Part shown: one piece after another, positions 1 to 32,000 of the stretch
How the letters are laid out: every line of letters starts with the position of its first letter
Numbering within the stretch: the first letter of the stretch is position 1
NCBI GenBank assembly: GCA_965231145.1
Contig: OZ246420.1
Coordinates: 90,001-122,000, forward strand
Direction: 5' to 3'
DNA: 32,000 bases
Source: Candidatus Saccharimonadota bacterium
GTDB taxonomy: Bacteria > Patescibacteriota > Gracilibacteria > Absconditabacterales > Absconditicoccaceae
The notes under the pieces: generated by a model
What the model saw: only the letters and a program-made list of their open reading frames with translations
What the model was told of the DNA's origin: nothing
Database searches by the model: none
Made by a program: the position numbers and the translations under genes

Positions 1-59
1 GAGAGATCTGTTCCATATCCCTTGATGAGGCTTTTCTTTTGGTCTTTTGAAATTGCCAT
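1..59 (-). CDS. First 19 codons of a gene that continues beyond the left edge of the window; product unknown
   Basis: ATG at 57..59 (minus strand) opens a frame reading MAISKDQKKSLIKGYGTDL to position 1. This is too short to assign a family. A 289-nt AT-rich spacer separates it from the gene end at 349. Confidence 0.3.
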   Translation of the reverse strand, partial: MAISKDQKKSLIKGYGTDL

Positions 60-348
60 CGTGTGCCCGTCATAATATAAAATAAAAAAATGTCCCTGAG
101 GAGAGGAACAAGGCATACAAAAAACATTGCAGTGCAATCTTATCTGTAGCCAATTACCTCGGTAGGAGATTGCTCATTAAATCAGCTAGAACGCTGATAC
201 CTACTGTCTTTGTATAATTGGTAACGATTCGTATTGCTCGAATCACAGATACTATACTAATTCACTATCTAAATACAAGAGAAAAAAGACACAAACACTA
301 GACAGAGATATAGGTCTTGCCTTGGTCTCTATCTAGAATCTCTGTTTA

Positions 349-2328
349 TTAGCCGGGCTTTTTGGTTTGTAAAAATGGGGTGGTTGTGAGTATGTCGCTC
401 GTTTTTAACTGCTTTGCGACGAACTCGTTTACTATGGTTGGAGAGATCGACGTTCATTTTTGTACATCGCTATTTACCGCATATGCCATAAATTTACGCA
501 TTTTTGAGCCAATATCGTTGGTCGCTCAGAGTAGGTTGTTCTTGTTGGCATCAAATTCCTCTTGGGAAATACCAGTTCCTGCAAGTACGAACTCTTTGAA
601 TTCTTTGCTTTGATTCACGATTGTGCTAAATGAGTCTCTAAAATTCTTACTTTGGGCTGAGATGTTTTTCTGCGAGACTATTTCTCTTATGGTCTGCAGT
701 ATCTGATTTACTCAGCCAGTCGAAGACTGTAGTAGTTTACTTTGTTCCGTGCGAGAGATGTCATTGTTTGATTCTTCCGATATGTTAAAGAGGTTTTTTG
801 TGCTCTTCCCAATATCGGTCTTGTAAAAAGATGTTGTTAATCTATTTGTTTGTTCGTCTATTTTGCTATTTGCATATGCTCCGCTGCTGAGAGAACTGAC
901 AGCATCATTTTTCGTTTTAGTGAGTGATGCAAGCGATGTCAACCCTGTGCCCATAGGTATAATGTTTGAGTTTGCAACGAGTTTCTCAGAAAAAGCGAAG
1001 ACGCTCGTCGCTGCGCTTTTCGTAAATGTCGAGAATGATGCTCCTATCTTGAGGAGCGACCATATGAGTACGACACTGAACCCTGTCACGATAAGATATC
1101 CAATCATACCACCGACAAAGTTACCCATCTCCTTAAACAGGTTTCCATCTATTGTTATCTCTGTTCCTGTTGCCTTATCTTTCAGTGTGGATGTCTTATC
1201 TTTTGAGCTTATTTCAATTTGTTCGATCTGTTTGTTGAATTCGCTTCCTGACTTCTGATCTCCTGGATCTCCGCCGAGTACATAGTAGATACCGATACTT
1301 AATATCATGGCGAGAGAGACAGCGCCTATCATGGCGACTGGCTGAAAAATAAGCGCTAACACATCGCTGAATTTTCAAAATCATATGCTCGTCTTTGCAT
1401 CGCCAAGTTTTTTAATAAATCCAGGTGTCATTTTATCATCAAACGATCGAGCAATCGCCGCAAGCGGCGCGAATGCTATCCGCATTCGTAATCTGAACAT
1501 CCTGATGAAGTTAATAACGATGAGTGCGAACATGGGTACGGTGAACGCGATCAATAGAAACAATTTGATGAAGAGGCCGATGGTGAAGTTTTTCCAGTTT
1601 GATATATCCTGGTTCATGATATCGTAGTCCTGAAACCTGAAAATAGCAGCTCCCATAAAGAGCAGTGGTCCGCTCATGTCATTGAATTTCCCAAACATTT
1701 CTTCGATAGTCTGGCTTCATTCGTGGGTGCTAAAGAGTGGTGCATTTTCTTTGAAACTGACATCTATTCTGACAGGGACAGTGACAGCGAGCTGCATCAT
1801 TTTACTTTTGCTCATGTCTTCCGTCGAGCCTTGGATGAACTGCGTAGGGAAAGCGCCGACTGCTGCAGTAGCGACATTTGAGAGGTCGATGAGTGCTCCC
1901 ATGAGAAACCAACTCATCTGGATCAGCACGCCTGCGAGAAGGTATCTTGGAAGTATCTTTTGTATTTCAAAGGCATCTTTGGTGAAAAATGATTTGAGAA
2001 TGCCGAAGAGAAACAAAAATCCAAGCACGAAGTTTGCGATGTTTTTCATATAGTTCCAGAGCTTGAAGAGGGCGCTATCGAGGTGGAGAAACGTACCATA
2101 TACAAAATCATTGGACATAAGTTTTCCTGCGAGAAAAGCAAGTAGCATCCATCCCCATGAGAGGAATTTGAGTATCGCATTGAATAATTGTGTCATCCAT
2201 GACGATCCTGCTACTGAGCTTGCCACTCCTGTAGCAGCAGAAGCTGCGTCTGCCGCAAAAGTAGGATGTATCCAGAGGACACATGCCACTATTGCTATCA
2301 TGACTCAAAGCTTCACGCACTTACTCAT
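349..2328 (-). CDS. Polytopic membrane protein with signal peptide, 659 aa; TrbL/VirB6-like topology (tentative); paralog of 2368..5313
   Basis: Standard-code ORFs 712..1362, 1381..1698 and 1717..2301 share one frame. The only interruptions are TGA (tca at 2305, 1717, 1381, 1375, 712, 526, 454). The first in-frame TAA is 349..351, and an in-frame TAA at 2338..2340 bounds the start. ATG 2326..2328 gives MSKCVKL-G-VMIAIVACVLWIHPTFA|ADAAS, a signal peptide. There are at least 6 long hydrophobic segments. The blocks NIANFVLGFLFLFGIL and LLAGVLIQMSWFLMGALIDLSNVATAAVG align with the neighbouring gene. Confidence 0.85.
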
Positions 2329-2367
2329 ACTGCTGTTTTACATTTTGAATTTTAAATTTTATACTCA

Positions 2368-5313
2368 TTACGGTGTTGGTGGTGTAGCATTAGCTGGTGG
2401 AGTGTTTGCTGTTGTGTTAGTTCCTGATCAGCCGTTAGGCACCGGCGGAGCCGGTTGTGCTGGTGGTGTCGCTGTTCCCGGGGTTGGAGCAGGTGTTGGA
2501 GTGGGATTATTTGTTGTAGGAATTGGTTGATTGGTATTAGTGTTTGTATTGTTCGTCCCTGGATTAGTAGTCGTAGTTGTCGGAGCTGCTGGCGCTGGCT
2601 GTGGAGCCGGTTGTGCCGGTGGTGTTGGTGTCGCTCCTGGGTTTGTCGCTCCTGTCGCACTACCAGTTGGATTTACCGGAGGATTGTTAGTTGGGGGTGT
2701 CGGAGTTGGGTTAGTATTATTTGTATTTGTATTGGTAGCTGGAGGTTGTTGTGTTGGCTGTGTAGCAGGCGTGTTGCCAGTTTTTTGATTGAGCCGTTTT
2801 TCAAACTCGTTCGTAAATTTCGTTGAAGGACTATCTTTTTCAAACTTTTTTTTCATTTTTTCTATATCTTCTTTGCTGATCTTTATGTCGTCCCAATTTG
2901 ATTCCTTCGTAAGAGTTGTCGTTTTCTTTCCGTCTTTAGATTTTTTCGAGAAACCGTTGCCGGTGAGTGTATATGTTGAGCCTTCGGTATCTGTATATGT
3001 TGTGTGATCATCAGACAAAGCTCATCCAGAAGTCGTTGTGTCGAGAGCATCAATAGCGCTTAGTATTTGTTGTTGAGTTCAGCCATTTGCTCACTCTCTT
3101 CCTGTATAAAGAGAACGAATCTCTTCTTTGTTGAGTCCAAGTCACTTGTTGAGATATTCAAGGAATTTTTTGTCACTAAATGCATCGTCCACGCTCTTGT
3201 ATGCTGCACCTAAACCGCCAACTGTTGCAAGCTTGTTGACAAGATTGAGTCCAGAATCTCCATACTGTGCAAGGTCAAGGTTGTTTCACTTTGCATTGAA
3301 CATATTTCAGTCTGAAGGTGCGTTATAGAGTGCGCCGGTTGGTCACACCAGTTGTTGTACGGCTTGTGTCGCGCTGTTTTTGTCTTTGATGGTTGGTAGG
3401 AGAGCATTCATTTGTTCTTTCCCTTTTGATTTTTGATTTGTAAGAGTTCATTGGAAGAGGTTTTGTATTGCAGGAGAAACAACTGTACGAGCATTTTCTG
3501 ATACAGAGTCGTTGATCTGTCAGGTAATTCTGTCTCCTGTATTTTTAAGTGCCGCGATACTTGTAGGAGCGCCTCATGGCATAGGGATAATAGGAGCAGA
3601 GGCAAGCATGTTTCTCGCAAATTTATCCATGCCTTTAACGGTGTTCTCTGTGAAACTATTCCCCTTCATTGCAGTCATAAGGATGGTCCACATAAGTCCA
3701 ATTCCACAGATGTTGAGAATGATCCAAGGGAAAAAGTCTATCATGCCGGAGATACCAATATCCTGTGCAGGATTGTCGATACATAGTTTTGTGATGACGA
3801 GATTGATACATGTTTTGTTGCCCTCGCTCGATGTATCCATGCCGGTATCTTTAAGTGTGTCACCCTTCGTTAAGCCCTCGCTCAGAACAGAAAGAAACAC
3901 AATACTGATGCTAATAGCAAACGTGACGATAACCGGAAGAAAGACGAGTGCGATAACTTTGCTGACGCCAAATTTTTCCAGAGGTCAGAGCTTTTTTCCA
4001 AATCATAATGCCTCGGCAAGTACCAAAATCGGAGAGAATGCTATCATAATCCAGAGTACGGCAACTCTGATAATGAGAACGACACATAGTACAAGAAGAG
4101 GAAACAGATAGGCGATACCGATGATCGCTTTGATGATCGCTTCCATAGCCATCGAGCCATTTGACTTGTAGACGTTTACGTTGATACTTCCAAGGTTGAG
4201 AAGGCTTCCGTAGAGTGCATAAAATGCTCCTTGGTAACCCTTACCTTTTTGTGCGATGTTGGAAATGGTTTGACACAAAGATGCGTCGCTATCACATCAC
4301 TTGCCGCTGAGAAAATCTGTCTGTGAGTCGTGGAGTGCTTGTTTCAATGCGTCTGAACCTGTTTCGATTTTTTCACCAGCTTTACTAAATGAAAGGATAT
4401 TGTTTCCAAACATACAATATTCTTTATTTATCTCAGACCAGCTGACATTACTATTTCCTATCTTTGCTGAGCTGTCGATGCTTCCGTCTTCTCATTTTGG
4501 CACACCAAACGCGCTTGCCCATTCGTCGTCTTTTAGTAGCTTCTGATTTTTTATGGCACAAGGAAGGTAGTATTCGCTCTCGTTTTCTTCACCTTGTTTT
4601 GGATAAGTATAGAGTATGACAAATCACTTGTCTGTTGTTAGTACGTTACCAATGTCAGAAATATTCATGCTTGCTTTTACTCAAAACACAGGTTTTTTAC
4701 CCGCATTTTCATCTTTCAGTAGTTTTAATGGCAACCCTCCGATACCCACTGTCGCAACAGTAGAAACGTCGATAAGAGCGCCCATCACAAACCAGCTCGC
4801 TTGGATAGCTATACCTGCTAACAGAAGCTCTGTTATCTTTTGCATAGGATTTTTTGCGCCACCGATATTGAAGATGTAGGCAAGGATAGATCGTAAAAAC
4901 AAGAATCCAAGAGCAAAGTTTGCGAAATTCTTCACAATATTCCGGAAGGTAAAGAGTGCGGCGTCGAGCTGAAAATAACTTCCGTAGACCATACCGTTGT
5001 CGAGTGAAAGGCCTGCTAATGCGAGAAATGGCCATAGAAGCAGGTAGATGATCTTGAGTACAATTTCCAATGTGTCAGCGAAATCCTGTTTGCTATCTGT
5101 ATCTTTTTTCGTTGTCGTTGTGCTGCCCCCGTCTTCGGTAGTTCATTCGCTTGCGCCGCCGCCATCTGCGCTTTCTCCTACGCCTGTTGCAGAAGCATGA
5201 GGCACAAAAGATGAAGAATGAATGTCGAAAGGAGTATGTGAAAAAAACAGGGCAATACCCGCGCCCGAGGCAAGAAGAAATGTGATGAGTTTTTTTCGTA
5301 TTTTTGTTCTCAT
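2368..5313 (-). CDS. Polytopic membrane protein with signal peptide, 981 aa; TrbL/VirB6-like core (tentative), then a soluble region and a Pro/Thr/Asn-rich tail; paralog of 349..2328
   Basis: ORFs 5143..5364, 4681..5070, 4003..4278, 3574..3900 and 2428..3018 lie in one frame. I translated every gap and found 18 in-frame TGA and no TAA/TAG until TAA 2368..2370. ATG 5311..5313 gives MRTKIRKKLITFLLASGAGIALFF. The blocks NFANFALGFLFL and LLAGIAIQASWFVMGALIDVSTVATVGIG match the paralog. Confidence 0.85.
2371..2790 (-). repeat. Low-complexity Pro/Thr/Asn/Ala-rich C-terminal tail of gene 2368..5313, with imperfect direct DNA repeats
   Basis: The translation is dominated by PTPTPP, TNTNTN and PAQPAP units. 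gagccggttgtgctggtggtg at 2448 recurs as gagccggttgtgccggtggtg at 2604, 156 bp away. Confidence 0.8.
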
Positions 5314-5387
5314 TTTGCTGGCCAGCCAAATAAAGAAAAGCTCTTTATCTAGTATATCGGGCAAGCGCGCAAAAAGAAATTATAGAC

Positions 5388-6656
5388 CTATGAAAGGATG
5401 TGTAGCTCGTCTAAAAGTGTGCGATATTTGTCAAACTCCTCTCAAGTTCTTGACTTAATGAAATCTTTAACGATAATCTTTCGATCTATAAGGCTTTCTT
5501 GCAAGTTTTTCTGTGCAATCTCAAGTGTGAATGACATATCCGGAGAAAATGTTGTTTTTCTCTTTATGGCCCAGTCTTTCACAGTATGAAGAAGCTCCGG
5601 TTCGATATGCTTCTGGAGATCGTCATAGCCCAGTGATTCGGAAACGAGAGTGACGTGGGTGAGGGACGAGGGATAAGTGACGAGGGATACGTCTACTGAT
5701 CGGGTGCCACCGAAGTTTTCCAGTATTTTTATGTCAATCATTTTCTGGTGTTTTTCTATGGTAGCTTTTTCTATTTTTTCATCTGCAGAAAGAGTCAGGA
5801 CGATGTAAGGATTGATAGCTATTTGCTGTGCTTTTATGGTGTTAGTTTTCGCATCAACTTTATAGAGAAATTTGTGATGATCTTGTTCGAGAGGAGATGT
5901 ATATCGAACACTTCCCGCACAGAAATAATTTTTATATGCAAAAGGCATATGTATATGTCCGGAAATAAGTTCGATGTTTTTATTGTCCAAAAAAGCAGGA
6001 GAAAGCGCAATATCTTTGTAATCAAAGATGGCTTGCTGTCATGGGAATTTCGTATTTGCTATGTAGTAGTGGTGGATGATGGTAAGTTGTGGATATTTCT
6101 CAACGTATTGTTGTAATGTTGCATTTATAAGACCGCTTAAGCGTTCATTAGCATTTTTGGAGTTTAGTAGTTGAGTTATAGATGCATTGAATGCGTCTTT
6201 ACTTGAGGCGAGCAGAGACACATTCAACCCGGCCTTTTGCCCGGCAGGTGCGTCTGTACTCAGAGAGTTTATATGTTTAGAAAATGGGAAAAAGAGGATG
6301 TTTTTTCATTCTATCTCGTGCACTTCCGGCTCGGTAATAAAACGGATGATATTCTCTTTTTGCGGGAGAGCGTCTGCCATTTTTTTTCACTCTGCATAGA
6401 CGAACTGCTGACCAATCCAGTCGTGATTTCCGGCTAATACATACACATTTTTCCCACTTTTCCGAAGCGATAAAAAGAGGTCAAACAGGCGCGCAAGCGC
6501 CGTACGATCGTAGCTGAACATATACATATAATCGCCCAAAAAAATGATGTTTTTCTCATCATTGTTTTCTTGTGCGTACGATGCAATAGAGGCGATTATT
6601 GCATCGGCGTGTTTTGTTGTAATATGTATGTCACCGATTAATAACATAATTCTCAA
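5388..6656 (-). CDS. SbcD/Mre11-family metallophosphoesterase (putative DNA exonuclease subunit), 422 aa
   Basis: ORFs 6387..6656, 6039..6227 and 5442..5990 lie in one frame with 4 in-frame TGA (6387, 6306, 6039, 5442). The stop is TAG 5388..5390. Calcineurin-like phosphoesterase motifs occur in canonical order: GDIH, GDY, GNHD, HH, GHIH. The start is TTG 6654..6656 or ATG 6645..6647. Confidence 0.8.
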
Positions 6657-6887
6657 TGCGAAATGCTAAATTCTCAACAACTTTAAGACATAAAACTGAA
6701 AACTAAAATCTTTTCTAAGGATATCTTCATTAATGATATTACCTATAAAAAATTAAGACTTAAGTTTTTAGGTTTGAGTTGTTGTTGAGTTTATATGTGA
6801 ATAAGGAGGAGTTTGCAAAGGAAAAACAGTTGTTGAAAATTATGATCTGAATACTTATTATCTCGCTACAACAAAAAACACGACACT

Positions 6888-7535
6888 ATGCATGCACAAT
6901 ATTCAGATGACTACAACCAATTCTTGCTTTCTATTAACGCATTTGAGGTTAATTTTGATTTGCCTCATAAGCTCTCATCAGGCTTAAAGATTCCTTTCTA
7001 CTGTGATAATAGGCTTATCTTTTCGTACTTTCATGTCTATGAGTATGCGGTTCATGCTCTCAAAGATATGATACCAACTTATTTCCCGGAAATAGATGTT
7101 ATTGCTCCTGTTTCTACCGCTGGGCTGCCTCACGGATCAATATTGGGCTATCTTTTTATGAAGCCCCTTGTTTACATTCGTCCTGAAGCGAAAGCTTATG
7201 GTAAGCAAAAGCAAATAGAGGGCATATTTGAGTCAGGGAAAAGGGTGCTGATCGTAGAAGATCTGGTATTCACAGGAGAAGCAAGCTTACGGGCAGTGAG
7301 TGCTATAAGAGAAGCCGGCGGTGAAGTGGTTGGCGTCGTTAGCCTTTTCTCTTATGATCTTGCTATTGCTCAAGAGGCTTTCAAATCACACAATGTTGCG
7401 TTATGTCCTCTTACTACTTTTGCATCGCTTATCGCGACGGCTGAGGCTAAGGGAAATATTACTTCTGGGGAGAAATCTCATCTTATGGCGTGGCATAAAG
7501 ATCCATTTAAATGGAACACGCCTATGGCTGTATAA
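6888..7535 (+). CDS. pyrE: Orotate phosphoribosyltransferase, 215 aa
   Basis: The ORF is uninterrupted and ends at TAA 7533..7535. It carries the PRPP-binding motif VLIVEDLVFTGEAS. The N-terminal block LLSINAFEV...SGLKIPFYCDNRL resembles Bacillus-type PyrE. It contains no TGA codons. Confidence 0.9.
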   Translation: MHAQYSDDYNQFLLSINAFEVNFDLPHKLSSGLKIPFYCDNRLIFSYFHVYEYAVHALKDMIPTYFPEIDVIAPVSTAGLPHGSILGYLFMKPLVYIRPEAKAYGKQKQIEGIFESGKRVLIVEDLVFTGEASLRAVSAIREAGGEVVGVVSLFSYDLAIAQEAFKSHNVALCPLTTFASLIATAEAKGNITSGEKSHLMAWHKDPFKWNTPMAV

Positions 7536-7550
7536 AAAGTATATATAATT

Positions 7551-7582
7551 AAAAATCCGCAGTTTTTGCTGCGGATTTTTTT
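7551..7582. terminator. Bidirectional rho-independent terminator between convergent pyrE and gene 7592..9511
   Basis: The sequence is aaaaATCCGCAGtttttgCTGCGGATtttttt. It has a perfect 8-bp stem (7555..7562 with 7569..7576) and a 6-nt loop. An A-run lies on one side and a T-run on the other, so it works in both orientations. Confidence 0.85.
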
Positions 7583-7591
7583 GTCGTTAGA

Positions 7592-9511
7592 TTATTCGTC
7601 TTTCTCGAGTTCACCGTGCTCGATTTTGATCTGGAGTTGTTCAGAGGTCGCCTTAATGGTATTGAAGGTTTGTCCCATCTGTTTCCAGAGCATGGTGTTT
7701 TGTTCGATGAAGTGCTTTATGATGTTCATCATGTCGTTGTTCAGCGTCTTTGATCGATCATACGGAAGGCTATTGTCGATCGCTAATGTACGTGGAGAAC
7801 TGTCTTCGGTAGCGAGATTTGAGTTATTCTGCTTATCCTGGACAGGATTTGGGAGGACAAGGTATTTGTTTTTTTCCTGTCATATATTATTGTCATAATT
7901 TCCAGCGCGTGCGCGATCGGTTATCGCATCGTTTTGTGATTTTGTTTTCTGGATGTTCTCATCGACTACTTCTTTTTGCGCGTCAGAGTCATACATCGGC
8001 TTGAAGGCAAGGTTGACGTCATAAGAGACAAGTTTATTCATTTTCAGCTTATAGAGGCCAGTATCGAGAAATTCCTTTGGTTTGATATGTTTCATAAGCT
8101 GGCCTGAGTCTCTCATGGCGATCACGACTTTGTTGATTTCATCGATGATCTCTTCGATCGTCTTTAACTCTTTATCACTTTTCGCTACTTGTTCTTTTTT
8201 AACCGATATCTTACAGGTTTTACTTCCGAAAATGCCATTTGAGCTATATTGGGTGGTACAGTTACATTTTGTCTCACAGACCTCCTTATCGGCGTCGGGG
8301 AGGGATTCGCATTTTGCCATACACTTATTTGCTGCTTCGTTCATTGCCTCGCTGTTTTCTCCCTCGCCTCCTTCACCCAGACCTGATATTTGGTCTGCGA
8401 GGCTATCTCCTTCGCTATCGCCTTTCGATCCTTTCATAAACTGTTGGAGGGCGGACTGCACATTAATGTTTTTCATGAGCTGAGCGACCTTCTTTTCTGA
8501 CGCAAGGGCGTTCGTGGCTTGATTGCTACTCAGAGCGGTGCCACCATTGCTATTTGACGCTACAGACTCACCACCACACATAAGAGGGCTTGAGGTGCTG
8601 CTAGACCCCTTCTGAGAGGTTATTTGACTATTATATGTGCCTAATTGTTGGAGAGCAGAGATGTCGGTCTTATTTCTAGCTCCATTCTGCGAATTTAAAC
8701 CATTGGTTATCAGAGAAGAAATACCATTTTCTCATCCATTATTGCCTCATTCACTTCCTTCTCCTCATCCTATGTTATCCATATTGCCATTCTGATTGTT
8801 ACCAGAATCATAGAAACTTGTCTCCGGAGCCTTTTCGTTGGACTTGAATAAGATGTCACCGATTTTCTGGATATCGAGGAGAAGGTCAAATGGGCTGTCG
8901 TCAAGGGTGCCATTGAAAAAGATGTCATCGCCGTTGTTTACTGCGTCGAGGGTGTTTAGCTTGGCAGCTATGCTAAAACTGTTGTCAAACGCATCATAGA
9001 CAGTATTTCTACAAAGGGCGTATCTTTCCTGTGTATAGACTTCCTCGGTAGCATTTTTGCTGTTTTCGTCTGGCTGGACACACAGAGCTATCTTGGTACA
9101 ACTTTTGACTACTGCATCTCCGCTGATAGAAAATGCCTTCTTTTCGGTAGCTCCGGCAAACTTTGCGCTCAGCAGTGCATCGGTGCTTGCTATATTGGAA
9201 ATATCCTTTGCCTCGAGCGAGCAGCCATATTGGCTGTTAATATTTTGTGCAACCCCGCTAAATGTATCAAGATGGTTCTTGAGTGCATTTTTCCTTGCCA
9301 TCTTATGGGCGACATCATAGATATTTCCTTCTTCAGCGAGATTTTTCGTGAGAGAAGAGAAATCATTATCTTTGAGGTCTTCATAGGACTGCTGCATTTC
9401 TTCATCGACTGATTTTTCTTCACCATGCGTTGGTATGGAAAGCGCCAGGAAAATTCCTCCGAATAGGAGGATAAGGCTTTTGTATCCATATTTTCGCATT
9501 GCTATGCGCAT
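7592..9511 (-). CDS. Secreted protein of unknown function, 639 aa; last gene of the giant-protein operon
   Basis: ORFs 8765..9511 and 7880..8581 share a frame. The in-frame TGA are at 8765, 8747, 8732 and 7880, and the stop is TAA 7592..7594. The N-terminus MRIAMRKYGYKSLILLFGGIFLALSIPTHG is a signal peptide. The middle is Gly/Asn/Ser-rich (NIG-G-GEGSE-G-GNNG-G-ENG). There is a Cys block KCMAKCESLPDADKEVCETKCNC. I recognised no family. Confidence 0.85.
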
Positions 9512-9541
9512 AGTGAAAGCCGTGGGAAGGTAAAAGGTATG

Positions 9542-10696
9542 TTATTTGTCTCTTTGTTGGACATTTCTGAGTTTATAGTAGAGCTGATTGAGTGGTGTAT
9601 AGATACGGATAAGGGATTTTCTGAAATCCACGAGATCTTCATAGTATGCAAGTAGCCCTATATGTACTGGAAACGTGGTCTGCATATTTTGCAATGTCTT
9701 CTCCGTATAGAGGATGGCGTCAGCGCTTAGTGTGATCTCTTCGTTGAGACGTATCGTTTCCTGCTGTGCTTCCTGTGAGATATCGCTGAATGCGCGGAAT
9801 TCATTGTATTCGGGGTATTGGATGCTTTCCTGAGCAAGCGTAATAAAGAGTTTATAGAAGAGGAGTTCGTTATAGAGAAGGTTATGGAAGCTGTCCCATG
9901 CGAGCGTGTTTTGATTGTCGAATGAGCAGACAACGAACTGTTTTGCATCTTTTTCACACTCCTTTGACTGGTTTTTGAGGAGTTTTTCCGCGTCTATGTA
10001 TTTCGTCTTGTCTGACATTTCCTTCACGTTTTCTATGTACTCTTTGAGGACGTTTCTTGTTTCCGGGTGGTTACAGGCAGCTTCTTTATCAGTTCCTTCC
10101 TTGTCGCTCATATAAAGCGTATCCTTCTTCTTACAGATGCTTTCTCCCGAGCCGAAGTATGTATCAGAAAATGCTTTTATGGCCTCGTCGGTAGAATCAG
10201 ACTGATTACTATAAAGTTGTACCAGTTTCACCTTACTTATATCGTTGATAACGAGCGCAAAGAGCTTTGGAAGGAAGAGAGCAAAGTCACATGAAGTCAT
10301 GTCTCCATCTCGTTTGCAGTCTTCTACTTTAAGGTCTTCCCGGTCATATTCCTTGGTAAACTCTTTGATCTTTTCCATCTCGACGTCGCCTTTTGAACAG
10401 AGCAAGCCGACAAAAAACGATGATTGCGGATCATAATAACGTCATTTGGCGCTAGGATCTGGGAAGCCCTGAGACTTTGACATGGCTGTACAGTATGATT
10501 CGATGAGTCCTTTTCTGCTCTTATTTTCCTGGAGCGTAGAAGAGATGCTTTTCATCATGTTTGTCGTAAATCACTGCTTCGTCGTGTCAGCTGTATATGC
10601 CTCTTTGGAAGATTTCCAAAATATCAGTGCGATGATCGCACCGAGGCAAATGATACTGATAGACACTCTACGGAGTGATGTTGATGAATAACGCAT
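9542..10696 (-). CDS. N-terminally anchored Cys-rich protein of unknown function, 384 aa
   Basis: ATG 10694..10696 gives MRYSSTSLRRVSISIICLGAIIALIFW, a transmembrane anchor. The in-frame TGA are at 10571 and 10442, and the stop is TAA 9542..9544. The start lies 7 nt after the TAA of the upstream gene. Confidence 0.8.
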
Positions 10697-10703
10697 GACG
10701 TTT

Positions 10704-12149
10704 TTAATAACTACACTTTCCTCATACATTGGTACATTGATATTCGCAGGCTTCATTTAAGTTCTTGGTAATACTCTTGTCTTTTTGAGCATCGCCGAGC
10801 AGATTGGTCGTGTCGTGTACCATACTGCTGACCGCAGGGATCTTTTTAGTCACTACCAGCGGATCTGCAAGCACATGTTTCTGCCACGACGCCTTGCTTT
10901 GTGCGAGTGTCTCATCGACCGTACTATTGAGCTTTGCATAAAGATTTAACAGTGCGCGGTTTGTCGTCGAGTCTGGGGTAATGATGTCGAGCGGAGCAGG
11001 TTCCGGTGCAAATTGTACTTTCGTCATACTTGACGAATCTTTGCTATAGATCTCCTTCTGGCTATTGATCGTTGATGAAAGCCCATTTCCAAGGTTTGTT
11101 ACTTTGTTGGCAGCCTTTTCTGTATGCTCATCTCATTCTTTATCATTTTGACTCTCTGCTTCATCTCCACTTTCCTCTTCATCAATATTCTCATCTTCAT
11201 CTTTGGTCGGTGGTTTTTCAATACCACCCACTCACTCTAAGAGCTTATTTTGCTGTTTATTGAAACCAGGCTTTTCGCAGTCTAGTTCTGTCTGACTCGA
11301 GAGTGTACATTTCCATTTGCGAAGGGACTCTCTGAGCTTGTCTTTTAACTCATTGGTTTTTGGCTTATCTTCTTCATTGATACTGTCAATATCTTCCCCA
11401 TATTCCTCATACTCACTGTCGCACGAATTGAAACCTCTTGCGCACTTATACTCTTCCACGAGTTTCTTATAGTTGACGTCCGTCAACGTGATTCCCGGAT
11501 CCTCTTTGTATTGAGCGGTAAATGCCTTGAATGCATCGGTATAGCCTCCGGCGATAAATCTTTTATATGATTGATTGAGAGATCGAAGAGCGGCCATAAG
11601 TGTTCCTACTGCAGAAGAGGGAGCACCGGAGGCTTTCATAAATGAGGAGTCATCTTCTCCGTATTTTTTGAGAACTTCACTCACTTTTTCCTGATAGTCT
11701 TTTGGAGGAGTCGAATATAAGCCTGCTTCTCCCAGTTCGAATATAGCTTCAGCGATATCATTGTCTATCTTTTCCAGTTTTTTCCAGTCTCTCATGAGAG
11801 CTTTTGCATTTGTCATGACTTCCAGTTCTTCGCGAGTTGTAGAGCTCTCGAGTTCTGTGTGGATGGTTCCAAGAAGAACGGCATAGGTAAGAACATTTTT
11901 ACCCTTACTATTGAGTCTTTCTACGATATTCTGCAATGTCTGGTCTCACTCTCCGCTACCATCGGACTCTCATTGATTAGTCATGTTTTTGAGTGTTTCG
12001 AGCATTTCATTAGAAAATTTGATGTATTGCTCGATGATCTGAGAGGTGTTGGAACATGTTTCGCATGATTGACCTTCTGCAAAAGCGACACCGTAGAGGG
12101 TGCCTGCTAATCATAGAAGAACTCATATCTTGAGCAGTCGTTTTTTCAT
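10704..12149 (-). CDS. Secreted protein of unknown function with an acidic linker, 481 aa
   Basis: ORFs 11232..11936 and 10722..11027 share a frame, with 7 in-frame TGA (12123, 12111, 11970, 11946, 11232, 11133, 10722). ATG 12147..12149 gives MKKRLLKI-G-VLL-G-LAGTLYGVAFA|EGQ. The stop is TAA 10704..10706. There is an acidic stretch DEDENIDEEESGDEAESQNDKE. Confidence 0.85.
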
Positions 12150-12170
12150 CAATCTATGCGAGTATAAAAC

Positions 12171-13424
12171 TTAATCTAATCATTGGAGGAGTGATCCAAG
12201 GCCTCACAAGCTACCGCCTCAACCACCACCCATTCATCCAAAAAGGCCTCATAGCCCGGCTAGTCAACCTCAGCCGCCTTCATCATCGCCTCCGTCTTCG
12301 CTTCCATCTCATAGAGACGGGAGGAGTCATTTGAGCTTGCTGAGTCATCCAAGTTTTGAAGTCGCTCATCCGAGGCTACCTCATAGACCTTTTCCTCATT
12401 TGAGGAGTCATTTTAACTTGTCAAGTCCGCCTAGTTTGCCCAATGCTCACTCTCCATCTCCGTTACCTCCGAATGTATCGGTGAGGTTTGATAAACCACC
12501 TCAACCACCAGCTCCTCATCCTATGCCTCCAAATCCTCCCGGTGTTCCTCATGCGCCTCATAGTTTGCTTTCCGGTGTTGAACATTCTTTAGTGCCGGCT
12601 TGTATTTTACCATTTACTGCAGAGAAGGTCTCGTTGAAATGAGAGAATTTATCTACTAACACTCATCGTCTTGTTTCGAGCAGATAGCTCTGGGTGTAGG
12701 TTTTCCATGTGTCCTTCATAAAGGTGTTTGCTTTTCTTGCCATCAGTAGCTGTATGTATGTCATCTCTTCGTCGATACGTCTTCTTGAGAGATCTTCACA
12801 GGCCTTTTGGTCATAGCGAGAGTCCAGGTCGCTGGAAACGAGGAAAAATTTACGAGCGACACATGATGACTGAATACATACTGCGGTGTATCTTGCTGAA
12901 AGTGGAAGGGAATCATAGTTGCTAATTTCACAACTTTCATTGTCTACTTTAACTCAACGCCACTTTGCTGGCTCCCAGATCTCAACAAATTTCGTTTGTA
13001 TGCTGACAGGTAACTTTCCTGTTCCAACGTCTGTTCGTTCTTTGACAGCATCTTTCCATTCTTTTGCTTTTGAGTCTTCGCTTCCTTCTACTTTGTTATC
13101 CAGTTTAAAGAAGCCTTTACTGATCAACTGGTCGAAGGCATAAGGACTTTCAGGATTATCTCTGTTTTCTTGAGCGCTTTCACAGCCTTCAGTGAGGATT
13201 TCTTGCTGACAGCAATATGCCTTAAGATTATCCATAGCAGTGTGCATGTCGTCAGTGCTAAGAGGCTTGTCGCTTTTGAGTTTCAGATTGTCTATAGCAT
13301 CTTTTGGTTCATGTATCACCAAGCTACAATCATACAACGTATCCGCAAAAAGAGGGGCGCTCCGTATGGAGAGCGCTCCTATGATGGTCAAACCTATGAG
13401 CTTTCGGATAGCATTGTGTTTCAT
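12171..13424 (-). CDS. Secreted protein of unknown function with an extreme Gly-rich, TGA-dense C-terminal tail, 417 aa
   Basis: ATG 13422..13424 gives MKHNAIRKLIGLTIIGALSIRSAPLFA|DT. The standard-code ORF stops at TGA 12954, but the frame stays open to TAA 12171..12173, with 21 TGA in total. Without read-through there would be an ~800-nt gap in an otherwise tightly packed operon. Confidence 0.8.
12174..12563 (-). repeat. Gly-rich low-complexity tail (~130 codons) in which 19 codons are TGA, containing a duplicated KLGGL(D/S)KLKGLL unit
   Basis: With TGA read as G the tail reads KLGGAGGTPGGFGGIGGGAGGGGGLSNLTDTFGGNGDGEGALGKLGGLDKLKGLLKGGKGLGGSLGGATSKLGGLSKLKGLLPSLGDGSEDGGDDEGGGGGLAGLGGLFGGMGGGGGGSLGGLGSLLQGLD. 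The DNA repeat gaggagtcatttgagcttg (12321) recurs as gaggagtcattttaacttg (12402). Confidence 0.8.
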
Positions 13425-13429
13425 GTCTG

Positions 13430-16400
13430 CTATGGCAACGGCTGAGGGATAAAGGTAGTGTTTCCTATTTCTTTTCCTTGAAGATCATAGAAGGTGATAG
13501 TGATATTACGATCTTTATAAGAGTATGTTCATCGATATTGATTTTTATAGGTATCTGGTAGTCGGATGTCTCATTTCGTGCTTATATAGATGTGACAGGT
13601 ATCCGCCTGAGCAATACATGTGCCATTGCTAAATCCATGCGCATATCCATCTGCTACTTTTTGTGGCTTCCAGAGATTAGTATCGACGACTATAGTATTT
13701 AGCGCTGTCTTTCCTGCGTACGAGAGAGAGAATAGTACAATGCCTGTCCTTTTCTCTTTGATAAGTACACGAGGTGTATTTGCAGTAAACGAAACTACTG
13801 TATCTATAGACTCTTTAAAGTAGCTATCAATAGATATTTCACCACTTTCTTTATCTACTGCTCCAATACGTGTTCAGCTGCTATTGTGCAGGTCGATGAG
13901 TGCGCTTTTGACAAATACGCCTCATGAGAGTGACAGTTGATTGAATCCAAGAGGGAACTGAGATGTGATCATATTGTCTTTCCCTTTACCAGTTAATATA
14001 GATCGGATGCCATCTCTTTCTCTTTCAAAGAGTATGCTACTCTTATCTTGTCATACAGATACTGTTGTCTGTATAACGTTTTCATTATTCATCGGTTCAC
14101 TGATGTCAGTAATATTTACTTGAGGCTGTTTCCATTGTATCTTGATCGTATAAGTTGCTATATTGTCGTTTTGATCGATGGCATTGATTTGCCACGTCTC
14201 TACATCTTCACCACGATATGAGAGCGATGCGAGCGTGTTTGCTCAGGTGTCAGCTTGCGAACTTCCGTCAGCAAAGGTAATTGCATTGCCTTTGACGCCA
14301 CTGCTGTCACGCCATTGGACGACGACTCCATAGTCATTTCCTATAACAGGTGACAGCGTATATCATTGCCCATCGATAGTTTTGCTTTCTACTCTTATGA
14401 GGGCTACCGTTGGTGTTGGTCAGAGGTCATCACCTGCCAATTGAGAGCTGGCTACCTCCTGGTGTGATCGAGGAGAAGACTTTTCAAGCAGTGCTCATCT
14501 ATTGAGCGTTCTATATGAGAGCTTCGCAAGAGACATGTATTGCCGTTGTCTTGGAAGTCCGTCCAGAGAGACAGAGAGAGTTTCTTCTTCCGGATTGAAG
14601 TACTGAATGCTGAGTATGCTCTTGTCGTTTACTAAGTCGCTTACTCTCTTTTGTCCAAATATTTCATCGTAGAGGAAGACTCATTGGAGATCTGTATTTT
14701 CTGGTAAGATGAGTACATATTTTCTCGTATCTTTATTAGAGCGGTGCATATATCTTGCTTCTACAGAGTTATTAATTTGTAAGATATAGCCTTGTCTATT
14801 ATCGTTGTTCCAGCGAAGTTGTATACTGTCATATCTTTGTCCATCGAGTGAGAATGCTTGTGGTGCGCTCCTTTCTGACCATATTTTGAACATGCTTCAT
14901 CCTATGCTCAATCGCCCATCTCTTTCTACCGCCTTCGCAATATCTGCAGGCGAAGAGAATGTCGGAGTAACGTAGAGACGCGTGAATGTTGTACCGTTGT
15001 TCGCTGGCACGGGTTGGCTGTATTTTATCCGGATTTGTTTGTTGTCCCACATGATGATATCGTCTGTAGCATCCCCGTTGAGATCAGTGCGAGACTGATG
15101 TGCTTGGAGCGTTGCTATATTGTCTTGTCTGTCGACAACATTTACCATCTCACCAGACGTGTTTTTTACAAAGACACCCTGTATGTACTGGCTGATATCA
15201 GGCTGGATCGTGAGAGTGCTTGTTGTGCTATGTGCATGGGCGGTATGTGATGCGTCCATAGTGCTAGTTACTGCAGCAGCGAGAAGAGGTTTTTTCTCTG
15301 CGTCTTTCTCAGTGTTACTCACCATCTCCAGTCCGTTGTCTATAGTAGTAATAGTCTTTTCTACATAGCTTCTTGTTTCGTTGTATGTGAGGAGCGACAT
15401 ATTGAGATCGGTTGGCCCATAGGTGTCGAGCGCATTTGCAAAGCCAGTCATTACTTTCTTGTTGAGTTCAAGGTAGCTCTTCATCGGATTTGGCTCATCT
15501 TTAATTGCTTTGATGATAGATTTGTCTGCAGTAAAGAGCGAACTTCCGAGTGTTGATGACTCTGTATCACTACTTACCAGGGTTGTCTGTAGCGATGTAA
15601 CGAAAGAGTCATAGTCATGGTTGATCTTGTCCTGCATAGATGAGATATCATTTTTTATGCGGTCTATGCGAGACTGAGCCTGATGGTTGACAGCATCTAC
15701 ACCCTCGATATTAGCCGCTGTATTGCTTGGAGTTGAGAGGAGTGCAATCACATGACGAAGGGTTCTTTTTCTCTCTAATGATGTATCAGCTTCCAGTAGT
15801 GCGTGTGCCTGTGTAAGCAGGTCTGTGCGAGCTTGGGCAGCATTGTCATAGCTTAGATCCCAGAGATGAGGAGATGTGAAGCTCTGAAGTGTGTTGGTAA
15901 TGCCTCCAGCTGTGTTTCCTCATCCAGCGCTTTCATCACTGACGTTTTTGATGATAGGATTGCTGTCCTTGTTTACTTGCTCTGCGTACTCTTCGAGCGT
16001 CTTATAGATTTCATCAAAGTTAAGCTGCATATTAATATAGGTGTCGACATGTATATCTGACCCCTGAACTGGTGGTTTGATCTTTGTAACACTGATAGAG
16101 TCAAACGGCTCTACCTTCCAAGTTCTCTGTGTCAGTTGTTCTACTCTTGTTTTGACTCACTTTTCTCCGACCATGCCGATCCCTCATTTTACGATACAGA
16201 AGATCTTTGCGATATATTCAGCATATTGGAGAGTGGCGATAATCTCTGGTGTGATTTTTGGAATCTTTGGTGCAGGCGGAAGGTTTGGCATGTCGAGTTC
16301 CACATTTGGTGTGAATGAAGGAAGCTCAGGAAGTTTTGGTGGTTCAGGAATTTCTGGTGCGCTTGGGATCGTAACGCTCAGCTGTCACTGGACACCTGCG

Positions 16401-19400
16401 GATGGTGCTGGTGGGATGTCTGGAATTTGTGGGAGAGGAATAGGCTTTGGTACAAAATTGAATTTTGGTAGAAGTATATCCATACCCATATTTATATGAG
16501 ACAGGTCGATGAACAGATGTGGCATCCTAAATGGAGGTATTGGGAACACTGGTAATGGAATGCAGAGGATGCTGAGTGTGCATGCATAGAAATCGTAATT
16601 GTCTACCTTACACTTTCCGCATTTTGTTTTCCAATTTACTGAGTAGTCTATAAGAGCCTGCCATGTTTTGATAGAACTTATGTTTTGCGTCATACCATTG
16701 ACGTACTGGTCGAACTTTCTTGAGTTTTTCTGTAGCCATTCAGTCAGGTTGTTTGTGAACTTAGAGACAGTATCAGACGCTTCCGTCAAATATCTTTGTG
16801 AAGCTCCCAGCCATTTGTCTAGTTCTTGAGGGAACTCCTTATATTTATCGAGTATTTCAATGTTCTTTTTTACTGTTTTTATCAGCTCTTCGTTTTTGCT
16901 CGTTATACTTCCGCCGCCAGCGCTATTTCGATCCTGTGCGGTCTTCTCATTTCTTTGGAGCCAATTATTTAAGTATGCTTTATATCTGACGATATCTTCT
17001 TGGGCTATGAAAGGCACTTGTACATTGATGTTTTTTGTGCTGATATTGATAAGCGGTACGTTTTCAAAGAGTGTTGAGAGTGCATCAAAAGGATTAGAAA
17101 CATCATTGTCATTGTTTCTCATACCTTCTTGTGTGAAGAGTTTTTGTGATACGTCTTGTCTTGATGATGGAGTCGGTTGATTCTTTTCTTCTTCAGGTTC
17201 CTCGTCGTAGAGCGCTCTTATCTTCTTCAGTGATACATCATCAAATCCCTTAAAGAGCGATGACATCTCAGGCATGTATACGTTGACTGAAACGGTTGTA
17301 AGATTGTTAATGATATACCTTATTTGTGGATCGAGCCGGTTCTTCATAAGACATTTGACGAGTCCTTTTACGTCTCATCCCTGTACTTCAAGTTTGACTT
17401 GTTCTCCTACTTTGAGTGTCTCACTATCCTGATTTCCTCCTCCTTCCCCACCTTCGCTTATATCTTCTATGGTGGGAGTAGTATTGAAATTAACAGAGCG
17501 CCCGTCGTATGAGCCGTCATTTTCTCCCTCAGCTGAAACCGATGGAATAACTTCTTTTATCTTACCCATGATGTCATCCATCATACCTCCGCCTTGTCCT
17601 TGACCTCATACAAGATTTGAAATCATCTTAAACGGAGAACCAGATTTTCATCATTTTAGTTGAGGTGTGCTGCATGCTCCTCCTTCTGCTGCGTCATATT
17701 GCCGCTGTTCAAGAGCGGGTCTTGCGTCTCCTGGAGTAATCTGTGCTTCATCTTTTTTCGCTGTTACCACACAATTTCCCGAGATATGTTTTACTGGATT
17801 TTGTAGGCTTGCTCCGGCTGCGTATGAGCCATAACACATAGCAACACCTTCCTTATTTGTTATAGCTGGTGAGTCATATACTCTTACATTTGATGGATAA
17901 CTACCTCCGCCCGCCCAGTAGAAACCATCCGTAGGAGACTTCTGACCATATGGAGCAGGTACGTCATATGCTCCAGGGCGGATAGTTCCTGGATAGAAGA
18001 GAGATGGAAGACCTTTGTCGTCAGTCAATTTACATCAGAAAACATTGTAGGTTCCTGGAGAGAGGAATGCTACATTAAATGGCGCTTGTGTTCATTGTTG
18101 AGCCATAGTTTTTTTGTATCCACCTTTTTCAGCTTGGAATCCCTTACAAAATCCTTGCACAGCTCCATCTACTTGTCTTTCTGTATCTTGAGTCATGCTT
18201 GTCAGTTGTGGATTGTTGCTACTCATATCAAGACTACCATTTTCAGAGAGGGACTTGTTGTCCCACTTTTCAAGTATCTGATCCATGCCAGGCATCTTGC
18301 TGATATCCGGATTGCTACCTTGTGATGCACCTTTGATCTTGCTTTGTATGTCGGTGAGCTTTGATGTCAGCGCAGAACTTTGTTGCTTTTGCATTTCTTG
18401 CATCTTTGGTGCAAGGTCGGTAAACGACTGGGTAAAGTTTTTTGTTCCATTTGATGTAAACTGTTCAAATCATTGCTGGCAGCTATCGGTAGAATGTGTT
18501 TTTATGTCAGTTGCCTGATCTCCGTTAATGTTACCGAGAGAAATATGTACTAATTTTGGTGCCTTATATTTGAGAACTTCGCTGAACGTTACGCTTTGTC
18601 ATCCTTTAAGTGAAATATTATCTATCATGTACTGATAGCCATTTTCCATATTCCAGTTTACGGTTGAGCCTGCTGGTAGACTTCCTTTGTTCCAGCTTGG
18701 TATTTCTCCTTCACTATTTTTACTAATTCTCCATGGTCACTTGATGTCATGCAGATAGGTAACCATTGTATCGCTTTTTGCTTCAATGGTTGTCTTCACG
18801 CGTACTTCTTCACCATCTACCAATGGTCCTGAAGATGGTTTTACTCTTTCATATTGTTTATATGTTACCACAGGAGATGTCTCGTCCAGCATGGTGCCTG
18901 GCATATATGCTATGGTTTCCAGGCTGTTAGCCGGTTCGTATGACGGTAAGGTGCTGATAGGTGATGCAGAATATTGCATGAGAGTCGGTAGCCCACTATC
19001 TATCATGCTTTGTATATTAAATCCAGAGAAGTCACTTTCTGTTCCCTTGAGGAGATTTTGTATCTGTGGATCAGCAGCAAGAGGGCTATCAGGGCTTTCT
19101 TCATTTACTTCTGGAGGAAGAGAAAGTCACTGCCAGTGAACCAGGCTGTTGTCGTATATCTTTTCATTTTCACTCAAAGTGACGCCATATGATTTGACTA
19201 ATTTAATATGATCTTCTTGTCTTGTCTTTCGCTCGCTATCACAGGTAACCTTATTTTTTGAAATGTAATTATCTCCTGCAGAAGTGCGTCCACCATAGAA
19301 AATCTTAATGTTGCCTGCGGTATCATTTGTAACGATATCGACCTTATTGTCTCCGTCCATATCATGCACAAAAAACTCATATGCATGAGCGATGCTTTGA

Positions 19401-22400
19401 TCTCAACCTGGTATATCTAAACAGACTTGCTTTCCATCGACATCTACAGTTCAACCATTGTTTTTATAGACTCTCAGTTTATCATGAGATGTCTGGATGA
19501 TGATATCCTCATAGCTATCTCCATTGGCATCGCCAGCAAAGGCATTTTTGATGCCATCATCAATAACCATAAGCATTCACAAGTCCTTATAAGGATCTTG
19601 CCCGCCTTTGTTTTTCAGAATCCTTGCAGATCAGTCGGAATATGTTACCAACAGATCCTTTTGTCCATCTTTGTCTACATCAAGAGGAATAGTTTTTGAG
19701 ATGCTTTTCTCTGTTTCTGTGAAAACTGTTTTTCATTGACCTCCATCGTAATTTGTTCCCGCAATTGTTGTGTTTTCGCTTTGACGTCCAAGCAGAGGAT
19801 CGCCAAGCGTAATAAGGAAAGGAGACGCTCCATGCTGAGTAGCTTTTCCTACTTTGTCTCCTTCGGCAAAAGCGGTTGCTGCATGAAAAGTGTTTTTCCG
19901 GTTTGTATTGGTATCAGTATCGACAGATTGCTCAATACCTCACTTCCATGGAGAAGATGAACCAAGAGGCACAGCATTTTTATCATAGATCATCCATCCG
20001 CGGCTGCTATTTGTTGATCCACCAAGCCAGATTGATTCAAGGCCGATGCTGTCTTCTAGATGAATATTACTGGTGTTTATAGTTGCGTGGATGCGTAGTG
20101 TTCCTACTATTTTTCCTTGTATTTTTACATTCCATACAGTATCCCCATTTGTATATTGATTGCTGTTTACTATCTCAGCGCTATTACCTGTAGATGAGTT
20201 TATGGACCATACAGGCGATCCATTGATCACGATAGTATTGTTTATGATCTCGTTGGTTTCAATAACGCTGTCTGTTTGGCGAGCCGTATAGAGAAGAGTG
20301 TTTTCGCCAAATGATTCATCTGCTGTTCCGGCTCTGAGAGTTAATGAGCTCGCGCTTCCTAATGCAATATATCCTTTTGTATTGAGATCATATGTCAACA
20401 CATTGTCTCTTTTGGTGAGACGTATATCTGATGCATCATAGATCTGACCATTGTTGTTGATACGAAGCAGTGCAGGGAGGATATTGTTTGGGTTGGTGAG
20501 AAGTGTTGTTACGGCAAGTGCTTTATCTGACTTTGTGAGGATGTTCTGCGCTTCATTTGATTGCTGTGAGAAGTAGTTCCATCTATTGCCTCGGTCGCTT
20601 CCAGCAAGTATCATATACATAGCATTGAGATTGTCTGTTTTCCAGAAAGGAGAAAGTATCGTTATCTTTTTTGCATCAGGCAACTGTGCCTCTGGTGCTA
20701 CTCATGCAAGAGTAGCATAAATATATTGTGTTCCTGCGGCTTTCTCGCTGCTAAGAGTAAATGGAGCGCTTCCGTTGGTTGCCGTAGTTACTTGCCCACT
20801 TGATGATCCATTTATCTTGATACCACCAATCGTATGGAGGTTGATGCTTACAGGAGCATCAATAGGGTTGTTCCATCTATCATATGCAAACACCTGTCCG
20901 CTGGTGTTTTTTTCAGCCAAGAAACTATCGGGTGCTTGGATGCCCACACGATATGGCTTTGCAGGATGGATAGTCACAGGTATAGTTTTTAGAGGAAGGC
21001 CTGGAATTTCTAGCGTGAGAGTGTCTTGTCCTGCTTGAAATGAAGGATAAAGGATAATCGTAGCAACGCCACCTTTGATGGTAAATGAAGATTGCTCTGA
21101 AAATTCTTTTGCGGTTACTCTTTGACCGTTAAGTGTATAGCTACTTTCTTTTACTCTTCCTGGAAGGAGGAGTCACTGAGTACTCTTGATGACACCATGT
21201 GTTTCTAAGGGTTTCTTATCTGGCGTAGTAAGTGTCAGTACGATCCTTGGAACCGCATTTTCCTGTAGCTGGTCAACGCCGTTTTGATTGCGGAAAAAAG
21301 CTGATGTGCTTTCAGGAAGAGTGATGTCTATGTGGGATGTATTTACTGTATTATGCTTCACCTCGAGGATTCATTCGGTGAGCGAGATTGTTTTTCTGAT
21401 AGGCGAGAGAGAGTCAGAAGAAATTGGTGTCAGTAGCAGCTCAACTTCTGCAGACGCAGAAGGAACGTCGCTCAAATCCAAGACGAACATCTCATTTTTA
21501 TCAAAACGTTGGAGTTCTATACCTGTCGTGATATTGCCGTTGGTAATGATTTTCCCTTGAGAAGAAGAGAGACGGAAGGTGTTTGTACTTTGTTCAACAG
21601 CATTTCAGTATGCATCATATCACATCACTGAGAAAGGCATCTCAGATCTTTTGAGTATTTTATCTGTCGGCGTAATAATAGTCGCAGTGACAAGAGGCCC
21701 AGCGATAACAGGAACGATAAGTTTTTTCTCTGTACAACGAACGTTTTGACAGATCTTTACTGTGAGGATACTTGCTCCAATATTTTTGCCCGCAAGAGCT
21801 ACTTTCAATGTACGAGGGGTCTTGTAAAGATCTCCCTGGAATGCATACTCAGCATTACACACATTTCTTCCTTCGATGATCGGACAGTTTTCTCCCGTTC
21901 CTGAGATACGGATATTAAGATTGCCGCTGTCCTTTAAACTTGCGATCGTCAGAGTTGCTCCACTTGTGTTGTCTACACTGAGAGTATTCTTATTGAGTCT
22001 CGCTGTAAGAGTGTTATCAAACGCCGCAATCAATGTTTGTGCTTCATCAGAAAGAGCCCCAAGAGATGAGTTTGTAAGAGACCTCCAAGTTGGGTTAAGT
22101 TCTTCTACGTTATCTCCTAGGGTGACATCGGTGTCTTTAAATTGCTGTGATATAAGTACAGGTCATTTTGCATTTGAGAAATTTACTTTCACTACATCAG
22201 AAATAGTTTGTTCCTGCATAGATTTCATCCAGCATCCTAGAGAAGCTGGCCATTGAAGCAGAGGTGTTGTGCCATCTGTATCAATACCACATTTTTTATC
22301 TCTTTCTGTTGCCTGCATATCAAGAGCCGCATTGACCGCGTCAGTGCTTGAAATCTCTGCCGTTGCTGCGAGTTTCTGTTGTTCTATATTGTTGATAACA

Positions 22401-25111
22401 GCAGGAGCTATTGTATTTTTCAGAGCATCATTACCATCTGAGTTGATATAGACAAGCTCATAACCACTTGCCTGATATCATGGGACAGATCCCATAGAAG
22501 GATTGTCTTGTTTCGTGATATAATTTTTCGTCACGTTGGCTATTTTCTTGTTAACGTCAAATGAGTGTTCGTTGTTCTTCAGATCGGTAAGAAGATCTGT
22601 TGAAGATGGTTTTTCAGATCGTCCAAGATTTTGCCAATAAAGTACATCAGCGATCGCTTTGATCGTCTCTTCACCGAGGGCGGTTATGAAAAAGTCTTCA
22701 GGAAGAAGAGCGTATGAGCGACTCTTAGGTGTCGCGTATGGATTGACTACAGCCAGTTTGTCAAATGCGATGCTCTTTGGCGCATAGTGTGTCGCAGCTG
22801 CGCTATTTTCTGTTGAGAGAGTTACATTTATAGCACTTACTTTCTGCTTGAGATATGCCTTTATACTCTCTGTTATCTCCTGAGGTGATTGGAGGGTTAG
22901 TTTTTCTCATTGTTTCTTATAGACAGAAACATTGTAGATATTTGGATAGTCAAATTTTACTGTACCACCACCTATACCTTTAAATGCAACAAACCTTGCG
23001 CTATCGATAGGTCTGTCAGCAGTAAGAGGACTCATGCCTTTCACTTCTTCAGGTGTCGGTGATGAGTGCGACTCAAGAGTGTCTATTGTTTTGTACACAT
23101 AATTCTCACCACACTCATGCGTACTTGTGTTGGTGTTTGTATTTGTCACAAAAATATGATCATTGTAATCAGCAGTTGCGACCTTAGAGAAATATTCAAC
23201 TTCTATAGGGGCCTTGATCGGATGACCATTGTATCGATTTTCATTGACCTCTCCTGGAGGTACTATTTCTCAACATATTACTCGTGGGGCAATGCGAAAC
23301 TGTTGTGTTCTATGTAGGAGTGAGTTATTGAGTTCATCAAGAAAGAAAATATCTGTATTCATTTTTTTAAGAGTGAGCTTTGATCCCGCTATGTCGTAGA
23401 CGGGTCATCCAATGGTTGTATCAAAGCGCGGATTCCATGCCATCTTTGGATCGTTTTGCTTGAGCTGGAGCGTGTTCCCATCTACATTGAGAGGAGTCAT
23501 GCCTCCTCGGTATTTGTTTACAAAATCATCAAGTGTTTGTCTGTCGTTACACTTTCTTGCATTGTAGAGTTCGATATCTTTAGATATAAGTTCGATATTA
23601 TAACCTCTAGAGCTTTCTACCTGTCTTGAAGAGATACCATATGAAGCACCTATGGATCTTGCTGTATAGTCCAATGGTATATCGTCCTGCTGACCTTGAG
23701 TAGCATAATTATATGATGTCAGGTTTTGTCGACTTCATATGTTTTTCCATGTACCACGATAGATAGAGATGTCATTGGTAGATGTTACATCAAAAGCACT
23801 CTTTCCAAAATAGAAATTTTCATATCTTCCCACGAGTTTCTTTGGTACAAAATCCGGTGGTAAAACTGGTGGTACAGGAACACACTCATACTCTTCGTAG
23901 ATTAGTGGAATAGGAATATGAAGAGCATAGTTACCTGTTTGTAGTTTTTCGTAGAGAGCCTTTTCAAGTACGCTATTTGCATCGAACAGCGCCGTGCTTG
24001 TTAAGGTGTCTTTCACCACAGTTTTTTTGATATGACTATCAACGTTGGCGGCGTTCCATCTTCCACCTGCAATAATGTTTTGATCGATGTTTGTAAGATA
24101 CTCGGGTGCGAAGAGAGAAGTATATGGCTGTACGAGAGAAAGCAACGCTGTTCACATCATAAGGGTTGGTATCTTTGCGGTCTCGTTTCCTAATTTCTCA
24201 AGCGTTTCAGCGCTATCCGCGGCGATAGCTGTTAATCACTTTTTCCATTTGTCTATTTCTGCTTTATAAGTACTTCATTCAGTTGATAACTGTGAGTAGG
24301 ATTCTTCATTTGGAGAAAGCTTTTGAGCGTCATCACCTATAAGCGATAGGGCGTTATTATTTGCAGCGTCTTTGAAGTAGTCGAATATAAGATTTGTATA
24401 CCTGTGATAAGTGATGTCTTCGTGAAAAAGAAAGTTGTTAATATAACCAGAGAGAAACTGATCAGCAAAATATTTTTTTAATCCAATAAAATCATCGTAC
24501 CGTATTTTGGTAGATGTGTAATTTATTGGATTTTGTTTGTAGTTTCTCAGCTTGTCGAAAAACTTAGTGTATTGATCATCCTGATCTTCAAAGTTGATCA
24601 TGCTTTGCCATATATCTGCCTTGTGATCGCCATCGTCCTCAGTAACAAAATAGGTAGAAGCTGGATCGTATACATAACTAGGTTTCTCAAGGTCTGTATA
24701 TGGGTATATGCTTGGATAGATATAGCTATTTTCACGTATAACCGGCAATGGGATATCTCCTATGAGGATAGTTCCTATAAGAGAAGAAGGGTTTTTTTGG
24801 TTTCCTTCTTGGTAAAGATTTTCTAATATCTTCCATATGTCATAGGCCTGAAAATTGTTTTTATCGATAGGCAAGAGGATGGCTTTTGTATTGTTACTTT
24901 GCGACTGGAGATATTCCTGAGCATACCAATTTATGTTTTCTTTATGCTTATCGTAAATGTTCTTCTCTACGAATACGGCAATGATATTTTCGTGTATTTC
25001 TTCTGCAGCATATACGTTGCTAGAAAAGCCAAAAATCCACTGTGTGAACGAGTGGGAAAAGAAGTACACGCAAAGCAATATACCTATGGCTGTTTTTGTT
25101 TTCAACGACAT
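13430..25111 (-). CDS. Giant secreted/anchored multidomain surface protein, 3,893 aa, with FG-GAP/integrin-like and Ig-like repeats and Pro-rich and Gly-rich linkers
   Basis: Sixteen listed minus-strand ORFs from 14681..14893 to 24275..25132 all lie in the same frame. I translated every gap between them and the whole of 13430..14681. There are 45 in-frame TGA and no TAA/TAG until TAG 13430..13432. ATG 25109..25111 gives MSLKTKTAIGILLCVYFFSHSFTQWIFGFSSNVYA|AEE. An in-frame TAG lies upstream at 25145..25147. Confidence 0.85.
19270..19800 (-). other. FG-GAP/VCBS-like (integrin alpha beta-propeller type) repeats inside the giant protein
   Basis: Three Ca-binding-type loops occur: DVDKDGQKD (19655..19681), GDANGDSYED (19505..19534) and HDMDGDNKVD (19337..19363). 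They are spaced ~50-57 aa apart. Each is followed by a hydrophobic strand and then an N-x-G turn (ILKNKGG, VYKNNG-G, KIFYGG). Confidence 0.6.
20702..21730 (-). other. Tandem bacterial Ig-like (Big_1/invasin-type) repeats inside the giant protein (tentative)
   Basis: The repeats read ...PFSVM-G-YDAY-G-NAVEQSTNTFRLSSSQGKI... and ...GQVFAYDRWNNPIDAPVSINLHTIGGIKINGSSSGQVTTATNGSAPFTLSSEKAAGTQYIYATLA. They follow the pattern V-x-a-x-D-x-y-G-N-P-v ... T-d-x-n-G-x-A ... G ... v-x-A typical of these domains. Confidence 0.5.
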
Positions 25112-25224
25112 GGCGAACACCCTGATAATCAATAAGATAACCGGCTATTTATTCTTTCTATGCAAATATAAATTGATTGCAAGATCTTGCGAAGCCAATA
25201 CCATTTAAATGATATATAATATAT

Positions 25225-25254
25225 AAAAAAGTCTCCTTATAGAGAGGAGACTTT
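25225..25254 (-). terminator. Rho-independent terminator of gene 25276..26961, separating it from the giant-protein operon
   Basis: The minus-strand RNA reads aaaGUCUCC-ucucuauaa-GGAGACuuu, followed by more U (plus-strand a-run 25225..25230). The GC core is 6 bp and extends to 9 bp with A:U pairs. It lies 22 nt downstream of TAA 25276..25278. Confidence 0.8.
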
Positions 25255-25275
25255 CTTGAAAAGAAAATAAGTGTT

Positions 25276-26961
25276 TTATATGCCGTTGATAGAGAAGAAG
25301 TTTTCCATGTCTGTCATGTAGTCGTCATAGAGACCCTGAAGTGTTTGATCTTCTGGAGATAATCTCAGTGCGTTTCTTGTGTCAAGGAATGGGATGTATA
25401 TATCACTACAAAACTCTTTCACGTCGTCGAGGTTTATGCCCATGCTTCTTCCTTGTACACACATATAGTAAGCAATACCTTGTGTTGTAGTTTCATCATC
25501 GCTATCTCTATTGTTCTCAAGAATATCAAGTCTTGCAGAAAGATCAGCTATAGTGTCTCTATTTGCGATGTACTGATCGTACATATCTTGAATAGTATCA
25601 ATGTCAGCGTAGTCGAGTCTGAGATCTTCTACTGTGTCATTGAGAGCTTTCACTGCTTCGATCACGAGAGCCATGATGTTAGGATACTGTACAGACTTCT
25701 TTCCATCCGGTTGCGTCTTTACGAGCTGTGGAAATACTGCTTCTACTTCCTGCGCGAGAAGACCTACATCATGTCTTCCGTTTGCTATCCAGTCGAACGT
25801 ATATCCATTGAGATCCATAATTTTATCTAGGGGATTTGTGATCTTTACGATATTTTCTTTCAGGGTCTCATCAGAGATGATATATACTGAGTCTGTGAGG
25901 ATGTCTCCTTCTACATGAAGCGTTGCTCCTGGAGTTGAGGTTCCGATACCAACATCTCCACCGCTATAATATATCACGCCAGCTCATCCATCTCTCCAGT
26001 AACCACTAGCTGTTACTGATGATGGCATAACGACCAGGTTACCCAATGCGTCAACTCCAAGATTTCTTACTCACAATCCACCGTATGAACTGAAACGAAC
26101 CTTACCCACAACGTCAAGCGCTCCTTCCGGAGTATAGTTGTTGATACCTACGCGAGTACCTGTTACAAAGAATGCAGTCGCTGCAGCTGGAGTAGTACTA
26201 CCATCTGGATAGAGTATCTCACCACTTGTATCTACTCTGAAAGGTCCTTTTACGTGAAGTTTGGCAAGAGGAGTATCAAGACCTACTCCAACATTTCCAT
26301 CATTATCAGGATAGAAAGTTCCATAGTATATATCATAAGGATTTCAAGGAGAAACGTGCCATAAAGATGCTCCAGATGCGCTAAATGAACCGCCTCCTGA
26401 AAACGCATCTCCACATATAATCGCTCCTGTAGAAGTCCATCCCATAAGCACGCCTGACACACCACAACTTCCTGCTGAAATAATAGGCACGCATGTAGGT
26501 ACTCCTGAAGCTACACCCACAAGTACTTCACCGGCAGGACAGCTTACTGTTGTCGTACCACCTCCTGAACCCGCACCTCCTGTGAGGACGAACGAGAGCA
26601 TTTCAGTTGTGATAGAACCTGGTGCAATGTCTCCGCTTCCGATAAGTCCTCTCGTGATATACCCAAGAGAGTTAAGTCTTAGTACTCCTTCCGTTGGGCC
26701 ACCTAAAGAGCCGCTGTCCACCCAGATACCACCTGTACCAAGTACGATTTTAGTTGATCCTGATGGAGATCCATCTGTAGTGATGCGAAGTTCTCTGAAC
26801 GTACCAATAACATTGTTAATGGCGCTTTCGATAGCAAGATCGGCGTGAGTAAATGAAAGAGACAGTCACGCAAGTCCTATAAGAGCACACACCATAGTTA
26901 TTCCCTTTAGCAGAGGATGCTTTGGCATATGCTTTGTAAGATCTGTTTTGTTGTATAGCAT
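25276..26961 (-). CDS. Secreted tail-fibre-like protein with C-terminal peptidase-S74 intramolecular chaperone domain, 561 aa
   Basis: ORFs 26344..26721 and 25276..25977 share a frame, with in-frame TGA at 26866, 26344, 26071 and 25984. The stop is TAA 25276..25278. The start is ATG 26959..26961, or ATG 26926..26928 which gives MPKHPLLKGITMVCALIGLA-G-LSLSFTHA|DLA. The unit (N/D/R)VG(V/I)G-x(2)-TP-x(3)-LHV-x-G is repeated. The protein then reads ISDETLKENIVKITNPLDKIMDLNGYTFDWIANGRHDVGLLAQEVEAVFPQLV...VQYPNIMALVIEAVKALN. Confidence 0.85.
25620..25875 (-). other. Peptidase_S74-type intramolecular chaperone (auto-cleaving) domain of gene 25276..26961
   Basis: The signature S-D-x-x-L-K-E-N-I ... 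G-Y-x-F-x-W ... G-(L/V)-x-A-Q-E-V-E ... P-x-L-V ... Y-x-x-(I/L) ... A-(V/I)-K-x-L is known from phage tail-fibre and endosialidase C-terminal chaperones. The candidate cleavage Ser codon is 25873..25875. Confidence 0.7.
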
Positions 26962-27012
26962 GATGTAGAGAATATATTAATAAAGAAGTTTAATTATGTT
27001 GATTAATCTTTC

Positions 27013-30000
27013 TTATCTAGGTATGGATATGCCGTTGTCTCTGAAGAAGGTTTGAAGATTTATCAAAGCTAGATTATAAGCGCCTTCTAAATCTCTATTT
27101 TTTGGAGCACTCTCATGATTTTCCTTTGCTGTTTGGTAGGTTGGATAGATGGTGTTACATAGATTGTCGATATTTTGTGGATTGAGGCCATGTTCATCTG
27201 TTCCATTACATATTTCTTCTGAGAGAAGTTCAATCGCTGATTTTTTGCTTGTTGGTTGCTTAGGATTTCTTGCGTCCCATGCTTCTCCATTTTCGAGGGA
27301 GGCGATACGCAGTTCAAGTATCGCTATCTGATCTTGCTGTGCTTCCAGTCTTGCTGCTCATGCATTCATCATCTTTGCATCGAGTTCTTTAAGTGCAGAG
27401 ATAATCCCCGCAAGCAGATTTGGATATTCAACAGCGCGTATGGTTGTATCGCCTTGTCACTGCTGTCATTGTTGTTGTCACTGCTGGGTTTGTCATAAAC
27501 CACCTTGTGCTGGTGATGAAGGAGTTCATCCTATATCTCTGCTGCTTACCGTAAATGATCTTACGGCGCTTGGATAGATAGAGGCAATTTCTTGAGCTAC
27601 AAGTCCTACATCATCTCTTTGAGAACGAATCCATTTAAATGTATATCCTGTCAATGATAGTATATTGCTAAGGCCATTGGATATCTTGTTGATATTTTTT
27701 TTCACATTTCGATCTGATACTATATATGTCGCATCCGTAAGGATATCTCCATTGACATGAAGAGTAGCACCAGGAGTATCAGTCCCAATACCTACAGATC
27801 ATCCGCTGTATGAGAGTATGCTATTTCAAGCGTATAGATTTTCATCCCATTGTTCTCAGAGTACTGACATAGAAGATCATGTCGTGAGAAGTTCTCCCCA
27901 AGAATTAGCTCCTAAATATGAATATCCTGGTGTCAATACCGAGCGGAATAATATGTTACCTACAACATGAAATGCAGTGTAAGGTGTTTCGGTATTTATA
28001 CCAACCCTAGATCATATCACAAAAATATTAGCTCAGTTATAAGGGATCGTTGTTGCTCCGATAACTCATGCGCCACCACCTGGAGGAGTAAGGGCGGCAT
28101 TTGGAGCGCTTGCTCCTGTGAAAGGAATGTAAGTTGGCATTTGAATACCAAACGAATGATATAGCGTTGTTCCTCCTGAGTCAAATGTATCATGACAAAG
28201 TGATGTGCCCGAAGGTGTGATTTCTATAGTCATGTCTACAGCTGGTTGAACAGCAGGAGCGTCGTATGGAGGATAGAGTATGCTTACGCCCAATAATTCG
28301 TTTGCCTGTGTTGTAGGATGAACGATGGAGCAATCTTCTGTCATAGGGTCTAGGTCGCAAGAACAATTTACAGAACTTATGCTTGTAGACGTTTGTATAA
28401 CAGGGCTTGTAAGTGCGCGAAGGTATCATATGAGTGTTCAGCTAGCAGGTGACTGATATGCATCATAGTATGGAACGCCCCCCAGTAGATAATTATCGTA
28501 ACATGTTCGTATAGACGTGCTAAGCATTGCTCCCGTTGGTTGATATGCATCTACGATCGTTCCGCTTCCGGCTCAACAGTTTTGAGTGGTTATGTCGACA
28601 TCGCAATCACATCTTGGAGTGTTTGGTATTCAGCTTGGATTTGATATGGTTCTTGAAAAATTGTACGTATATCATAAAAACCCACCAGCAGTATCAGAGT
28701 ATTGATATGGTGCTTGTATTAATCCATTATTGTCTACTCTAAATGTAGCAGCTGTGCTGAATCCTGTTCCTCCTGTTCCAGAAACTCATCCTGTAGTGAG
28801 GATAGTTCCATATCTTCTAAAGAAGTGTCCAGGAAAGTATTCCATGTCTGTATATGCCAATCAGCTTATACCTACATCCATACACATCGGTCCATCGTCA
28901 CCATTTGTGAAGCCATATCCACAATCAAAAGAGTCTGGATCCAAATCACATGCACATCTCGGAAGAAGTTGTCCAACCGGAGGATAAATAGGAGCTCCAG
29001 ATCCTGTATATTCTCCACGAATAATGTTTGGCACAGGACTATACGTAAGTGTTCCTCCTACTGGAGATCAGCTACCAGTATGATATGTTACCGTAAGTCT
29101 ATGCTCTACAGAAGTGTTGGTTGTTATGTTGAAATCAAAACAAGCGTTTAGTCCTGGATGAATCCATATTGCCGGAGATCACTGTATTGTTGTGGATGGA
29201 CTTGAACATGCAGCATCTGTTGCATACATGTTTGTGTCACATGGGCAGCGGAAACCAGCTGCGAGCCCCTCTACAAAACCGTACTCATACTCGAGACTGG
29301 TAGCGCCTCAAGTACTTCCTTCACATACCATGCCAAGATCAAATTCCATTCATCCGTACCACTGAGATAGATACTCAATACCCCCAGACGTGAATGATTC
29401 AGTACACTGCGAATCTCCTTCGTTATCATTTGTGGCAATGTATTCCATAGGATACGAAGGGTATGGTCCTGTTCCACCAGCATAACGAAGACATTTTCCG
29501 GGAGTTGTTGGATCTTCTGTTTCACATGCACACATTGGCAATCCTGCTGAAACAACGCTCGTATAACCAGGACTTCACATAGGGTATTCTCCTGCGAGTT
29601 GCACGAAAGCGTAGCCAGTTGACGGAACCAGATTACAAGCACACGAACTATTTGTCACTGTTTTATGAACATATTGTAATCCTTCTGATCGGTGTTCAAG
29701 TTGTACTACTCATCATGACATATAGAGTTGTACACACTGTTCTCCATAAAAGCTCCCCGTCATCTGGGCATTGAGGAAAATTGATCATGTAGCAAAAACA
29801 AGACACTTCCCCGGATACGCCGGATCAGGATTGAAACAATTACAAGGCGTCATAGATGCAAAATCCGAAAAATATGGAGAGCTTGGTGTTATAGGAGCAT
29901 CCCCAAGAGTGTAGACATATCAGTGGACAGTTGTTGACACACTACTTCATGACCCTGCTTCACAGAGAGTTGTGTTGGAAGGATAAGAAACATGAAGCTT

Positions 30001-30762
30001 TGTAAGTGGAGTGTCGCGCCCTACCGCAACTCCCTCGAAACATGAGTCTCCGTCAAATCACATCCCTGGCGTATAACTTTGACCAAGTCATCCCATCCCT
30101 TGTTGCGTAGGGTCTTCACATCCTTCGATTTTGCTGTAGTAGATATCGAAAGGAGTAATAGACGAAATTGTTCGTAATTCTCCAGAACCCGCGCTAAATG
30201 AACCACCTGTTCCACTACAATCAGGAAGTCCAAGACTGATCCATCATACAAATGTGGTTCAAGGAGTACACATGGGACTTGGTAGTATGCTTACAAGCGG
30301 AGCTGGTGTACAGATCGCTGTTCATCAAGAAAATCACGCTATCGCTTCTCCTGCAGGACATGAACCATCGCTAAATCAACCAACTCCGCCTCAGAGAGAA
30401 TATGATAAAATGTCAAATGCAAACATCTCTGTCGTGAGGCTTCACGAGGCAATGCGAGATCCATCTATCGTATCTGTACGAGAAAAACGTCCGTCCGGAG
30501 CGATGAGAATGTCTTCTGTGCCTACAGCGTCAGGAAGCTTTATAAGATGGTCATTCGTTCCTGAAAACTCTACGAGAGCACTGCTTGATGCGTCTCCATC
30601 TGTAGTGATAAGGAGTTTTTGAAAATAGGGAATATCCCTCAGGATGCTTGTATCAAGAGTAAGAGCACTTACGCTTTCTGAAATAAGAGCTGCCGCTCAG
30701 AGGCTAAGAGCTAGCGTGACAAGCCGCTTTTTGTTTCACTGCTTTTGTTCCATAACGAACAT
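27013..30762 (-). CDS. Secreted tail-fibre-like protein with ~6 Cys-motif modules and a C-terminal peptidase-S74 chaperone domain, ~1,249 aa; paralog of 25276..26961
   Basis: I translated the frame codon by codon from 30786 to 27013. It contains 42 in-frame TGA and no TAA/TAG between TAA 30784..30786 (upstream bound) and TAA 27013..27015. Starting at ATG 30760..30762 or 30751..30753 gives MEQKQ-G-NKKRLVTLALSL-G-AAALISESVSA, a signal peptide. It shares SLTTEM, CPAGE and VGIGTDTPGATLHVNGDILTD with the paralog. It also has SDRNVKKNI...GYTFKWI...VGLVAQEI...VEYPNLLAGIISALKEL and a similar C-terminal end (FFRDNGI versus FFSINGI). Confidence 0.8.
27370..27717 (-). other. Peptidase_S74-type chaperone domain of gene 27013..30762, interrupted by a Gln/Gly insert
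   Basis: The signature matches that at 25620..25875. An extra segment, SSRDIG-G-TPSSPAQGGL-G-QTQQ-G-QQQ-G-QQ-G-QGD, lies between the AQE and YPN blocks. Confidence 0.65.
28330..29844 (-). repeat. Six protein-level modules (~80-115 aa period), each carrying a C-x-C-(D/E/F)-x-(D/N/E)-(P)-x(4-9)-C motif
   Basis: The six motifs are TPCNCFNPDPAYPGKC (29803..29844), PMCACETEDPTTPGKC (29491..29532), FRCPCDTNMYATDAAC (29206..29247), PRCACDLDPDSFDC (28921..28956), PRCDCDVDITTQNC (28576..28611) and VNCSCDLDPMTEDC (28330..28365). Confidence 0.7.
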
Positions 30763-31056
30763 TGATTCAATGGATAAAACAAATTACTTTATGCTATGTA
30801 ATGCTGCTTTCATACAAAATTGCTACTGAAAATATATAGCAAGTGTGAAATTGAGTAACCAAAAAACAGAAAATATTATATAACCATACGCGCAGAGAGC
30901 GAGTGCTTCTCTAGCCATAGTTCAATCGCTATTTTGTTTTTTAAGATAAAATAGAATAAAAATTGATTGTTTGATAACTCTTTTTTGTCGCAGTAATACT
31001 GTTTTTTCTTGATTATTTAGTGATGTATTTTATAACGGTATGATTATATATTATAT

Positions 31057-31084
31057 TTGACTTATTTGTCGGATTGTATATAAT
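31057..31084 (+). promoter_or_regulatory. Sigma-70-like promoter candidate for the S8 protease gene
   Basis: TTGACT (31057..31062), a 16-nt spacer, then TATAAT (31079..31084). It lies ~145 nt upstream of ATG 31230 in an AT-rich divergent intergenic region. Promoter consensus in this lineage is not established. Confidence 0.35.
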
Positions 31085-31229
31085 ATAAAAGCGCGTTCCA
31101 TTTCGGTCGAATGCGTGGTTTCTTAACAGCTTACTCTTTCGTTCAAGGTTGCCGGCAAGCTTCCTTGGATAAATTTATGATAAAAAATTTTTCAAACAAA
31201 ACATTCAAAAAAACATTAAATTTGAGAAT

Positions 31230-32000
31230 ATGAAAAAACTACTTATTTTGATGAGCTTTGTTTGCTCATTTTGTGTTCCTGTTTTCGCTCAGTTCGTAAC
31301 GAATGAGATACAGGTTGTTACTAAAGCGCCTATTGTGTGGAATAGTAAAGAACAGTCAGCGGAATTCCTTGAAAAATTTCCTGCGGGTTCTAAGGTTGTT
31401 AACTGTGCTGACATAACATTGTTCAGCCAGCAAGAAGACCTTGTAAGGCAGGGGAGATATTGGGGAACTCTATTTCTTGTTCAACTGCCCACCTCGAACG
31501 CAAGTACACTAGTTTCCACTAAGCAAGCATTGCTTGAAAATGATGAAAGTGTTGTTAAGGACGTCTACTTAAATGTTGTAGGCTCTTCAAACTCGTCTAC
31601 TCCAATTACTTTTTCAGACCCTGTTTTTCCTTATGACATGCAGTATAACGCTGCTGCGATAGCGGGGGGTGTAAAGTACACCGGCTGGCAACATGCTAAC
31701 GGCTATATATTCTATAATACCGATAGAATATTAGTTGGAGTAATAGATGGAGGCGCTAATTTGTCTCACCAGGATGCGGTTAATTCCTATTATATTAATG
31801 CTTTGGAAATAGCGGCAAATGGTATTGATGACGACATGAATGGAAGGATTGATGACGTGAATGGTTGGAATTTTGTTTCTAGTAATAATAATGTTGCTGA
31901 TGACAATCCTATCGGACATGGCACAGTTGTTTCTAGTGAATTGGGCGCTCGTAACAACAATTCAAAGAATACTGTTGGTTACTTGTCAGACTCAATGTCT
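31230..32000 (+). CDS. Subtilisin-like serine protease (peptidase S8) with signal peptide; 3' end outside the window
   Basis: ATG 31230..31232 opens 257 codons with no stop of any kind to the window edge. This ORF is absent from the supplied track. The N-terminus is MKKLLILMSFVCSFCVPVFA|QF. The catalytic Asp block is ILVGVIDGG (Asp 31746..31748). The Ca-loop-like segment is NGIDDDMNGRIDDVNGWNF. The catalytic His block is DNPIGHGT (His 31917..31919). Confidence 0.85.
   Translation, partial: MKKLLILMSFVCSFCVPVFAQFVTNEIQVVTKAPIVWNSKEQSAEFLEKFPAGSKVVNCADITLFSQQEDLVRQGRYWGTLFLVQLPTSNASTLVSTKQALLENDESVVKDVYLNVVGSSNSSTPITFSDPVFPYDMQYNAAAIAGGVKYTGWQHANGYIFYNTDRILVGVIDGGANLSHQDAVNSYYINALEIAANGIDDDMNGRIDDVNGWNFVSSNNNVADDNPIGHGTVVSSELGARNNNSKNTVGYLSDSMS

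Follow-up and report, generated by a model that had tools for sequence, protein, structure and literature searches.

Evidence for glycine at UGA and tryptophan at CGA/CGG in an Absconditabacterales chromosome segment next to a gene pair free of in-frame TGA

INTRODUCTION

UGA is read as glycine in NCBI translation table 25, the candidate division SR1 and Gracilibacteria code, which reportedly goes back to Campbell et al. and Rinke et al. in 2013. The table 25 tRNA-Gly(UCA) has the features G1:C72, C2:G71, G3:C70, and U73. The CGA/CGG variant code uses a UCG-anticodon tRNA with tryptophan identity, which has G73 and no A20.

[quoted passage not shown] Table 25 is the code of the GTDB class JAEDAM01 (Absconditabacterales and BD1-5), whose hallmarks are the loss of release factor 2 and a tRNA-Gly(UCA) (bioRxiv 10.64898/2026.05.24.727570). 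Both UGA to glycine and CGA plus CGG to tryptophan are listed as known (bioRxiv 10.64898/2026.04.02.715157). Code-25 CPR bacteria are targeted by code-11-compatible phages (Liu et al. 2023, mBio, PMC10746230).

Here we describe a stretch of 32,000 nucleotides, called the window below. It is almost certainly a chromosome segment of an uncultured member of the Absconditabacterales (SR1, Patescibacteria/CPR) in which UGA encodes glycine, CGA and CGG encode tryptophan, and UAA and UAG are the stops. Both recodings are known from this group, and the finding, though real, is an ordinary one, save for a gene pair at the right edge.

RESULTS AND DISCUSSION

Lineage and genomic setting

The contig encodes rplJ, rplL, rpsB, tsf, an rpsF-rpsR gene, rpoB, rpoC, hflX, and trhO. 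The last four contain in-frame TGA. Compared with GTDB species genomes, rpoB matched best at 92, 90, 78, 77, and 74% identity, and the next match was at 45%. The genome with the 74% match is titled Candidatus Absconditabacterales. These comparisons place the organism, as far as gene sequences indicate, inside the recoded Absconditabacterales clade. Gene order is conserved on a 936-kb chromosomal contig of a relative, GCA_030429145.1. A second assembly, made from a separate run, contains the identical sequence, and a third assembly has these genes as well. The related contigs L005 to L009 and L086 to L090 show the same pattern of TGA, and TGA and GGN interchange in them at orthologous sites.

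A split rpsB was considered and rejected; the gene is intact and is followed by a separate membrane protein gene. ARAGORN reported no tRNA in the window, in approximately 50 kb of the source contig (76 kb), or in 11 related loci. The L10 leader was the sole match of the Rfam search.

TGA as a sense codon

Frames were read from stop to stop with TAA and TAG as the only stops. Once the ORFs split at TGA were joined, the window contained 12 genes that cover approximately 95% of it. The first-pass annotation had held that TGA codes for an amino acid here and that standard-code calling fragments the genes. The ORFs do join when TGA is read through, and their orthologs are continuous. It had also counted 154 in-frame TGA in 10 genes, and the recount gave exactly this number. 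The stop-to-stop total was 159, of which 5 lie upstream of true starts (4 ahead of the phosphoribosyltransferase ATG at 6888 and 1 ahead of the ATG at 13424). All 11 complete genes end at TAA (9) or TAG (2), each at the stop codon already listed for it. TGA is not the final codon of any gene in the window or flanks.

The longest gene carries the strongest pattern. Sixteen ORFs between 14681 and 25132 had been described as sharing a start position of 2 modulo 3. This is exact, and all 16 lie in the frame of the giant gene and end at TGA; the span holds 18 minus-strand table 11 ORFs of at least 60 aa. The chain was said to be free of internal TAA and TAG, and the giant frame indeed contains 0 TAA, 45 TGA, and 1 TAG, which is its own terminator. 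The other two frames of the span contain 154 and 133 TAA plus TAG. As a control, TAG or TAA was read as sense. No merging followed, and the longest frames were 340 and 558 codons, versus 3,904 for TGA. Chance had been judged an unlikely source of the pattern, and the longest frame free of TAA and TAG in 200 first-order Markov randomizations was at most 411 codons.

Gene ends had been placed 5 to 30 nt from the next start. This is roughly right for the pairs at 5, 21, and 30 nt and too narrow for the others; most pairs are separated by 5, 21, 30, 39, or 51 nt, and one by 164 nt. The restored N termini look like signal peptides by eye, as had been suggested (e.g., MKKRLLKI[G]VLL[G]LAGTLYGVAFA). 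Homologs that ended at the TGA positions would have spoken against a sense codon, and the orthologs read straight through them.

TGA is sense for glycine, so gene callers that use the standard table break most genes at each TGA. The public Logan gene calls on the same contig are fragmented in this way; they cut rpoB into four and the 3,893-aa surface protein into dozens of fragments.

Gene content of the window

Genes are on the minus strand except where the plus strand is named. Most of the window proteins had no Pfam family.

A membrane protein gene lies at 349..2328 (frame 349-2337). It encodes 659 aa with seven TGA and three CGA/CGG codons and ends at TAA. Its orthologs in L006 to L009 are uninterrupted at the TGA positions. 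The CGA/CGG codons at ORF codons 284, 286, and 297 (counted from 2337) are TGG in relatives. The product is a paralog of that of the neighboring gene at 2368..5313 (frame 2368-5379), which encodes a membrane or secreted protein of 981 aa with 18 TGA, four CGA/CGG, and a TAA stop. Orthologs of this neighbor are 39 to 55% identical, and its TGA codons aligned with GGN or TGA 20 times. Its CGG at ORF codon 146 (from 5379) is TGG in three relatives.

The metallophosphoesterase gene (PF00149) lies at 5388..6647 (frame 5388-6665). It encodes 419 aa with four TGA and four CGA/CGG codons and ends at TAG. Relatives have GGN or TGA at each of the 12 aligned TGA cells, and TGG at ORF codons 68 (CGG) and 254 (CGA), counted from 6665. 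The phosphoribosyltransferase gene (PF00156) is on the plus strand at 6888..7535 (frame 6687-7535). It encodes 215 aa, has no in-frame TGA, and ends at TAA; the four TGA of its upstream open frame all precede the true ATG. The source contig was located by means of this gene.

Four further genes end at TAA. A secreted protein gene at 7592..9511 (frame 7592-9541) encodes 639 aa with four TGA, and it has homologs in L086 and L087 with gene order kept. The gene at 9542..10756 encodes 404 aa with two TGA; its start is not certain and could lie further downstream. A second secreted protein gene, at 10704..12149 (frame 10704-12170), encodes 481 aa with seven TGA, two of them within the signal peptide. 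The third, at 12171..13424 (frame 12171-13505), encodes 417 aa, and the C-terminal tail of its product is rich in glycine. TGA makes up 21 of its 70 Gly-family codons and occurs inside glycine runs (e.g., GGFGGIG[TGA]GAGG[TGA]GG).

The giant gene lies at 13430..25111 (frame 13430-25144, 3,905 codons). It encodes a secreted surface protein of 3,893 aa with 45 TGA and 19 CGA/CGG codons and ends at TAG. Its homologs carry FG-GAP repeats. Three of them (P0001, P0002, and a 3,898-aa gene of L088) have no break at the window's TGA positions, and P0001 is named at NCBI as an FG-GAP-like repeat protein of Candidatus Absconditabacteria bacterium. A comparison of the giant protein with metagenome contigs gave 79 pattern matches and no relatives; relatives were reached instead by searching proteins and then looking up their contigs.

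Two paralogous secreted protein genes with S74 domains follow, and both end at TAA. The gene at 25276..26961 (frame 25276-26976) encodes 561 aa with four TGA and a Peptidase_S74 intramolecular-chaperone domain. Its product is 72% identical to the ortholog in L089. The gene at 27013..30762 (frame 27013-30783) encodes 1,249 aa with 42 TGA and five CGA/CGG codons. TGA makes up 28% of its Gly-family codons, and of the 27 non-gap cells in the paralog alignment, 10 pair the TGA-encoded X with G.

Glycine at TGA

The choice between tables 25 and 4 had been left open by the first-pass annotation. The evidence picks table 25. TGA occurs at invariant glycines of RpoB, RpoC, and the HflX P-loop. Compared with PDB homologs, RpoB has SL[TGA]PGGL at ALGPGGL and TKL[TGA]PEE at TKLGPEE, RpoC has ITV[TGA]PQL at ITVGP, and the HflX P-loop has VGIV[TGA]YTNAGKS at VAIVGYTNAGKS. 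The first TGA of TrhO is G in both PDB matches; the second is G in the best match and D in the other.

The same residue was found within the clade and outside it. Across 11 genes and five related genomes, the contig's TGA aligned with G 40 times, with TGA 24 times, and with W never, and the relatives' own TGA aligned with G 152 times and with W never. Tryptophan stood opposite TGA in 0 of 368 aligned cells. A standard-code outgroup of 74 rpoB and 62 rpoC bacterial sequences, tallied only for TGA in columns at least 80% conserved, had glycine at 72 of 80 occurrences and tryptophan at none. The window genes from 13430 to 30762, aligned with L088/L089, had TGA opposite GGN 37 times, opposite TGA 15 times, and opposite TGG 0 times. 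Composition agrees: glycine is a normal 8.26% under table 25, and tryptophan is an abnormal 2.36% under table 4.

Use of TGA differs among genes. It makes up approximately 18% of Gly-family codons across the window and 28 to 30% at most in a single gene. It makes up 0 to 3% in ribosomal protein and RNA polymerase genes, with approximately 3% in rpoB/rpoC. The ribosomal protein genes that adjoin the window have no TGA and thus give no evidence on the amino acid at this codon.

[quoted passage not shown] By the same analogy, release factor 2 would be lost, and release factor 1 alone would terminate at UAA and UAG.

Tryptophan at CGA and CGG

The alignments indicate that CGA and CGG have moved from arginine to tryptophan in the native genes. 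The contig's CGA aligned with TGG 17 times, with CGA/CGG 12 times, and with canonical arginine codons 0 times. Its CGG aligned with TGG 8 times, with CGA/CGG 7 times, and with arginine codons 0 times. AGA, AGG, CGT, and CGC align with one another. For the window genes alone, compared with L088/L089, CGA/CGG aligned with TGG 9 times, with CGA/CGG 8 times, and with arginine codons never. Of the 53 and 18 cases tallied in the native genes, none had CGA/CGG opposite a canonical arginine codon. At codon 145 of the RpoB ORF (from L003 15545; codon 139 from the ATG), this contig has CGA, and five of five relatives have TGG.

The outside anchor is one invariant column in a relative's gene, the other comparisons being within the clade: the closest relative has CGG at the tryptophan of FMPW, a residue that all 74 outgroup sequences share. 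The column of the HflX CGA site is not conserved among PDB homologs, so it gives no outside anchor.

The window genes contain 32 CGA, 14 CGG, 119 AGA, and 86 TGG in 10,186 codons. CGA and CGG are used 31 and 14 times per 10,000 codons, and together they make up 35% of the tryptophan codons. [quoted passage not shown] The GC content is 41.6%. CGA/CGG may be decoded by a UCG-anticodon tRNA of tryptophan identity, judging from work on the clade.

The first-pass annotation had missed this reassignment, and it had also missed that the right-edge gene (31230 onward) stands outside both recodings. A scan of all 64 codons found no further consistent reassignment. It flagged AGT and AGC, with 13 and 6 scattered observations and no consistent residue.

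Alternative explanations

UGA is tryptophan in the code of the Mycoplasmatales and in that of some insect endosymbionts and recoded phages. That code (table 4) predicts sense TGA and termination at TAA and TAG equally well, and what separates it from glycine is the residue. Tryptophan is absent from all 368 aligned cells and all 80 conserved outgroup columns, TGA sits at the invariant glycines of three proteins, and the tryptophan content would be abnormal. The relatives are also Absconditabacterales, not Mollicutes, and tryptophan at TGA is highly improbable. The glycines likewise weigh against selenocysteine or occasional programmed readthrough in the standard code. Both mechanisms permit TGA inside genes, but the codon occurs at glycine rather than Cys/Sec positions, 154 times in 10 genes and as up to 28 to 30% of a gene's Gly-family codons. 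No gene in the window or flanks is terminated by TGA, and this explanation has next to no chance of being right.

The region is heavily disrupted under the standard code, as it would be if the long frames were unreal and the TGA codons marked pseudogenes or assembly or sequencing errors. TGA is the sole interrupter, however, with 0 TAA and only the terminal TAG in 3,905 codons, against 133 to 154 off-frame. The identical second assembly and the third, the related contigs with TGA and GGN interchanged at orthologous sites, and the TGA at invariant glycines of the essential rpoB and rpoC make decay or error exceedingly improbable. Recoded phages are well known, and two S74 (tail-fiber chaperone) proteins and a giant surface protein are somewhat phage-like. 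A stop-recoded phage or mobile element in a standard-code host nevertheless has very little chance of being the source. The contig carries ribosomal protein genes, tsf, and the TGA-containing rpoB, rpoC, hflX, and trhO, its gene order is conserved on the 936-kb chromosomal contig, and phage hallmark genes did not turn up.

The S8 peptidase and glutaminase pair

The S8 peptidase gene is on the plus strand, and its 5' part lies at 31230..32000 in the window (frame from 31173). The gene extends to 35249. It encodes 1,339 aa with a T9SS sorting tail and no TGA. The gene at 31230-35249 adjoins a protein-glutaminase homolog at 35412-36155 in window coordinates. Across four SR1-type contigs and one of uncertain origin, the pair has 0 TGA among 598 glycine codons. 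On the same five contigs, its CGA/CGG codons stand in conserved arginine columns and do not interchange with TGG. The S8 gene has a single CGA, in an arginine column. CGA occurs in the S8 gene at KFEP[CGA]PGEF, and the arginine columns of the source glutaminase lie at approximately codons 120 to 160. The pair does not follow the rule that CGA/CGG is tryptophan, unlike the native genes. The columns that hold the CGA/CGG sites of the source glutaminase are not conserved in PDB homologs and provide no external anchor.

Recent horizontal transfer was rejected as the reason why the S8 gene lacks TGA: in four diverged genomes the gene keeps its synteny and has no TGA. No close standard-code homolog of the S8 gene was found. 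High expression alone is an unlikely cause, since rpoB/rpoC keep approximately 3% TGA and use CGA/CGG for tryptophan. One S8 copy comes from a contig of a "Bacteroidetes" MAG (L091) and nests among the SR1 copies. The 1.2 kb upstream of it on L091 has no match and no long ORF in either code, and both mis-binning and real transfer fit.

The pair seems to be under standard-code rules. Unless ancient transfer combined with unusual selection accounts for it, selection would act in a standard-code cell, on a cassette that might move between the symbiont and a Bacteroidota-type host or be host-expressed. We offer this tentatively and consider it unlikely. Either route, if true, would amount to a novel form of cross-code interaction. 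If its non-recoding holds, the pair would bear on whether the altered code is a real barrier to gene flow between CPR symbionts and their hosts.

Comparison with known codes

For SR1 the recoding is textbook. The genome is one more lineage, relatively GC-rich, with heavy use of TGA and CGA/CGG. Where table 11 is used on public assemblies, the annotation of this contig and of its relatives is wrong. Table 25 alone mistranslates 46 window codons as arginine for tryptophan.

The genome resembles table 4 (Mycoplasma/Spiroplasma) in that UGA is sense and UAA and UAG are the sole terminators. It differs in the amino acid, which was tested and is glycine, not tryptophan, and in its unrelated lineage.

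The S8/glutaminase pair, with no in-frame TGA in a code-25 setting, resembles the phages of Liu et al. 2023 (PMC10746230). Unlike them, it is chromosomal and syntenic in four SR1-type contigs. The pair also keeps CGA/CGG in arginine columns, a point that is not addressed for the phages in PMC10746230.

The genome matches NCBI table 25 in its Absconditabacterales lineage and in the same fragmentation of standard-code gene calls. That table alters UGA alone, whereas the present genome also reads CGA/CGG as tryptophan. A further match is the code of Shulgina and Eddy 2021 (PMC8629427), in which the same clade has moved the same codon pair to tryptophan atop UGA as glycine, with AGA as the main arginine codon and CGA/CGG rare. 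The GC content of 41.6% here is above the 0.26 to 0.38 of their reassigned clades, and the use of CGA/CGG is near the "advanced" end described for GCA_002791215.1 (PMC8629427).

Genomic context and lineage

The phosphoribosyltransferase gene of the window (6888-7535, plus strand) lacks TGA and was therefore used to trace the source. This is a 76,398-bp contig from the assembly of run ERR4405439, in which the window lies in reverse orientation at 34860-66859. The gene set recurs on contigs of two other runs, of which that from ERR4405441 was compared and proved identical along its whole length. An L10 leader was found at 75-230 on the minus strand (Rfam, 45.2 bits; gathering score 44), immediately ahead of rplJ, whose start lies just outside the left edge of the window. 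To the left, the contig encodes rplJ, rplL, rpsB, tsf, an rpsF-rpsR gene, rpoB, and rpoC. To the right, it contains the remainder of an S8 peptidase gene, a glutaminase homolog, trhO, and hflX. The segment is cellular chromosome. A phage origin was rejected, because the flanks carry ribosomal-protein, RNA-polymerase, trhO, and hflX genes.

RpoB was 92, 90, 78, 77, and 74% identical to that of five GTDB genomes, and the next best match was 45%. The genome with the 74% identical RpoB is titled Candidatus Absconditabacterales, and NCBI labels the homolog of the giant protein Candidatus Absconditabacteria. On these matches, the source is identified as an Absconditabacterales (SR1) chromosome.

About 7 kb to the left of the window, at 14608-15177 of source-contig locus L003, a single 189-aa product matches both Pfam Ribosomal_S6 and Ribosomal_S18. 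This suggests a fusion of rpsF and rpsR. Four loci from related genomes (L006-L009) have orthologs of similar length.

The window also contains a cluster of surface-protein genes. A giant protein of 3,893 aa (13430-25111, minus strand), whose homologs carry FG-GAP repeats, is followed by genes at 25276-26961 and 27013-30762 (both minus strand). The products of the latter two are paralogs, each with a C-terminal Peptidase_S74 (endosialidase/tail-fibre chaperone) domain. All three proteins are secreted, and the gene order is kept in related SR1 genomes (contigs L088-L090). The cluster may have a role in host attachment.

Open reading frames and stop codons

The GC content of the window was 41.6%. 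Under the standard code it contained only short ORFs, the longest of 340 codons. With TAA and TAG as the only stops, 10 long frames on the minus strand and 2 on the plus strand cover about 95% of the window, and the longest has 3,905 codons (13430-25144). Taking TAG or TAA as sense instead gave no comparable lengthening of frames in the window. When the window was randomised 200 times (first-order Markov), no frame free of TAA and TAG was longer than 411 codons. In the giant frame, TGA occurs 45 times, TAA never, and TAG once, as the terminator. The other two frames of the giant-gene span contain 154 and 133 TAA and TAG codons.

The first-pass annotation had reported that the standard code fragments the large genes at in-frame TGA, and this observation is confirmed. 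All 11 of the terminators it listed are TAA or TAG. Its count of 154 in-frame TGA in 10 genes is exact once 5 upstream of true starts are removed. Between 14681 and 25132, the minus strand has 18 ORFs of 60 aa or more; as it described, 16 of them lie in one frame, and all 16 end at TGA. Public gene calls on the source contig, made with the standard code, are broken likewise; rpoB is split into four pieces.

The first ATG of the gene at 9542-10756 (minus strand), at 10756, would give a 53-nt overlap with the end of the upstream gene (10704-12170, minus strand). A downstream ATG is more likely the true start.

TGA encodes glycine

Alignment to solved RNA polymerases placed TGA at glycine in RpoB (SL[TGA]PGGL versus ALGPGGL and TKL[TGA]PEE versus TKLGPEE) and in RpoC (ITV[TGA]PQL versus ITVGP). 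The HflX P-loop reads VGIV[TGA]YTNAGKS versus VAIVGYTNAGKS. In TrhO, the first TGA is Gly in both PDB matches; the second is Gly in the best match and Asp in the other.

We compared 11 genes of the source contig with the 5 closest GTDB species genomes, reached via their rpoB loci. TGA of the source contig was opposite Gly in 40 cases, TGA in 24, and Trp in none, and TGA of the relatives was opposite Gly in 152 and Trp in none. Outgroups were 74 (rpoB) and 62 (rpoC) standard-code bacteria. At columns at least 80% conserved, 72 of 80 TGA fell at Gly and none at Trp. Alignment of the giant gene and both S74-domain genes with the chromosome of a close relative (L088) and a related contig (L089) put TGA opposite GGN in 37 cases, TGA in 15, and TGG in none. 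Homologous proteins do not end at the TGA positions: the L088 and L089 orthologs read straight across them, as do less closely related homologs whose NCBI and JGI annotations translate through TGA.

Trp content would be 2.36% under table 4 (TGA as Trp), and Gly content is 8.26% under table 25 (TGA as Gly). The gene at 12171-13424 (minus strand) has one of the highest TGA shares in the window (21 of 70 Gly-family codons); that of 27013-30762 is nearly as high. Its C-terminal third (12171-12560) is glycine-rich; about 20 of the glycines there are TGA encoded, and TGA occurs within glycine runs. Table 4 was rejected since TGA pairs with Gly and never with Trp. On the PDB, ortholog, and outgroup alignments, with which composition agrees, the code is table 25. 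The earlier proposal that TGA is sense, which left both tables open, is thus supported and narrowed to TGA as Gly.

CGA and CGG encode tryptophan

Ortholog alignments also point to a second recoding, absent from the first-pass annotation. Trp of the source contig was opposite "Arg" of relatives in 27 cells. Its CGA codons were opposite TGG 17 times and CGA/CGG 12 times, and its CGG codons 8 and 7 times. In native genes (those outside the S8 peptidase and glutaminase pair), neither codon paired with AGA, AGG, CGT, or CGC of the relatives; those four pair among themselves. At codon 145 of the RpoB ORF (from L003 15545; 139 from the ATG), the source contig has CGA and all 5 relatives have TGG. 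The closest relative has CGG at the FMPW tryptophan, which all 74 outgroup sequences share.

The genes of the window contain 46 CGA/CGG codons, including codons 68, 254, and 395 of the ORF at 5388-6665, 146 and 163 of 2368-5379, and 284, 286, and 297 of 349-2337. In window genes alone, CGA/CGG was opposite TGG in 9 cases, CGA/CGG in 8, and Arg in none. With these codons counted as Trp, the Trp content is a normal 1.30%, compared with 0.84% otherwise. When all 64 codons were scanned, none of the others deviated consistently; AGT and AGC were flagged, on just 13 and 6 scattered observations. By these alignments, CGA and CGG are read as Trp and not Arg in native genes.

Both changes have precedents. 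Absconditabacteria and Gracilibacteria read UGA as glycine (Campbell 2013; Rinke 2013; credited in Shulgina & Eddy, eLife 2021, PMC8629427). The same study predicted that CGA and CGG are both reassigned to tryptophan in Absconditabacteria, and suggested a UCG-anticodon tRNA reading both as the reason for their joint move. A 2026 preprint gives table 25 for GTDB class JAEDAM01 (Absconditabacterales and BD1-5), with RF2 loss and tRNA-Gly(UCA) as hallmarks (bioRxiv 10.64898/2026.05.24.727570). Another gives both codon changes as known (bioRxiv 10.64898/2026.04.02.715157). Both recodings are already described for the clade; the finding is therefore real and rightly interpreted, but known. No tRNA genes were found in the window, about 50 kb of the source contig, or the related loci, and the decoding mechanism proposed for this genome is inferred from the clade literature.

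S8 peptidase and glutaminase genes

The last gene of the window encodes a 1,339-aa S8 peptidase (31230-35249, plus strand; the window holds 31230-32000). The protein starts with a signal peptide and carries a T9SS type A sorting domain (TIGR04183; 35.9 bits versus a cutoff of 23). With the adjacent protein-glutaminase homolog, the gene spans 31230 to about 36155 (10959-15884 of L085, the overlapping source-contig locus). The S8 gene has no TGA among 116 Gly codons, and the glutaminase gene has none. Three other SR1-type contigs have the pair in synteny and likewise without TGA, and its neighbours on both sides are TGA-rich. Five S8 and four glutaminase orthologs (four SR1-type contigs and one of uncertain origin) have no TGA among 598 Gly codons. 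In TGA share, the pair differs from native genes at p = 3e-39. The SR1-type loci analysed contain 42 genes that have 40 or more Gly-family codons; only the four S8 genes among them are TGA-free, and rpoB and rpoC are next lowest (about 3%). Ribosomal-protein genes have no TGA. The S8 gene uses AGG more than AGA, and GGC makes up 27% of its Gly codons.

CGA and CGG in the pair fall in Arg columns. S8 column 534 is CGA here and AGG, AGA, or CGT elsewhere. In the glutaminase, columns 126, 127, and 152 hold a mixture of CGT, AGA, CGG, and CGA, and one of them is also Arg in the Chryseobacterium enzyme. No TGG was opposite CGA/CGG within the alignments of the pair, and neighbouring hflX and trhO show the usual CGA-TGG pairing (placement in the pair versus native genes, by columns, p = 6e-6). 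The Arg signal comes mostly from the glutaminase gene, and 2 of 5 S8 CGA/CGG sites in confirmed SR1 genomes are in hydrophobic contexts. In the source glutaminase, Gln aligns with the catalytic Cys. From its codons, the pair looks as if it were standard-coded inside recoded surroundings. We report this as unexplained and not as a claim.

Recent transfer is unlikely, as the orthologs are 41-70% identical and occupy the same genomic position in each genome. No close standard-code homolog of the S8 gene was found. High expression alone cannot account for CGA/CGG in place of Arg. Exchange with standard-code bacteria was weighed as a third explanation, on account of one further S8 copy. This copy lies on a 3.7-kb contig binned as "Bacteroidetes bacterium" (GCA_018267925.1, JAFDXO010000169.1). 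It nests among SR1 copies and is 62% identical to that of L088. This contig is either a mis-binned SR1 fragment or a case of gene exchange; its surroundings did not separate the two.

The recoding of TGA, CGA, and CGG is already known, and this pair is the part that deserves closer study. Its closest analogue in the literature is the code-11-compatible phages that code-25 CPR bacteria target (PMC10746230).

Follow-up and report, generated by a model that had tools for sequence, protein, structure and literature searches.

Operons for giant adhesins are described from Flavobacterium (sprC-sprD-sprB-sprF), Salmonella (siiABCDEF of SPI-4) and Mycoplasma mobile (gli123-gli349-gli521-p42), in which a surface protein of several thousand residues is encoded together with a few smaller accessory proteins, some of them membrane proteins, and serves contact with surfaces or cells. 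The five-gene operon considered here (G1 to G5), which lies in a 32,000-nucleotide stretch of DNA (hereafter the window), resembles these operons in grouping a giant exported protein, G1, with smaller proteins. It differs in that G1 to G5 have no homologous component, T1SS/T9SS machinery or ATPase; G1 lacks the repeats of SiiE and SprB, and the conserved triad G3-G4-G5 can occur where the giant gene does not.

Those members of the clade that have been cultured live as epibiotic predators of other cells (PMC8080830; PMC12428579), and the machinery behind the junctions of epibiotic predators has not been identified (PMC12428579). In Vampirococcus, attachment is presumed to be the task of giant membrane proteins (PMC8080830). 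One of these, VAMP_16_20 of Vampirococcus lugosii, a "hypothetical protein" of 4,163 aa with a presumed role in host attachment (PMC8080830), is like G1 in clade and size (4,169 aa for the G1 ortholog of Ca. Absconditicoccus praedator). These giants are listed singly, and an operon, partners such as G2-G5 and synteny are not described in that study (PMC8080830). We conclude that G1 to G5 are a real but uncharacterised, lineage-specific cell-surface system and a candidate for the means by which tiny, recoded, host-dependent bacteria touch their hosts.

Layout and coding status of the operon

With TGA read as a sense codon, five co-directional open reading frames lie exactly where the original prediction had placed them, separated by gaps of 5 nt (G1/G2), 21 nt (G2/G3), 7 nt (G3/G4) and 30 nt (G4/G5).

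13430-25111, minus strand: G1, start 25111, stop ending at 13430; a 3,893-codon ORF with TGA as sense
12171-13424, minus strand: G2, start 13424, stop ending at 12171; 417 aa
10704-12149, minus strand: G3, start 12149, stop ending at 10704; 481 aa
9542-10696, minus strand: G4, start 10696, stop ending at 9542; 384 aa
7592-9511, minus strand: G5, start 9511, stop ending at 7592; 639 aa
25225..25257, minus strand: intrinsic terminator between U1 and G1; 13-bp stem, U-run, -15.7 kcal/mol
25165..25193, minus strand: candidate promoter-like site, TTCGCA-17-TATATT, between that terminator and the G1 start
13357..13376, minus strand: terminator-like hairpin with U-run, 48 nt into G2, shortly past the G1 stop
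7551..7580, bidirectional: intrinsic terminator after G5; 13-bp stem, -16.6 kcal/mol

The two 13-bp-stem hairpins are the terminators that had been proposed on either side of the operon: the first is the end of the transcript of the upstream gene U1 and the upstream limit of the operon, and the second terminates the operon as well as the convergent pyrE. The promoter is given as a candidate, since promoter-like sites are not enriched (35 found versus 45 +/- 6.5 expected from shuffles). The hairpin inside G2 equals the flanking terminators in folding energy and may be an intra-operon attenuator or mRNA stabiliser; because it is so stable, transcription may be partially attenuated within the operon and expression of G1 may uncouple from that of G2-G5, which we count against our preferred reading.

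Compared with a relative at 79% nucleotide identity, pN is 0.06-0.12 versus a pS of 0.59-0.74 across the genes, and dN/dS is 0.02-0.08 in all five, a sign of strong purifying selection. As pN lies far under pS and the same gene order occurs in many genomes, G1 to G5 are real genes; their packing between terminators, exported products, recurring order and purifying selection bear out the earlier view that they are no collection of unrelated genes. The code had been taken as code 25, and TGA is indeed read as sense (Gly), but plain table 25 does not fit, as CGA and CGG also behave as Trp codons. G1 holds 45 in-frame TGA and 19 CGA/CGG codons, and 19 of the 21 in-frame TGA (Gly) codons of G2 fall inside its Gly-rich tail.

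The giant protein and the smaller exported proteins

G2-G5 each carry a single hydrophobic segment, at the N-terminus, and the N-terminus of G1 is signal-like (Kyte-Doolittle maximum 2.36 over 12 residues), in agreement with the claim that every product begins with a signal peptide or an N-terminal anchor. Several products had also been called Cys-rich, and the counts are 9 each in G2, G3 and G4, 11 in G5 and 27 in G1, but only 1-2 in the neighbouring gC and gA; nearly all the cysteines of G2-G5 are kept in orthologs at 25-55% identity, which argues for extracytoplasmic disulfides. Pfam, NCBIfam and PHROGs returned no match for G2-G5, and neither curated families nor solved structures nor phage families were found to match them; G1 matches FG-GAP_3 alone, so the absence of a nameable enzyme motif stands. 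None of G2-G5 belongs to a housekeeping family; the original prediction had named confident homology to such families as counting against it. Between G3, G4 and G5 no homology was seen (hhalign probability <2%).

Across orthologs G1 measures 3,893, 3,898 and 4,169 aa, the last in Ca. A. praedator. A scan of its sequence found no internal repeats, sortase motif or LPXTG, and its only Pfam match, with no Ig-type domains, is FG-GAP_3 (PF13517) at aa about 1800-1940, with 34.5 bits versus a cut-off of 26.9. Two modules are its best conserved parts, listed here with the tail of G2.

19112..19864, minus strand: FG-GAP (integrin-alpha-type) repeat zone of G1, aa about 1750-2000, with DxDxDG-type loops; identity 0.44-0.55
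15962..16714, minus strand: best-conserved module of G1, aa about 2800-3050; identity 0.47-0.59
12174..12572, minus strand: Gly-rich tail of G2, aa about 285-417, found only in the window and a close relative (L018)

In its score above the gathering threshold and its DxDxDG-type loops, the first module is like integrin-alpha/FG-GAP (VCBS-type) propellers; unlike in those proteins, the propeller makes up <7% of G1, and for the remaining ~3,600 residues neither Pfam nor PDB sequences gave a match. The second combines a cluster of cysteines (KCGKCK..C) with a Pro-rich, hydrophobic stretch FYACTLSILCIPLPVFPIPPF, a conserved segment rich in Pro and one that is amphipathic; a hydrophobic segment was called at aa 2841-2859, and the module may be a membrane or partner-docking site.

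Among the small proteins, G2 has a core (aa 1-283) and probably loses its signal peptide after ..LFA, which would leave the conserved mature N-terminus D.LYDC. In G3 the signal peptide (..AFA/EG) gives way to a mature N-terminus with a conserved CxxC; the protein also has an acidic linker and, C-terminally, the invariant motif C..QC.N.GGKC. The exported G5 combines a conserved N-domain, in which 4 Cys are invariant, with a linker rich in Gly, Ser and Asn and a C-domain that has a Cys-cluster and helices. G4 is membrane-anchored by a TM helix at its N-terminus; 6-8 of its Cys are conserved, and its dN/dS is 0.020. The G4 family comprises 432 representative clusters, and almost all of these are full-length proteins of a single domain. 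The confident AF2 model of G4 (pLDDT 83.5) is all-alpha: residues 2-27 form the TM helix, and residues 307-382 a long, very conserved helix at the C-terminus (FPIHIGLLAYYED..FRK..YTPIHQLYYKLRNVQ). A fold search with this model found no structural neighbour, ClyA, Hbl and other pore-formers included (best E 0.59, TM at most 0.17); BFVD likewise held no structural neighbour, and IMG/VR contigs no relative.

Synteny and neighbouring genes

Conservation in other recoded genomes had been named as the decisive check, and the gene order is kept in about 18 independent loci of TGA-recoded CPR bacteria, including the complete genome of Ca. Absconditicoccus praedator. Nearly every informative locus has G4 next to G5; G3 lies upstream of them in at least 15 loci and G1-G2 upstream in at least 11. 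G3-G4-G5 is the invariant core. Four loci have this triad with no adjacent giant gene (L009, L012, L014, L026). Six loci (L002, L005, L006, L013, L015, L020) continue from G5 into a metallophosphoesterase gene (Metallophos), gB and gA; between G5 and Metallophos lie about 490 nt in L006 and 0-45 nt in the other five. In two further loci the Metallophos-gB-gA trio stands alone (L016, L017). The modules are thus separable. The ancestral array is longer than five genes, and in the window an inverted pyrE with its terminator has split off Metallophos-gB-gA.

6795..7535, plus strand: pyrE (orotate phosphoribosyltransferase), breaking the ancestral link from G5 to Metallophos; translation probably begins at the ATG at 6888
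5388..6647, minus strand: gC, divergent cytoplasmic metallophosphoesterase, 419 aa; first companion-module gene after G5 in most relatives
2368..5313, minus strand: gB, polytopic membrane protein, 981 aa, with 8 TM and a Pro/Thr-rich tail; paralog of gA
349..2328, minus strand: gA, polytopic membrane protein, 659 aa, with 7 TM; orphan family

The region adjoins the L10 leader and rplJ/rplL in a conserved position, and because it adjoins the L10 leader and rplJ we regard it as core chromosomal and not mobile. Housekeeping genes, among them MurC-like and RecA genes, are downstream neighbours in other loci.

The two multi-TM paralogs 2.3 kb downstream of the operon had been described as VirB6-like. 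They are like VirB6/TrbL in being polytopic with a large extramembrane tail, but the assignment itself found no support in Pfam, PDB-sequence profile or fold searches: 0/35 family members match the TrbL/VirB6 Pfam model, the PDB-sequence profile search was empty, and the fold search with a model of gA, which was modelled along with G4, placed R388 TrwI/VirB6 at rank 26 (E = 3, probability 0.12), with a target-normalised TM of 0.30 that is the highest among the long alignments listed for gA. Upstream of the operon, gE is a Peptidase_S8 protein in Pfam, as expected of the secreted S8 protease. The two genes noted as tail-fibre-like, U1 and U2, do match many tail-fibre PHROGs, and U1 carries Pfam Peptidase_S74; these PHROG matches are confined to the C-terminal S74 chaperone region, and the likeness extends no further.

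A probable role in host contact and competing readings

We hypothesize that G1 to G5, encoded by one transcription unit, form a lineage-specific, Sec-exported, disulfide-stabilised envelope complex of UGA-recoded CPR bacteria, whose role is most likely host cell contact, and we give this reading a probability of about 0.5. The five proteins would assemble physically around G3, G4 and G5 as an ancient invariant core: G4 would be held in the cytoplasmic membrane by its uncleaved N-terminal helix, with the all-alpha ectodomain outward and the near-invariant C-terminal long helix as a docking surface, and G2 and G3 would be cleaved, secreted partners. G1, with its fixed length, Ca2+-type FG-GAP propeller and Cys/Pro-rich hydrophobic module, would be the large extracellular part mounted on the core, and in most relatives the gC-type metallophosphoesterase with gB/gA is probably a membrane base or a functionally coupled module. 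The complex would serve host attachment, possibly organising the feeding junction. Host contact appears the most likely role because cultured clade members, as epibiotic predators, need a stable prey junction; it is weakened because purifying selection this strong and a G4 C-terminus that hardly varies are more typical of housekeeping proteins than of host-specific adhesins, and because not all clade members are known predators. That the triad and the Metallophos-gB-gA trio can each occur apart from the rest also counts against the proposed reading.

Such conservation suits a housekeeping envelope scaffold for wall or S-layer anchoring, cell shape or daughter-cell cohesion, with no specific host-contact role, which we regard as a possible but distinctly less probable explanation. 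The very low dN/dS (0.020 in G4), the large and uniform G4 family, the conserved place by rplJ/rplL, a fixed-length, non-repetitive G1, and MurC-like and RecA genes downstream elsewhere all point that way; yet FG-GAP propellers typically bind ligands or cells, G1-G2 are dispensable in some lineages retaining the triad, and no wall-synthesis or S-layer domain was found in Pfam or NCBIfam. It seems unlikely that G3-G5 are instead a membrane-active translocon or feeding pore, inserted into the prey envelope as a conduit with G1 holding the cells together. An exported three-gene core kept independently of the giant gene, an all-alpha G4 with long helices and the epibiotic predation of cultured clade members (PMC8080830; PMC12428579) would fit, and tripartite alpha-pore-forming toxins (Hbl, Nhe, AhlABC, SmhABC; ClyA fold) are likewise encoded by three adjacent genes, whose products are exported, mostly helical and about 350-650 aa long. 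Unlike these toxins, G3-G5 are not mutually homologous and have no Bacillus_HBL Pfam match, and neither ClyA nor Hbl nor any other pore-former turned up as a neighbour of the G4 model; the TM anchor that G4 has in the producer's membrane and conserved disulfides suit a resident protein and not a released toxin.

The original prediction itself, an adhesin fibre with G1 as filamentous stalk and G2-G5 as tip, anchoring or chaperone subunits, is slightly more doubtful again and is not supported in that form. A giant, exported G1 with FG-GAP repeats in one unit with small exported proteins recalls the operons of SprB, SiiE and Gli349, but G1 lacks tandem repeats, Ig-type Pfam domains and LPXTG, its length and sequence are conserved and not variable, a dedicated secretion ATPase is absent from every locus, and the small proteins are kept in loci that lack an adjacent giant gene. 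Two further readings are largely refuted already, and we consider both very improbable. A type IV secretion or conjugation-like apparatus, with gA and gB as VirB6-type channels and G1-G5 as surface components, was suggested by the first impression of polytopic VirB6-like proteins and by the TrwI/VirB6 TM of 0.30; against it stand the poor E and probability of that match, the empty Pfam and PDB-sequence searches, the core chromosomal place by rplJ and the absence of VirB4, VirD4, relaxase or any other ATPase from all of about 20 loci. A domesticated phage tail or tailocin-like module would account for the tail-fibre PHROG and Peptidase_S74 matches of U1 and U2, but these are limited to the C-terminal chaperone region, U1 is cut off from G1 by a terminator, capsid, terminase, sheath and baseplate genes are absent, G2-G5 have no PHROG match, and G4 has neither an IMG/VR relative nor a BFVD neighbour.

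The lineages spanned by the proposed complex are Absconditabacterales and Gracilibacteria-class relatives.

A terminator-bounded operon of exported proteins

The standard bacterial code (table 11) fragments the genes of the window, and all proteins were hence translated with code 25; with TGA read as a sense codon, long minus-strand genes appear, including an open reading frame of 3,904 codons. Five of these genes, designated G1 to G5, follow one another with intergenic gaps of 5, 21, 7 and 30 nt, and their starts and stops coincide exactly with those of the original prediction.

13430-25111, minus strand: G1, 3,893 aa
12171-13424, minus strand: G2, 417 aa
10704-12149, minus strand: G3, 481 aa
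9542-10696, minus strand: G4, 384 aa
7592-9511, minus strand: G5, 639 aa
12174-12572, minus strand: Gly-rich tail of G2, 130 residues, with GGxGG and KLGGL repeats
25257-25225, minus strand: terminator after the upstream gene U1, 13-pair hairpin and U-run, -15.7 kcal/mol
7551-7580, bidirectional: terminator after G5, shared with the convergent gene pyrE, 13-pair hairpin, -16.6 kcal/mol
13357-13376, minus strand: terminator-like hairpin and U-run inside G2, -15.6 kcal/mol

Likewise as predicted, 13-pair hairpins with U-runs lie on both sides of the operon, and each of the five products, all of which had been proposed to be exported, has one N-terminal hydrophobic segment. The five genes form a compact, terminator-bounded unit encoding five exported proteins. 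Each of the G2 to G5 products contains 9-11 cysteines, nearly all of which are conserved at 0.8 or more across orthologs, and this conservation supports structural disulfides and, with them, an extracytoplasmic location.

The hairpin inside G2 lies 48 nt into the gene, just past the G1 stop. Its stem is kept and its loop is changed in the closest relative, locus L018 (79% nucleotide identity); stable hairpins at the G1/G2 junction are also present in loci L005, L013 and L020, and are absent from L002, L006, L007, L008 and L021. The hairpin may act as an intra-operon attenuator. The terminator-like hairpins found within G4 and G5 are weak and lack conservation.

Gene order, selection and chromosomal setting

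A homolog search with G4 returned 25 unannotated proteins, whose genomic contexts, together with scans of genomes and metagenomes and with annotation done locally under code 25, provided approximately 18 independent loci for synteny comparison; the two scans used one strict peptide pattern, YTP[ILF][HDQ]QLYY, and the family is under-sampled. Gene order, on whose conservation the idea of a single dedicated system depended, is clearly conserved, recurring throughout these loci, and in most relatives G5 is followed by a companion module of a metallophosphoesterase gene (gC, Metallophos) and two genes for polytopic membrane proteins (gB and gA).

Gene organization at syntenic loci in other genomes
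G1-G2-G3-G4-G5-Metallophos-gB-gA, co-directional: L002, L005, L006, L020, L013, L015
G1-G5, then unrelated housekeeping genes: L007, L008
G1-G5, contig ending in G5: L021, L018
G2-G5, then unrelated genes, contig beginning within G2: L023
G3-G4-G5 only: L009, L012, L014, L026
G4-G5 only: L010
Metallophos-gB-gA alone: L016, L017

The triad G3-G4-G5 is the invariant core of the conserved order. In the eight-gene loci the gap between G5 and Metallophos is 0-45 nt (approximately 490 nt in L006). One of these loci, L002, belongs to the complete genome of Ca. Absconditicoccus praedator, CP054059.1, at approximately 348-370 kb; gA is followed there by a third protein of the gA/gB family, gB-like and 847 aa long (L002 18571-21114), so that the family is expanded in this genome. 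At triad-only loci, the gene after G5 encodes a conserved 213-237-aa protein that has a transmembrane segment at its N-terminus (MFD+ILVFLL...), found at L009 13061-13714, L012 10963-11604 and L026 9553-10266 and absent from the window; this protein may be an additional partner in the triad-only lineage.

Four further features define the setting of the operon in the window.

6795-7535, plus strand: pyrE, at the site of the G5-Metallophos junction of relatives
75-230, minus strand: leader of ribosomal protein L10 (Rfam RF00557; 45.2 bits, gathering score 44), directly downstream of gA
25276-26961, minus strand: U1, 561 aa, with signal peptide
27013-30762, minus strand: U2, 1,249 aa, with signal peptide, 36 Cys and 42 TGA codons

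Together with its bidirectional terminator, pyrE is a lineage-specific insertion that splits an ancestral eight-gene array; its homology begins near aa 42, which makes the ATG at 6888 the probable true start. The region abuts the rplJ-rplL operon, as it also does in L005, L016 and L017, and the adjacency of the L10 leader and rplJ in the window and its relatives indicates core chromosome and not a mobile element. In the products of the upstream genes U1 and U2, similarity to the intramolecular chaperone of phage tail fibres (Peptidase_S74, many tail PHROGs) is confined to the C-terminal regions; their non-phage chromosomal context makes them look like fibre-like surface proteins of the cell that use a phage-type folding module.

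In comparison with L018, pN is 0.06-0.12 and pS 0.59-0.74 for all five operon genes, and dN/dS is 0.02-0.08 with dS near saturation. G1 to G5 are under strong purifying selection.

Orphan protein families and a candidate contact apparatus

The giant protein G1 has a sole Pfam match, FG-GAP_3 (PF13517; 34.5 bits, cut-off 26.9), in two stretches with the best at aa 1811-1871, and its orthologs likewise bear this domain. Ca2+-type DxDxDG loops were found in G1 by regular expression (DVDKDGQKD at aa 1811) and by eye (DANGDSYED, DMDGDNKVD). This likeness to FG-GAP or integrin-alpha-type proteins, whose repeats score above the gathering threshold in G1, is the only family membership that holds, and it covers less than 7% of the protein. 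Self-BLAST detected no internal repeats, Pfam no Big, Cadherin or similar domains, and a search of PDB sequences no meaningful match. G1 is best conserved in two places, the FG-GAP zone (aa ~1750-2000) and a hydrophobic module rich in Cys and Pro (aa ~2800-3050). Its length is also conserved (3,893, 3,898 and 4,169 aa), and such genomes probably encode no larger protein than G1: the longest Vampirococcus protein, of 4,163 aa and listed only as 'hypothetical' (PMC8080830), is its probable counterpart.

G2 to G5 have zero matches in Pfam, NCBIfam and PHROGs and are mutually unrelated (hhalign; at most 0.8% probability for pairs among G3, G4 and G5). Searches of PDB sequences gave no meaningful match for G2, G3, G5 or gC, nor for the G4 and gA profiles. 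The G5 homolog search was dominated by a low-complexity linker and gave only two matches. The Gly-rich tail of G2 holds 19 of the gene's 21 TGA-Gly codons; orthologs other than that of L018 lack it and are 265-300 aa long. The G4 family comprises 432 representative clusters at E <=1e-3, almost all full-length and single-domain; at least six cysteines are conserved, and a motif at the C-terminus hardly varies. An AlphaFold2 model of G4 from 24 sequences (pLDDT 83.5, pTM 0.78) shows a transmembrane helix at the N-terminus, an ectodomain that is entirely alpha-helical and a C-terminal helix of 76 residues; Foldseek found nothing for it in the PDB at E <=1e-3 (best E 0.59, TM at most 0.17) and no neighbour in BFVD. 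The paralogs gA and gB match nothing in Pfam or NCBIfam, and a search with a model of the gA family, itself moderate (pLDDT 70.3), returned no significant fold neighbour. At least six orphan protein families are defined in this way: G2, G3, G4, G5, gA/gB and most of G1.

The nearest functional analogues would be the giant-adhesin operons sprCDBF, siiABCDEF and gli, which include accessory genes. They share zero homologous components with G1 to G5, and tandem repeats, a secretion ATPase and LPXTG are all absent here; repeats make up most of the giant adhesins of type 1 secretion (BIg/RTX proteins such as SiiE and LapA) and of the LPXTG type (Ebh), whereas G1 has none. Sortase anchoring was rejected likewise, with no LPXTG-like motif in any of the five products, and ABC transporter or ATPase genes for secretion were found in no syntenic locus. 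The searches link the system to none of the known secretion, pilus, toxin or phage systems, and a literature search found no published description of the gene cluster. Since its analogues are not homologous, their testable defining features are absent and the FG-GAP repeat is confined to so small a part of G1, we place the system, by sequence, fold and architecture, outside all known kinds; what is new is its parts and their arrangement, not a demonstrated mechanism.

Those Absconditabacteria and Gracilibacteria that have been cultured are epibiotic predators; both groups are ultra-small and recoded. Giant membrane proteins of cultured clade members are already suspected to mediate attachment (PMC8080830), and a 2025 review describes the machinery of the epibiotic predator junction as still unknown (PMC12428579). 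We hypothesize that the G1 to G5 proteins assemble into an envelope complex; on the grounds just given, its role is most likely host-cell contact, and we give this statement as a whole a probability of about one half. The N-terminal helix of G4 would hold this protein in the membrane and its conserved C-terminal helix would serve as a docking site, with G2, G3 and G5 as disulfide-bonded partners; G1 would be mounted on this base, perhaps via the module at aa 2800-3050, with its Ca2+-type propeller exposed. In most relatives the complex would be coupled to gB and gA, both polytopic in the membrane, and to a metallophosphoesterase of the cytoplasm. Conserved order, strong purifying selection, exported proteins without known relatives, what is probably the largest protein and the orphan predicted fold of G4 together make this a concrete, testable candidate for a contact apparatus, and Ca. 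Absconditicoccus praedator and Vampirococcus lugosii are co-cultured species in which localisation and proteomics could be applied to it. A much bolder version, which we regard as rather improbable, is that G3-G4-G5, usually with G1-G2 and gB/gA, is an unrecognised envelope apparatus exclusive to UGA-recoded CPR bacteria that builds the epibiont-host junction: a contact and feeding device without an ATPase and without homology to known secretion, pilus or adhesion systems.

The most serious competitor to host contact, although clearly less probable, is a housekeeping envelope scaffold; in its favour are a dN/dS that is very low, a G1 of fixed length and a place in the core genome. A membrane-active translocon is unlikely, as G3, G4 and G5 are not paralogous and the G4 model matches no pore-former fold; a ClyA-type tripartite pore-forming toxin was rejected on the same lack of mutual homology, the G4 fold having no ClyA or Hbl neighbour. 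The classical adhesin fibre with accessory, tip or anchoring subunits, as originally envisaged, would account for a giant exported protein, but it is now disfavoured, and slightly less credible still than a translocon, because G1 is non-repetitive and G3-G4-G5 triads occur without the giant gene.

Two further readings are very improbable. An apparatus resembling a type IV secretion system would draw on gA and gB, which had been described as VirB6-like; Pfam and PDB profile searches give no support for that identity. The TrbL/VirB6 Pfam family matches none of 35 gA-family members, and in the fold search R388 TrwI/VirB6 (8rt9_F) ranks 26th against the moderate gA model (E = 3, probability 0.12, TMt 0.30). 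VirB4 and VirD4 ATPases are absent within 10 kb of any syntenic locus. Derivation from a phage might be read into the tail-fibre chaperone of U1 and U2, but these genes lie outside the operon, G2 to G5 match no PHROG, and G4 has no relative in IMG/VR and no match in BFVD.

Codon reassignment in the window and its relatives

When orthologs are aligned to the 108 window TGA codons, 43% of the cases show Gly encoded by GGN, and Trp never occurs. At window CGA and CGG positions, TGG makes up 20-36% of the ortholog codons, CGA/CGG 22% and the ordinary Arg codons just 2%, and 19-26% are hydrophobic residues; in control columns opposite CGT, CGC, AGA and AGG, Arg codons reach 20-38% and TGG is essentially zero. 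Judged from these alignments, the genome appears to read CGA and CGG as Trp besides UGA as Gly, in agreement with Shulgina and Eddy, who predicted that Absconditabacteria reassign CGA/CGG to Trp (PMC8629427). This code marks the source of the window as a CPR bacterium of the Absconditabacterales type.

Across the eight genes there are 28 CGA and 12 CGG codons, for example at aa 7 and 21 of G2 (minus strand, ~13404-13406 and ~13362-13364) and aa 119 and 129 of G4, and in G1 to G5 their use (29) approaches that of TGG (50). Table 25 misreads these 29 residues, two of them in the G2 signal peptide, and in our homology searches, which used code-25 proteins, 29 Trp residues entered as Arg. Such genomes need to be translated with UGA as Gly and CGA/CGG as Trp, or else their proteins are misread.

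Many in-frame TGA codons occur in every syntenic locus. Their abundance in the 'Peribacteria' metagenome-assembled genomes of L007-L010 suggests that either the label or the translation table is wrong. In the complete genome CP060225.1 ('Candidatus Peribacteria bacterium HK-STAS-PATE-9', loci L003/L014), the NCBI gene calls are broken as if made with code 11, and the same DNA with TGA as sense contains intact G3-, G4- and G5-like open reading frames.

Follow-up and report, generated by a model that had tools for sequence, protein, structure and literature searches.

The tail-bearing gene and its genetic code

The window, by which we mean the whole 32-kb stretch of DNA analysed, holds ten tightly packed genes on the minus strand when TGA is taken as a sense codon. 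With this reading, stop-free stretches of at least 150 codons on both strands amount to 56.5 kb, compared with 17.6 kb under code 11. The eight genes of an operon are all collinear with those of an orthologous locus (L001) and encode a giant surface protein of the FG-GAP type, four secreted Cys proteins, a phosphoesterase, and two membrane proteins. The gene studied here adjoins that of the giant FG-GAP-type protein, and aligned with L001 over residues 6-282 only. Another protein of the operon (2371..5313) has an unaligned Pro/Thr/Asn tail of its own. The gene and its surroundings have the following features:

12171..13424, minus strand: whole gene, 417 codons plus the TAA stop codon, with TGA read as Gly
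13344..13424, minus strand: candidate Sec signal peptide, residues 1-27, MKHNAIRKLIGLTIIGALSIRSAPLFA, with cleavage before DTLYDC, as judged by eye only
12579..13343, minus strand: conserved Cys-bearing domain, residues 28-282, belonging to an unnamed family
12954..12956, minus strand: first in-frame TGA (codon 157), the point of standard-code truncation to 156 aa
12174..12578, minus strand: lineage-specific C-terminal extension in the coding frame, residues 283-417 (TPESK followed by the Gly tail of 130 codons), absent from orthologs
12492..12563, minus strand: first Gly block of the tail, LGGAGGTPGGFGGIGGGAGGGGGL, uncharged
12321..12440, minus strand: cationic Lys/Leu/Gly block, residues 329-368, with 8 K and 1 D
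12273..12311, minus strand: acidic block, GDGSEDGGDDEGG, with 6 D/E
12174..12272, minus strand: C-terminal end, GGGLAGLGGLFGGMGGGGGGSLGGLGSLLQGLD, rich in Gly and Leu and without charges; its polarity is too high for a transmembrane helix
12150..12170, minus strand: spacer of 21 nt, from the stop codon of the tail to the ATG that starts the following operon gene
12331..12642, plus strand: Pro/His/Ser-rich mirror open reading frame (ORF) of 103 aa, TTG-started, not a gene

The ATG of the gene lies 5 nt past the stop codon of the upstream gene, which encodes 3904 aa. The TAA terminating the tail occupies 12171-12173, and the protein ends in ...LFGgMGGGgGGSLgGLGSLLQgLD. The 21-nt spacer before the next gene is also present in the orthologous loci L001 and L002, and no separate small gene was found at the position of the tail in the orthologous loci. 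All orthologs have an N-terminal hydrophobic segment equivalent to the predicted signal peptide. The Cys-bearing domain had no match in Pfam or in a profile search of the PDB, and its AF2 model, derived from homologs, is mostly helical and poor (pLDDT 43).

When we aligned the window with the orthologous operon in L001, the 144 TGA codons stood opposite GGN in 76 cases (53%), opposite TGA in 24 (17%), and never opposite TGG; TGG codons, in turn, never stood opposite TGA, and we rejected the reading of TGA as Trp. Alignments of paralogs and orthologs also revealed exchanges between Gly and TGA at conserved columns. These comparisons indicate that the window's genome uses TGA as Gly and not as Trp, in agreement with the initial annotation, which had assumed code 25 and translation past 12954. 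The 32-kb window contains no tRNA genes. The reassignment of UGA to Gly (translation table 25) is mentioned for Absconditabacteria/SR1 and Gracilibacteria in a passage of PMC8080830 that cites Campbell et al. 2013 and Hanke et al. 2014, and the organism is a relative of these code-25 bacteria. Under the standard code the protein would stop 260 codons early, at the first in-frame TGA at 12954, as had been annotated. In the public protein collection we found the tail-bearing protein solely as this code-11 product of 156 aa; a search for the full 417-aa form gave no match with either reading of TGA.

Family members and orthologs

The protein belongs to an unnamed Cys-rich family with a predicted signal peptide, which has 225 representatives and no Pfam entry. 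It shares with this family similarity over the full length, the conserved cysteines, and the N-terminal signal peptide, with E-values down to 3e-98. The invariant cysteines are C33, C71, C72, C81, C165, C183, C188, and C209. The C terminus departs from the family pattern. Among 130 full-length representatives, 122 end 1-6 residues past the last conserved Cys and none is extended, whereas the window protein ends 136 residues past C281. The seven closest homologs (279-302 aa) finish at a ...CS-x end. One of these seven, P0005, had been called to 253 aa only, and reading it with code 25 extends it to 284 aa. The DNA of five orthologs (L001, L002, L005, L007, and L009) has a TAA 2-5 codons past the last conserved Cys. 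Scans of genomes and metagenomes for relatives yielded only five distinct loci, none with more than 58% identity.

The initial annotation had suggested looking for Gly tails on the equivalent genes of related code-25 genomes, and none was present. It had also named orthologs ending at the equivalent of 12954 as evidence against the tail; we saw no such orthologs, and the equivalent genes all stop just past the conserved C-terminal Cys, near the equivalent of 12575. Because the equivalent genes stop right after the C-terminal Cys, we conclude from these alignments that the tail is a private, lineage-specific addition and not a feature of the family.

We then asked for the source of the tail in wider searches. 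There were no homologs of the tail in a collection of 5.8 billion proteins and no matches in Pfam, NCBIfam, or PHROGs, and the sequences in the PDB gave only chance matches to D-Ala-D-Ala ligase (E about 0.5-0.7). A paralogous source segment was not detected by tblastn or blastn in the window and all related loci obtained, and the tail region contains no inverted repeats. Literature searches on glycine-rich proteins in Gracilibacteria and on the sequencing run ERR4405441 returned nothing relevant.

Make-up of the tail and its TGA codons

The Gly tail (12174..12563, minus strand) has 130 codons, among them 19 TGA, 17 GGA, 12 GGT, 10 GGC, 1 GGG, and 0 TGG. Gly thus accounts for 59 of the 130 residues (45%), 40 of them encoded by GGN, and these counts agree with those annotated initially. 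The peak number of TGA codons per 130-codon stretch is 19 in the tail, and none of the other nine genes exceeds 10, so that the description of the tail as the densest recoding in the window is accurate. Elsewhere in the window, and across ~100 kb of related loci, no 50-codon stretch reaches 18 Gly.

The tail contains several internal duplications. The duplicated KLGGL(D/S)KLKGLL unit that had been pointed out before is real, and both copies, KLGGLDKLKGLL (12402-12437) and KLGGLSKLKGLL (12321-12356), lie in the cationic block. The acidic block contains a 12-nt (4-codon) tandem repeat with 2.9 copies, and in the first Gly block GgGAGGgGG (12495-12521) duplicates GgMGGGgGG (12213-12239), the two TGA codons being in matching positions. 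Several internal repeat pairs have TGA positions in common, and at least 5 of the tail's 19 TGAs occupy shared positions in internally duplicated units. With its biased composition, micro-duplications, lack of homologs, and variable presence in orthologs, the tail has the properties of a low-complexity Gly-rich extension. Its tryptic peptides, as deduced from the sequence, include GLGGSLGGATSK, LGGLSK, and a long C-terminal peptide.

The synonymous-codon log-likelihood of the tail was 0.096 per codon, compared with 0.098 ± 0.047 for real genes and -0.26 to +0.02 for the other frames, and the tail ranked the GGN codons in the same order of preference as the background. Between the two 12-residue units, 8 nt and 6 codons have changed but only 1 residue (P=0.0002), and the silent differences include one exchange between GGA and TGA; the internal-repeat test comprised this one strong pair and two weak pairs (P=0.17 and 0.035). 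A Logan assembly of run ERR4405441, produced by a second assembler, was identical at 4479 of 4479 nt, spanning the whole tail and both junctions and reaching position 12710 of the window, and we rejected an assembly artefact. Given a synonymous-codon score on a par with real genes and units that are 8 bases but only 1 residue apart, we conclude that the tail is real and, as judged from its sequence, coding in the minus-strand frame, as the initial annotation had it. The same data point to some protein-level constraint on the tail.

The mirror ORF on the opposite strand had been regarded as spurious, and our data agree. Its synonymous-codon score (-0.032) is that of a typical antisense frame, and reading the repeat copies in this frame gives non-conservative differences at 4 of 11 residues. 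No promoter-like site was found for it on the plus strand. On these observations we rejected the ORF as a gene. A lookup of the ORF among called genes gave no result, and scans of the region with Rfam and for promoters and terminators gave nothing beyond chance.

TGA occurs in all ten genes and is more frequent than GGG and GGC; it accounts for 18% of the Gly codons, or 1.6% of codons overall. In the tail its share of the Gly codons is 32% (19/59), higher than the 18% of the background (133/740; binomial p=0.006). The difference between the tail and the most TGA-rich other gene (27013-30783; 42/151, 28%) is not significant (p=0.32). An A precedes 50% of TGA and 35% of GGN codons, and 13 of the 19 TGA codons in the tail; arithmetic on these context counts gives an expectation, adjusted for the preceding base, of ~11 TGA codons against the 19 observed (~1.7-fold). 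We rejected the possibility that TGA is favoured beside other Gly codons (20% vs 17%, p=0.37). Since the tail is 45% glycine and UGA is a routine Gly codon in the genome, the pile-up of UGA in the tail mainly reflects its Gly content. The moderate excess (32% vs 18%) plausibly comes from duplication of units that carried TGA, to which the A-ending context of the preceding codon adds only a little, and there may be a weak preference for TGA specific to the tail.

Origin, candidate roles, and comparison with known systems

Overall, we consider it likely (probability about 0.75) that the tail is a translated, lineage-specific C-terminal extension of a predicted secreted protein in a UGA=Gly bacterium, and that it grew by in-frame duplications. 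The ancestral protein would have had ~280 residues with a signal peptide and nine conserved cysteines, and would have ended 1-6 residues past the last Cys. In the lineage of the window, the 3' end of the coding region would then have grown in frame, upstream of the stop codon, as small Gly-rich units were duplicated again and again, probably by slippage or unequal recombination. This would have added 135 residues, which begin with a Gly block, continue with a cationic K/L/G and then an acidic block, and finish in a Gly/Leu end; the copying of units already carrying TGA plausibly led to the moderate TGA excess. We rejected insertion of a mobile element, as there are no inverted repeats, and loss of a stop codon with read-through, as the 21 nt that separate the tail's stop codon from the next gene are intact.

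The initial annotation had described the repeated unit as amphipathic. For the two units, the α-helical hydrophobic moment (muH, at 100 degrees per residue) is 0.16 and 0.11, less than the 0.28 averaged by shuffles, and for the 42-residue block it is 0.11 vs 0.13, which does not bear out this description. Hence, the tail has the net positive charge of amphipathic α-helical cationic peptides but not their high hydrophobic moment. In 18-residue windows taken at steps of 6 residues, Kyte-Doolittle hydropathy did not rise above 0.73, and neither K nor R occurs among the last 49 residues. The period-3 power of Gly (0.11) is below the shuffle mean (0.25); the hydrophobic residues have a non-random period of ~3-3.3, with <0.1% of shuffles reaching the observed value. 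A polyglycine-II helix, as in the snow-flea antifreeze protein and the T-even phage gp38 adhesins, was dismissed on the grounds of the low Gly period-3 power and the lack of PHROG and PDB sequence matches. The composition of the tail suggests that it is probably disordered. Together with the operon context it suggests that the tail most likely serves as a flexible, disordered 'glycine-loop' spacer or adhesive appendage of an extracellular component.

Other roles have to be weighed against this one. A predatory or episymbiotic cell could use a membrane-active or pore-forming cationic Gly/Leu/Lys module against the envelope of its host, by analogy with Gly-Leu-rich antimicrobial peptides or bacteriocin-like Gly-rich domains. 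Such a role would suit the 8 Lys in the 40-residue cationic block followed by the Gly/Leu-rich uncharged end, the ~3-3.3 period of the hydrophobic residues, and the predicted signal peptide of a protein encoded in a cell-surface operon beside the giant FG-GAP-type protein. We nevertheless regard it as decidedly unlikely: the helical moments of the units (0.11-0.16) are below the random expectation, a Gly content of 45% disfavours stable helices, the hydropathy of the C-terminal end is far under the transmembrane level, and Pfam, NCBIfam, and the PDB hold no similar bacteriocin or antimicrobial peptide family. A broader version, in which a functional module of a glycine-loop or period-3 extended-helix appendage plus the cationic Lys/Leu/Gly segment evolved de novo through in-frame micro-duplications at the end of a fixed-length surface protein and binds or perturbs the host envelope, is doubtful but slightly less so. 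If true, it would be a datable birth of a domain in which the duplications themselves spread the UGA-Gly codons. Sorting, anchoring, and gating of translation had been raised in the initial annotation; the tail probably serves as neither a sorting signal nor a transmembrane anchor, and probably does not gate translation. Recognition by a sortase-, rhombosortase-, or exosortase-like enzyme, or insertion into the membrane, might be expected of a Gly-rich, hydrophobic last part at the C terminus of a predicted secreted protein. However, no NCBIfam or Pfam model of C-terminal sorting signals (LPXTG, GlyGly-CTERM, PEP-CTERM, and similar) matched even at E<=10, and no LPXTG, PEP, or GlyGly-type motif stands ahead of a transmembrane helix and basic cluster, consistent with the low hydropathy peak and the lack of K/R near the end. 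With 135 residues the extension is also far above the usual length of such signals, and all relatives function without it, making this role very improbable. There is even less to be said for the density of UGA being a regulatory device by which the supply of tRNA-Gly(UCA) throttles or gates translation of the tail. Although the TGA share in the tail exceeds the background, TGA is an ordinary Gly codon in all ten genes and outnumbers GGG and GGC, and the gene at 27013-30783 has a similar share. Moreover, at least 5 of the 19 TGAs are at shared positions of duplicated units and therefore are not independent events, and gating would have no obvious purpose for a C-terminal tail that is absent from every relative.

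The extension could also be neutral, a tolerated, runaway low-complexity expansion of the 3' end that is translated but functionless and free to drift and to change in length. It is present in one lineage only among more than 130 family members, has no homologs or domain matches, and is built from micro-duplications, and the Pro/Thr/Asn tail of the protein at 2371..5313 suggests that growth of low-complexity ends is a general tendency. On the other side, 8 of 36 bases differ between the KLGGLxKLKGLL copies, which nevertheless keep 11 of 12 residues (P=0.0002), the charge blocks are laid out in order, and synonymous codons are used as in bona fide genes. On balance we find neutrality unlikely, though well worth keeping in mind. 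There is hardly any chance that the region is something else entirely, such as an antisense Pro-rich gene, a Trp/Gly-rich tail with TGA read as Trp, or a fusion created by the assembly. With a two-stop code, three of the six frames run through the region without a stop, and public gene calls give TGA as W in homologs. These readings conflict with the antisense-type codon usage, the non-conservative repeat differences and the lack of a promoter-like site for the mirror ORF, the complete absence of TGG opposite TGA, the identical contig from the second assembler, and orthologous loci without a separate small gene at this position.

A lineage-specific extension grown by duplication provides a well-delimited gain of a C-terminal low-complexity region against more than 120 relatives with a rigid C terminus, and could be useful for studying how such regions arise. 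It also shows that a local pile-up of a reassigned stop codon need not signal regulation; here amino-acid composition and duplication of codon-bearing units account for it. For annotation, the lesson is that with the standard code the public collection has only a 156-aa stump of the protein, leaving the 135-residue tail invisible, while the opposite strand has an open Pro-rich mirror frame. The operon is conserved and uncharacterised in code-25 Patescibacteria, and may deserve more attention than the tail itself.

Relatives of the protein include the 279-aa gene product at JAUIDC010000001.1 (GCA_030429145.1) and those at JAGOPC010000006.1 and in the SR1 MAG JAPLUU010000021.1. The window protein is 48-58% identical to its orthologs of ~280 aa in code-25 Patescibacteria over residues 1-282, and 23-24% identical to the SR1 members. 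It has in common with the ~280-aa orthologs the predicted signal peptide, the cysteines, and the place in the collinear eight-gene operon, but they stop 1-6 residues past the last Cys and it continues for 135 residues more. As in the known reassignment of UGA to Gly, TGA is found at conserved Gly positions throughout the window, the tail included. The code itself is not new; only the local density is unusual, and this follows from the Gly content.

Colicins have translocation domains that are Gly-rich and unstructured. By analogy, the Lys/Leu/Gly composition of residues 329-368 and the origin of the protein from a probable episymbiont or predator are reminiscent of these domains and of Gly-Leu-rich antimicrobial peptides. 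The tail differs from both in failing the test for α-helical amphipathicity and in matching no such family, and it is C-terminal, neither a free peptide like the antimicrobial peptides nor an N-terminal domain as in colicins. Glycine-loop regions are found in the end domains of loricrin and keratins, in plant glycine-rich cell-wall proteins, and in the tails of mycobacterial PE_PGRS proteins. The tail resembles them, again by analogy, in having Gly runs broken by single aliphatic or aromatic residues (as in the first Gly block), in its apparent growth by internal duplication, and in its probable flexibility. Unlike these regions, with which it has no sequence homology, it contains distinct cationic and acidic blocks and is the addition of a single lineage to a bacterial protein of otherwise fixed length.

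Genetic code and TGA density

The window shows long, closely packed minus-strand genes only when TGA is read as a sense codon. We aligned the eight operon proteins with their orthologs from the related locus L001 (GCA_030429145.1), masking TGA as X. Of 144 TGA codons, 76 faced GGN, 24 faced another TGA, 44 faced some other codon and none faced TGG; TGG faced TGG in 70 cases and TGA in none. Exchanges between G and TGA also occur between two paralogous fibre proteins of the window and at three conserved columns in the target family. These alignments indicate that the window genes use translation table 25 (UGA read as Gly), which was previously known in Absconditabacteria/SR1 and Gracilibacteria (PMC8080830). 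The related loci are titled 'Patescibacteria group bacterium' and 'candidate division SR1 bacterium'. The window contains no tRNA genes, hence the decoding tRNA is not among its genes.

With TGA as sense, the target ORF runs from 13424 to 12171 on the minus strand (417 codons, TAA stop). The initial annotation had pointed out that the standard code truncates the protein at 12954; the first in-frame TGA is indeed at 12954-12956, and the 156-aa standard-code product is the sole form of the protein found in the public collection (NCBI contig of 1,107,293 bp and Logan assemblies). The Gly tail (12563..12174) comprises exactly 130 codons, including 19 TGA, 17 GGA, 12 GGT, 10 GGC, 1 GGG and no TGG, and 45% of its residues are Gly, provided that TGA encodes Gly. 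Its peptide is LgGAgGTPGGFGGIGgGAGGgGGLSNLTDTFGGNGDGEgALGKLGGLDKLKgLLKgGKGLgGSLGgATSKLGgLSKLKgLLPSLgDGSEDGGDDEGGgGgLAGLgGLFGgMGGGgGGSLgGLGSLLQgLD (g, TGA codon). These counts bear out the earlier description of the tail, where reassigned stop codons are denser than anywhere else in the window; other window genes have at most 10 TGA per 130 codons. No second 50-codon stretch with at least 36% Gly was found in the window and ~100 kb of related loci.

In the other genes TGA accounts for 18% of Gly codons (133/740), more than GGC and more than GGG, compared with 32% (19/59) in the tail (binomial p 0.006; Fisher p 0.008). The share in the tail was not significantly different from that in gene 27013-30783 (42/151, 28%; p=0.32). 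Five tail TGAs lie at shared positions within duplicated units, so that the TGA events are not independent. Outside the tail, A is the preceding base for 50% of TGA and 35% of GGN codons, and T for 11% and 36%, respectively. Thirteen of the 19 tail TGAs follow an A, and by our own arithmetic the context-corrected expectation is ~11 TGA vs the 19 observed, leaving a ~1.7-fold excess. Adjacency to other Gly codons had no effect on TGA use (20% vs 17%, p=0.37). The TGA density is mostly the product of Gly content and ordinary TGA usage, and duplication can explain the modest surplus. Gating of the tail by the supply of tRNA-Gly(UCA), another early suggestion, is unsupported because TGA is a routine codon in all window genes.

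Coding status of the tail

Under a code with two stop codons, three reading frames out of six contain no stop in the tail region, so an open frame by itself is uninformative. We scored synonymous codons by log-likelihood, with the usage of the other nine genes as reference and in-frame 130-codon windows for comparison. The Gly frame of the tail scored 0.096 per codon, matching real in-frame windows (0.098±0.047), and its GGN preference (GGA > GGT > GGC >> GGG) is that of the background. The duplicated KLGGL(D/S)KLKGLL unit noticed initially is present at 12321-12356 and 12402-12437. The two copies (K-units) differ at 8 of 36 bases and in 6 codons, yet at one residue only (P=0.0002 for so few under random substitution), and one silent difference exchanges GGA for TGA, which confirms the code internally. 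A Logan contig from run ERR4405441 is 100% identical across 4479 nt, including the whole tail. Codon score, GGN order, K-unit conservation and the identical contig together show that the tail is truly coding in the Gly frame. Elsewhere, the Logan assembly of ERR4405441 breaks at 12711..12842, inside the conserved domain: one contig stops at 12843 and its neighbour starts at 12710, both 100% identical to the window. The break may reflect strain variation or a drop in coverage.

The antisense 103-aa Pro-rich ORF (12331..12642, plus strand) had been called spurious, and we agree that it is no gene but an artefact that arises as the mirror image of GGN and TGA codons. Its codon score (-0.032) is of the antisense type (average -0.050±0.067), and the K-unit copies differ by 4-5 residues in the three antisense frames. 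The tail region had no Rfam matches and no plus-strand promoter-like site.

A private C-terminus and its possible origin

Using residues 1-288 as query, we found seven homologs with 48-58% identity, all of which have (K/R)MCS followed by 1-4 final residues. Six have lengths of 279-302 aa; P0005, the seventh, has a called length of 253 aa, which code 25 extends to 284 aa. At the DNA level, five ortholog loci (L001, L002, L005, L007 and L009) have TAA 2-5 codons past the last Cys, so that orthologs run well beyond the equivalent of 12954, and none of the equivalent genes has the Gly-rich tail that was to be looked for in related code-25 genomes. We searched 1.84 billion representative proteins with a profile and obtained 225 family members, 130 of them full length (250-345 aa). 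The last Cys is followed by 1-6 residues in 122 of these 130, the remaining eight being without that Cys, and none of the 130 is extended at the C-terminus or ends in a stretch rich in Gly/Trp. Many family calls render TGA as W, meaning that a read-through code was used for them and any tail in them would have been visible. As the relatives all lack an extension and the alignment with the L001 ortholog covers only residues 6-282, the 135 residues from T283 (12578..12174) are private to this lineage. By these comparisons, the target is one member with a 135-residue addition in a family whose C-terminus is rigidly fixed.

The tail had no homologs at E<=0.01 among 8000 scored candidates in the protein collection and no matches in Pfam, NCBIfam, PHROG or PDB. 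No source segment was found within the window or related loci, and no inverted repeats flank the tail. It does contain internal repeats.

Internal repeats of the tail (g, TGA codon)
12321-12356 and 12402-12437, minus strand: 36-nt K-units, internal duplication
12213-12239 and 12495-12521, minus strand: GgMGGGgGG and GgGAGGgGG, internal duplication
12234-12257 and 12366-12389, minus strand: GLgGLFGg and GLgGSLGg, internal duplication
Tail, minus strand: KLGG seeds, short internal repeats
Acidic block of the tail, minus strand: 12-nt tandem repeat, internal duplication

The distance to the next gene's start is 32-57 nt in L007 and L005 and ~80 nt in L009. The spacer between the tail stop and the next gene is 21 nt long, as it is in L001 and L002. 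We therefore reject stop loss as the origin of the tail, which would instead have grown in frame inside the coding region, ahead of the stop codon. The short ends of the relatives (SAG, SVG or SAAGG) could have seeded the expansion.

Operon context and possible function

The operon (eight genes, 352..25144, minus strand) is collinear with L001 gene by gene (41-67% aa identity). Its products are a surface protein of the FG-GAP type (3904 aa), four secreted proteins with Cys residues (the target among them), a metallophosphoesterase and two polytopic membrane proteins that are paralogs of each other. Most of the products lack a Pfam family, and the operon has the appearance of a conserved but uncharacterised system of the cell surface in code-25 Patescibacteria. 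It holds a second low-complexity C-terminal tail: membrane protein gene 2371..5313 (minus strand) ends in ~160 Pro/Thr/Asn-rich residues (2371..2850) that do not align with the L001 ortholog. The next secreted protein (10707..12149, minus strand) ends in NVGGKCSY, a Cys-Ser-x terminus resembling the CS-x end of the target family, which hints at a common function of the C-terminal Cys among the secreted proteins, for example in intermolecular disulfides. A phosphoribosyltransferase-domain gene (6846..7535, plus strand; PF00156, pyrE-like) lies between two operon genes that are adjacent in L001, which suggests that this lineage underwent an insertion or rearrangement here. Two paralogous fibre-like proteins are encoded at 25279..26976 and 27016..30783 (minus strand). 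The former has Peptidase_S74 (endosialidase intramolecular chaperone; PF13884, E=4e-17) near its C-terminus; the latter shares a conserved stretch with it, judged by eye, and has 42 TGA (28% of Gly codons, the second-highest share in the window). The segment 31227..32000 (plus strand) covers the start of a secreted subtilase (Peptidase_S8, PF00082) that continues past the window end.

Layout of the tail, read from the sequence
Residues 288-311, minus strand: uncharged Gly block with single hydrophobic residues
Between the Gly block and the cationic block, minus strand: neutral-to-acidic linker
Residues 329-368, minus strand: cationic K/L/G block (8 K, 1 D)
Residues 372-384, minus strand: acidic block GDGSEDGGDDEGG
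Residues 385-417, minus strand: uncharged Gly/Leu end

The initial annotation had proposed an amphipathic K-unit and an anchoring tail or a secretion or sorting signal. The K-units fail as amphipathic alpha-helices (muH 0.16 and 0.11, under the shuffle mean of 0.28), and we consider a membrane-active tail improbable. Sampled in 18-residue windows at steps of 6 residues, the C-terminal end reaches a KD of 0.73 at most, which is much too polar for a helix in the membrane, and it lacks a basic cluster. We therefore rejected a membrane anchor and, with no NCBIfam or Pfam match either, a sorting signal. The hydrophobic residues recur every 3-3.3 positions, a stronger signal than in 99.9% of shuffles, but Gly has no period-3 signal; the periodicities thus speak neither for nor against a polyglycine-II type fold. 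A signal peptide is predicted for the protein, and a giant FG-GAP-type protein heads its conserved operon; proteins of this type are believed to attach these episymbionts to their hosts (PMC8080830). We infer that the tail most likely serves as a disordered, flexible spacer of the 'glycine-loop' type or as an adhesive appendage, with mild constraint at the protein level. That it is functionless is unlikely, though a better prospect than membrane activity.

The tail is useful as a caution for annotation and as a small case of the birth of a C-terminal region. It involves no new mechanism: the UGA=Gly code is already known, as are Gly-rich low-complexity tails as a kind.

Follow-up and report, generated by a model that had tools for sequence, protein, structure and literature searches.

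In Absconditicoccaceae, the largest proteins have been predicted to carry integrin-type domains and to lie at the cell surface, and host recognition has been proposed as the function of such giant proteins in cultured members (PMC8080830, PMC13059738). In Vampirococcus, the fibrous cell surface is attributed to giant proteins, Vampirococcus lugosii carries a 4,163-aa hypothetical protein (VAMP_16_20), and the cultured relatives live as predators, draining their hosts (PMC8080830). VCBS proteins of Gracilibacteria have also been detected in a metaproteome (PMC11452946). The Vampirococcus and Strigamonas papers treat giant proteins collectively, and the family described here, its partner gene and its conserved core are not defined there.

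The window, a stretch of 32,000 nucleotides to which all coordinates refer, carries one gene for a giant protein of 3,893 residues at 13430..25111; this gene and all other features located below lie on the reverse strand. The protein is of the same lineage and size class as VAMP_16_20 and the large surface proteins of Strigamonas, a likeness drawn by description only. The giant adhesins of Gram-negative bacteria, SiiE and those of the LapA/RTX type, fall in a similar size class and likewise expose Ca2+-binding and Ig-like elements at the surface of the cell. However, they are built from repeats and vary in repeat number, whereas the giant protein lacks tandem repeats and the RTX nonapeptide and is conserved as an orthologue. 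Its N-terminal leader also sets it apart from type I secretion substrates, which carry a C-terminal signal.

The likely explanation of the locus is a single intact gene, read with genetic code 25, for a non-repetitive, Sec-exported, multidomain envelope protein that belongs to a lineage-wide giant family and heads a closely packed string of genes termed P1 to P4. The analysis demonstrates that the gene is intact, which code it uses, that it belongs to the family, which domains it matches and that its pairing with P1 is conserved. We infer that the protein is exported, resides at the surface and acts in adhesion or host contact. The last of these roles is plausible and agrees with published speculation (PMC8080830, PMC13059738).

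A widespread family and its partner gene

The giant protein is one of a family of similarly large envelope proteins that is widespread in Absconditabacteria/Gracilibacteria and already annotated, though uncharacterised. The source organism is placed in the SR1/Absconditabacteria-Gracilibacteria radiation. The first-pass annotation of one giant gene is correct, and the protein is not a new kind of thing. There are 56 homologues, of which about 40 are full length (3,700-5,100 aa) and colinear with the giant protein from end to end. Across the family, protein lengths range from 3,600 to 5,900 aa, and some members bear the annotation "VCBS repeat-containing protein". Genomes of SR1/Absconditabacteria/Gracilibacteria yield 70 loci, each genome with a match contributing one, and the family is present in at least 70 species-level genomes. 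That most of the residues match nothing, as had been claimed at first, holds for curated domains, with more than 85% of the residues having no assignable fold, but not for sequence similarity as such, given this large set of full-length homologues.

The two closest orthologues (L079 and L080), found in NCBI assembly GCA_030429145.1 (contig JAUIDC010000001.1) and JGI metagenome 3300020156, are of nearly the same length and align almost gap-free at 54-55% identity over about 3,260 residues. The only indel-rich stretches relative to them are a Gly/acidic linker and aa 3251-3300. Both loci share the downstream gene order of the window, which runs P1, P2, P3, P4, metallophosphoesterase, TM-B and TM-A. 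Only the window has an opposite-strand phosphoribosyltransferase gene between P4 and the metallophosphoesterase gene, and its P1 is extended by a Gly-rich tail of about 130 aa.

The VCBS repeat-containing proteins of Candidatus Gracilibacteria/Absconditicoccaceae (e.g., P0017 and P0019) and about 40 unnamed proteins, of 3,700-5,100 aa, have the same architecture of leader, N-domain, FG-GAP region, Cys/Pro-rich block, core module and C-terminal region. They are likewise followed by a P1 gene, although their identity to the giant protein is just 25-32%. Many have long, mostly helical insertions near aa 690 and aa 2700 that are missing from the giant protein, which is therefore 200-700 aa shorter.

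P1 (12171..13424) encodes a 417-aa protein in which a hydrophobic N-terminal leader and a Cys-rich domain (about 290 aa) are followed by the Gly-rich tail, a lineage-specific part with many TGA codons. The ATG of P1 lies 5 nt past the TAG of the giant gene. Where at least 900 nt of sequence is available past the giant gene, 49 of 62 loci have a P1 homologue directly downstream of it, and 6 more are added when starts may overlap and the giant ORF may be broken. In about 85% of loci, the gene immediately after the giant one is Cys-rich and about 290 aa long. P1 homologues (48-58% identity) carry no annotation, and P1 has no match in PDB. The subsequent ORFs P2 (10704-12149), P3 (9542-10756) and P4 (7592-9511) abut or overlap across 7592..12149 and encode predicted exported orphan proteins with no match in Pfam or NCBIfam. 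A segment scan reveals hydrophobic N-terminal segments in all four products. In L001, L079 and L080, P2-P4 likewise come after the giant gene and P1; in L002 they are nearby but inverted.

An FG-GAP/VCBS region spans aa 1750-2000 (19112..19864). The FG-GAP loops noted at first are borne out by a Pfam FG-GAP_3 match in two stretches (E 3.2e-8, 34.5 bits versus a curated cut-off of 26.9) and by three Ca-loop-like motifs found by motif scan (DVDKDGQKD at aa 1811, DANGDSYED at aa 1861 and DMDGDNKVD at aa 1917). The region is a conservation peak and one of three anchor regions common to the giant protein and its remote relatives. The Ig-like repeats that had also been reported reduce to a single sub-threshold match at aa 1406-1472 (20696..20896), which is a possible domain of the Big_1 or invasin D3 type (Invasin_D3 E 1.2e-3, 19.8 bits versus a cut-off of 33; Big_1 E 4.2e-3). 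The corresponding entries PF02369/PF09134 are present in the precomputed annotation of remote relatives. In the proposed mechanism, the giant polypeptide would form a long structure on the surface, with a non-catalytic gingipain-like domain, the Ca2+-binding FG-GAP module and one or more Ig-like modules facing outward to bind ligands on another cell.

Conservation is colinear over the whole length in the family alignment. No hypervariable region is present in the family or close-orthologue alignments, and no tandem or other internal repeats are detectable in the giant protein. For a conserved, colinear, non-repetitive and single-copy protein of this kind, a core structural or machine-like role is a better match than that of a classical diversifying adhesin. 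A possible, though somewhat unlikely, alternative is that the protein is a housekeeping envelope scaffold (S-layer-like, wall-organising or determining cell shape) rather than a host-specific adhesin, with its conserved modules and P1 building the cell's own fibrous coat. The single colinear orthologue in each of so many species-level genomes, the lack of repeats or hypervariable segments, the uniform identity to close relatives (40-70%) and the conserved partner gene are all in keeping with a scaffold, as are the SLH cell-wall-binding domains of some remote relatives and the role ascribed to giant proteins in the Vampirococcus coat (PMC8080830). However, FG-GAP/VCBS modules and Ig modules of the invasin type typically occur in ligand-binding proteins, and no self-assembly or lattice-forming domain is recognised. 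Moreover, a scaffold is compatible with a host-contact role, and the two are not mutually exclusive.

The conserved core and C-terminal region

A Cys/Pro/Gly-rich hydrophobic block occupies aa 2300-2450 (17762..18214; PFNVAFLSPG...VRVY...GNC), with a conservation peak at 2351-2450 and invariant columns of N, P, R, T and C. This block has no match in Pfam or PDB. It is followed by the Gly/acidic linker, which had been placed at about 17400..17610 and is indeed found at 17420..17608 (aa 2502-2564), where conservation and occupancy in the family are lowest.

The core module (aa 2580-3050; 15962..17374) is the most conserved part of the protein and includes long helices, an EQLTQRTW motif and a KCGKC...C...C cluster (16610-16624). 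The Pro-rich segment described in the first-pass annotation does exist within it (aa 2846-2953; 16253-16576), but it is not a spacer, as many of its prolines are invariant and it belongs to the most conserved module. Identity of the core module across the family is 50-59%, and all remote relatives share it. At 50% identity, 388 clusters carry the module, and every full-length representative is a giant protein of 3,400-5,900 aa in which the module sits about 2,200-4,150 residues from the N-terminus. An AlphaFold2 model of the equivalent segment of P0019 predicts mostly long helices, at low confidence (pLDDT 44). We propose that the protein might be held in the envelope, or assembled, by its helical Cys/Pro-rich core (aa 2300-3050), probably acting with P1.

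The C-terminal region (aa 3300-3893; 13433..15214) is recognised by colinear homology and contains no LPXTG, RTX motif, other sorting signal or Pfam match. Beyond the leader, we find no clear transmembrane helix, LPXTG, SLH or other anchor in the giant protein.

The core also bears on an improbable alternative, in which the protein is part of a device for attack or feeding. In such a device, the hydrophobic Cys/Pro-rich core with its long helices would insert into the envelope of the prey or break through it, and P1-P4 would be accessory components. In the most conserved part, the conserved blocks are indeed hydrophobic and the predicted helices very long, the giant gene lies beside four predicted exported orphan proteins in several lineages, and a predatory habit is described for cultured relatives (PMC8080830). 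However, searches of Pfam, NCBIfam and PDB yield no similarity to a pore-former, fusogen or secretion system, and the structure model is of low confidence. In addition, the T4SS_pilin matches in some neighbourhoods are weak and unconfirmed, and the TM-A and TM-B genes are linked to rplJ rather than to the giant gene.

The leader and the N-terminal domain

The reported N-terminal signal or anchor sequence is present at aa 1-35 (25007..25111) and reads MSLKTK, a hydrophobic stretch and NVYA|AEE. It falls below the threshold of the hydrophobic-segment scan and was seen by reading the sequence directly. The stretch ends in a conserved V-Y-A|A-E site whose Ala at -1 (A34) is invariant in the family alignment. 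The leader would direct export, and could be either cleaved after VYA35 or retained as a membrane anchor.

The leader is followed by an alpha/beta domain (aa 39-200; 24512..24997) that includes the LIGDIPLPV motif (24740-24766). An AlphaFold2 model of aa 30-278 reaches a pLDDT of about 90 over model residues 10-170, and its top Foldseek matches in PDB are gingipain R structures 1cvr and 4ief_D (prob 1.00, E 0.035-0.042; rmsd 3.1-3.5 A over 155-158 columns), followed by caspases and C11 protease. The predicted beta-alpha-beta-alpha-beta unit ending in LIGD-IPLPV parallels LLVGDHKDIPA of RgpB, and the corresponding hhalign alignment, which is not significant, covers RgpB residues 14-84 in subdomain A. 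Thus, the LIGD-IP block, originally likened to a gingipain propeptide, has a predicted fold that instead appears nearest to the mature catalytic domain of gingipain R, a clan CD peptidase, although the Foldseek E-value makes this match marginal. Neither sequence nor profile comparison gives significant similarity to gingipain R.

This resemblance raises the prospect of an active C25-type cysteine protease, which we regard as very unlikely even with gingipain R, caspases and C11 protease among the top structural matches. None of 32 family members matches Peptidase_C25 or Propeptide_C25 in Pfam, and the family profile has no match in PDB, gingipains included. The domain has no conserved Cys and no catalytic His/Cys dyad in the family alignment, and the conserved family His of EIWHG is Gln in the giant protein. 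Furthermore, the aligned RgpB residues stand well before the catalytic positions, which we take to be His211 and Cys244.

Reading frame and genetic code

On the reverse complement, the giant gene (11,682 nt) runs from ATG at 25109..25111 through 3,893 codons to TAG at 13430..13432, and its extent is supported by both the open frame and end-to-end homology. The frame contains 45 TGA codons, no TAA and no TAG other than the terminal one, exactly as first described. Base composition predicts about 173 TAA/TAG codons, and so the probability of finding none is about 5e-76. With the standard code, the longest ORF in the interval is 341 aa, and the frame is broken by its TGA codons into 46 pieces. 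Across the whole window, long ORFs tile the reverse strand once only TAA and TAG are taken as stops and TGA as sense.

TGA columns of the family alignment act like GGN columns in homologues. In DNA alignments, TGA codons of the giant gene stand opposite GGN codons 24 times in L079 and 28 times in L080, opposite TGA 7 and 6 times, and opposite TGG in neither. TGA is read as Gly and not Trp in the source bacterium, and 13430..25111 is one intact gene of a code-25 bacterium. Because the alignment with two orthologues from independent assemblies is nearly free of gaps, the gene has no frameshift or chimeric join.

Although most public pipelines used code 4 on the homologues, yielding 2-8% Trp, and the JGI orthologue was split into at least 15 fragments, the stop statistics, the TGA-GGN alignment, the near gap-free orthologues, conservation across every TGA and the NCBI call of a single 3,898-aa gene refute several standard-code genes or pseudogene fragments, TGA as Trp or an assembly chimera, leaving these a negligible chance.

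Upstream of the ATG, as seen in consensus scans and by inspection of the letters, a promoter-like TTCGCA-17-TATATT (25165-25193) and a terminator-like hairpin after the preceding gene (25225-25257) suggest, as pattern matches only, that 25165..25257 may form the upstream boundary of the transcription unit.

Reading frame and genetic code of the giant gene

The giant gene occupies the reverse complement of window positions 13430..25111, an interval of 11,682 nt that runs from an ATG start to a TAG stop and encodes 3,893 residues. A terminator-like hairpin (25225-25257) lies upstream, and a promoter-like element also precedes the gene. The first-pass annotation had proposed a single gene under table 25, and this proposal holds, as one frame spans the interval with 45 in-frame TGA codons, no TAA and no further TAG. 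Base composition predicts about 173 TAA or TAG codons in a frame of 3,893 codons, and the probability of encountering none is approximately 5e-76. Standard-code translation yields no ORF longer than 341 aa in the interval and cuts the giant frame into 46 pieces. With TAA and TAG as the sole stops, the minus strand of the window is tiled by ORFs of 3,905, 1,257, 1,004, 663, 650 and 567 codons, among others, and long ORFs are seen across the window only when TGA is read through. No tRNA gene is located within the 32-kb window.

Two independent tests address the identity of the reassigned codon. The first exploits the fact that the public homologues are mostly translated with code 4, wherein W represents TGA or TGG and G represents GGN only. 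Alignment columns that carry TGA in the window (n=45) hold 25% G and 26% W in these homologues, which matches the pattern at window GGN columns (25% G, 22% W). Window TGG columns hold 2% G and 32% W, against a background G frequency of 3.5%. The second test uses codon alignments with the two closest orthologous loci, from assembly GCA_030429145.1 and from JGI metagenome 3300020156. Window TGA codons face GGN 24 and 28 times, TGA 7 and 6 times, and TGG not once in either alignment, and in no case does a window TGG stand opposite TGA or GGN. Because TGA columns match GGN columns, and because TGA aligns to GGN but never to TGG, these sequence comparisons indicate that TGA is read as Gly and not as Trp.

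The two closest orthologues were absent from the first protein search and were recovered via the downstream partner gene, P1. One is located on a 936,577-bp contig of GCA_030429145.1, where the annotation gives a single protein of 3,898 aa. The other, from the JGI metagenome (L080 1-9996), is annotated as at least 15 short standard-code genes, one of which has an FG-GAP match, and so provides a public example of the fragmented state in which the gene had been suggested to be hidden. Across some 3,260 residues, these orthologues share 53.8% and 55.5% identity with the window protein, and both alignments are nearly free of gaps except at a Gly/acidic linker and near aa 3251-3300. This near gap-free alignment excludes a frameshift or chimeric join inside 13430..25111, a prospect that the first-pass annotation had raised. 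Thus, the giant gene is one intact code-25 gene.

A lineage-wide family of giant proteins and its partner P1

The protein search returned 56 homologues, of which about 40 are full length (3,700-5,100 aa, 25-32% identity). A few are titled "VCBS repeat-containing protein" and come from Candidatus Gracilibacteria or Absconditicoccaceae. Family members align colinearly along their entire length, and conservation rises to peaks at aa 51-250, 701-750, 1751-2000, 2351-2450 and 2751-3050. Remote relatives include standard-code proteins that carry SLH, Big_1 and Invasin_D3 domains, and in these the order of three anchor regions, namely the N-domain, the FG-GAP region and the core module, is preserved.

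With each GTDB species represented by one genome, a scan uncovered 70 loci, with one locus per matched genome and complete giant ORFs of about 3,600-5,037 aa. Nearly all titled records are from SR1/Absconditabacteria, Gracilibacteria, 'Peribacteria' or Patescibacteria-group organisms, including the human oral SR1 HOT-345; some others bear just the title 'uncultured bacterium', and one carries the label Muribaculaceae. A search with the core module alone (window aa 2580-2908) matched 388 clusters at 50% identity, 244 of them at E<=1e-10. In full-length matches, the module is positioned about 2,200-4,150 residues from the N-terminus of proteins of 3,400-5,900 aa. All full-length matches are giant proteins, and the short matches look like fragments. 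The window protein shares end-to-end colinearity with proteins of about 3,600-5,900 aa, an FG-GAP/VCBS region in mid-protein, the core module, and a P1 gene downstream. It therefore belongs to a lineage-wide orthologous family of giant proteins.

Most public copies (P0001-P0040, our handles for database homologues) are translated with code 4, such that TGA glycines are rendered as Trp (W 2-8%). Glycine seems to be encoded predominantly by TGA in some lineages, as in homologue P0026 (W 8.4%, G 0.7%). A Trp content near 0.4-1% is found in only about 16 of the 56 homologues, which are either translated with table 25 or come from standard-code organisms. Family-level analyses will require re-translation with table 25, because most public copies are mistranslated (TGA as Trp) or fragmented.

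The P1 gene (12171..13424, minus strand) begins with an ATG located 5 nt past the TAG of the giant gene. In its 417-aa product, a hydrophobic leader precedes a domain of roughly 290 aa in which several cysteines are invariant, and the protein ends in a Gly-rich tail. Among the 62 loci with enough flanking sequence, a profile search located a P1 homologue immediately downstream of the giant gene in 49, and six more (55/62) are gained by admitting overlapping starts or broken giant ORFs. The giant gene and P1 thus form a conserved bicistronic pair. Searches with P1 against Pfam, NCBIfam and PDB gave no match.

The P1 tail (window 12171-12560, minus strand) is a Gly-rich, low-complexity stretch of about 130 aa (GGAGGTPGGFGGIGGG...) found in this organism only, and most of the 22 TGA codons of the P1 gene lie within it. 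P1 relatives (253-302 aa) end just short of this region. The tail is therefore a lineage-specific extension made largely with the reassigned codon.

P1 is followed without gaps by genes for three orphan proteins on the same strand: P2 (10704-12149), P3 (9542-10756) and P4 (7592-9511). Each carries an N-terminal hydrophobic segment, and for this reason all three are presumably exported. The three genes accompany the giant gene in locus L001 and in the loci of the two closest orthologues (L079 and L080), and they are inverted in locus L002.

Domain content of the giant protein

The leader (aa 1-35) consists of MSLKTK, a hydrophobic stretch, and the sequence NVYA/AEE with a possible cleavage site after VYA, and the -1 Ala does not vary across the family alignment. 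No convincing further transmembrane helix was found in the giant protein. The N-domain that follows was modeled from window aa 30-278, a stretch without TGA, by using a 32-sequence alignment and an AlphaFold2-type prediction scored by pLDDT. The model has a mean pLDDT of 74.6, with residues 10-170 at about 90. A Foldseek search of PDB with this model ranks gingipain R (1cvr) and the mature RgpB chain of 4ief (4ief_D) highest, ahead of caspases and a C11 protease. The two gingipain matches have a probability of 1.00 and an rmsd of 3.1-3.5 A over 155-158 columns, but E-values of 0.035-0.042 and a query-normalised TM-score of 0.39. Generic alpha/beta folds reach similar E-values with a much worse rmsd.

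Sequence profiles give a fainter signal. An hhalign comparison of the family profile with RgpB places residues 17-93 of the modeled segment on RgpB 14-84, and the LIGD-IPLPV segment on LLVGDHKDIPA of RgpB, although this alignment is not significant (probability 0.4%, E 0.16). A search of PDB with the N-domain family profile did not match gingipain chains. The Pfam models Peptidase_C25 and Propeptide_C25 match neither the whole protein nor any of the 32 N-domain sequences. A catalytic His/Cys dyad was likewise not found: the N-domain alignment has no conserved Cys, and the conserved His of the family (EIWHG) is Gln in this protein. We therefore rejected a C25 peptidase identity. The catalytic residues of RgpB are positioned far from the aligned stretch, RgpB 14-84. 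The LIGD-IP block had been described as gingipain-propeptide-like; the likeness to gingipain is real but weak, and it points to the non-catalytic N-terminal part of the catalytic domain rather than to the propeptide. With moderate support from the predicted model, the N-domain is probably gingipain-like and non-catalytic.

When Pfam was searched with the whole protein and with nine segments of it, FG-GAP_3 was the sole match above its cut-off (E 3.2e-8, 34.5 bits versus 26.9), covering two stretches. Three DxDxDG-type Ca2+-binding loop motifs are present at aa 1811, 1861 and 1917, just two to three repeats are recognisable by sequence, against the seven blades of a closed integrin-type propeller, and the region aligns to the equivalent region of remote relatives. 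The FG-GAP loops of the first-pass annotation are thus borne out by both the domain match and the loop motifs. Its Ig-like repeats fare less well, because the evidence consists of one Invasin_D3/Big_1 match (aa 1406-1472) at 19.8 and 17.6 bits, which is below the cut-offs of 33 and 34.9, and because neither self-BLAST nor TRF revealed internal repeats in the giant protein. These two results also speak against an intimin/invasin-type tandem Big_1 array.

The region aa 2300-3050 holds a conserved Cys/Pro/Gly-rich hydrophobic block, a variable Gly/acidic linker (aa 2502-2564, window 17420-17608) and the most conserved module of the protein. The conservation maximum of the family is at aa 2751-3050, where Cys and Pro columns are invariant. 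The core module (aa 2580-3050) carries a KCGKC...C...C cluster, an invariant proline run (aa 2846-2953) and an EQLTQRTW motif. The corresponding segment of P0019, one of the VCBS repeat-containing homologues, was modeled by AlphaFold2 mainly as very long helices, at low confidence (pLDDT 44).

Searches of PDB by sequence or profile with the whole protein, the N-domain profile, a 4,074-position family profile and the P1 profile yielded no match, and more than 85% of the giant protein is without an assignable fold. The giant protein contains no LPXTG, RTX (GGxGxD) or RGD motif and has no Pfam match for SLH, which is found in remote relatives only. A covalently or SLH-anchored wall protein of the Gram-positive type, which would carry LPXTG or SLH, was therefore discarded, as was a repeat-rich, type I-secreted adhesin of the RTX, SiiE or LapA type, which would carry tandem repeats and GGxGxD.

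Proposed role and other neighbouring genes

The leader would direct the giant protein to Sec-dependent export. The protein could then form an elongated structure at the cell surface, of which the N-terminal two thirds, comprising the alpha/beta domain, an Ig-like module and the Ca2+-binding FG-GAP module, would bind ligands, whereas the Cys/Pro-rich helical core and P1 may anchor or assemble the protein in the envelope. In cultured relatives, a fibrous surface and host recognition have been ascribed to the largest proteins, among them a 4,163-aa hypothetical protein of Vampirococcus (PMC8080830) and, in Strigamonas, large predicted surface proteins with integrin-type domains (PMC13059738). VCBS proteins of Gracilibacteria have been found in a metaproteome (PMC11452946).

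The main rival to a ligand-binding surface structure is that the giant protein acts as a scaffold, a reading supported by single-copy orthology, strict colinearity, and the lack of repeats or a hypervariable segment. Because of these same features, a core structural or machine-like role fits at least as well as that of a classical diversifying adhesin.

Absconditabacteria and Gracilibacteria are tiny, host-dependent bacteria, some of which are predatory. Published comparisons indicate that the shared gene set of the group is very small and mostly housekeeping (PMC13059738). The giant protein, with about 4,000 non-repetitive residues, is colinear in at least 70 species-level genomes and nearly always accompanied by P1. 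Given this conservation and the small shared gene set, it makes a good candidate core component of Absconditabacteria/Gracilibacteria surface biology. A bolder proposal, which we regard as unlikely, is that the giant protein and P1, possibly with P2-P4, constitute a conserved, lineage-defining envelope machine that is among the very few non-housekeeping sets kept across the Absconditabacteria/Gracilibacteria/Peregrinibacteria-type radiation. The Cys/Pro-rich, long-helix core would then be a new fold for contact with or penetration of the host envelope, as in an attack device.

Both the hiding of long genes in TGA-recoded CPR genomes and the occurrence of giant surface proteins in Absconditabacteria were known before, and GenBank already contains orthologues annotated as single genes. 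To this family the window contributes one fairly divergent member that is at most 55% identical to anything found. In the papers searched, we found no description of the P1 partner, the three-anchor architecture held in common with standard-code relatives, the gingipain-type N-domain, or the invariant Cys/Pro-rich core.

Among the neighbouring genes, NCBIfam and Pfam identified just a metallophosphoesterase, a phosphoribosyltransferase and two Peptidase_S74 domains. The metallophosphoesterase gene forms a block with two multi-TM paralogues, TM-A and TM-B, the latter of which has a Pro/Thr-rich tail; the block occupies window 349-6665 (minus strand) and recurs in loci L077-L080. No family assignment beyond Metallophos was obtained for the three proteins. 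The left-hand edge of the window (about 1-60, minus strand) contains the start of rplJ, and in relatives the block is directly upstream of rplJ-rplL even when there is no giant gene within 10 kb on either side. We therefore do not count these genes in a giant-specific system. Weak T4SS_pilin (PF18895) matches occur in small genes a few kb from the giant gene in two distant lineages (L002 24715-25188 and L005 26185-26766), and no such small gene was seen in the window. These matches, together with the two multi-TM paralogues, had suggested that the giant gene has a type IV secretion-like system of its own, a reading that was rejected because the TM genes are instead linked to rplJ/rplL.

A PyrE-like phosphoribosyltransferase gene (6687-7535, plus strand) is located between P4 and the metallophosphoesterase gene. 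It appears to be a local insertion, because the two flanking genes are directly adjacent in L001, L079 and L080.

Directly upstream of the giant gene, 25276-26976 and 27013-30783 (minus strand) encode proteins of 561 and 1,249 aa with N-terminal hydrophobic leaders, and the gene for the larger protein includes 42 TGA codons. Both proteins have a Peptidase_S74 domain (chaperone of endosialidase) near the C-terminus (E 4e-17 and 1e-11, respectively), and they look like self-cleaving fibres of the phage tail-fibre type that serve as cellular surface proteins. At the right end of the window (31173-32000, plus strand) is the start of a gene for a putative secreted subtilase-like (S8) protein, judged by the motifs VGVIDGG and GHGT; its 276 codons include no TGA, and the product begins with a signal peptide.

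Follow-up and report, generated by a model that had tools for sequence, protein, structure and literature searches.

Both codon reassignments considered here have been published before: UGA = Gly for SR1 and Gracilibacteria, and CGA/CGG = Trp as a prediction for Absconditabacteria (PMC8629427, PMC13092985, PMC8080830). NCBI translation table 25 (Candidate Division SR1 and Gracilibacteria code), for which PMC8629427 cites Campbell et al. 2013 and Rinke et al. 2013, reads UGA as Gly and keeps CGA and CGG as Arg. The Absconditabacteria code predicted with Codetta (Shulgina and Eddy 2021, eLife, PMC8629427) comprises all three reassignments; it was derived by inference from Pfam columns, and the CGA/CGG-reassigned clades have a reported GC content of 0.26–0.38. 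Vampirococcus has been described as having giant membrane proteins (PMC8080830).

The DNA analyzed here (32,000 nucleotides, hereafter the window) is very probably a chromosome segment of an uncultured member of Absconditabacterales (candidate division SR1, Patescibacteria/CPR), in which three codons are non-standard, TGA encoding Gly and both CGA and CGG encoding Trp. As in table 25, no stops other than UAA and UAG are used. The window shows all three changes of the Absconditabacteria code; AGA is the main Arg codon, and CGA/CGG are rare (46/9,811 codons), at about half the TGG count. In contrast to the published cases, the GC content of the window (0.38–0.44, about 0.41–0.42 as a whole) lies above that of the reassigned clades, and the evidence comes from codon exchange between orthologs. 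Beyond the window, the analysis used a contig of 76,398 bp (logan ERR4405439_61), which is matched exactly by the phosphoribosyltransferase gene.

Table 1 Features of the window and codons discussed in the text.
Feature	Position	Strand	Remarks
Ribosomal protein L10 leader	75..230	-	Rfam RF00557, 45.2 bits (gathering score 44)
Polytopic membrane protein	349..2328	-	7 TGA; paralog of 2368..5313; ortholog in L010 (55% identity)
Polytopic membrane protein	2368..5313	-	18 TGA; paralog of 349..2328; ortholog in L010 (54% identity)
Calcineurin-like metallophosphoesterase	5388..6647	-	Pfam PF00149; 4 TGA, 4 CGA/CGG
Phosphoribosyltransferase	6888..7535	+	Pfam PF00156; 0 internal TGA
Secreted protein with Gly-rich tail	12171..13424	-	22 TGA; orthologs in L011, L012 (46–52% identity)
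Giant surface-protein gene	13430..25111	-	FG-GAP_3 repeats; 45 TGA, 40 TGG, 19 CGA/CGG in-frame
CGA as probable Trp in the giant gene (AGSD-CGA-GNRW)	20591..20593	-	TGG in both orthologs (GGNDWGNKW, ggSDWgNKw)
Giant gene, N-terminal 1,174 codons	21590..25111	-	11 in-frame TGA
TGA pair in SVM-TGA-YDAY-TGA-NAVEQ	21605..21622 (21620-21622, 21605-21607)	-	Compared with ortholog codons
Peptidase_S74 (intramolecular chaperone), short paralog A	25276..26976	-	Pfam PF13884, 62.7 bits; 4 TGA
Peptidase_S74, long paralog B	27013..30762	-	Pfam PF13884, 45.2 bits; 42 TGA, 5 CGA/CGG
Start of subtilase (1,339 aa, Por_Secre_tail domain)	31230..32000	+	Pfam; TGA-free

TGA is clearly a sense codon in this DNA. 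Under code 11, stop-to-stop frames of at least 200 codons add up to 3,471 codons; with TGA read through they reach 14,687, compared with 4,071 and 4,060 when TAG or TAA, respectively, is freed instead. One minus-strand frame (13430..25144) extends over 3,904 codons without TAA or TAG, which account for ~2–3% in the off-frames, and the giant gene takes up 3,893 codons from its ATG at 25109-25111 to a TAG. Ten minus-strand genes (9,811 codons) contain 155 TGA, 656 GGN and 81 TGG codons, the latter amounting to 0.83% and not to the 1–2% given in an earlier note made from the sequence; CGA/CGG account for 0.47%. All genes checked (11/11) terminate at TAA or TAG. The usage of TGA is graded gene by gene: S2, EF-Ts and S6-S18 have none among their Gly codons (0%), RpoB has 3%, the giant protein 17%, paralog B 28% and the Gly-tail protein 31%. 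In-frame TGAs could also be selenocysteine codons, sites of programmed read-through or pseudogene stops, but nothing further speaks for any of these. Given 155 such codons across ten genes, GGN at the same columns in orthologs and TGA at invariant glycines of essential genes, the probability of this explanation is close to nil, and Rfam found no SECIS element.

Comparison with homologs supports Gly as the amino acid encoded by TGA, as the earlier note had proposed. Genes of the contig were compared with families that use the standard code. Family columns carrying TGA hold Gly, and never Trp, in RpoB ('rrlsalGpggl', LGPGGL, and 'dtklGpee', DTKLGPEE) and RpoC ('sviv-vGpqlkl', VGPQLKL), in each of the alignments listed, those with solved structures included. 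In FolD, TGA occupies six conserved Gly positions (Gly in 5/5, 5/5, 5/5, 5/5, 4/5 and 3/5 structures) and 0 Trp positions, with three further TGAs on conserved Ser, His and Asn. Codon exchange was determined with orthologs from three relatives, the test codons being masked while aligning. Opposite TGA, these orthologs carry GGN 148 times, TGA 34 times and TGG once over all 283 columns, and GGN 99, TGA 23 and TGG 0 times in the 150 strict columns. Non-Gly partners, found at about one third of the columns (90/283), fit substitutions at variable or small-residue positions, without site-by-site proof. Lineage-wide, conserved columns of 39 RpoB and 37 RpoC genes place TGA on Gly 1,270 times, on Trp 0 times and on other residues 31 times. 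Within the window, a blastp alignment of paralogs A and B sets TGA opposite GGN eight times and opposite TGG 0 times, in line with what the earlier note had read from this pair, and TGA 6039-6041 of the metallophosphoesterase is opposite GGG in a relative. Pfam scores increase with Gly over Trp at TGA for FG-GAP_3 (+5.7 bits), Invasin_D3 (+6.8) and Big_1 (+5.1); one sub-threshold FG-GAP match is a contrary case, gaining 4.7 bits with Trp.

Mollicutes, together with certain insect endosymbionts and recoded phages, translate UGA as Trp (table 4). Mollicute genomes are likewise small and reduced, with UGA as a sense codon, but the amino acid of the window's UGA is Gly. Besides the contrary FG-GAP match, table 4 has in its favor the public gene calls of relatives, which use it (e.g. 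P0123, P0142, P0143 and P0158, with LWPGGL and DTKLWPEE); however, the 'W' of these entries occupies invariant RNA polymerase Gly positions. TGG is opposite TGA in just 1/283 ortholog columns and 0/150 strict ones, and TGA falls on a conserved Trp in 0/1,301 conserved RpoB/RpoC columns. Trp at TGA would also leave some family members with 6–8% Trp and <2% Gly, and the tail at 12174-12563, with 19 TGA among 131 codons, 40 GGN and 0 TGG, would reach 14.5% Trp, close to the earlier estimate. Direct reading of this tail also bore out the internal repeat and the TGAs within GGN runs. Table 4 is refuted by the Gly columns of RpoB, RpoC and FolD, the ortholog exchange and the lineage-wide RpoB/RpoC columns, and we regard it as exceedingly unlikely.

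We also looked into the giant protein and the individual codons named before. In-frame TGAs of the minus strand have their low coordinates at 21620, 21605, 30442, 30244, 27799 (the last three in paralog B), 12345 and 12501; GGT stands at 26617..26619 and GGA at 25957..25959, and the repeat at 20864 reads FAYDRWNNPIDAP, so that all coordinates of the earlier note are right. Its argument from an Ig-like repeat signature around the TGA pair was correct in its conclusion, because the orthologs carry GGN at both sites (GGT/GGG at 21620 and GGA/GGG at 21605, reading PFIVLGYDTYGNLIEQ and PIIVAGYDTYGNKVEQ). The family assignment fared less well: the matches to Big_1 (22.3 bits, cut-off 34.9) and Invasin_D3 (28.4 bits, cut-off 33) stay below the curated Pfam cut-offs and lie over the second repeat instead of the one with 21605/21620. 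In more distant homologs, the 21620 column is G, A or W and the 21605 column G, D or W, and 4 of the 11 N-terminal TGAs fall within the ortholog-aligned part. The FG-GAP_3 repeats score 29.5–37.2 bits (cut-off 26.9). Orthologs of the giant protein occur in L011 and L012 (48–49% identity over ~3,000 residues), and distant homologs of 4,000–4,600 aa include one of Ca. Vampirococcus lugosii, which together with Absconditicoccaceae provides the best named matches. The giant FG-GAP/VCBS protein family is common to this genome, Vampirococcus (P0189, 4,153 aa) and Absconditicoccaceae, although the protein is only 25–32% identical to its named homologs. The TGA-bearing genes are typical of the lineage's cell-surface repertoire, their products being this FG-GAP protein of ~3,900 aa and others that are secreted or located in the membrane.

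In alignments, the partners of CGA and CGG are those expected of Trp codons: the comparisons demonstrate that these positions correspond to Trp or another aromatic or hydrophobic residue in homologs, and never to Arg. Opposite CGA/CGG, orthologs use TGG 59 times, CGA/CGG 16 times, Lys once and true Arg codons 0 times, whereas Arg codons, taken as a control, are opposite Arg 229 times, Lys 90 times and TGG once. Among the codons of the window's organism itself, CGA is opposite TGG 17 times and opposite CGA/CGG 14 times, and CGG is opposite TGG 12 times. Swapped dipeptides (CGG-TGG versus TGG-CGA) occur in S2 and a small membrane protein, and three CGA/CGG-to-TGG pairs exist between paralogs in the window. 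TGG is found opposite CGA 30172 of paralog B in paralog A, opposite CGA 5904 of the metallophosphoesterase in three relatives, opposite CGG 4942 (in 2368..5313) in two relatives and the in-window paralog, and opposite CGA 1486, CGG 1480 and CGA 1447 (in 349..2328). The CGR codon in 'GDVD-CGR' of FolD lies on Phe in 4/5 structures, and the RpoB/RpoC set places CGA/CGG on conserved Trp 38 times, with conserved Arg as the partner solely in the distant outgroup L070. Some positions look different: CGA 27709, in the S74 domain of paralog B, gains 5.1 bits when read as Arg instead of Trp and is opposite Glu in paralog A, and several CGA/CGG codons sit at the boundary of signal-peptide n-region and h-region, where Arg would look natural; the ortholog partners there are Ile, Tyr, Met and Leu. 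Code 25, as assigned in the earlier note, therefore holds for UGA = Gly and is incomplete for the window, since CGA and CGG behave as codons for Trp and not for Arg.

The N-terminal part of RpoB is most similar to the MAGs JAGOPC01 (92% identity) and JAUIDC01 (90%), followed by a Candidatus Absconditabacterales MAG (73%) and SR1 RAAC1_SR1_1 (CP006913, 63%), with 55–65% to many MAGs of Absconditabacterales, SR1 and Absconditicoccaceae; the first two are the closest genomes. These values, which place the contig within the SR1/Absconditabacterales radiation, support an origin from Absconditabacterales (SR1) specifically. As NCBI MAG labels are loose, some relatives at 60–65% RpoB identity being called Peribacteria or Gracilibacteria, the placement is based on a single marker and on names rather than on a tree. 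A divergent Gracilibacteria-type source with plain table 25 and CGA/CGG = Arg, similar to GL98 (L070), the most divergent Gracilibacteria-labelled record, would suit the dual attribution of the earlier note, the label 'Candidatus Gracilibacteria bacterium' of L043 and L055 (60–64% RpoB identity), the better fit of Arg at CGA 27709 and the mixed CGG decoding among Gracilibacteria (PMC8629427). We nevertheless consider it very improbable: RpoB identity to L070 is 33%, versus 63–73% to named SR1/Absconditabacterales genomes; only in this distant outgroup do conserved Arg columns contain CGA (5 cases), versus 0 at 34 such columns in the window's organism; and the window's CGA/CGG are opposite TGG 29 times and opposite Arg codons 0 times. 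The attribution is thus narrowed to Absconditabacterales (SR1), excluding the clade of L070.

The genes for ribosomal proteins on the contig, together with rpoB and rpoC, indicate a chromosome and not a phage. The L10 leader sits upstream of rplJ-rplL, which run past the left edge of the window (L10 and L7/L12 genes are present in records L001 and L003), and the contig carries rplJ, rplL, rpsB, tsf, rpsF-rpsR, rpoB, rpoC and folD. Phage-like features are the Peptidase_S74 (tail-fibre chaperone) domains in two adjacent genes, the giant protein, the S74 genes, whose orthologs were not recovered from the relatives' loci, and the adjoining subtilase with foreign-looking codon usage (chi2/df 6.3 vs 1.0–3.7 in native genes; 116 GGN vs 0 TGA among its Gly codons, P = 8e-9). 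The window is, however, highly unlikely to be phage or prophage DNA from a recoded host, with rplJ-rplL-rpsB-tsf-rpsF/R-rpoB-rpoC on one side of the contig and hflX, a sigma factor, a sufS-like gene, folD and rnhB on the other. Moreover, the block from giant gene to metallophosphoesterase is syntenic in two relatives, and the stretch from metallophosphoesterase to rpoC in the 937-kb contig of a third. The Pfam listings contained no capsid, portal or terminase domains.

Following published work on the lineage, UGA in this chromosome would be read by tRNA-Gly(UCA), and the genome would have no release factor 2; CGA/CGG would be read by tRNA(UCG)/tRNA(CCG) with Trp identity. No tRNA genes of any kind were found in 67.5 kb of the 76.4-kb contig, and in 57 rpoB loci of relatives the only ones were Cys(GCA) and Gly(GCC). 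Translation with table 25 would yield Arg instead of the probable Trp at ~0.5% of positions. Automatic pipelines have translated many relatives with table 4.

With code 11, the window holds 13 stop-to-stop frames of at least 200 codons, which together account for 3,471 codons and of which the longest has 340. When TGA is read through, the long frames comprise 14,687 codons and include a single frame of 3,904 codons for the giant FG-GAP protein; freeing TAG or TAA in place of TGA leaves the frame totals nearly unaltered. Ten co-oriented genes on the reverse strand tile the window, with 155 TGA, 81 TGG and 656 GGN among 9,811 codons. UAA and UAG are kept as stop codons, and TAA or TAG ends all 11 genes checked as well as the gene of a subtilase at the right edge. 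UGA is translated here and does not act as a terminator, as specified by translation table 25, the SR1/Gracilibacteria code. Selenocysteine and pseudogene readings of the in-frame TGA codons were considered and rejected. The earlier note had proposed that these codons encode glycine: each position it quoted marks the lower end of a TGA that lies in frame, and its peptide strings, like its GGT and GGA codons, match the sequence exactly.

The meaning of the codon was analyzed decisively in conserved proteins of the source contig, set against families that use the standard code; code-11 gene calls divide rpoB of this contig into four parts. Of the three TGA codons of rpoB, two, together with the sole one of rpoC, sit on the motifs 'hkrrlsalGpggl', 'dtklGpee' and 'grsvivvGpqlkl', and these three columns hold Gly in all alignments to solved RNA polymerases that were printed; the third RpoB codon falls within a variable insert. 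In FolD, TGA occupies six conserved Gly positions (Gly in 5/5, 5/5, 5/5, 5/5, 4/5 and 3/5 structures), three more lie where Ser, His and Asn are conserved, and none lies on Trp. Ribosomal proteins S2, L7/L12, L10 and S6-S18 as well as EF-Ts are without internal TGA and are therefore unusable for decoding it. In the lineage, 39 RpoB and 37 RpoC genes were examined: wherever TGA falls in a conserved column, the residue is Gly in 1,270 cases, Trp in none and another one in 31. The comparison with family alignments suggested previously thus places Gly at TGA columns of RpoB and RpoC and at six of FolD, and Trp at none.

As an alternative approach, codon exchange between orthologs was determined using three relatives that share this order of genes (L010, NCBI GCA_030429145.1; L011; L012). 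Fourteen genuine genes were aligned with TGA, CGA and CGG masked, and the partner codons were subsequently read. Off-frame ORFs were excluded from this codon table; they align because the underlying DNA is homologous. The window ORF at 29271-29642 has no database record, as it is off-frame. The resulting partners of TGA are dominated by GGN, both over all columns and over the strict ones. In the giant protein, the two codons on which the earlier argument from a Big_1 signature had been built follow the same pattern, with TGA 21620 opposite GGT and GGG and TGA 21605 opposite GGA and GGG ('PFIVLGYDTYGNLIEQ', 'PIIVAGYDTYGNKVEQ').

Codons found opposite TGA in orthologs
Columns	GGN	TGA	TGG	CGA/CGG	Arg (AGR/CGY)	Lys	Other
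All	148	34	1	1	2	7	90
Strict	99	23	0	0	0	1	27

Translation table 4, the Mollicutes-type code with UGA as Trp, was rejected, as the TGA columns show essentially no Trp in homologs of RpoB, RpoC and FolD or in the orthologs. Taken from the homologous columns, UGA can be assigned to glycine with confidence, as in table 25. Residue context and profile scores were also considered. Among the window genes, the neighbours of TGA are 12.7% Gly, compared with 10.1% for GGN and 4.6% for TGG. Pfam scoring prefers Gly over Trp modestly, by 5.7 bits for FG-GAP_3, 6.8 for Invasin_D3 and 5.1 for Big_1; an FG-GAP match below threshold prefers Trp by 4.7 bits, and the metallophosphoesterase is uninformative (37.0 for Gly versus 37.3 bits for Trp). 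FG-GAP_3 (PF13517, 29.5-37.2 bits; cut-off 26.9) and the two Peptidase_S74 matches (PF13884, 62.7 and 45.2 bits; cut-off 22) lie above their cut-offs. Big_1 (PF02369) reaches 22.3 bits versus a gathering cut-off of 34.9 and Invasin_D3 28.4 versus 33, and both match only the neighbouring repeat. Consequently, of the five arguments put forward for Gly, the Big_1 signature is the weakest: its conclusion is correct, but the Pfam matches behind it are below cut-off and concern the neighbouring repeat. The arguments from the S74 paralogs and from the Gly-rich tail both hold, with TGA of the long paralog opposite GGN of the short one eight times and opposite TGG never, and with 19 TGA, 40 GGN and no TGG among the 131 codons of the tail, which a Trp reading would turn into 14.5% Trp.

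The use of TGA among Gly codons is graded by gene, from 0% in S2, EF-Ts and S6-S18 and 3% in RpoB to 17% in the giant protein and 28-31% in S74 paralog B and the Gly-tail protein. Across the rpoB and rpoC genes of the lineage (loci L014-L068), TGA is found at two to three conserved RpoB Gly columns here and in the nearest relatives; in other relatives it is found at 35-53 such columns and is the main Gly codon there.

Features of the window and its surroundings (window coordinates unless a locus is named)
Feature	Location	Strand	Remark
L10 leader (Rfam RF00557)	75-230	-	upstream of rplJ
Two paralogous polytopic membrane proteins	349-5313	-	long Thr/Pro/Asn-rich tails
CGA/CGG site behaving as Trp	1486-1488	-	CGA
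CGA/CGG site behaving as Trp	4942-4944	-	CGG
CGA/CGG site behaving as Trp	5904-5906	-	
PRTase gene	6888-7535		without internal TGA
Gly-rich-tail gene	12171-13424	-	
Giant FG-GAP protein, 3,904-codon frame	13430-25144	-	gene 13430-25111
CGA/CGG site behaving as Trp	20591-20593	-	
S74 paralog A (short)	25276-26976	-	
S74 paralog B (long)	27013-30762	-	
Dissenting CGA site	27709-27711	-	'SD-x-xxK' start of Peptidase_S74 domain, paralog B
Off-frame ORF	29271-29642		not on record
CGA/CGG site behaving as Trp	30172-30174	-	CGA
Subtilase, 1,339 aa	31230-32000, on to ~35250; locus L005 3096-7115	+	Por_Secre_tail (T9SS-type) C-terminal domain
S6-S18 gene	locus L003 14608-15177		one 189-aa product
DUF87/T4SS-DNA_transf ATPase	locus L072 7042-9528		VirD4/TrwB-like
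L10 leader, rplJ, rplL, rpsB, tsf, fused rpsF-rpsR, rpoB, rpoC	left of window
Subtilase, rhodanese-family gene, hflX, sigma factor, sufS-like, folD, rnhB, T4SS-type ATPase	right of window

Table 25 leaves all other codons standard, and in this respect, on which the earlier note is silent, it does not describe the genome. The codon table of genuine genes first showed TGG exchanged with CGA nine times and with CGG three times, in both directions, and S2 and a small membrane protein contain swapped dipeptides, CGG-TGG versus TGG-CGA. Over all orthologs, the partners of CGA/CGG are TGG in 59 cases, CGA/CGG in 16, Lys in one and true Arg codons in none; for the control Arg codons the partner is Arg in 229 cases, Lys in 90 and TGG in one. 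Separated by codon, CGA of this genome stands opposite TGG 17 times, CGA 12 times, CGG twice and Arg never, and CGG opposite TGG 12 times, CGA twice and Arg never. Within the window, paralogs place TGG opposite CGA 30172, CGG 4942 and CGA 1486, one each. The same pattern extends over the lineage, where conserved Trp columns of RpoB and RpoC hold CGA 21 times and CGG 17 times (38 in total). CGG never falls on a conserved Arg, and the five cases of CGA on conserved Arg all come from L070, a distant outgroup labelled Gracilibacteria, which still has TGA as Gly.

At signal-peptide boundaries, CGA/CGG codons seemed Arg-like at first look, but the orthologs have Ile, Tyr, Met and Leu there. Of the CGA/CGG codons of FolD, the one at 'GDVD-CGR' lies on Phe in four of five structures and another on Ile or Val. 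One CGA site, 27709 in paralog B, is at odds with the Trp reading: the S74 domain reaches 51.6 bits with Arg at this codon, 50.7 with Glu and 46.5 with Trp, and paralog A has Glu opposite. Altogether, the ortholog and lineage columns indicate that CGA, with this one dissenting site, specifies tryptophan, and they indicate the same for CGG. This CGA/CGG pattern is the one described for the Absconditabacteria code by Shulgina and Eddy (2021), who predicted both codons as Trp in Absconditabacteria and found CGG decoding mixed in Gracilibacteria (PMC8629427). The reassignment in Absconditabacterales was restated in a 2026 paper (PMC13092985). The GC content of the present genome, however, is above the range reported for CGA/CGG reassignment.

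The published code also involves tRNA(UCG)/tRNA(CCG) with the Trp identity elements G73 and no A20 (PMC8629427). ARAGORN detected no tRNA gene in the window or in 67.5 kb of the source contig, and the only tRNAs at 57 related rpoB loci, and likewise in the search over all 70+ loci, were Cys(GCA) and Gly(GCC), with no anticodon UCA among the rpoB loci. The 67.5 kb of readable sequence carries no rRNA gene, and its Rfam match is the L10 leader only. It is homologous columns that assign a meaning to each of the three codons. Based on the literature, UGA would be decoded by tRNA-Gly(UCA), release factor 2 would have been lost, and CGA/CGG would be decoded by tRNA(UCG)/tRNA(CCG) of Trp identity.

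To place the contig, 431 aa from the N-terminus of its RpoB were compared with a single genome for each GTDB species. The highest identities were obtained with 'Patescibacteria group bacterium Gw_Eff_bin_18' (92%) and JAUIDC01 (90%), followed by the Candidatus Absconditabacterales MAG AS-MESO-OLR.81 (73%), the complete SR1 genome RAAC1_SR1_1 (63%) and many Absconditabacterales, SR1 and Absconditicoccaceae MAGs (55-65%); the Gracilibacteria-labelled GL98 reached 33%. The labels 'Peribacteria' and 'Gracilibacteria' on some MAGs at 60-65% we take to be loose NCBI naming. Searching GTDB genomes for exact peptides of the giant protein yielded no relative, because this family is too divergent for 8-mer patterns. 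Its best named homologs, at 30-31% identity, belong to Ca. Vampirococcus lugosii and Absconditicoccaceae, and giant membrane proteins, as large as 4,163 aa, have been described from Vampirococcus (PMC8080830). RpoB, the giant-protein homologs and the behaviour of CGA/CGG together place the contig in Absconditabacterales. The origin claimed earlier is thereby borne out by a marker gene, with RpoB closest to named Absconditabacterales/SR1 members in an identity ranking of this single marker.

That UGA stands for Gly in SR1 and Gracilibacteria was already known in 2013 (as cited in PMC8629427). Both reassignments and the lineage are already published, and the finding correctly identifies a phenomenon that had been known before, with little new biology; its practical value lies in annotation. 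The ortholog codon exchange adds independent support for the predicted CGA/CGG reassignment by a method other than Codetta's Pfam columns. Translated with table 11, the window shatters into fragments, and with table 25 its 46 CGA/CGG codons, probably Trp, are still called Arg. Table 4 gene calls, made for many relatives by public pipelines, put Trp at invariant RNA polymerase glycines in public RpoB entries (P0123, P0142, P0143, P0153, P0158), giving rise to strings such as LWPGGL, LGPWGL, DTKLWPEE and RDGWQRFGEMEVW. Entries of the giant-protein family (P0172-P0211) contain 6-8% 'Trp' and less than 2% Gly, down to 0.7%. Such table 4 entries are a systematic mistranslation in large protein collections.

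The PRTase gene has an exact match on the 76,398-bp contig logan ERR4405439_61, of which 67.5 kb were read. A fragment identical to the RpoB of this source contig is on record in a 1.1-Mb NCBI contig. The flanking gene content indicates a bacterial chromosome and no phage, despite the two Peptidase_S74 genes; a phage reading of the window was rejected, as ribosomal, RNA polymerase and housekeeping genes lie on the same contig. The first codons of rplJ are present at the left edge of the window, preceded by the L10 leader (45.2 bits versus a gathering score of 44).

Among the genes of the contig, the subtilase is the most deviant in codon usage (chi2/df 6.3 versus 1.0-3.7 for native genes). It has 116 GGN and no TGA codons, for which P = 8e-9 given the 14.8% TGA share in the other genes. 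The gene may have entered this doubly recoded genome recently by horizontal transfer from a donor with the standard code, an account of the codon counts that is plausible though less likely than not. If true, the subtilase would exemplify the inward passage of a gene across the code barrier, the one CGA it contains would by now be read wrongly as Trp, and it could give a clue to the donor, perhaps a Bacteroidota-like host or prey. The adjoining Gln_deamidase_2 gene has no TGA and four CGA/CGG among its 258 codons.

Further observations concern the gene products themselves. The S6-S18 product matches both Ribosomal_S6 and Ribosomal_S18, so that rpsF and rpsR are apparently fused, likewise in L010. 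The two membrane-protein paralogs lie about 30 kb from the DUF87 ATPase, and all three could belong to a type IV secretion or DNA-uptake apparatus. In the middle of S74 paralog B, an insert of about 650 residues that is absent from paralog A is rich in C-x-C-(D/E/N) motifs ('CNCFNPDP', 'CACETEDP', 'CPCDTNMY', 'CACDLDPD', 'CDCDVDIT', 'CSCDLDPM') and looks like a repeated Cys-rich module.

Follow-up and report, generated by a model that had tools for sequence, protein, structure and literature searches.

Two neighbouring genes of an uncultured CPR bacterium (Patescibacteria, Gracilibacteria/Absconditabacteria type) each combine a predicted signal peptide with a C-terminal Peptidase_S74 domain, the intramolecular chaperone known from phage tail fibres. 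Do these genes belong to a phage or to the cell, and what might the cell use them for? Here, we analyse the pair, termed fibre genes A and B, within a window of 32,000 nucleotides, which is the whole stretch of DNA under study. The scheme that we favour, in full and with moderate confidence, is that A and B are chromosomal, co-transcribed, cell-made phage-tail-fibre-like proteins used for attachment to a host or prey.

Reading frames and genetic code

Under translation table 11, the ORFs of the window are broken into fragments, and reading TAG or TAA as sense brings no improvement. Taking TGA as sense yields 12 long ORFs. In aligned columns of eight family genes (n = 301), the residues opposite TGA codons are glycine in 58% of cases versus a background of 10%, and tryptophan in 0.7% versus 0.8%. 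This excess of glycine identifies code 25 (UGA = glycine) as the correct one, while the aligned residues rule out TGA as tryptophan (code 4). The use of code 25 by this host is established. Gene A (25276..26961, minus strand) encodes 561 amino acids with TGA-encoded glycines at residues 32, 206, 297, and 326, and gene B (27013..30762, minus strand) encodes 1249 amino acids with 42 such codons, which agrees exactly with the coordinates and the table-25 reading originally given for both genes. The upstream start of A (MLYNK.DL.KH) is kept in its orthologs; for B, comparison of ortholog starts suggests that Met4 at nt 30753 may be an alternative. Public database copies of genes of this family are either fragments or carry tryptophan at the TGA positions, so that standard-code surveys will miss them.

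Predicted signal peptides and a common N-domain

A and B are paralogs, as predicted: BLASTP aligns their N-terminal regions (A 19–240 with B 12–261) at E = 2e-24 and their C-terminal regions at E = 2e-53. Rule-based analysis of n-, h-, and c-regions predicts a signal peptide for A (residues 1–40, 26842..26961, minus strand, cleavage THA↓DL) and for B (residues 1–33, 30664..30762, minus strand, cleavage VSA↓LTL). Both display a K/R-rich n-region, a 15-residue hydrophobic core (mean KD 2.1–2.5), and small residues at −3/−1. The signal peptide is kept in 8/8 orthologs and paralogs (four A-type, four B-type), with THA↓DL as the cleavage motif in A-types and VSA, VHA, or AAA↓LTL in B-types. After its removal, the cysteine counts are even (6 in A, 36 in B), consistent with extracytoplasmic disulfides.

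Directly behind the signal peptide lies a domain common to both proteins (A residues 41–215, 26317..26841; B residues 34–212, 30127..30663; both minus strand), whose homology is supported by BLASTP and by an A/B alignment with invariant cysteines. In A, it is composed of two C..G.VL.G...G...C hairpin units with four cysteines. This N-domain is lineage-restricted. A search of 1.84e9 proteins returned 15 matches, seven of them real (about seven clusters) and all of these short cellular-type fragments; the weaker matches P0128–P0135 are unrelated secreted proteins that have only a CPxGxVLxGxxxGxPxC hairpin in common with it. Neither Pfam nor PDB holds a match to the N-domain, and relaxed profile searches gave noise only. 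NCBIfam likewise returned no match for A, B, and two neighbouring proteins.

The β-helix and the S74 chaperone

In A, the N-domain leads into a β-helix/shaft region (residues 216–362, 25876..26316, minus strand), of which residues 219–353 align by phmmer to the β-helix repeats of Bd2133 (PDB 8OND). The capping loops of this region follow the pattern VG(I/V)G..P...LHV. The repeat units of the original prediction number exactly three per protein, at residues 224–237, 271–284, and 337–350 in A (26251–26292, 26110–26151, and 25912–25953) and at 245–258, 920–933, and 990–1003 in B (29989–30030, 27964–28005, and 27754–27795), all on the minus strand. The last two loops of B lie in a β-helix of residues 906–1015 (27718..28047, minus strand), delimited by motif scan and A/B alignment.

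The S74 domain follows at residues 363–455 of A (25597..25875) and 1016–1135 of B (27358..27717), both on the minus strand. The Pfam profile PF13884 matches A 363–415 (E = 4e-17, 62.7 bits) and B 1016–1068 (E = 1e-11, 45.2 bits), each above the gathering threshold of 22 bits, so that the proposed S74 assignment holds for both proteins. The conserved blocks named beforehand are present as well: SDETLKENI/SDRNVKKNI, LLAQEVEAV/LVAQEIASI, VQYPN/VEYPN, and EAVKAL/SALKEL (A/B). An SDxxxK motif supplies the putative catalytic dyad, formed by Ser363 (nt 25873–25875) and Lys368 (nt 25858–25860) in A and by Ser1016 (nt 27715–27717) and Lys1021 (nt 27700–27702) in B (minus strand). The dyad is found in 8/8 family members and is invariant in 32 homologs. 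Within the S74 domain of B, a Q/G-rich insert of about 40 residues (1073–1112, 27427–27546, minus strand), absent from the orthologs, is of low complexity and might affect the function of the domain.

An AF2 monomer model of the TGA-free segment A 327–561 reaches pLDDT values of 86–98 over residues 357–486, the S74 core, and places a single helix across residues 426–485. Foldseek matches this model to the ICA of MyRF (7DC3; E = 5e-5, probability 1.00, the best match), to 3GW6 and 3GUD, and to 348 viral S74 models. As modelled, the small β core with its long C-terminal helix matches solved chaperone domains. A monomer model of the full-length ortholog P0001 has a mean pLDDT of 56, with values below 40 in the shaft and the CxCD regions; as N-domain, shaft, and cysteine modules are poorly modelled, it was left out of the fold search. 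The S74 identity, the fold, and the loop motifs are demonstrated by these profile, structure, and motif matches, while trimerisation of A and B is suggested by analogy.

The optional tail

Behind the S74 core, the long helix continues as a coiled coil (A residues 456–489, 25495..25596, minus strand). It is present in all orthologs, which mostly stop just past it. In A, a tail of residues 490–561 is added (25279..25494, minus strand), with three predicted helices, Cys501 and Cys518, and pLDDT values of 53–75; in B, coiled coil (1136–1165) and tail (1166–1249, with Cys1185 and Cys1202, ending in FFRDNGISIPR) together span 27016..27357 (minus strand). From the A(V/L)K block to the C-terminus, A and B alike run for another 123–124 residues. 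The predicted extension of about 110–130 residues beyond the S74 core is indeed long, but about 50–65 of these residues belong to the long helix that the chaperone domain normally has and that lies outside the 58-position Pfam S74 model. Likewise, the common FF(S/R)xNGI ending is present in both proteins (NFFSINGI in A, TFFRDNGISIPR in B, each directly before the stop) but is not a family feature, since it belongs to an optional tail of ~72–84 residues that most orthologs lack. Besides A and B, only the A-ortholog of the related genome L002 possesses it; it is absent from L001, from L081, and from the B orthologs. The tail (A 462–561) found no candidate in an index of 5.8e9 proteins, and both tails gave noise only in relaxed Pfam and PDB profile searches.

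A cysteine-rich variable insert in B

Between N-domain and β-helix, B harbours an insert of ~690 residues (213–905, 28048..30126, minus strand), which includes the first capping loop and contains 30 cysteines. It is built from 6–7 units of about 95–100 residues each with the signature (PR)CxC(D/E)-x7-10-C-x12-44-C. The insert is 18–31% identical to its orthologs versus 48–53% for the N-domain, and the number of modules differs between genomes; judged by this divergence, it appears to be fast-evolving. No match at E <= 1e-3 was found for the insert in the index of 5.8e9 proteins, relaxed Pfam and PDB profile searches gave noise only, and self-BLAST detected no significant internal repeats apart from the cysteine signature.

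Genomic neighbourhood

A hairpin resembling a terminator (25225..25257, minus strand; 13-bp stem and T-run) directly follows the stop of A, and equivalent hairpins occur in the related genomes L001, L002, and L081 (−14.6 to −19.9 kcal/mol). The arrangement suggests that B and A form a co-transcribed two-gene unit. Downstream lies the gene of a giant secreted protein (13430..25111, minus strand, 3893 aa), for which FG-GAP_3 is the only Pfam match. Its orthologs (54–61% identity) adjoin the fibre pair in L001, L002, and L081, and the order B–A–giant recurs in these three genomes. Because the conserved terminator follows gene A, the giant gene would be a separate transcription unit. Of the predicted position "next to the giant adhesin operon", the conserved neighbour remains; the giant gene lies outside the fibre operon, and the term adhesin is backed by one FG-GAP match. 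On the other side, a divergent secreted subtilase (S8, PF00082; 31230..32000, plus strand) is cut by the window end and occupies the same position in L001. There, rhodanese, HTH, CYTH, and subtilase genes flank the locus within a contig of 937 kb. Genome and metagenome scans, with one restrictive peptide pattern each, yielded at least two loci and at least one locus, respectively. A large gene beside the short family member P0020 was also considered and is unrelated to the giant protein of the window.

Among the 12 proteins of the window, PHROGs searches found no phage structural genes, and tail matches were confined to A and B. Capsid, portal, terminase, tail-tube, baseplate, and integrase genes are absent from the window and from the syntenic loci. 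The suggested inspection of the flanks thus reveals no prophage context in the window or in the L001, L002, and L081 loci, whose syntenic flanks are cellular. From this gene content, A and B appear to be chromosomal rather than prophage-borne.

Relation to known S74 proteins

In Bdellovibrio and other predators, an established family of S74 fibres combines a signal peptide with the loop motif of A and B (PMC10769870). The original description of a phage-type design is right about the S74 fibre domain, but this design is not peculiar to phages (PMC10769870). The closest described kind to A and B is the mosaic adhesive trimer (MAT) fibres of Bdellovibrio, in particular the S74 subgroup with Bd3182, which self-cleaves at its own S74 serine (Caulton et al. 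2024, PMC10769870). Like A and B, MAT fibres are chromosomally encoded and combine a signal peptide, an N-domain common to paralogs, mosaic variable parts, a V-G-x-G..P...L capping-loop β-helix, and a C-terminal S74 domain with SDxxxK. Beyond the likeness of the loop repeats to Bd2133, the C-terminal half of A and B matches a Bdellovibrio "tail fiber domain-containing protein".

The two groups differ in several respects. The MAT N-domain is β-rich, comprises ~130 residues, and directly follows the signal peptide (PMC10769870). A and B hold a conserved N-domain at the same position, but it is unrelated to that of MAT (hhalign probability 0.13% versus P0050, P0019, P0031, and P0043). Moreover, A and B are two paralogs in one cassette, whereas MAT fibres derive from 21 dispersed genes, and the published MAT-bearing taxa include no code-25 CPR lineage such as the present host. 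The variable cysteine-rich modules of B, its most variable region, are internal and lie mid-protein, while the tips of phage and MAT fibres usually sit right before the S74 cleavage site. Finally, the optional tail on the chaperone of some family members distinguishes them from MAT.

The chaperones of phage K1F endosialidase (3GW6), the GA-1 neck appendage (3GUD), and the T4-like/S16 gp37 distal tip (6F45) adopt the same S74 fold. As in A and B, a Ser-Lys dyad stands at the C-terminal end of a β-structure that is trimeric in the phage proteins and presumably so in A and B. This likeness ends at the last β-helix repeats and S74; unlike phage fibres, A and B possess signal peptides and a non-phage N-domain and lack a virion context. 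The best structural match, MyRF (myelin regulatory factor), shows that S74 also occurs in cellular proteins outside viruses. Cleavage of this membrane-tethered eukaryotic transcription factor sets free a DNA-binding trimer; A and B, in contrast, have no DNA-binding domain and no C-terminal TM segment.

Other CPR "tail fiber domain-containing proteins" (Azambacteria P0013, Paceibacterota P0016, Minisyncoccia P0066) resemble A and B in their GNVGIGT..P...L repeats and S74. They differ in their N-termini, where a TM anchor is followed by AWT.P...PP..N motifs, and they have neither the N-domain of A and B nor CxC(D/E) modules nor a tail. To our knowledge, no study has dealt with these proteins, and they are known by database names only.

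Proposed mechanism and alternatives

With S74 matches on both proteins and no prophage context, the predicted cellular, Sec-exported fibres are the best reading of the locus. Since the design is known from predatory Bdellovibrio, we regard A and B as candidate host-attachment fibres, not as a new kind of system. In the favoured scheme, both chains would be exported by Sec, with removal of the 33–40-residue signal peptide. Outside the membrane, the S74 chaperones of three chains would associate and nucleate folding of the preceding β-helix. The Ser-Lys dyad (S363/K368 in A, S1016/K1021 in B) would then cut the chain, as its conserved residues suggest, releasing chaperone, long helix, and tail and leaving mature fibres of residues 41–362 (A) and 34–1015 (B). 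Speculatively, the common N-domain might dock A and B onto one cell-surface element, as proposed for MAT, and the conserved giant neighbour would be a candidate partner. The distal parts, mainly the CxC(D/E) modules of B, may finally bind host or prey surfaces. We infer this last step from the divergence pattern, the Bdellovibrio precedent, and the way of life of cultured code-25 relatives, which is epibiotic or predatory. Code-25 relatives such as Vampirococcus, an epibiotic predator, have fibrous surfaces and giant surface proteins (PMC8080830), in support of the scheme.

Retention at the cell is an assumption of this scheme, since no lipobox, sortase signal, or TM segment besides the signal peptide was found in A or B. 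Lacking such an anchor, the fibres could instead be S74-processed and released as soluble tailspike-like depolymerases or bacteriocin-like binders against host envelopes, a reading in keeping with the adjoining secreted subtilase gene and with the endosialidases (3GW6 was matched) and tailspike depolymerases that also end in S74. We consider it unlikely: neither A nor B contains a glycosidase or other catalytic domain, even at relaxed thresholds, the N-domain is kept between two otherwise different fibres, which fits a docking module, and MAT fibres, which follow the same design, are displayed on the surface (PMC10769870).

Equally improbable, in our view, is a role in the envelope or in self-adhesion, with A and B as S-layer-like filaments or as filaments that stack cells of the same species rather than recognise a host. 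Fibre A would suit such a role, being evenly conserved among orthologs without a hypervariable part, as would the conserved position of the pair next to genes for a giant surface protein and for a series of secreted or membrane proteins. Further, Vampirococcus has sticky surfaces and cells that stack (PMC8080830). However, the B insert diverges much faster and varies in module number, as is typical of receptor-binding parts, and a core envelope component would be expected to be more widespread and less variable than this family.

That A and B are tail-fibre genes of a prophage, a remnant, or a tailocin, built onto phage-like particles, is very improbable: the ~150–200 residues before the tail do match dozens of tail-fibre PHROGs, 674 phage records, and 77 IMG/VR contigs, with PHROGs profiles extending back to about A residue 300, but phage matches cover only the C-terminal part of A (~276–484, ~190 residues before the tail, <=50% identity), no phage or IMG/VR match reaches the N-domain, the part by which a fibre of a phage would attach to its virion, signal peptides are unexpected on virion fibres, which are put together in the cytoplasm, and the same chromosomal neighbourhood, devoid of phage structural and integrase genes, is found in four genomes.

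The favoured attachment scheme could be carried further. The B–A cassette and the giant protein might constitute a clade-specific host-attachment apparatus, in which the N-domain plugs the fibres into the giant protein, shuffling of CxC(D/E) modules sets the host range, and the disulfide-stapled tail gives the cleaved chaperone a second function as retained cap, regulator, or signal; we offer this extension as a long shot.

Significance

The general S74-fibre design was already known; A and B represent a variant of it, set apart by the lineage-restricted N-domain, the internal CxC(D/E) modules, and the optional tail. As the design is not new, as no member of the tiny clade is in culture, and as all functional steps are inferred, the significance of the locus is limited. 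For host attachment in CPR/Patescibacteria, the work consulted here names chiefly type IV pili and unspecified giant proteins. The locus adds two sequence-defined attachment candidates with a predicted self-cleavage signature at S363 and S1016. It would thereby extend a theme known from Bdellovibrio and other predators, in which bacteria borrow the phage-fibre design for cell–cell recognition, to a recoded lineage of CPR bacteria related to cultured epibiotic predators.

Paralogs A and B combine predicted signal peptides, loop repeats and S74 domains

The fibre genes of the original prediction coincide exactly in their coordinates with two neighbouring genes, A (25276-26961, minus strand, 561 aa) and B (27013-30762, minus strand, 1249 aa), both read with TGA as sense and numbered here from the first ATG of each gene. 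The predicted S74 domains, repeat units and signal peptides on two paralogs are borne out by Pfam, a motif scan, BLASTP and a rule-based check. The Peptidase_S74 profile (PF13884) matches residues 363-415 of A (E = 4e-17) and 1016-1068 of B (E = 1e-11), both far over the gathering score. Each protein holds one SDxxxK motif (S363/K368 in A, S1016/K1021 in B), and these catalytic residues are invariant in 32 diverse homologs and in 8/8 family members. Exactly three VG(I/V)G..P...L(H/D)V units occur in each protein, and paralogy extends to both ends (E = 2e-24 N-terminal, 2e-53 C-terminal). As judged solely by rule, all A-type and B-type orthologs carry a signal peptide: a basic n-region, then a hydrophobic core of 15 residues, with small residues at -3 and -1.

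The fold of A 327-561 was modelled with AlphaFold2, which places the S74 core and a 60-residue helix with confidence (pLDDT 86-98). The best PDB matches of this model are the intramolecular chaperone domains of MyRF (ICA, 7DC3), endosialidase (3GW6) and GA-1 (3GUD), and 348 viral S74 models match as well. Within the S74 domain of B lies a Q/G-rich insert of ~40 aa (27427-27546, minus strand; QQGQQQGQQGQG), encoded by CAA/CAG runs with five TGA codons between them. It is missing from the B orthologs of the related loci L001, L002 and L081, and appears to have arisen by recent low-complexity expansion, with TGA used as Gly.

Chromosomal setting and transcription units

A and B are not prophage genes. 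PHROGs tail-fibre matches are confined to A and B, over the last ~100-200 residues ahead of the C-terminal tail, and none of the other ten window proteins has a phage structural match, as had been claimed. The flanking context is likewise cellular. The best relative, P0001 (E = 7e-131), is encoded on a 937-kb contig (L001). Gene order there is subtilase (opposite strand), B-type S74, A-type S74 and giant gene, with rhodanese, HTH, CYTH and deamidase genes on the flanks. Synteny of B, A and the giant gene is kept in the 'Patescibacteria group' MAG L002 and on the 91.5-kb metagenome contig L081, and the giant proteins are 54-61% identical across loci.

Transcription-unit signals refine the proposed position beside a giant adhesin operon. 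A hairpin with a T-run follows the stop of gene A in 4/4 loci, and none occurs in the 51-nt B-A spacer; B-A is therefore a two-gene unit. The adjoining giant gene is conserved as a neighbour and lies outside that operon.

A conserved N-domain, a variable insert and an optional tail

Divergence differs by region. The N-domain that follows the signal peptide (A 41-215, B 34-212, minus strand) is common to both paralogs and 48-63% identical between orthologs, while the middle of B, a ~690-aa insert with 30 Cys and 6-7 units of (PR)CxC(D/E)...C...C signature, is 18-31% identical. One CxC(D/E) unit is present in the A-types of L001 and L081, and four to six in B-types. No homolog of the insert was detected elsewhere in the database search.

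The N-domain is very narrowly distributed, and no Pfam or PDB match to it was found. Across 1.84 billion representatives, an exhaustive HMMER search returned 15 matches, 7 of them real. The real ones are without exception short fragments of the kind expected when code-25 genes are called under a standard code, and one is the window's own ORF. The N-domain holds two C..G.VL.G...G...C units that resemble a hairpin repeat of unrelated secreted proteins. In its fuller form, C-P-x-G-x-V-L-x-G-x-x-x-G-x-P-x-C (26410-26541, minus strand; A residues 141-183), the unit has two copies per N-domain of A and B, one or two in other S74 fibres (P0046, P0050) and long tandem arrays in unrelated secreted proteins of other bacteria (P0128-P0135). 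It appears to be an undescribed disulfide-hairpin mini-module.

The catalytic serine lies 123-142 residues from the C-terminus in tail-less members versus 199 in A and 234 in B. This excess of ~72-84 aa, ending FFxxNGI, forms three predicted helices (pLDDT 53-75) with two Cys on adjacent helices, and no homolog was found in an index of 5.8 billion proteins. In the window both A and B carry the tail, in L002 A alone does, and neither gene does in L001 or L081. The shared FF(S/R)xNGI ending originally noted on A and B is real, and is thus a lineage-specific add-on, not a family hallmark.

TGA encodes glycine throughout the family

Under table 11 the window yields only short, broken ORFs, while reading TGA as sense gives 12 long ones; TAG or TAA as sense brought no improvement. 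In alignments of 8 family genes (n=301), Gly stands opposite TGA in 58% of cases against a background of 10%, and Trp in 0.7% against 0.8%. Code 25, the Gracilibacteria/SR1 code, is therefore the one in use, as had been assumed. Use of the reassigned codon differs sharply between the paralogs: TGA makes up 28% of Gly codons in B (42 codons), 5% in A (4) and 0 to 30% in the remaining window genes. The same bias recurs in relatives, with 42, 10, 36 and 35 TGA codons in B-types and 4, 6, 3 and 14 in A-types.

Public protein sets hold the family only as TGA-cut fragments of 77-193 aa (P0121-P0127, P0121 corresponding to ORF 26344-26721 of the window) or in full length with Trp where Gly belongs (P0001, P0020). 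Surveys with the standard code therefore detect too little of it and translate it wrongly.

Neighbouring genes and a divergent relative

A divergently transcribed secreted subtilase (S8; 31230-32000, plus strand) adjoins the fibre genes. Its full-length L001 ortholog (2820-6398, minus strand, 1192 aa) has precomputed Ig_7 and Por_Secre_tail matches; the latter is the C-terminal sorting domain of type IX secretion, which one would not expect in a CPR bacterium. A secreted 417-aa protein (12171-13424, minus strand) is almost pure Gly in its C-terminal third, with GGL.KLKGLL repeats and 21 TGA codons (30% of its Gly codons), and lacks Pfam, NCBIfam and PHROG matches. Two adjoining paralogous multi-pass membrane proteins (349-2328 and 2368-5313, minus strand; BLASTP E = 9e-25 and 6e-16) share LLAG..IQ.SWF.MGALID.S.VAT, the larger having a C-terminal stretch of ~150 aa rich in P/T/N. 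No family match was found for either, and they may be part of a surface or secretion apparatus. A ribosomal protein L10 leader (75-230, minus strand; Rfam, 45.2 bits, gathering score 44) indicates that the rplJ operon probably starts just past the left edge. ORF 9542-10756 overlaps the 3' end of ORF 10704-12149 by 53 nt (10704-10756, minus strand) with the first ATG as start; either the overlap is real or translation of the downstream gene begins at a later ATG.

P0020 (351 aa, L082 4063-5118) is a short, divergent family member neighboured by IF-2/peptidyl-tRNA hydrolase genes. Beside it, L082 5245-10482 encodes a secreted, Cys-rich protein of 1745 aa that shows no homology to the giant of the window. 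As in the window, the fibre gene is immediately upstream of a gene for a very large surface protein.

Relation to known fibres and proposed function

A PDB sequence search matches the loop repeats of A to Bd2133 of Bdellovibrio bacteriovorus (8OND). The mosaic adhesive trimer (MAT) family of this species consists of 21 trimeric fibres displayed on the cell surface. They have a signal peptide, an N-domain of ~130 aa that is invariant and presumed to attach to an element of the cell surface, and beta-helices whose capping loops read V-G-x-G..P...L; their C-termini bear an S74 domain (13 members, SDxxxK) or other adhesive tips, and self-cleavage was demonstrated for Bd3182 (Caulton et al, 2024; PMC10769870). 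S74-like MATs are listed for other predator-associated lineages (Oligoflexia, PVC, Alphaproteobacteria, FCB, OP3), with none from Patescibacteria (Table S3, PMC10769870). A and B follow this design in full, except that their N-domain shows no homology to the MAT one (hhalign probability 0.13%). We therefore treat them as functional counterparts of S74-type MATs but do not place them in that family. Other CPR 'tail fiber domain-containing proteins' share the S74 domain and loops with A and B but have other N-termini. Papers on Vampirococcus and Gracilibacteria treat pili and giant or VCBS proteins and do not discuss such fibres, and a full-text literature search found no paper linking S74 or intramolecular chaperones to CPR.

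The reading as Sec-exported cellular fibres is supported, with corrections to the ending and the operon. From what is known of the family, we infer that A and B would be exported by Sec, trimerise by nucleation from the C-terminus, and cleave themselves at S363 and S1016 to leave mature A 41-362 and B 34-1015. More speculatively, the common N-domain might dock the fibres, perhaps onto the neighbouring giant protein, and the variable Cys modules of B might bind host or prey. Alternatively, the products could be soluble secreted factors, or structural or self-adhesion fibres. Phage-derived cargo is the least likely explanation: matches among GenBank phages and IMG/VR cover only ~residues 276-484 of full-length A (query position + 11, as these and some other queries used a 550-aa form) at <=50% identity, none reaching the N-domain or tail. 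A and B are best read as cellular S74-chaperoned fibres, a kind already known, and offer concrete, testable candidates for host attachment in recoded CPR bacteria.
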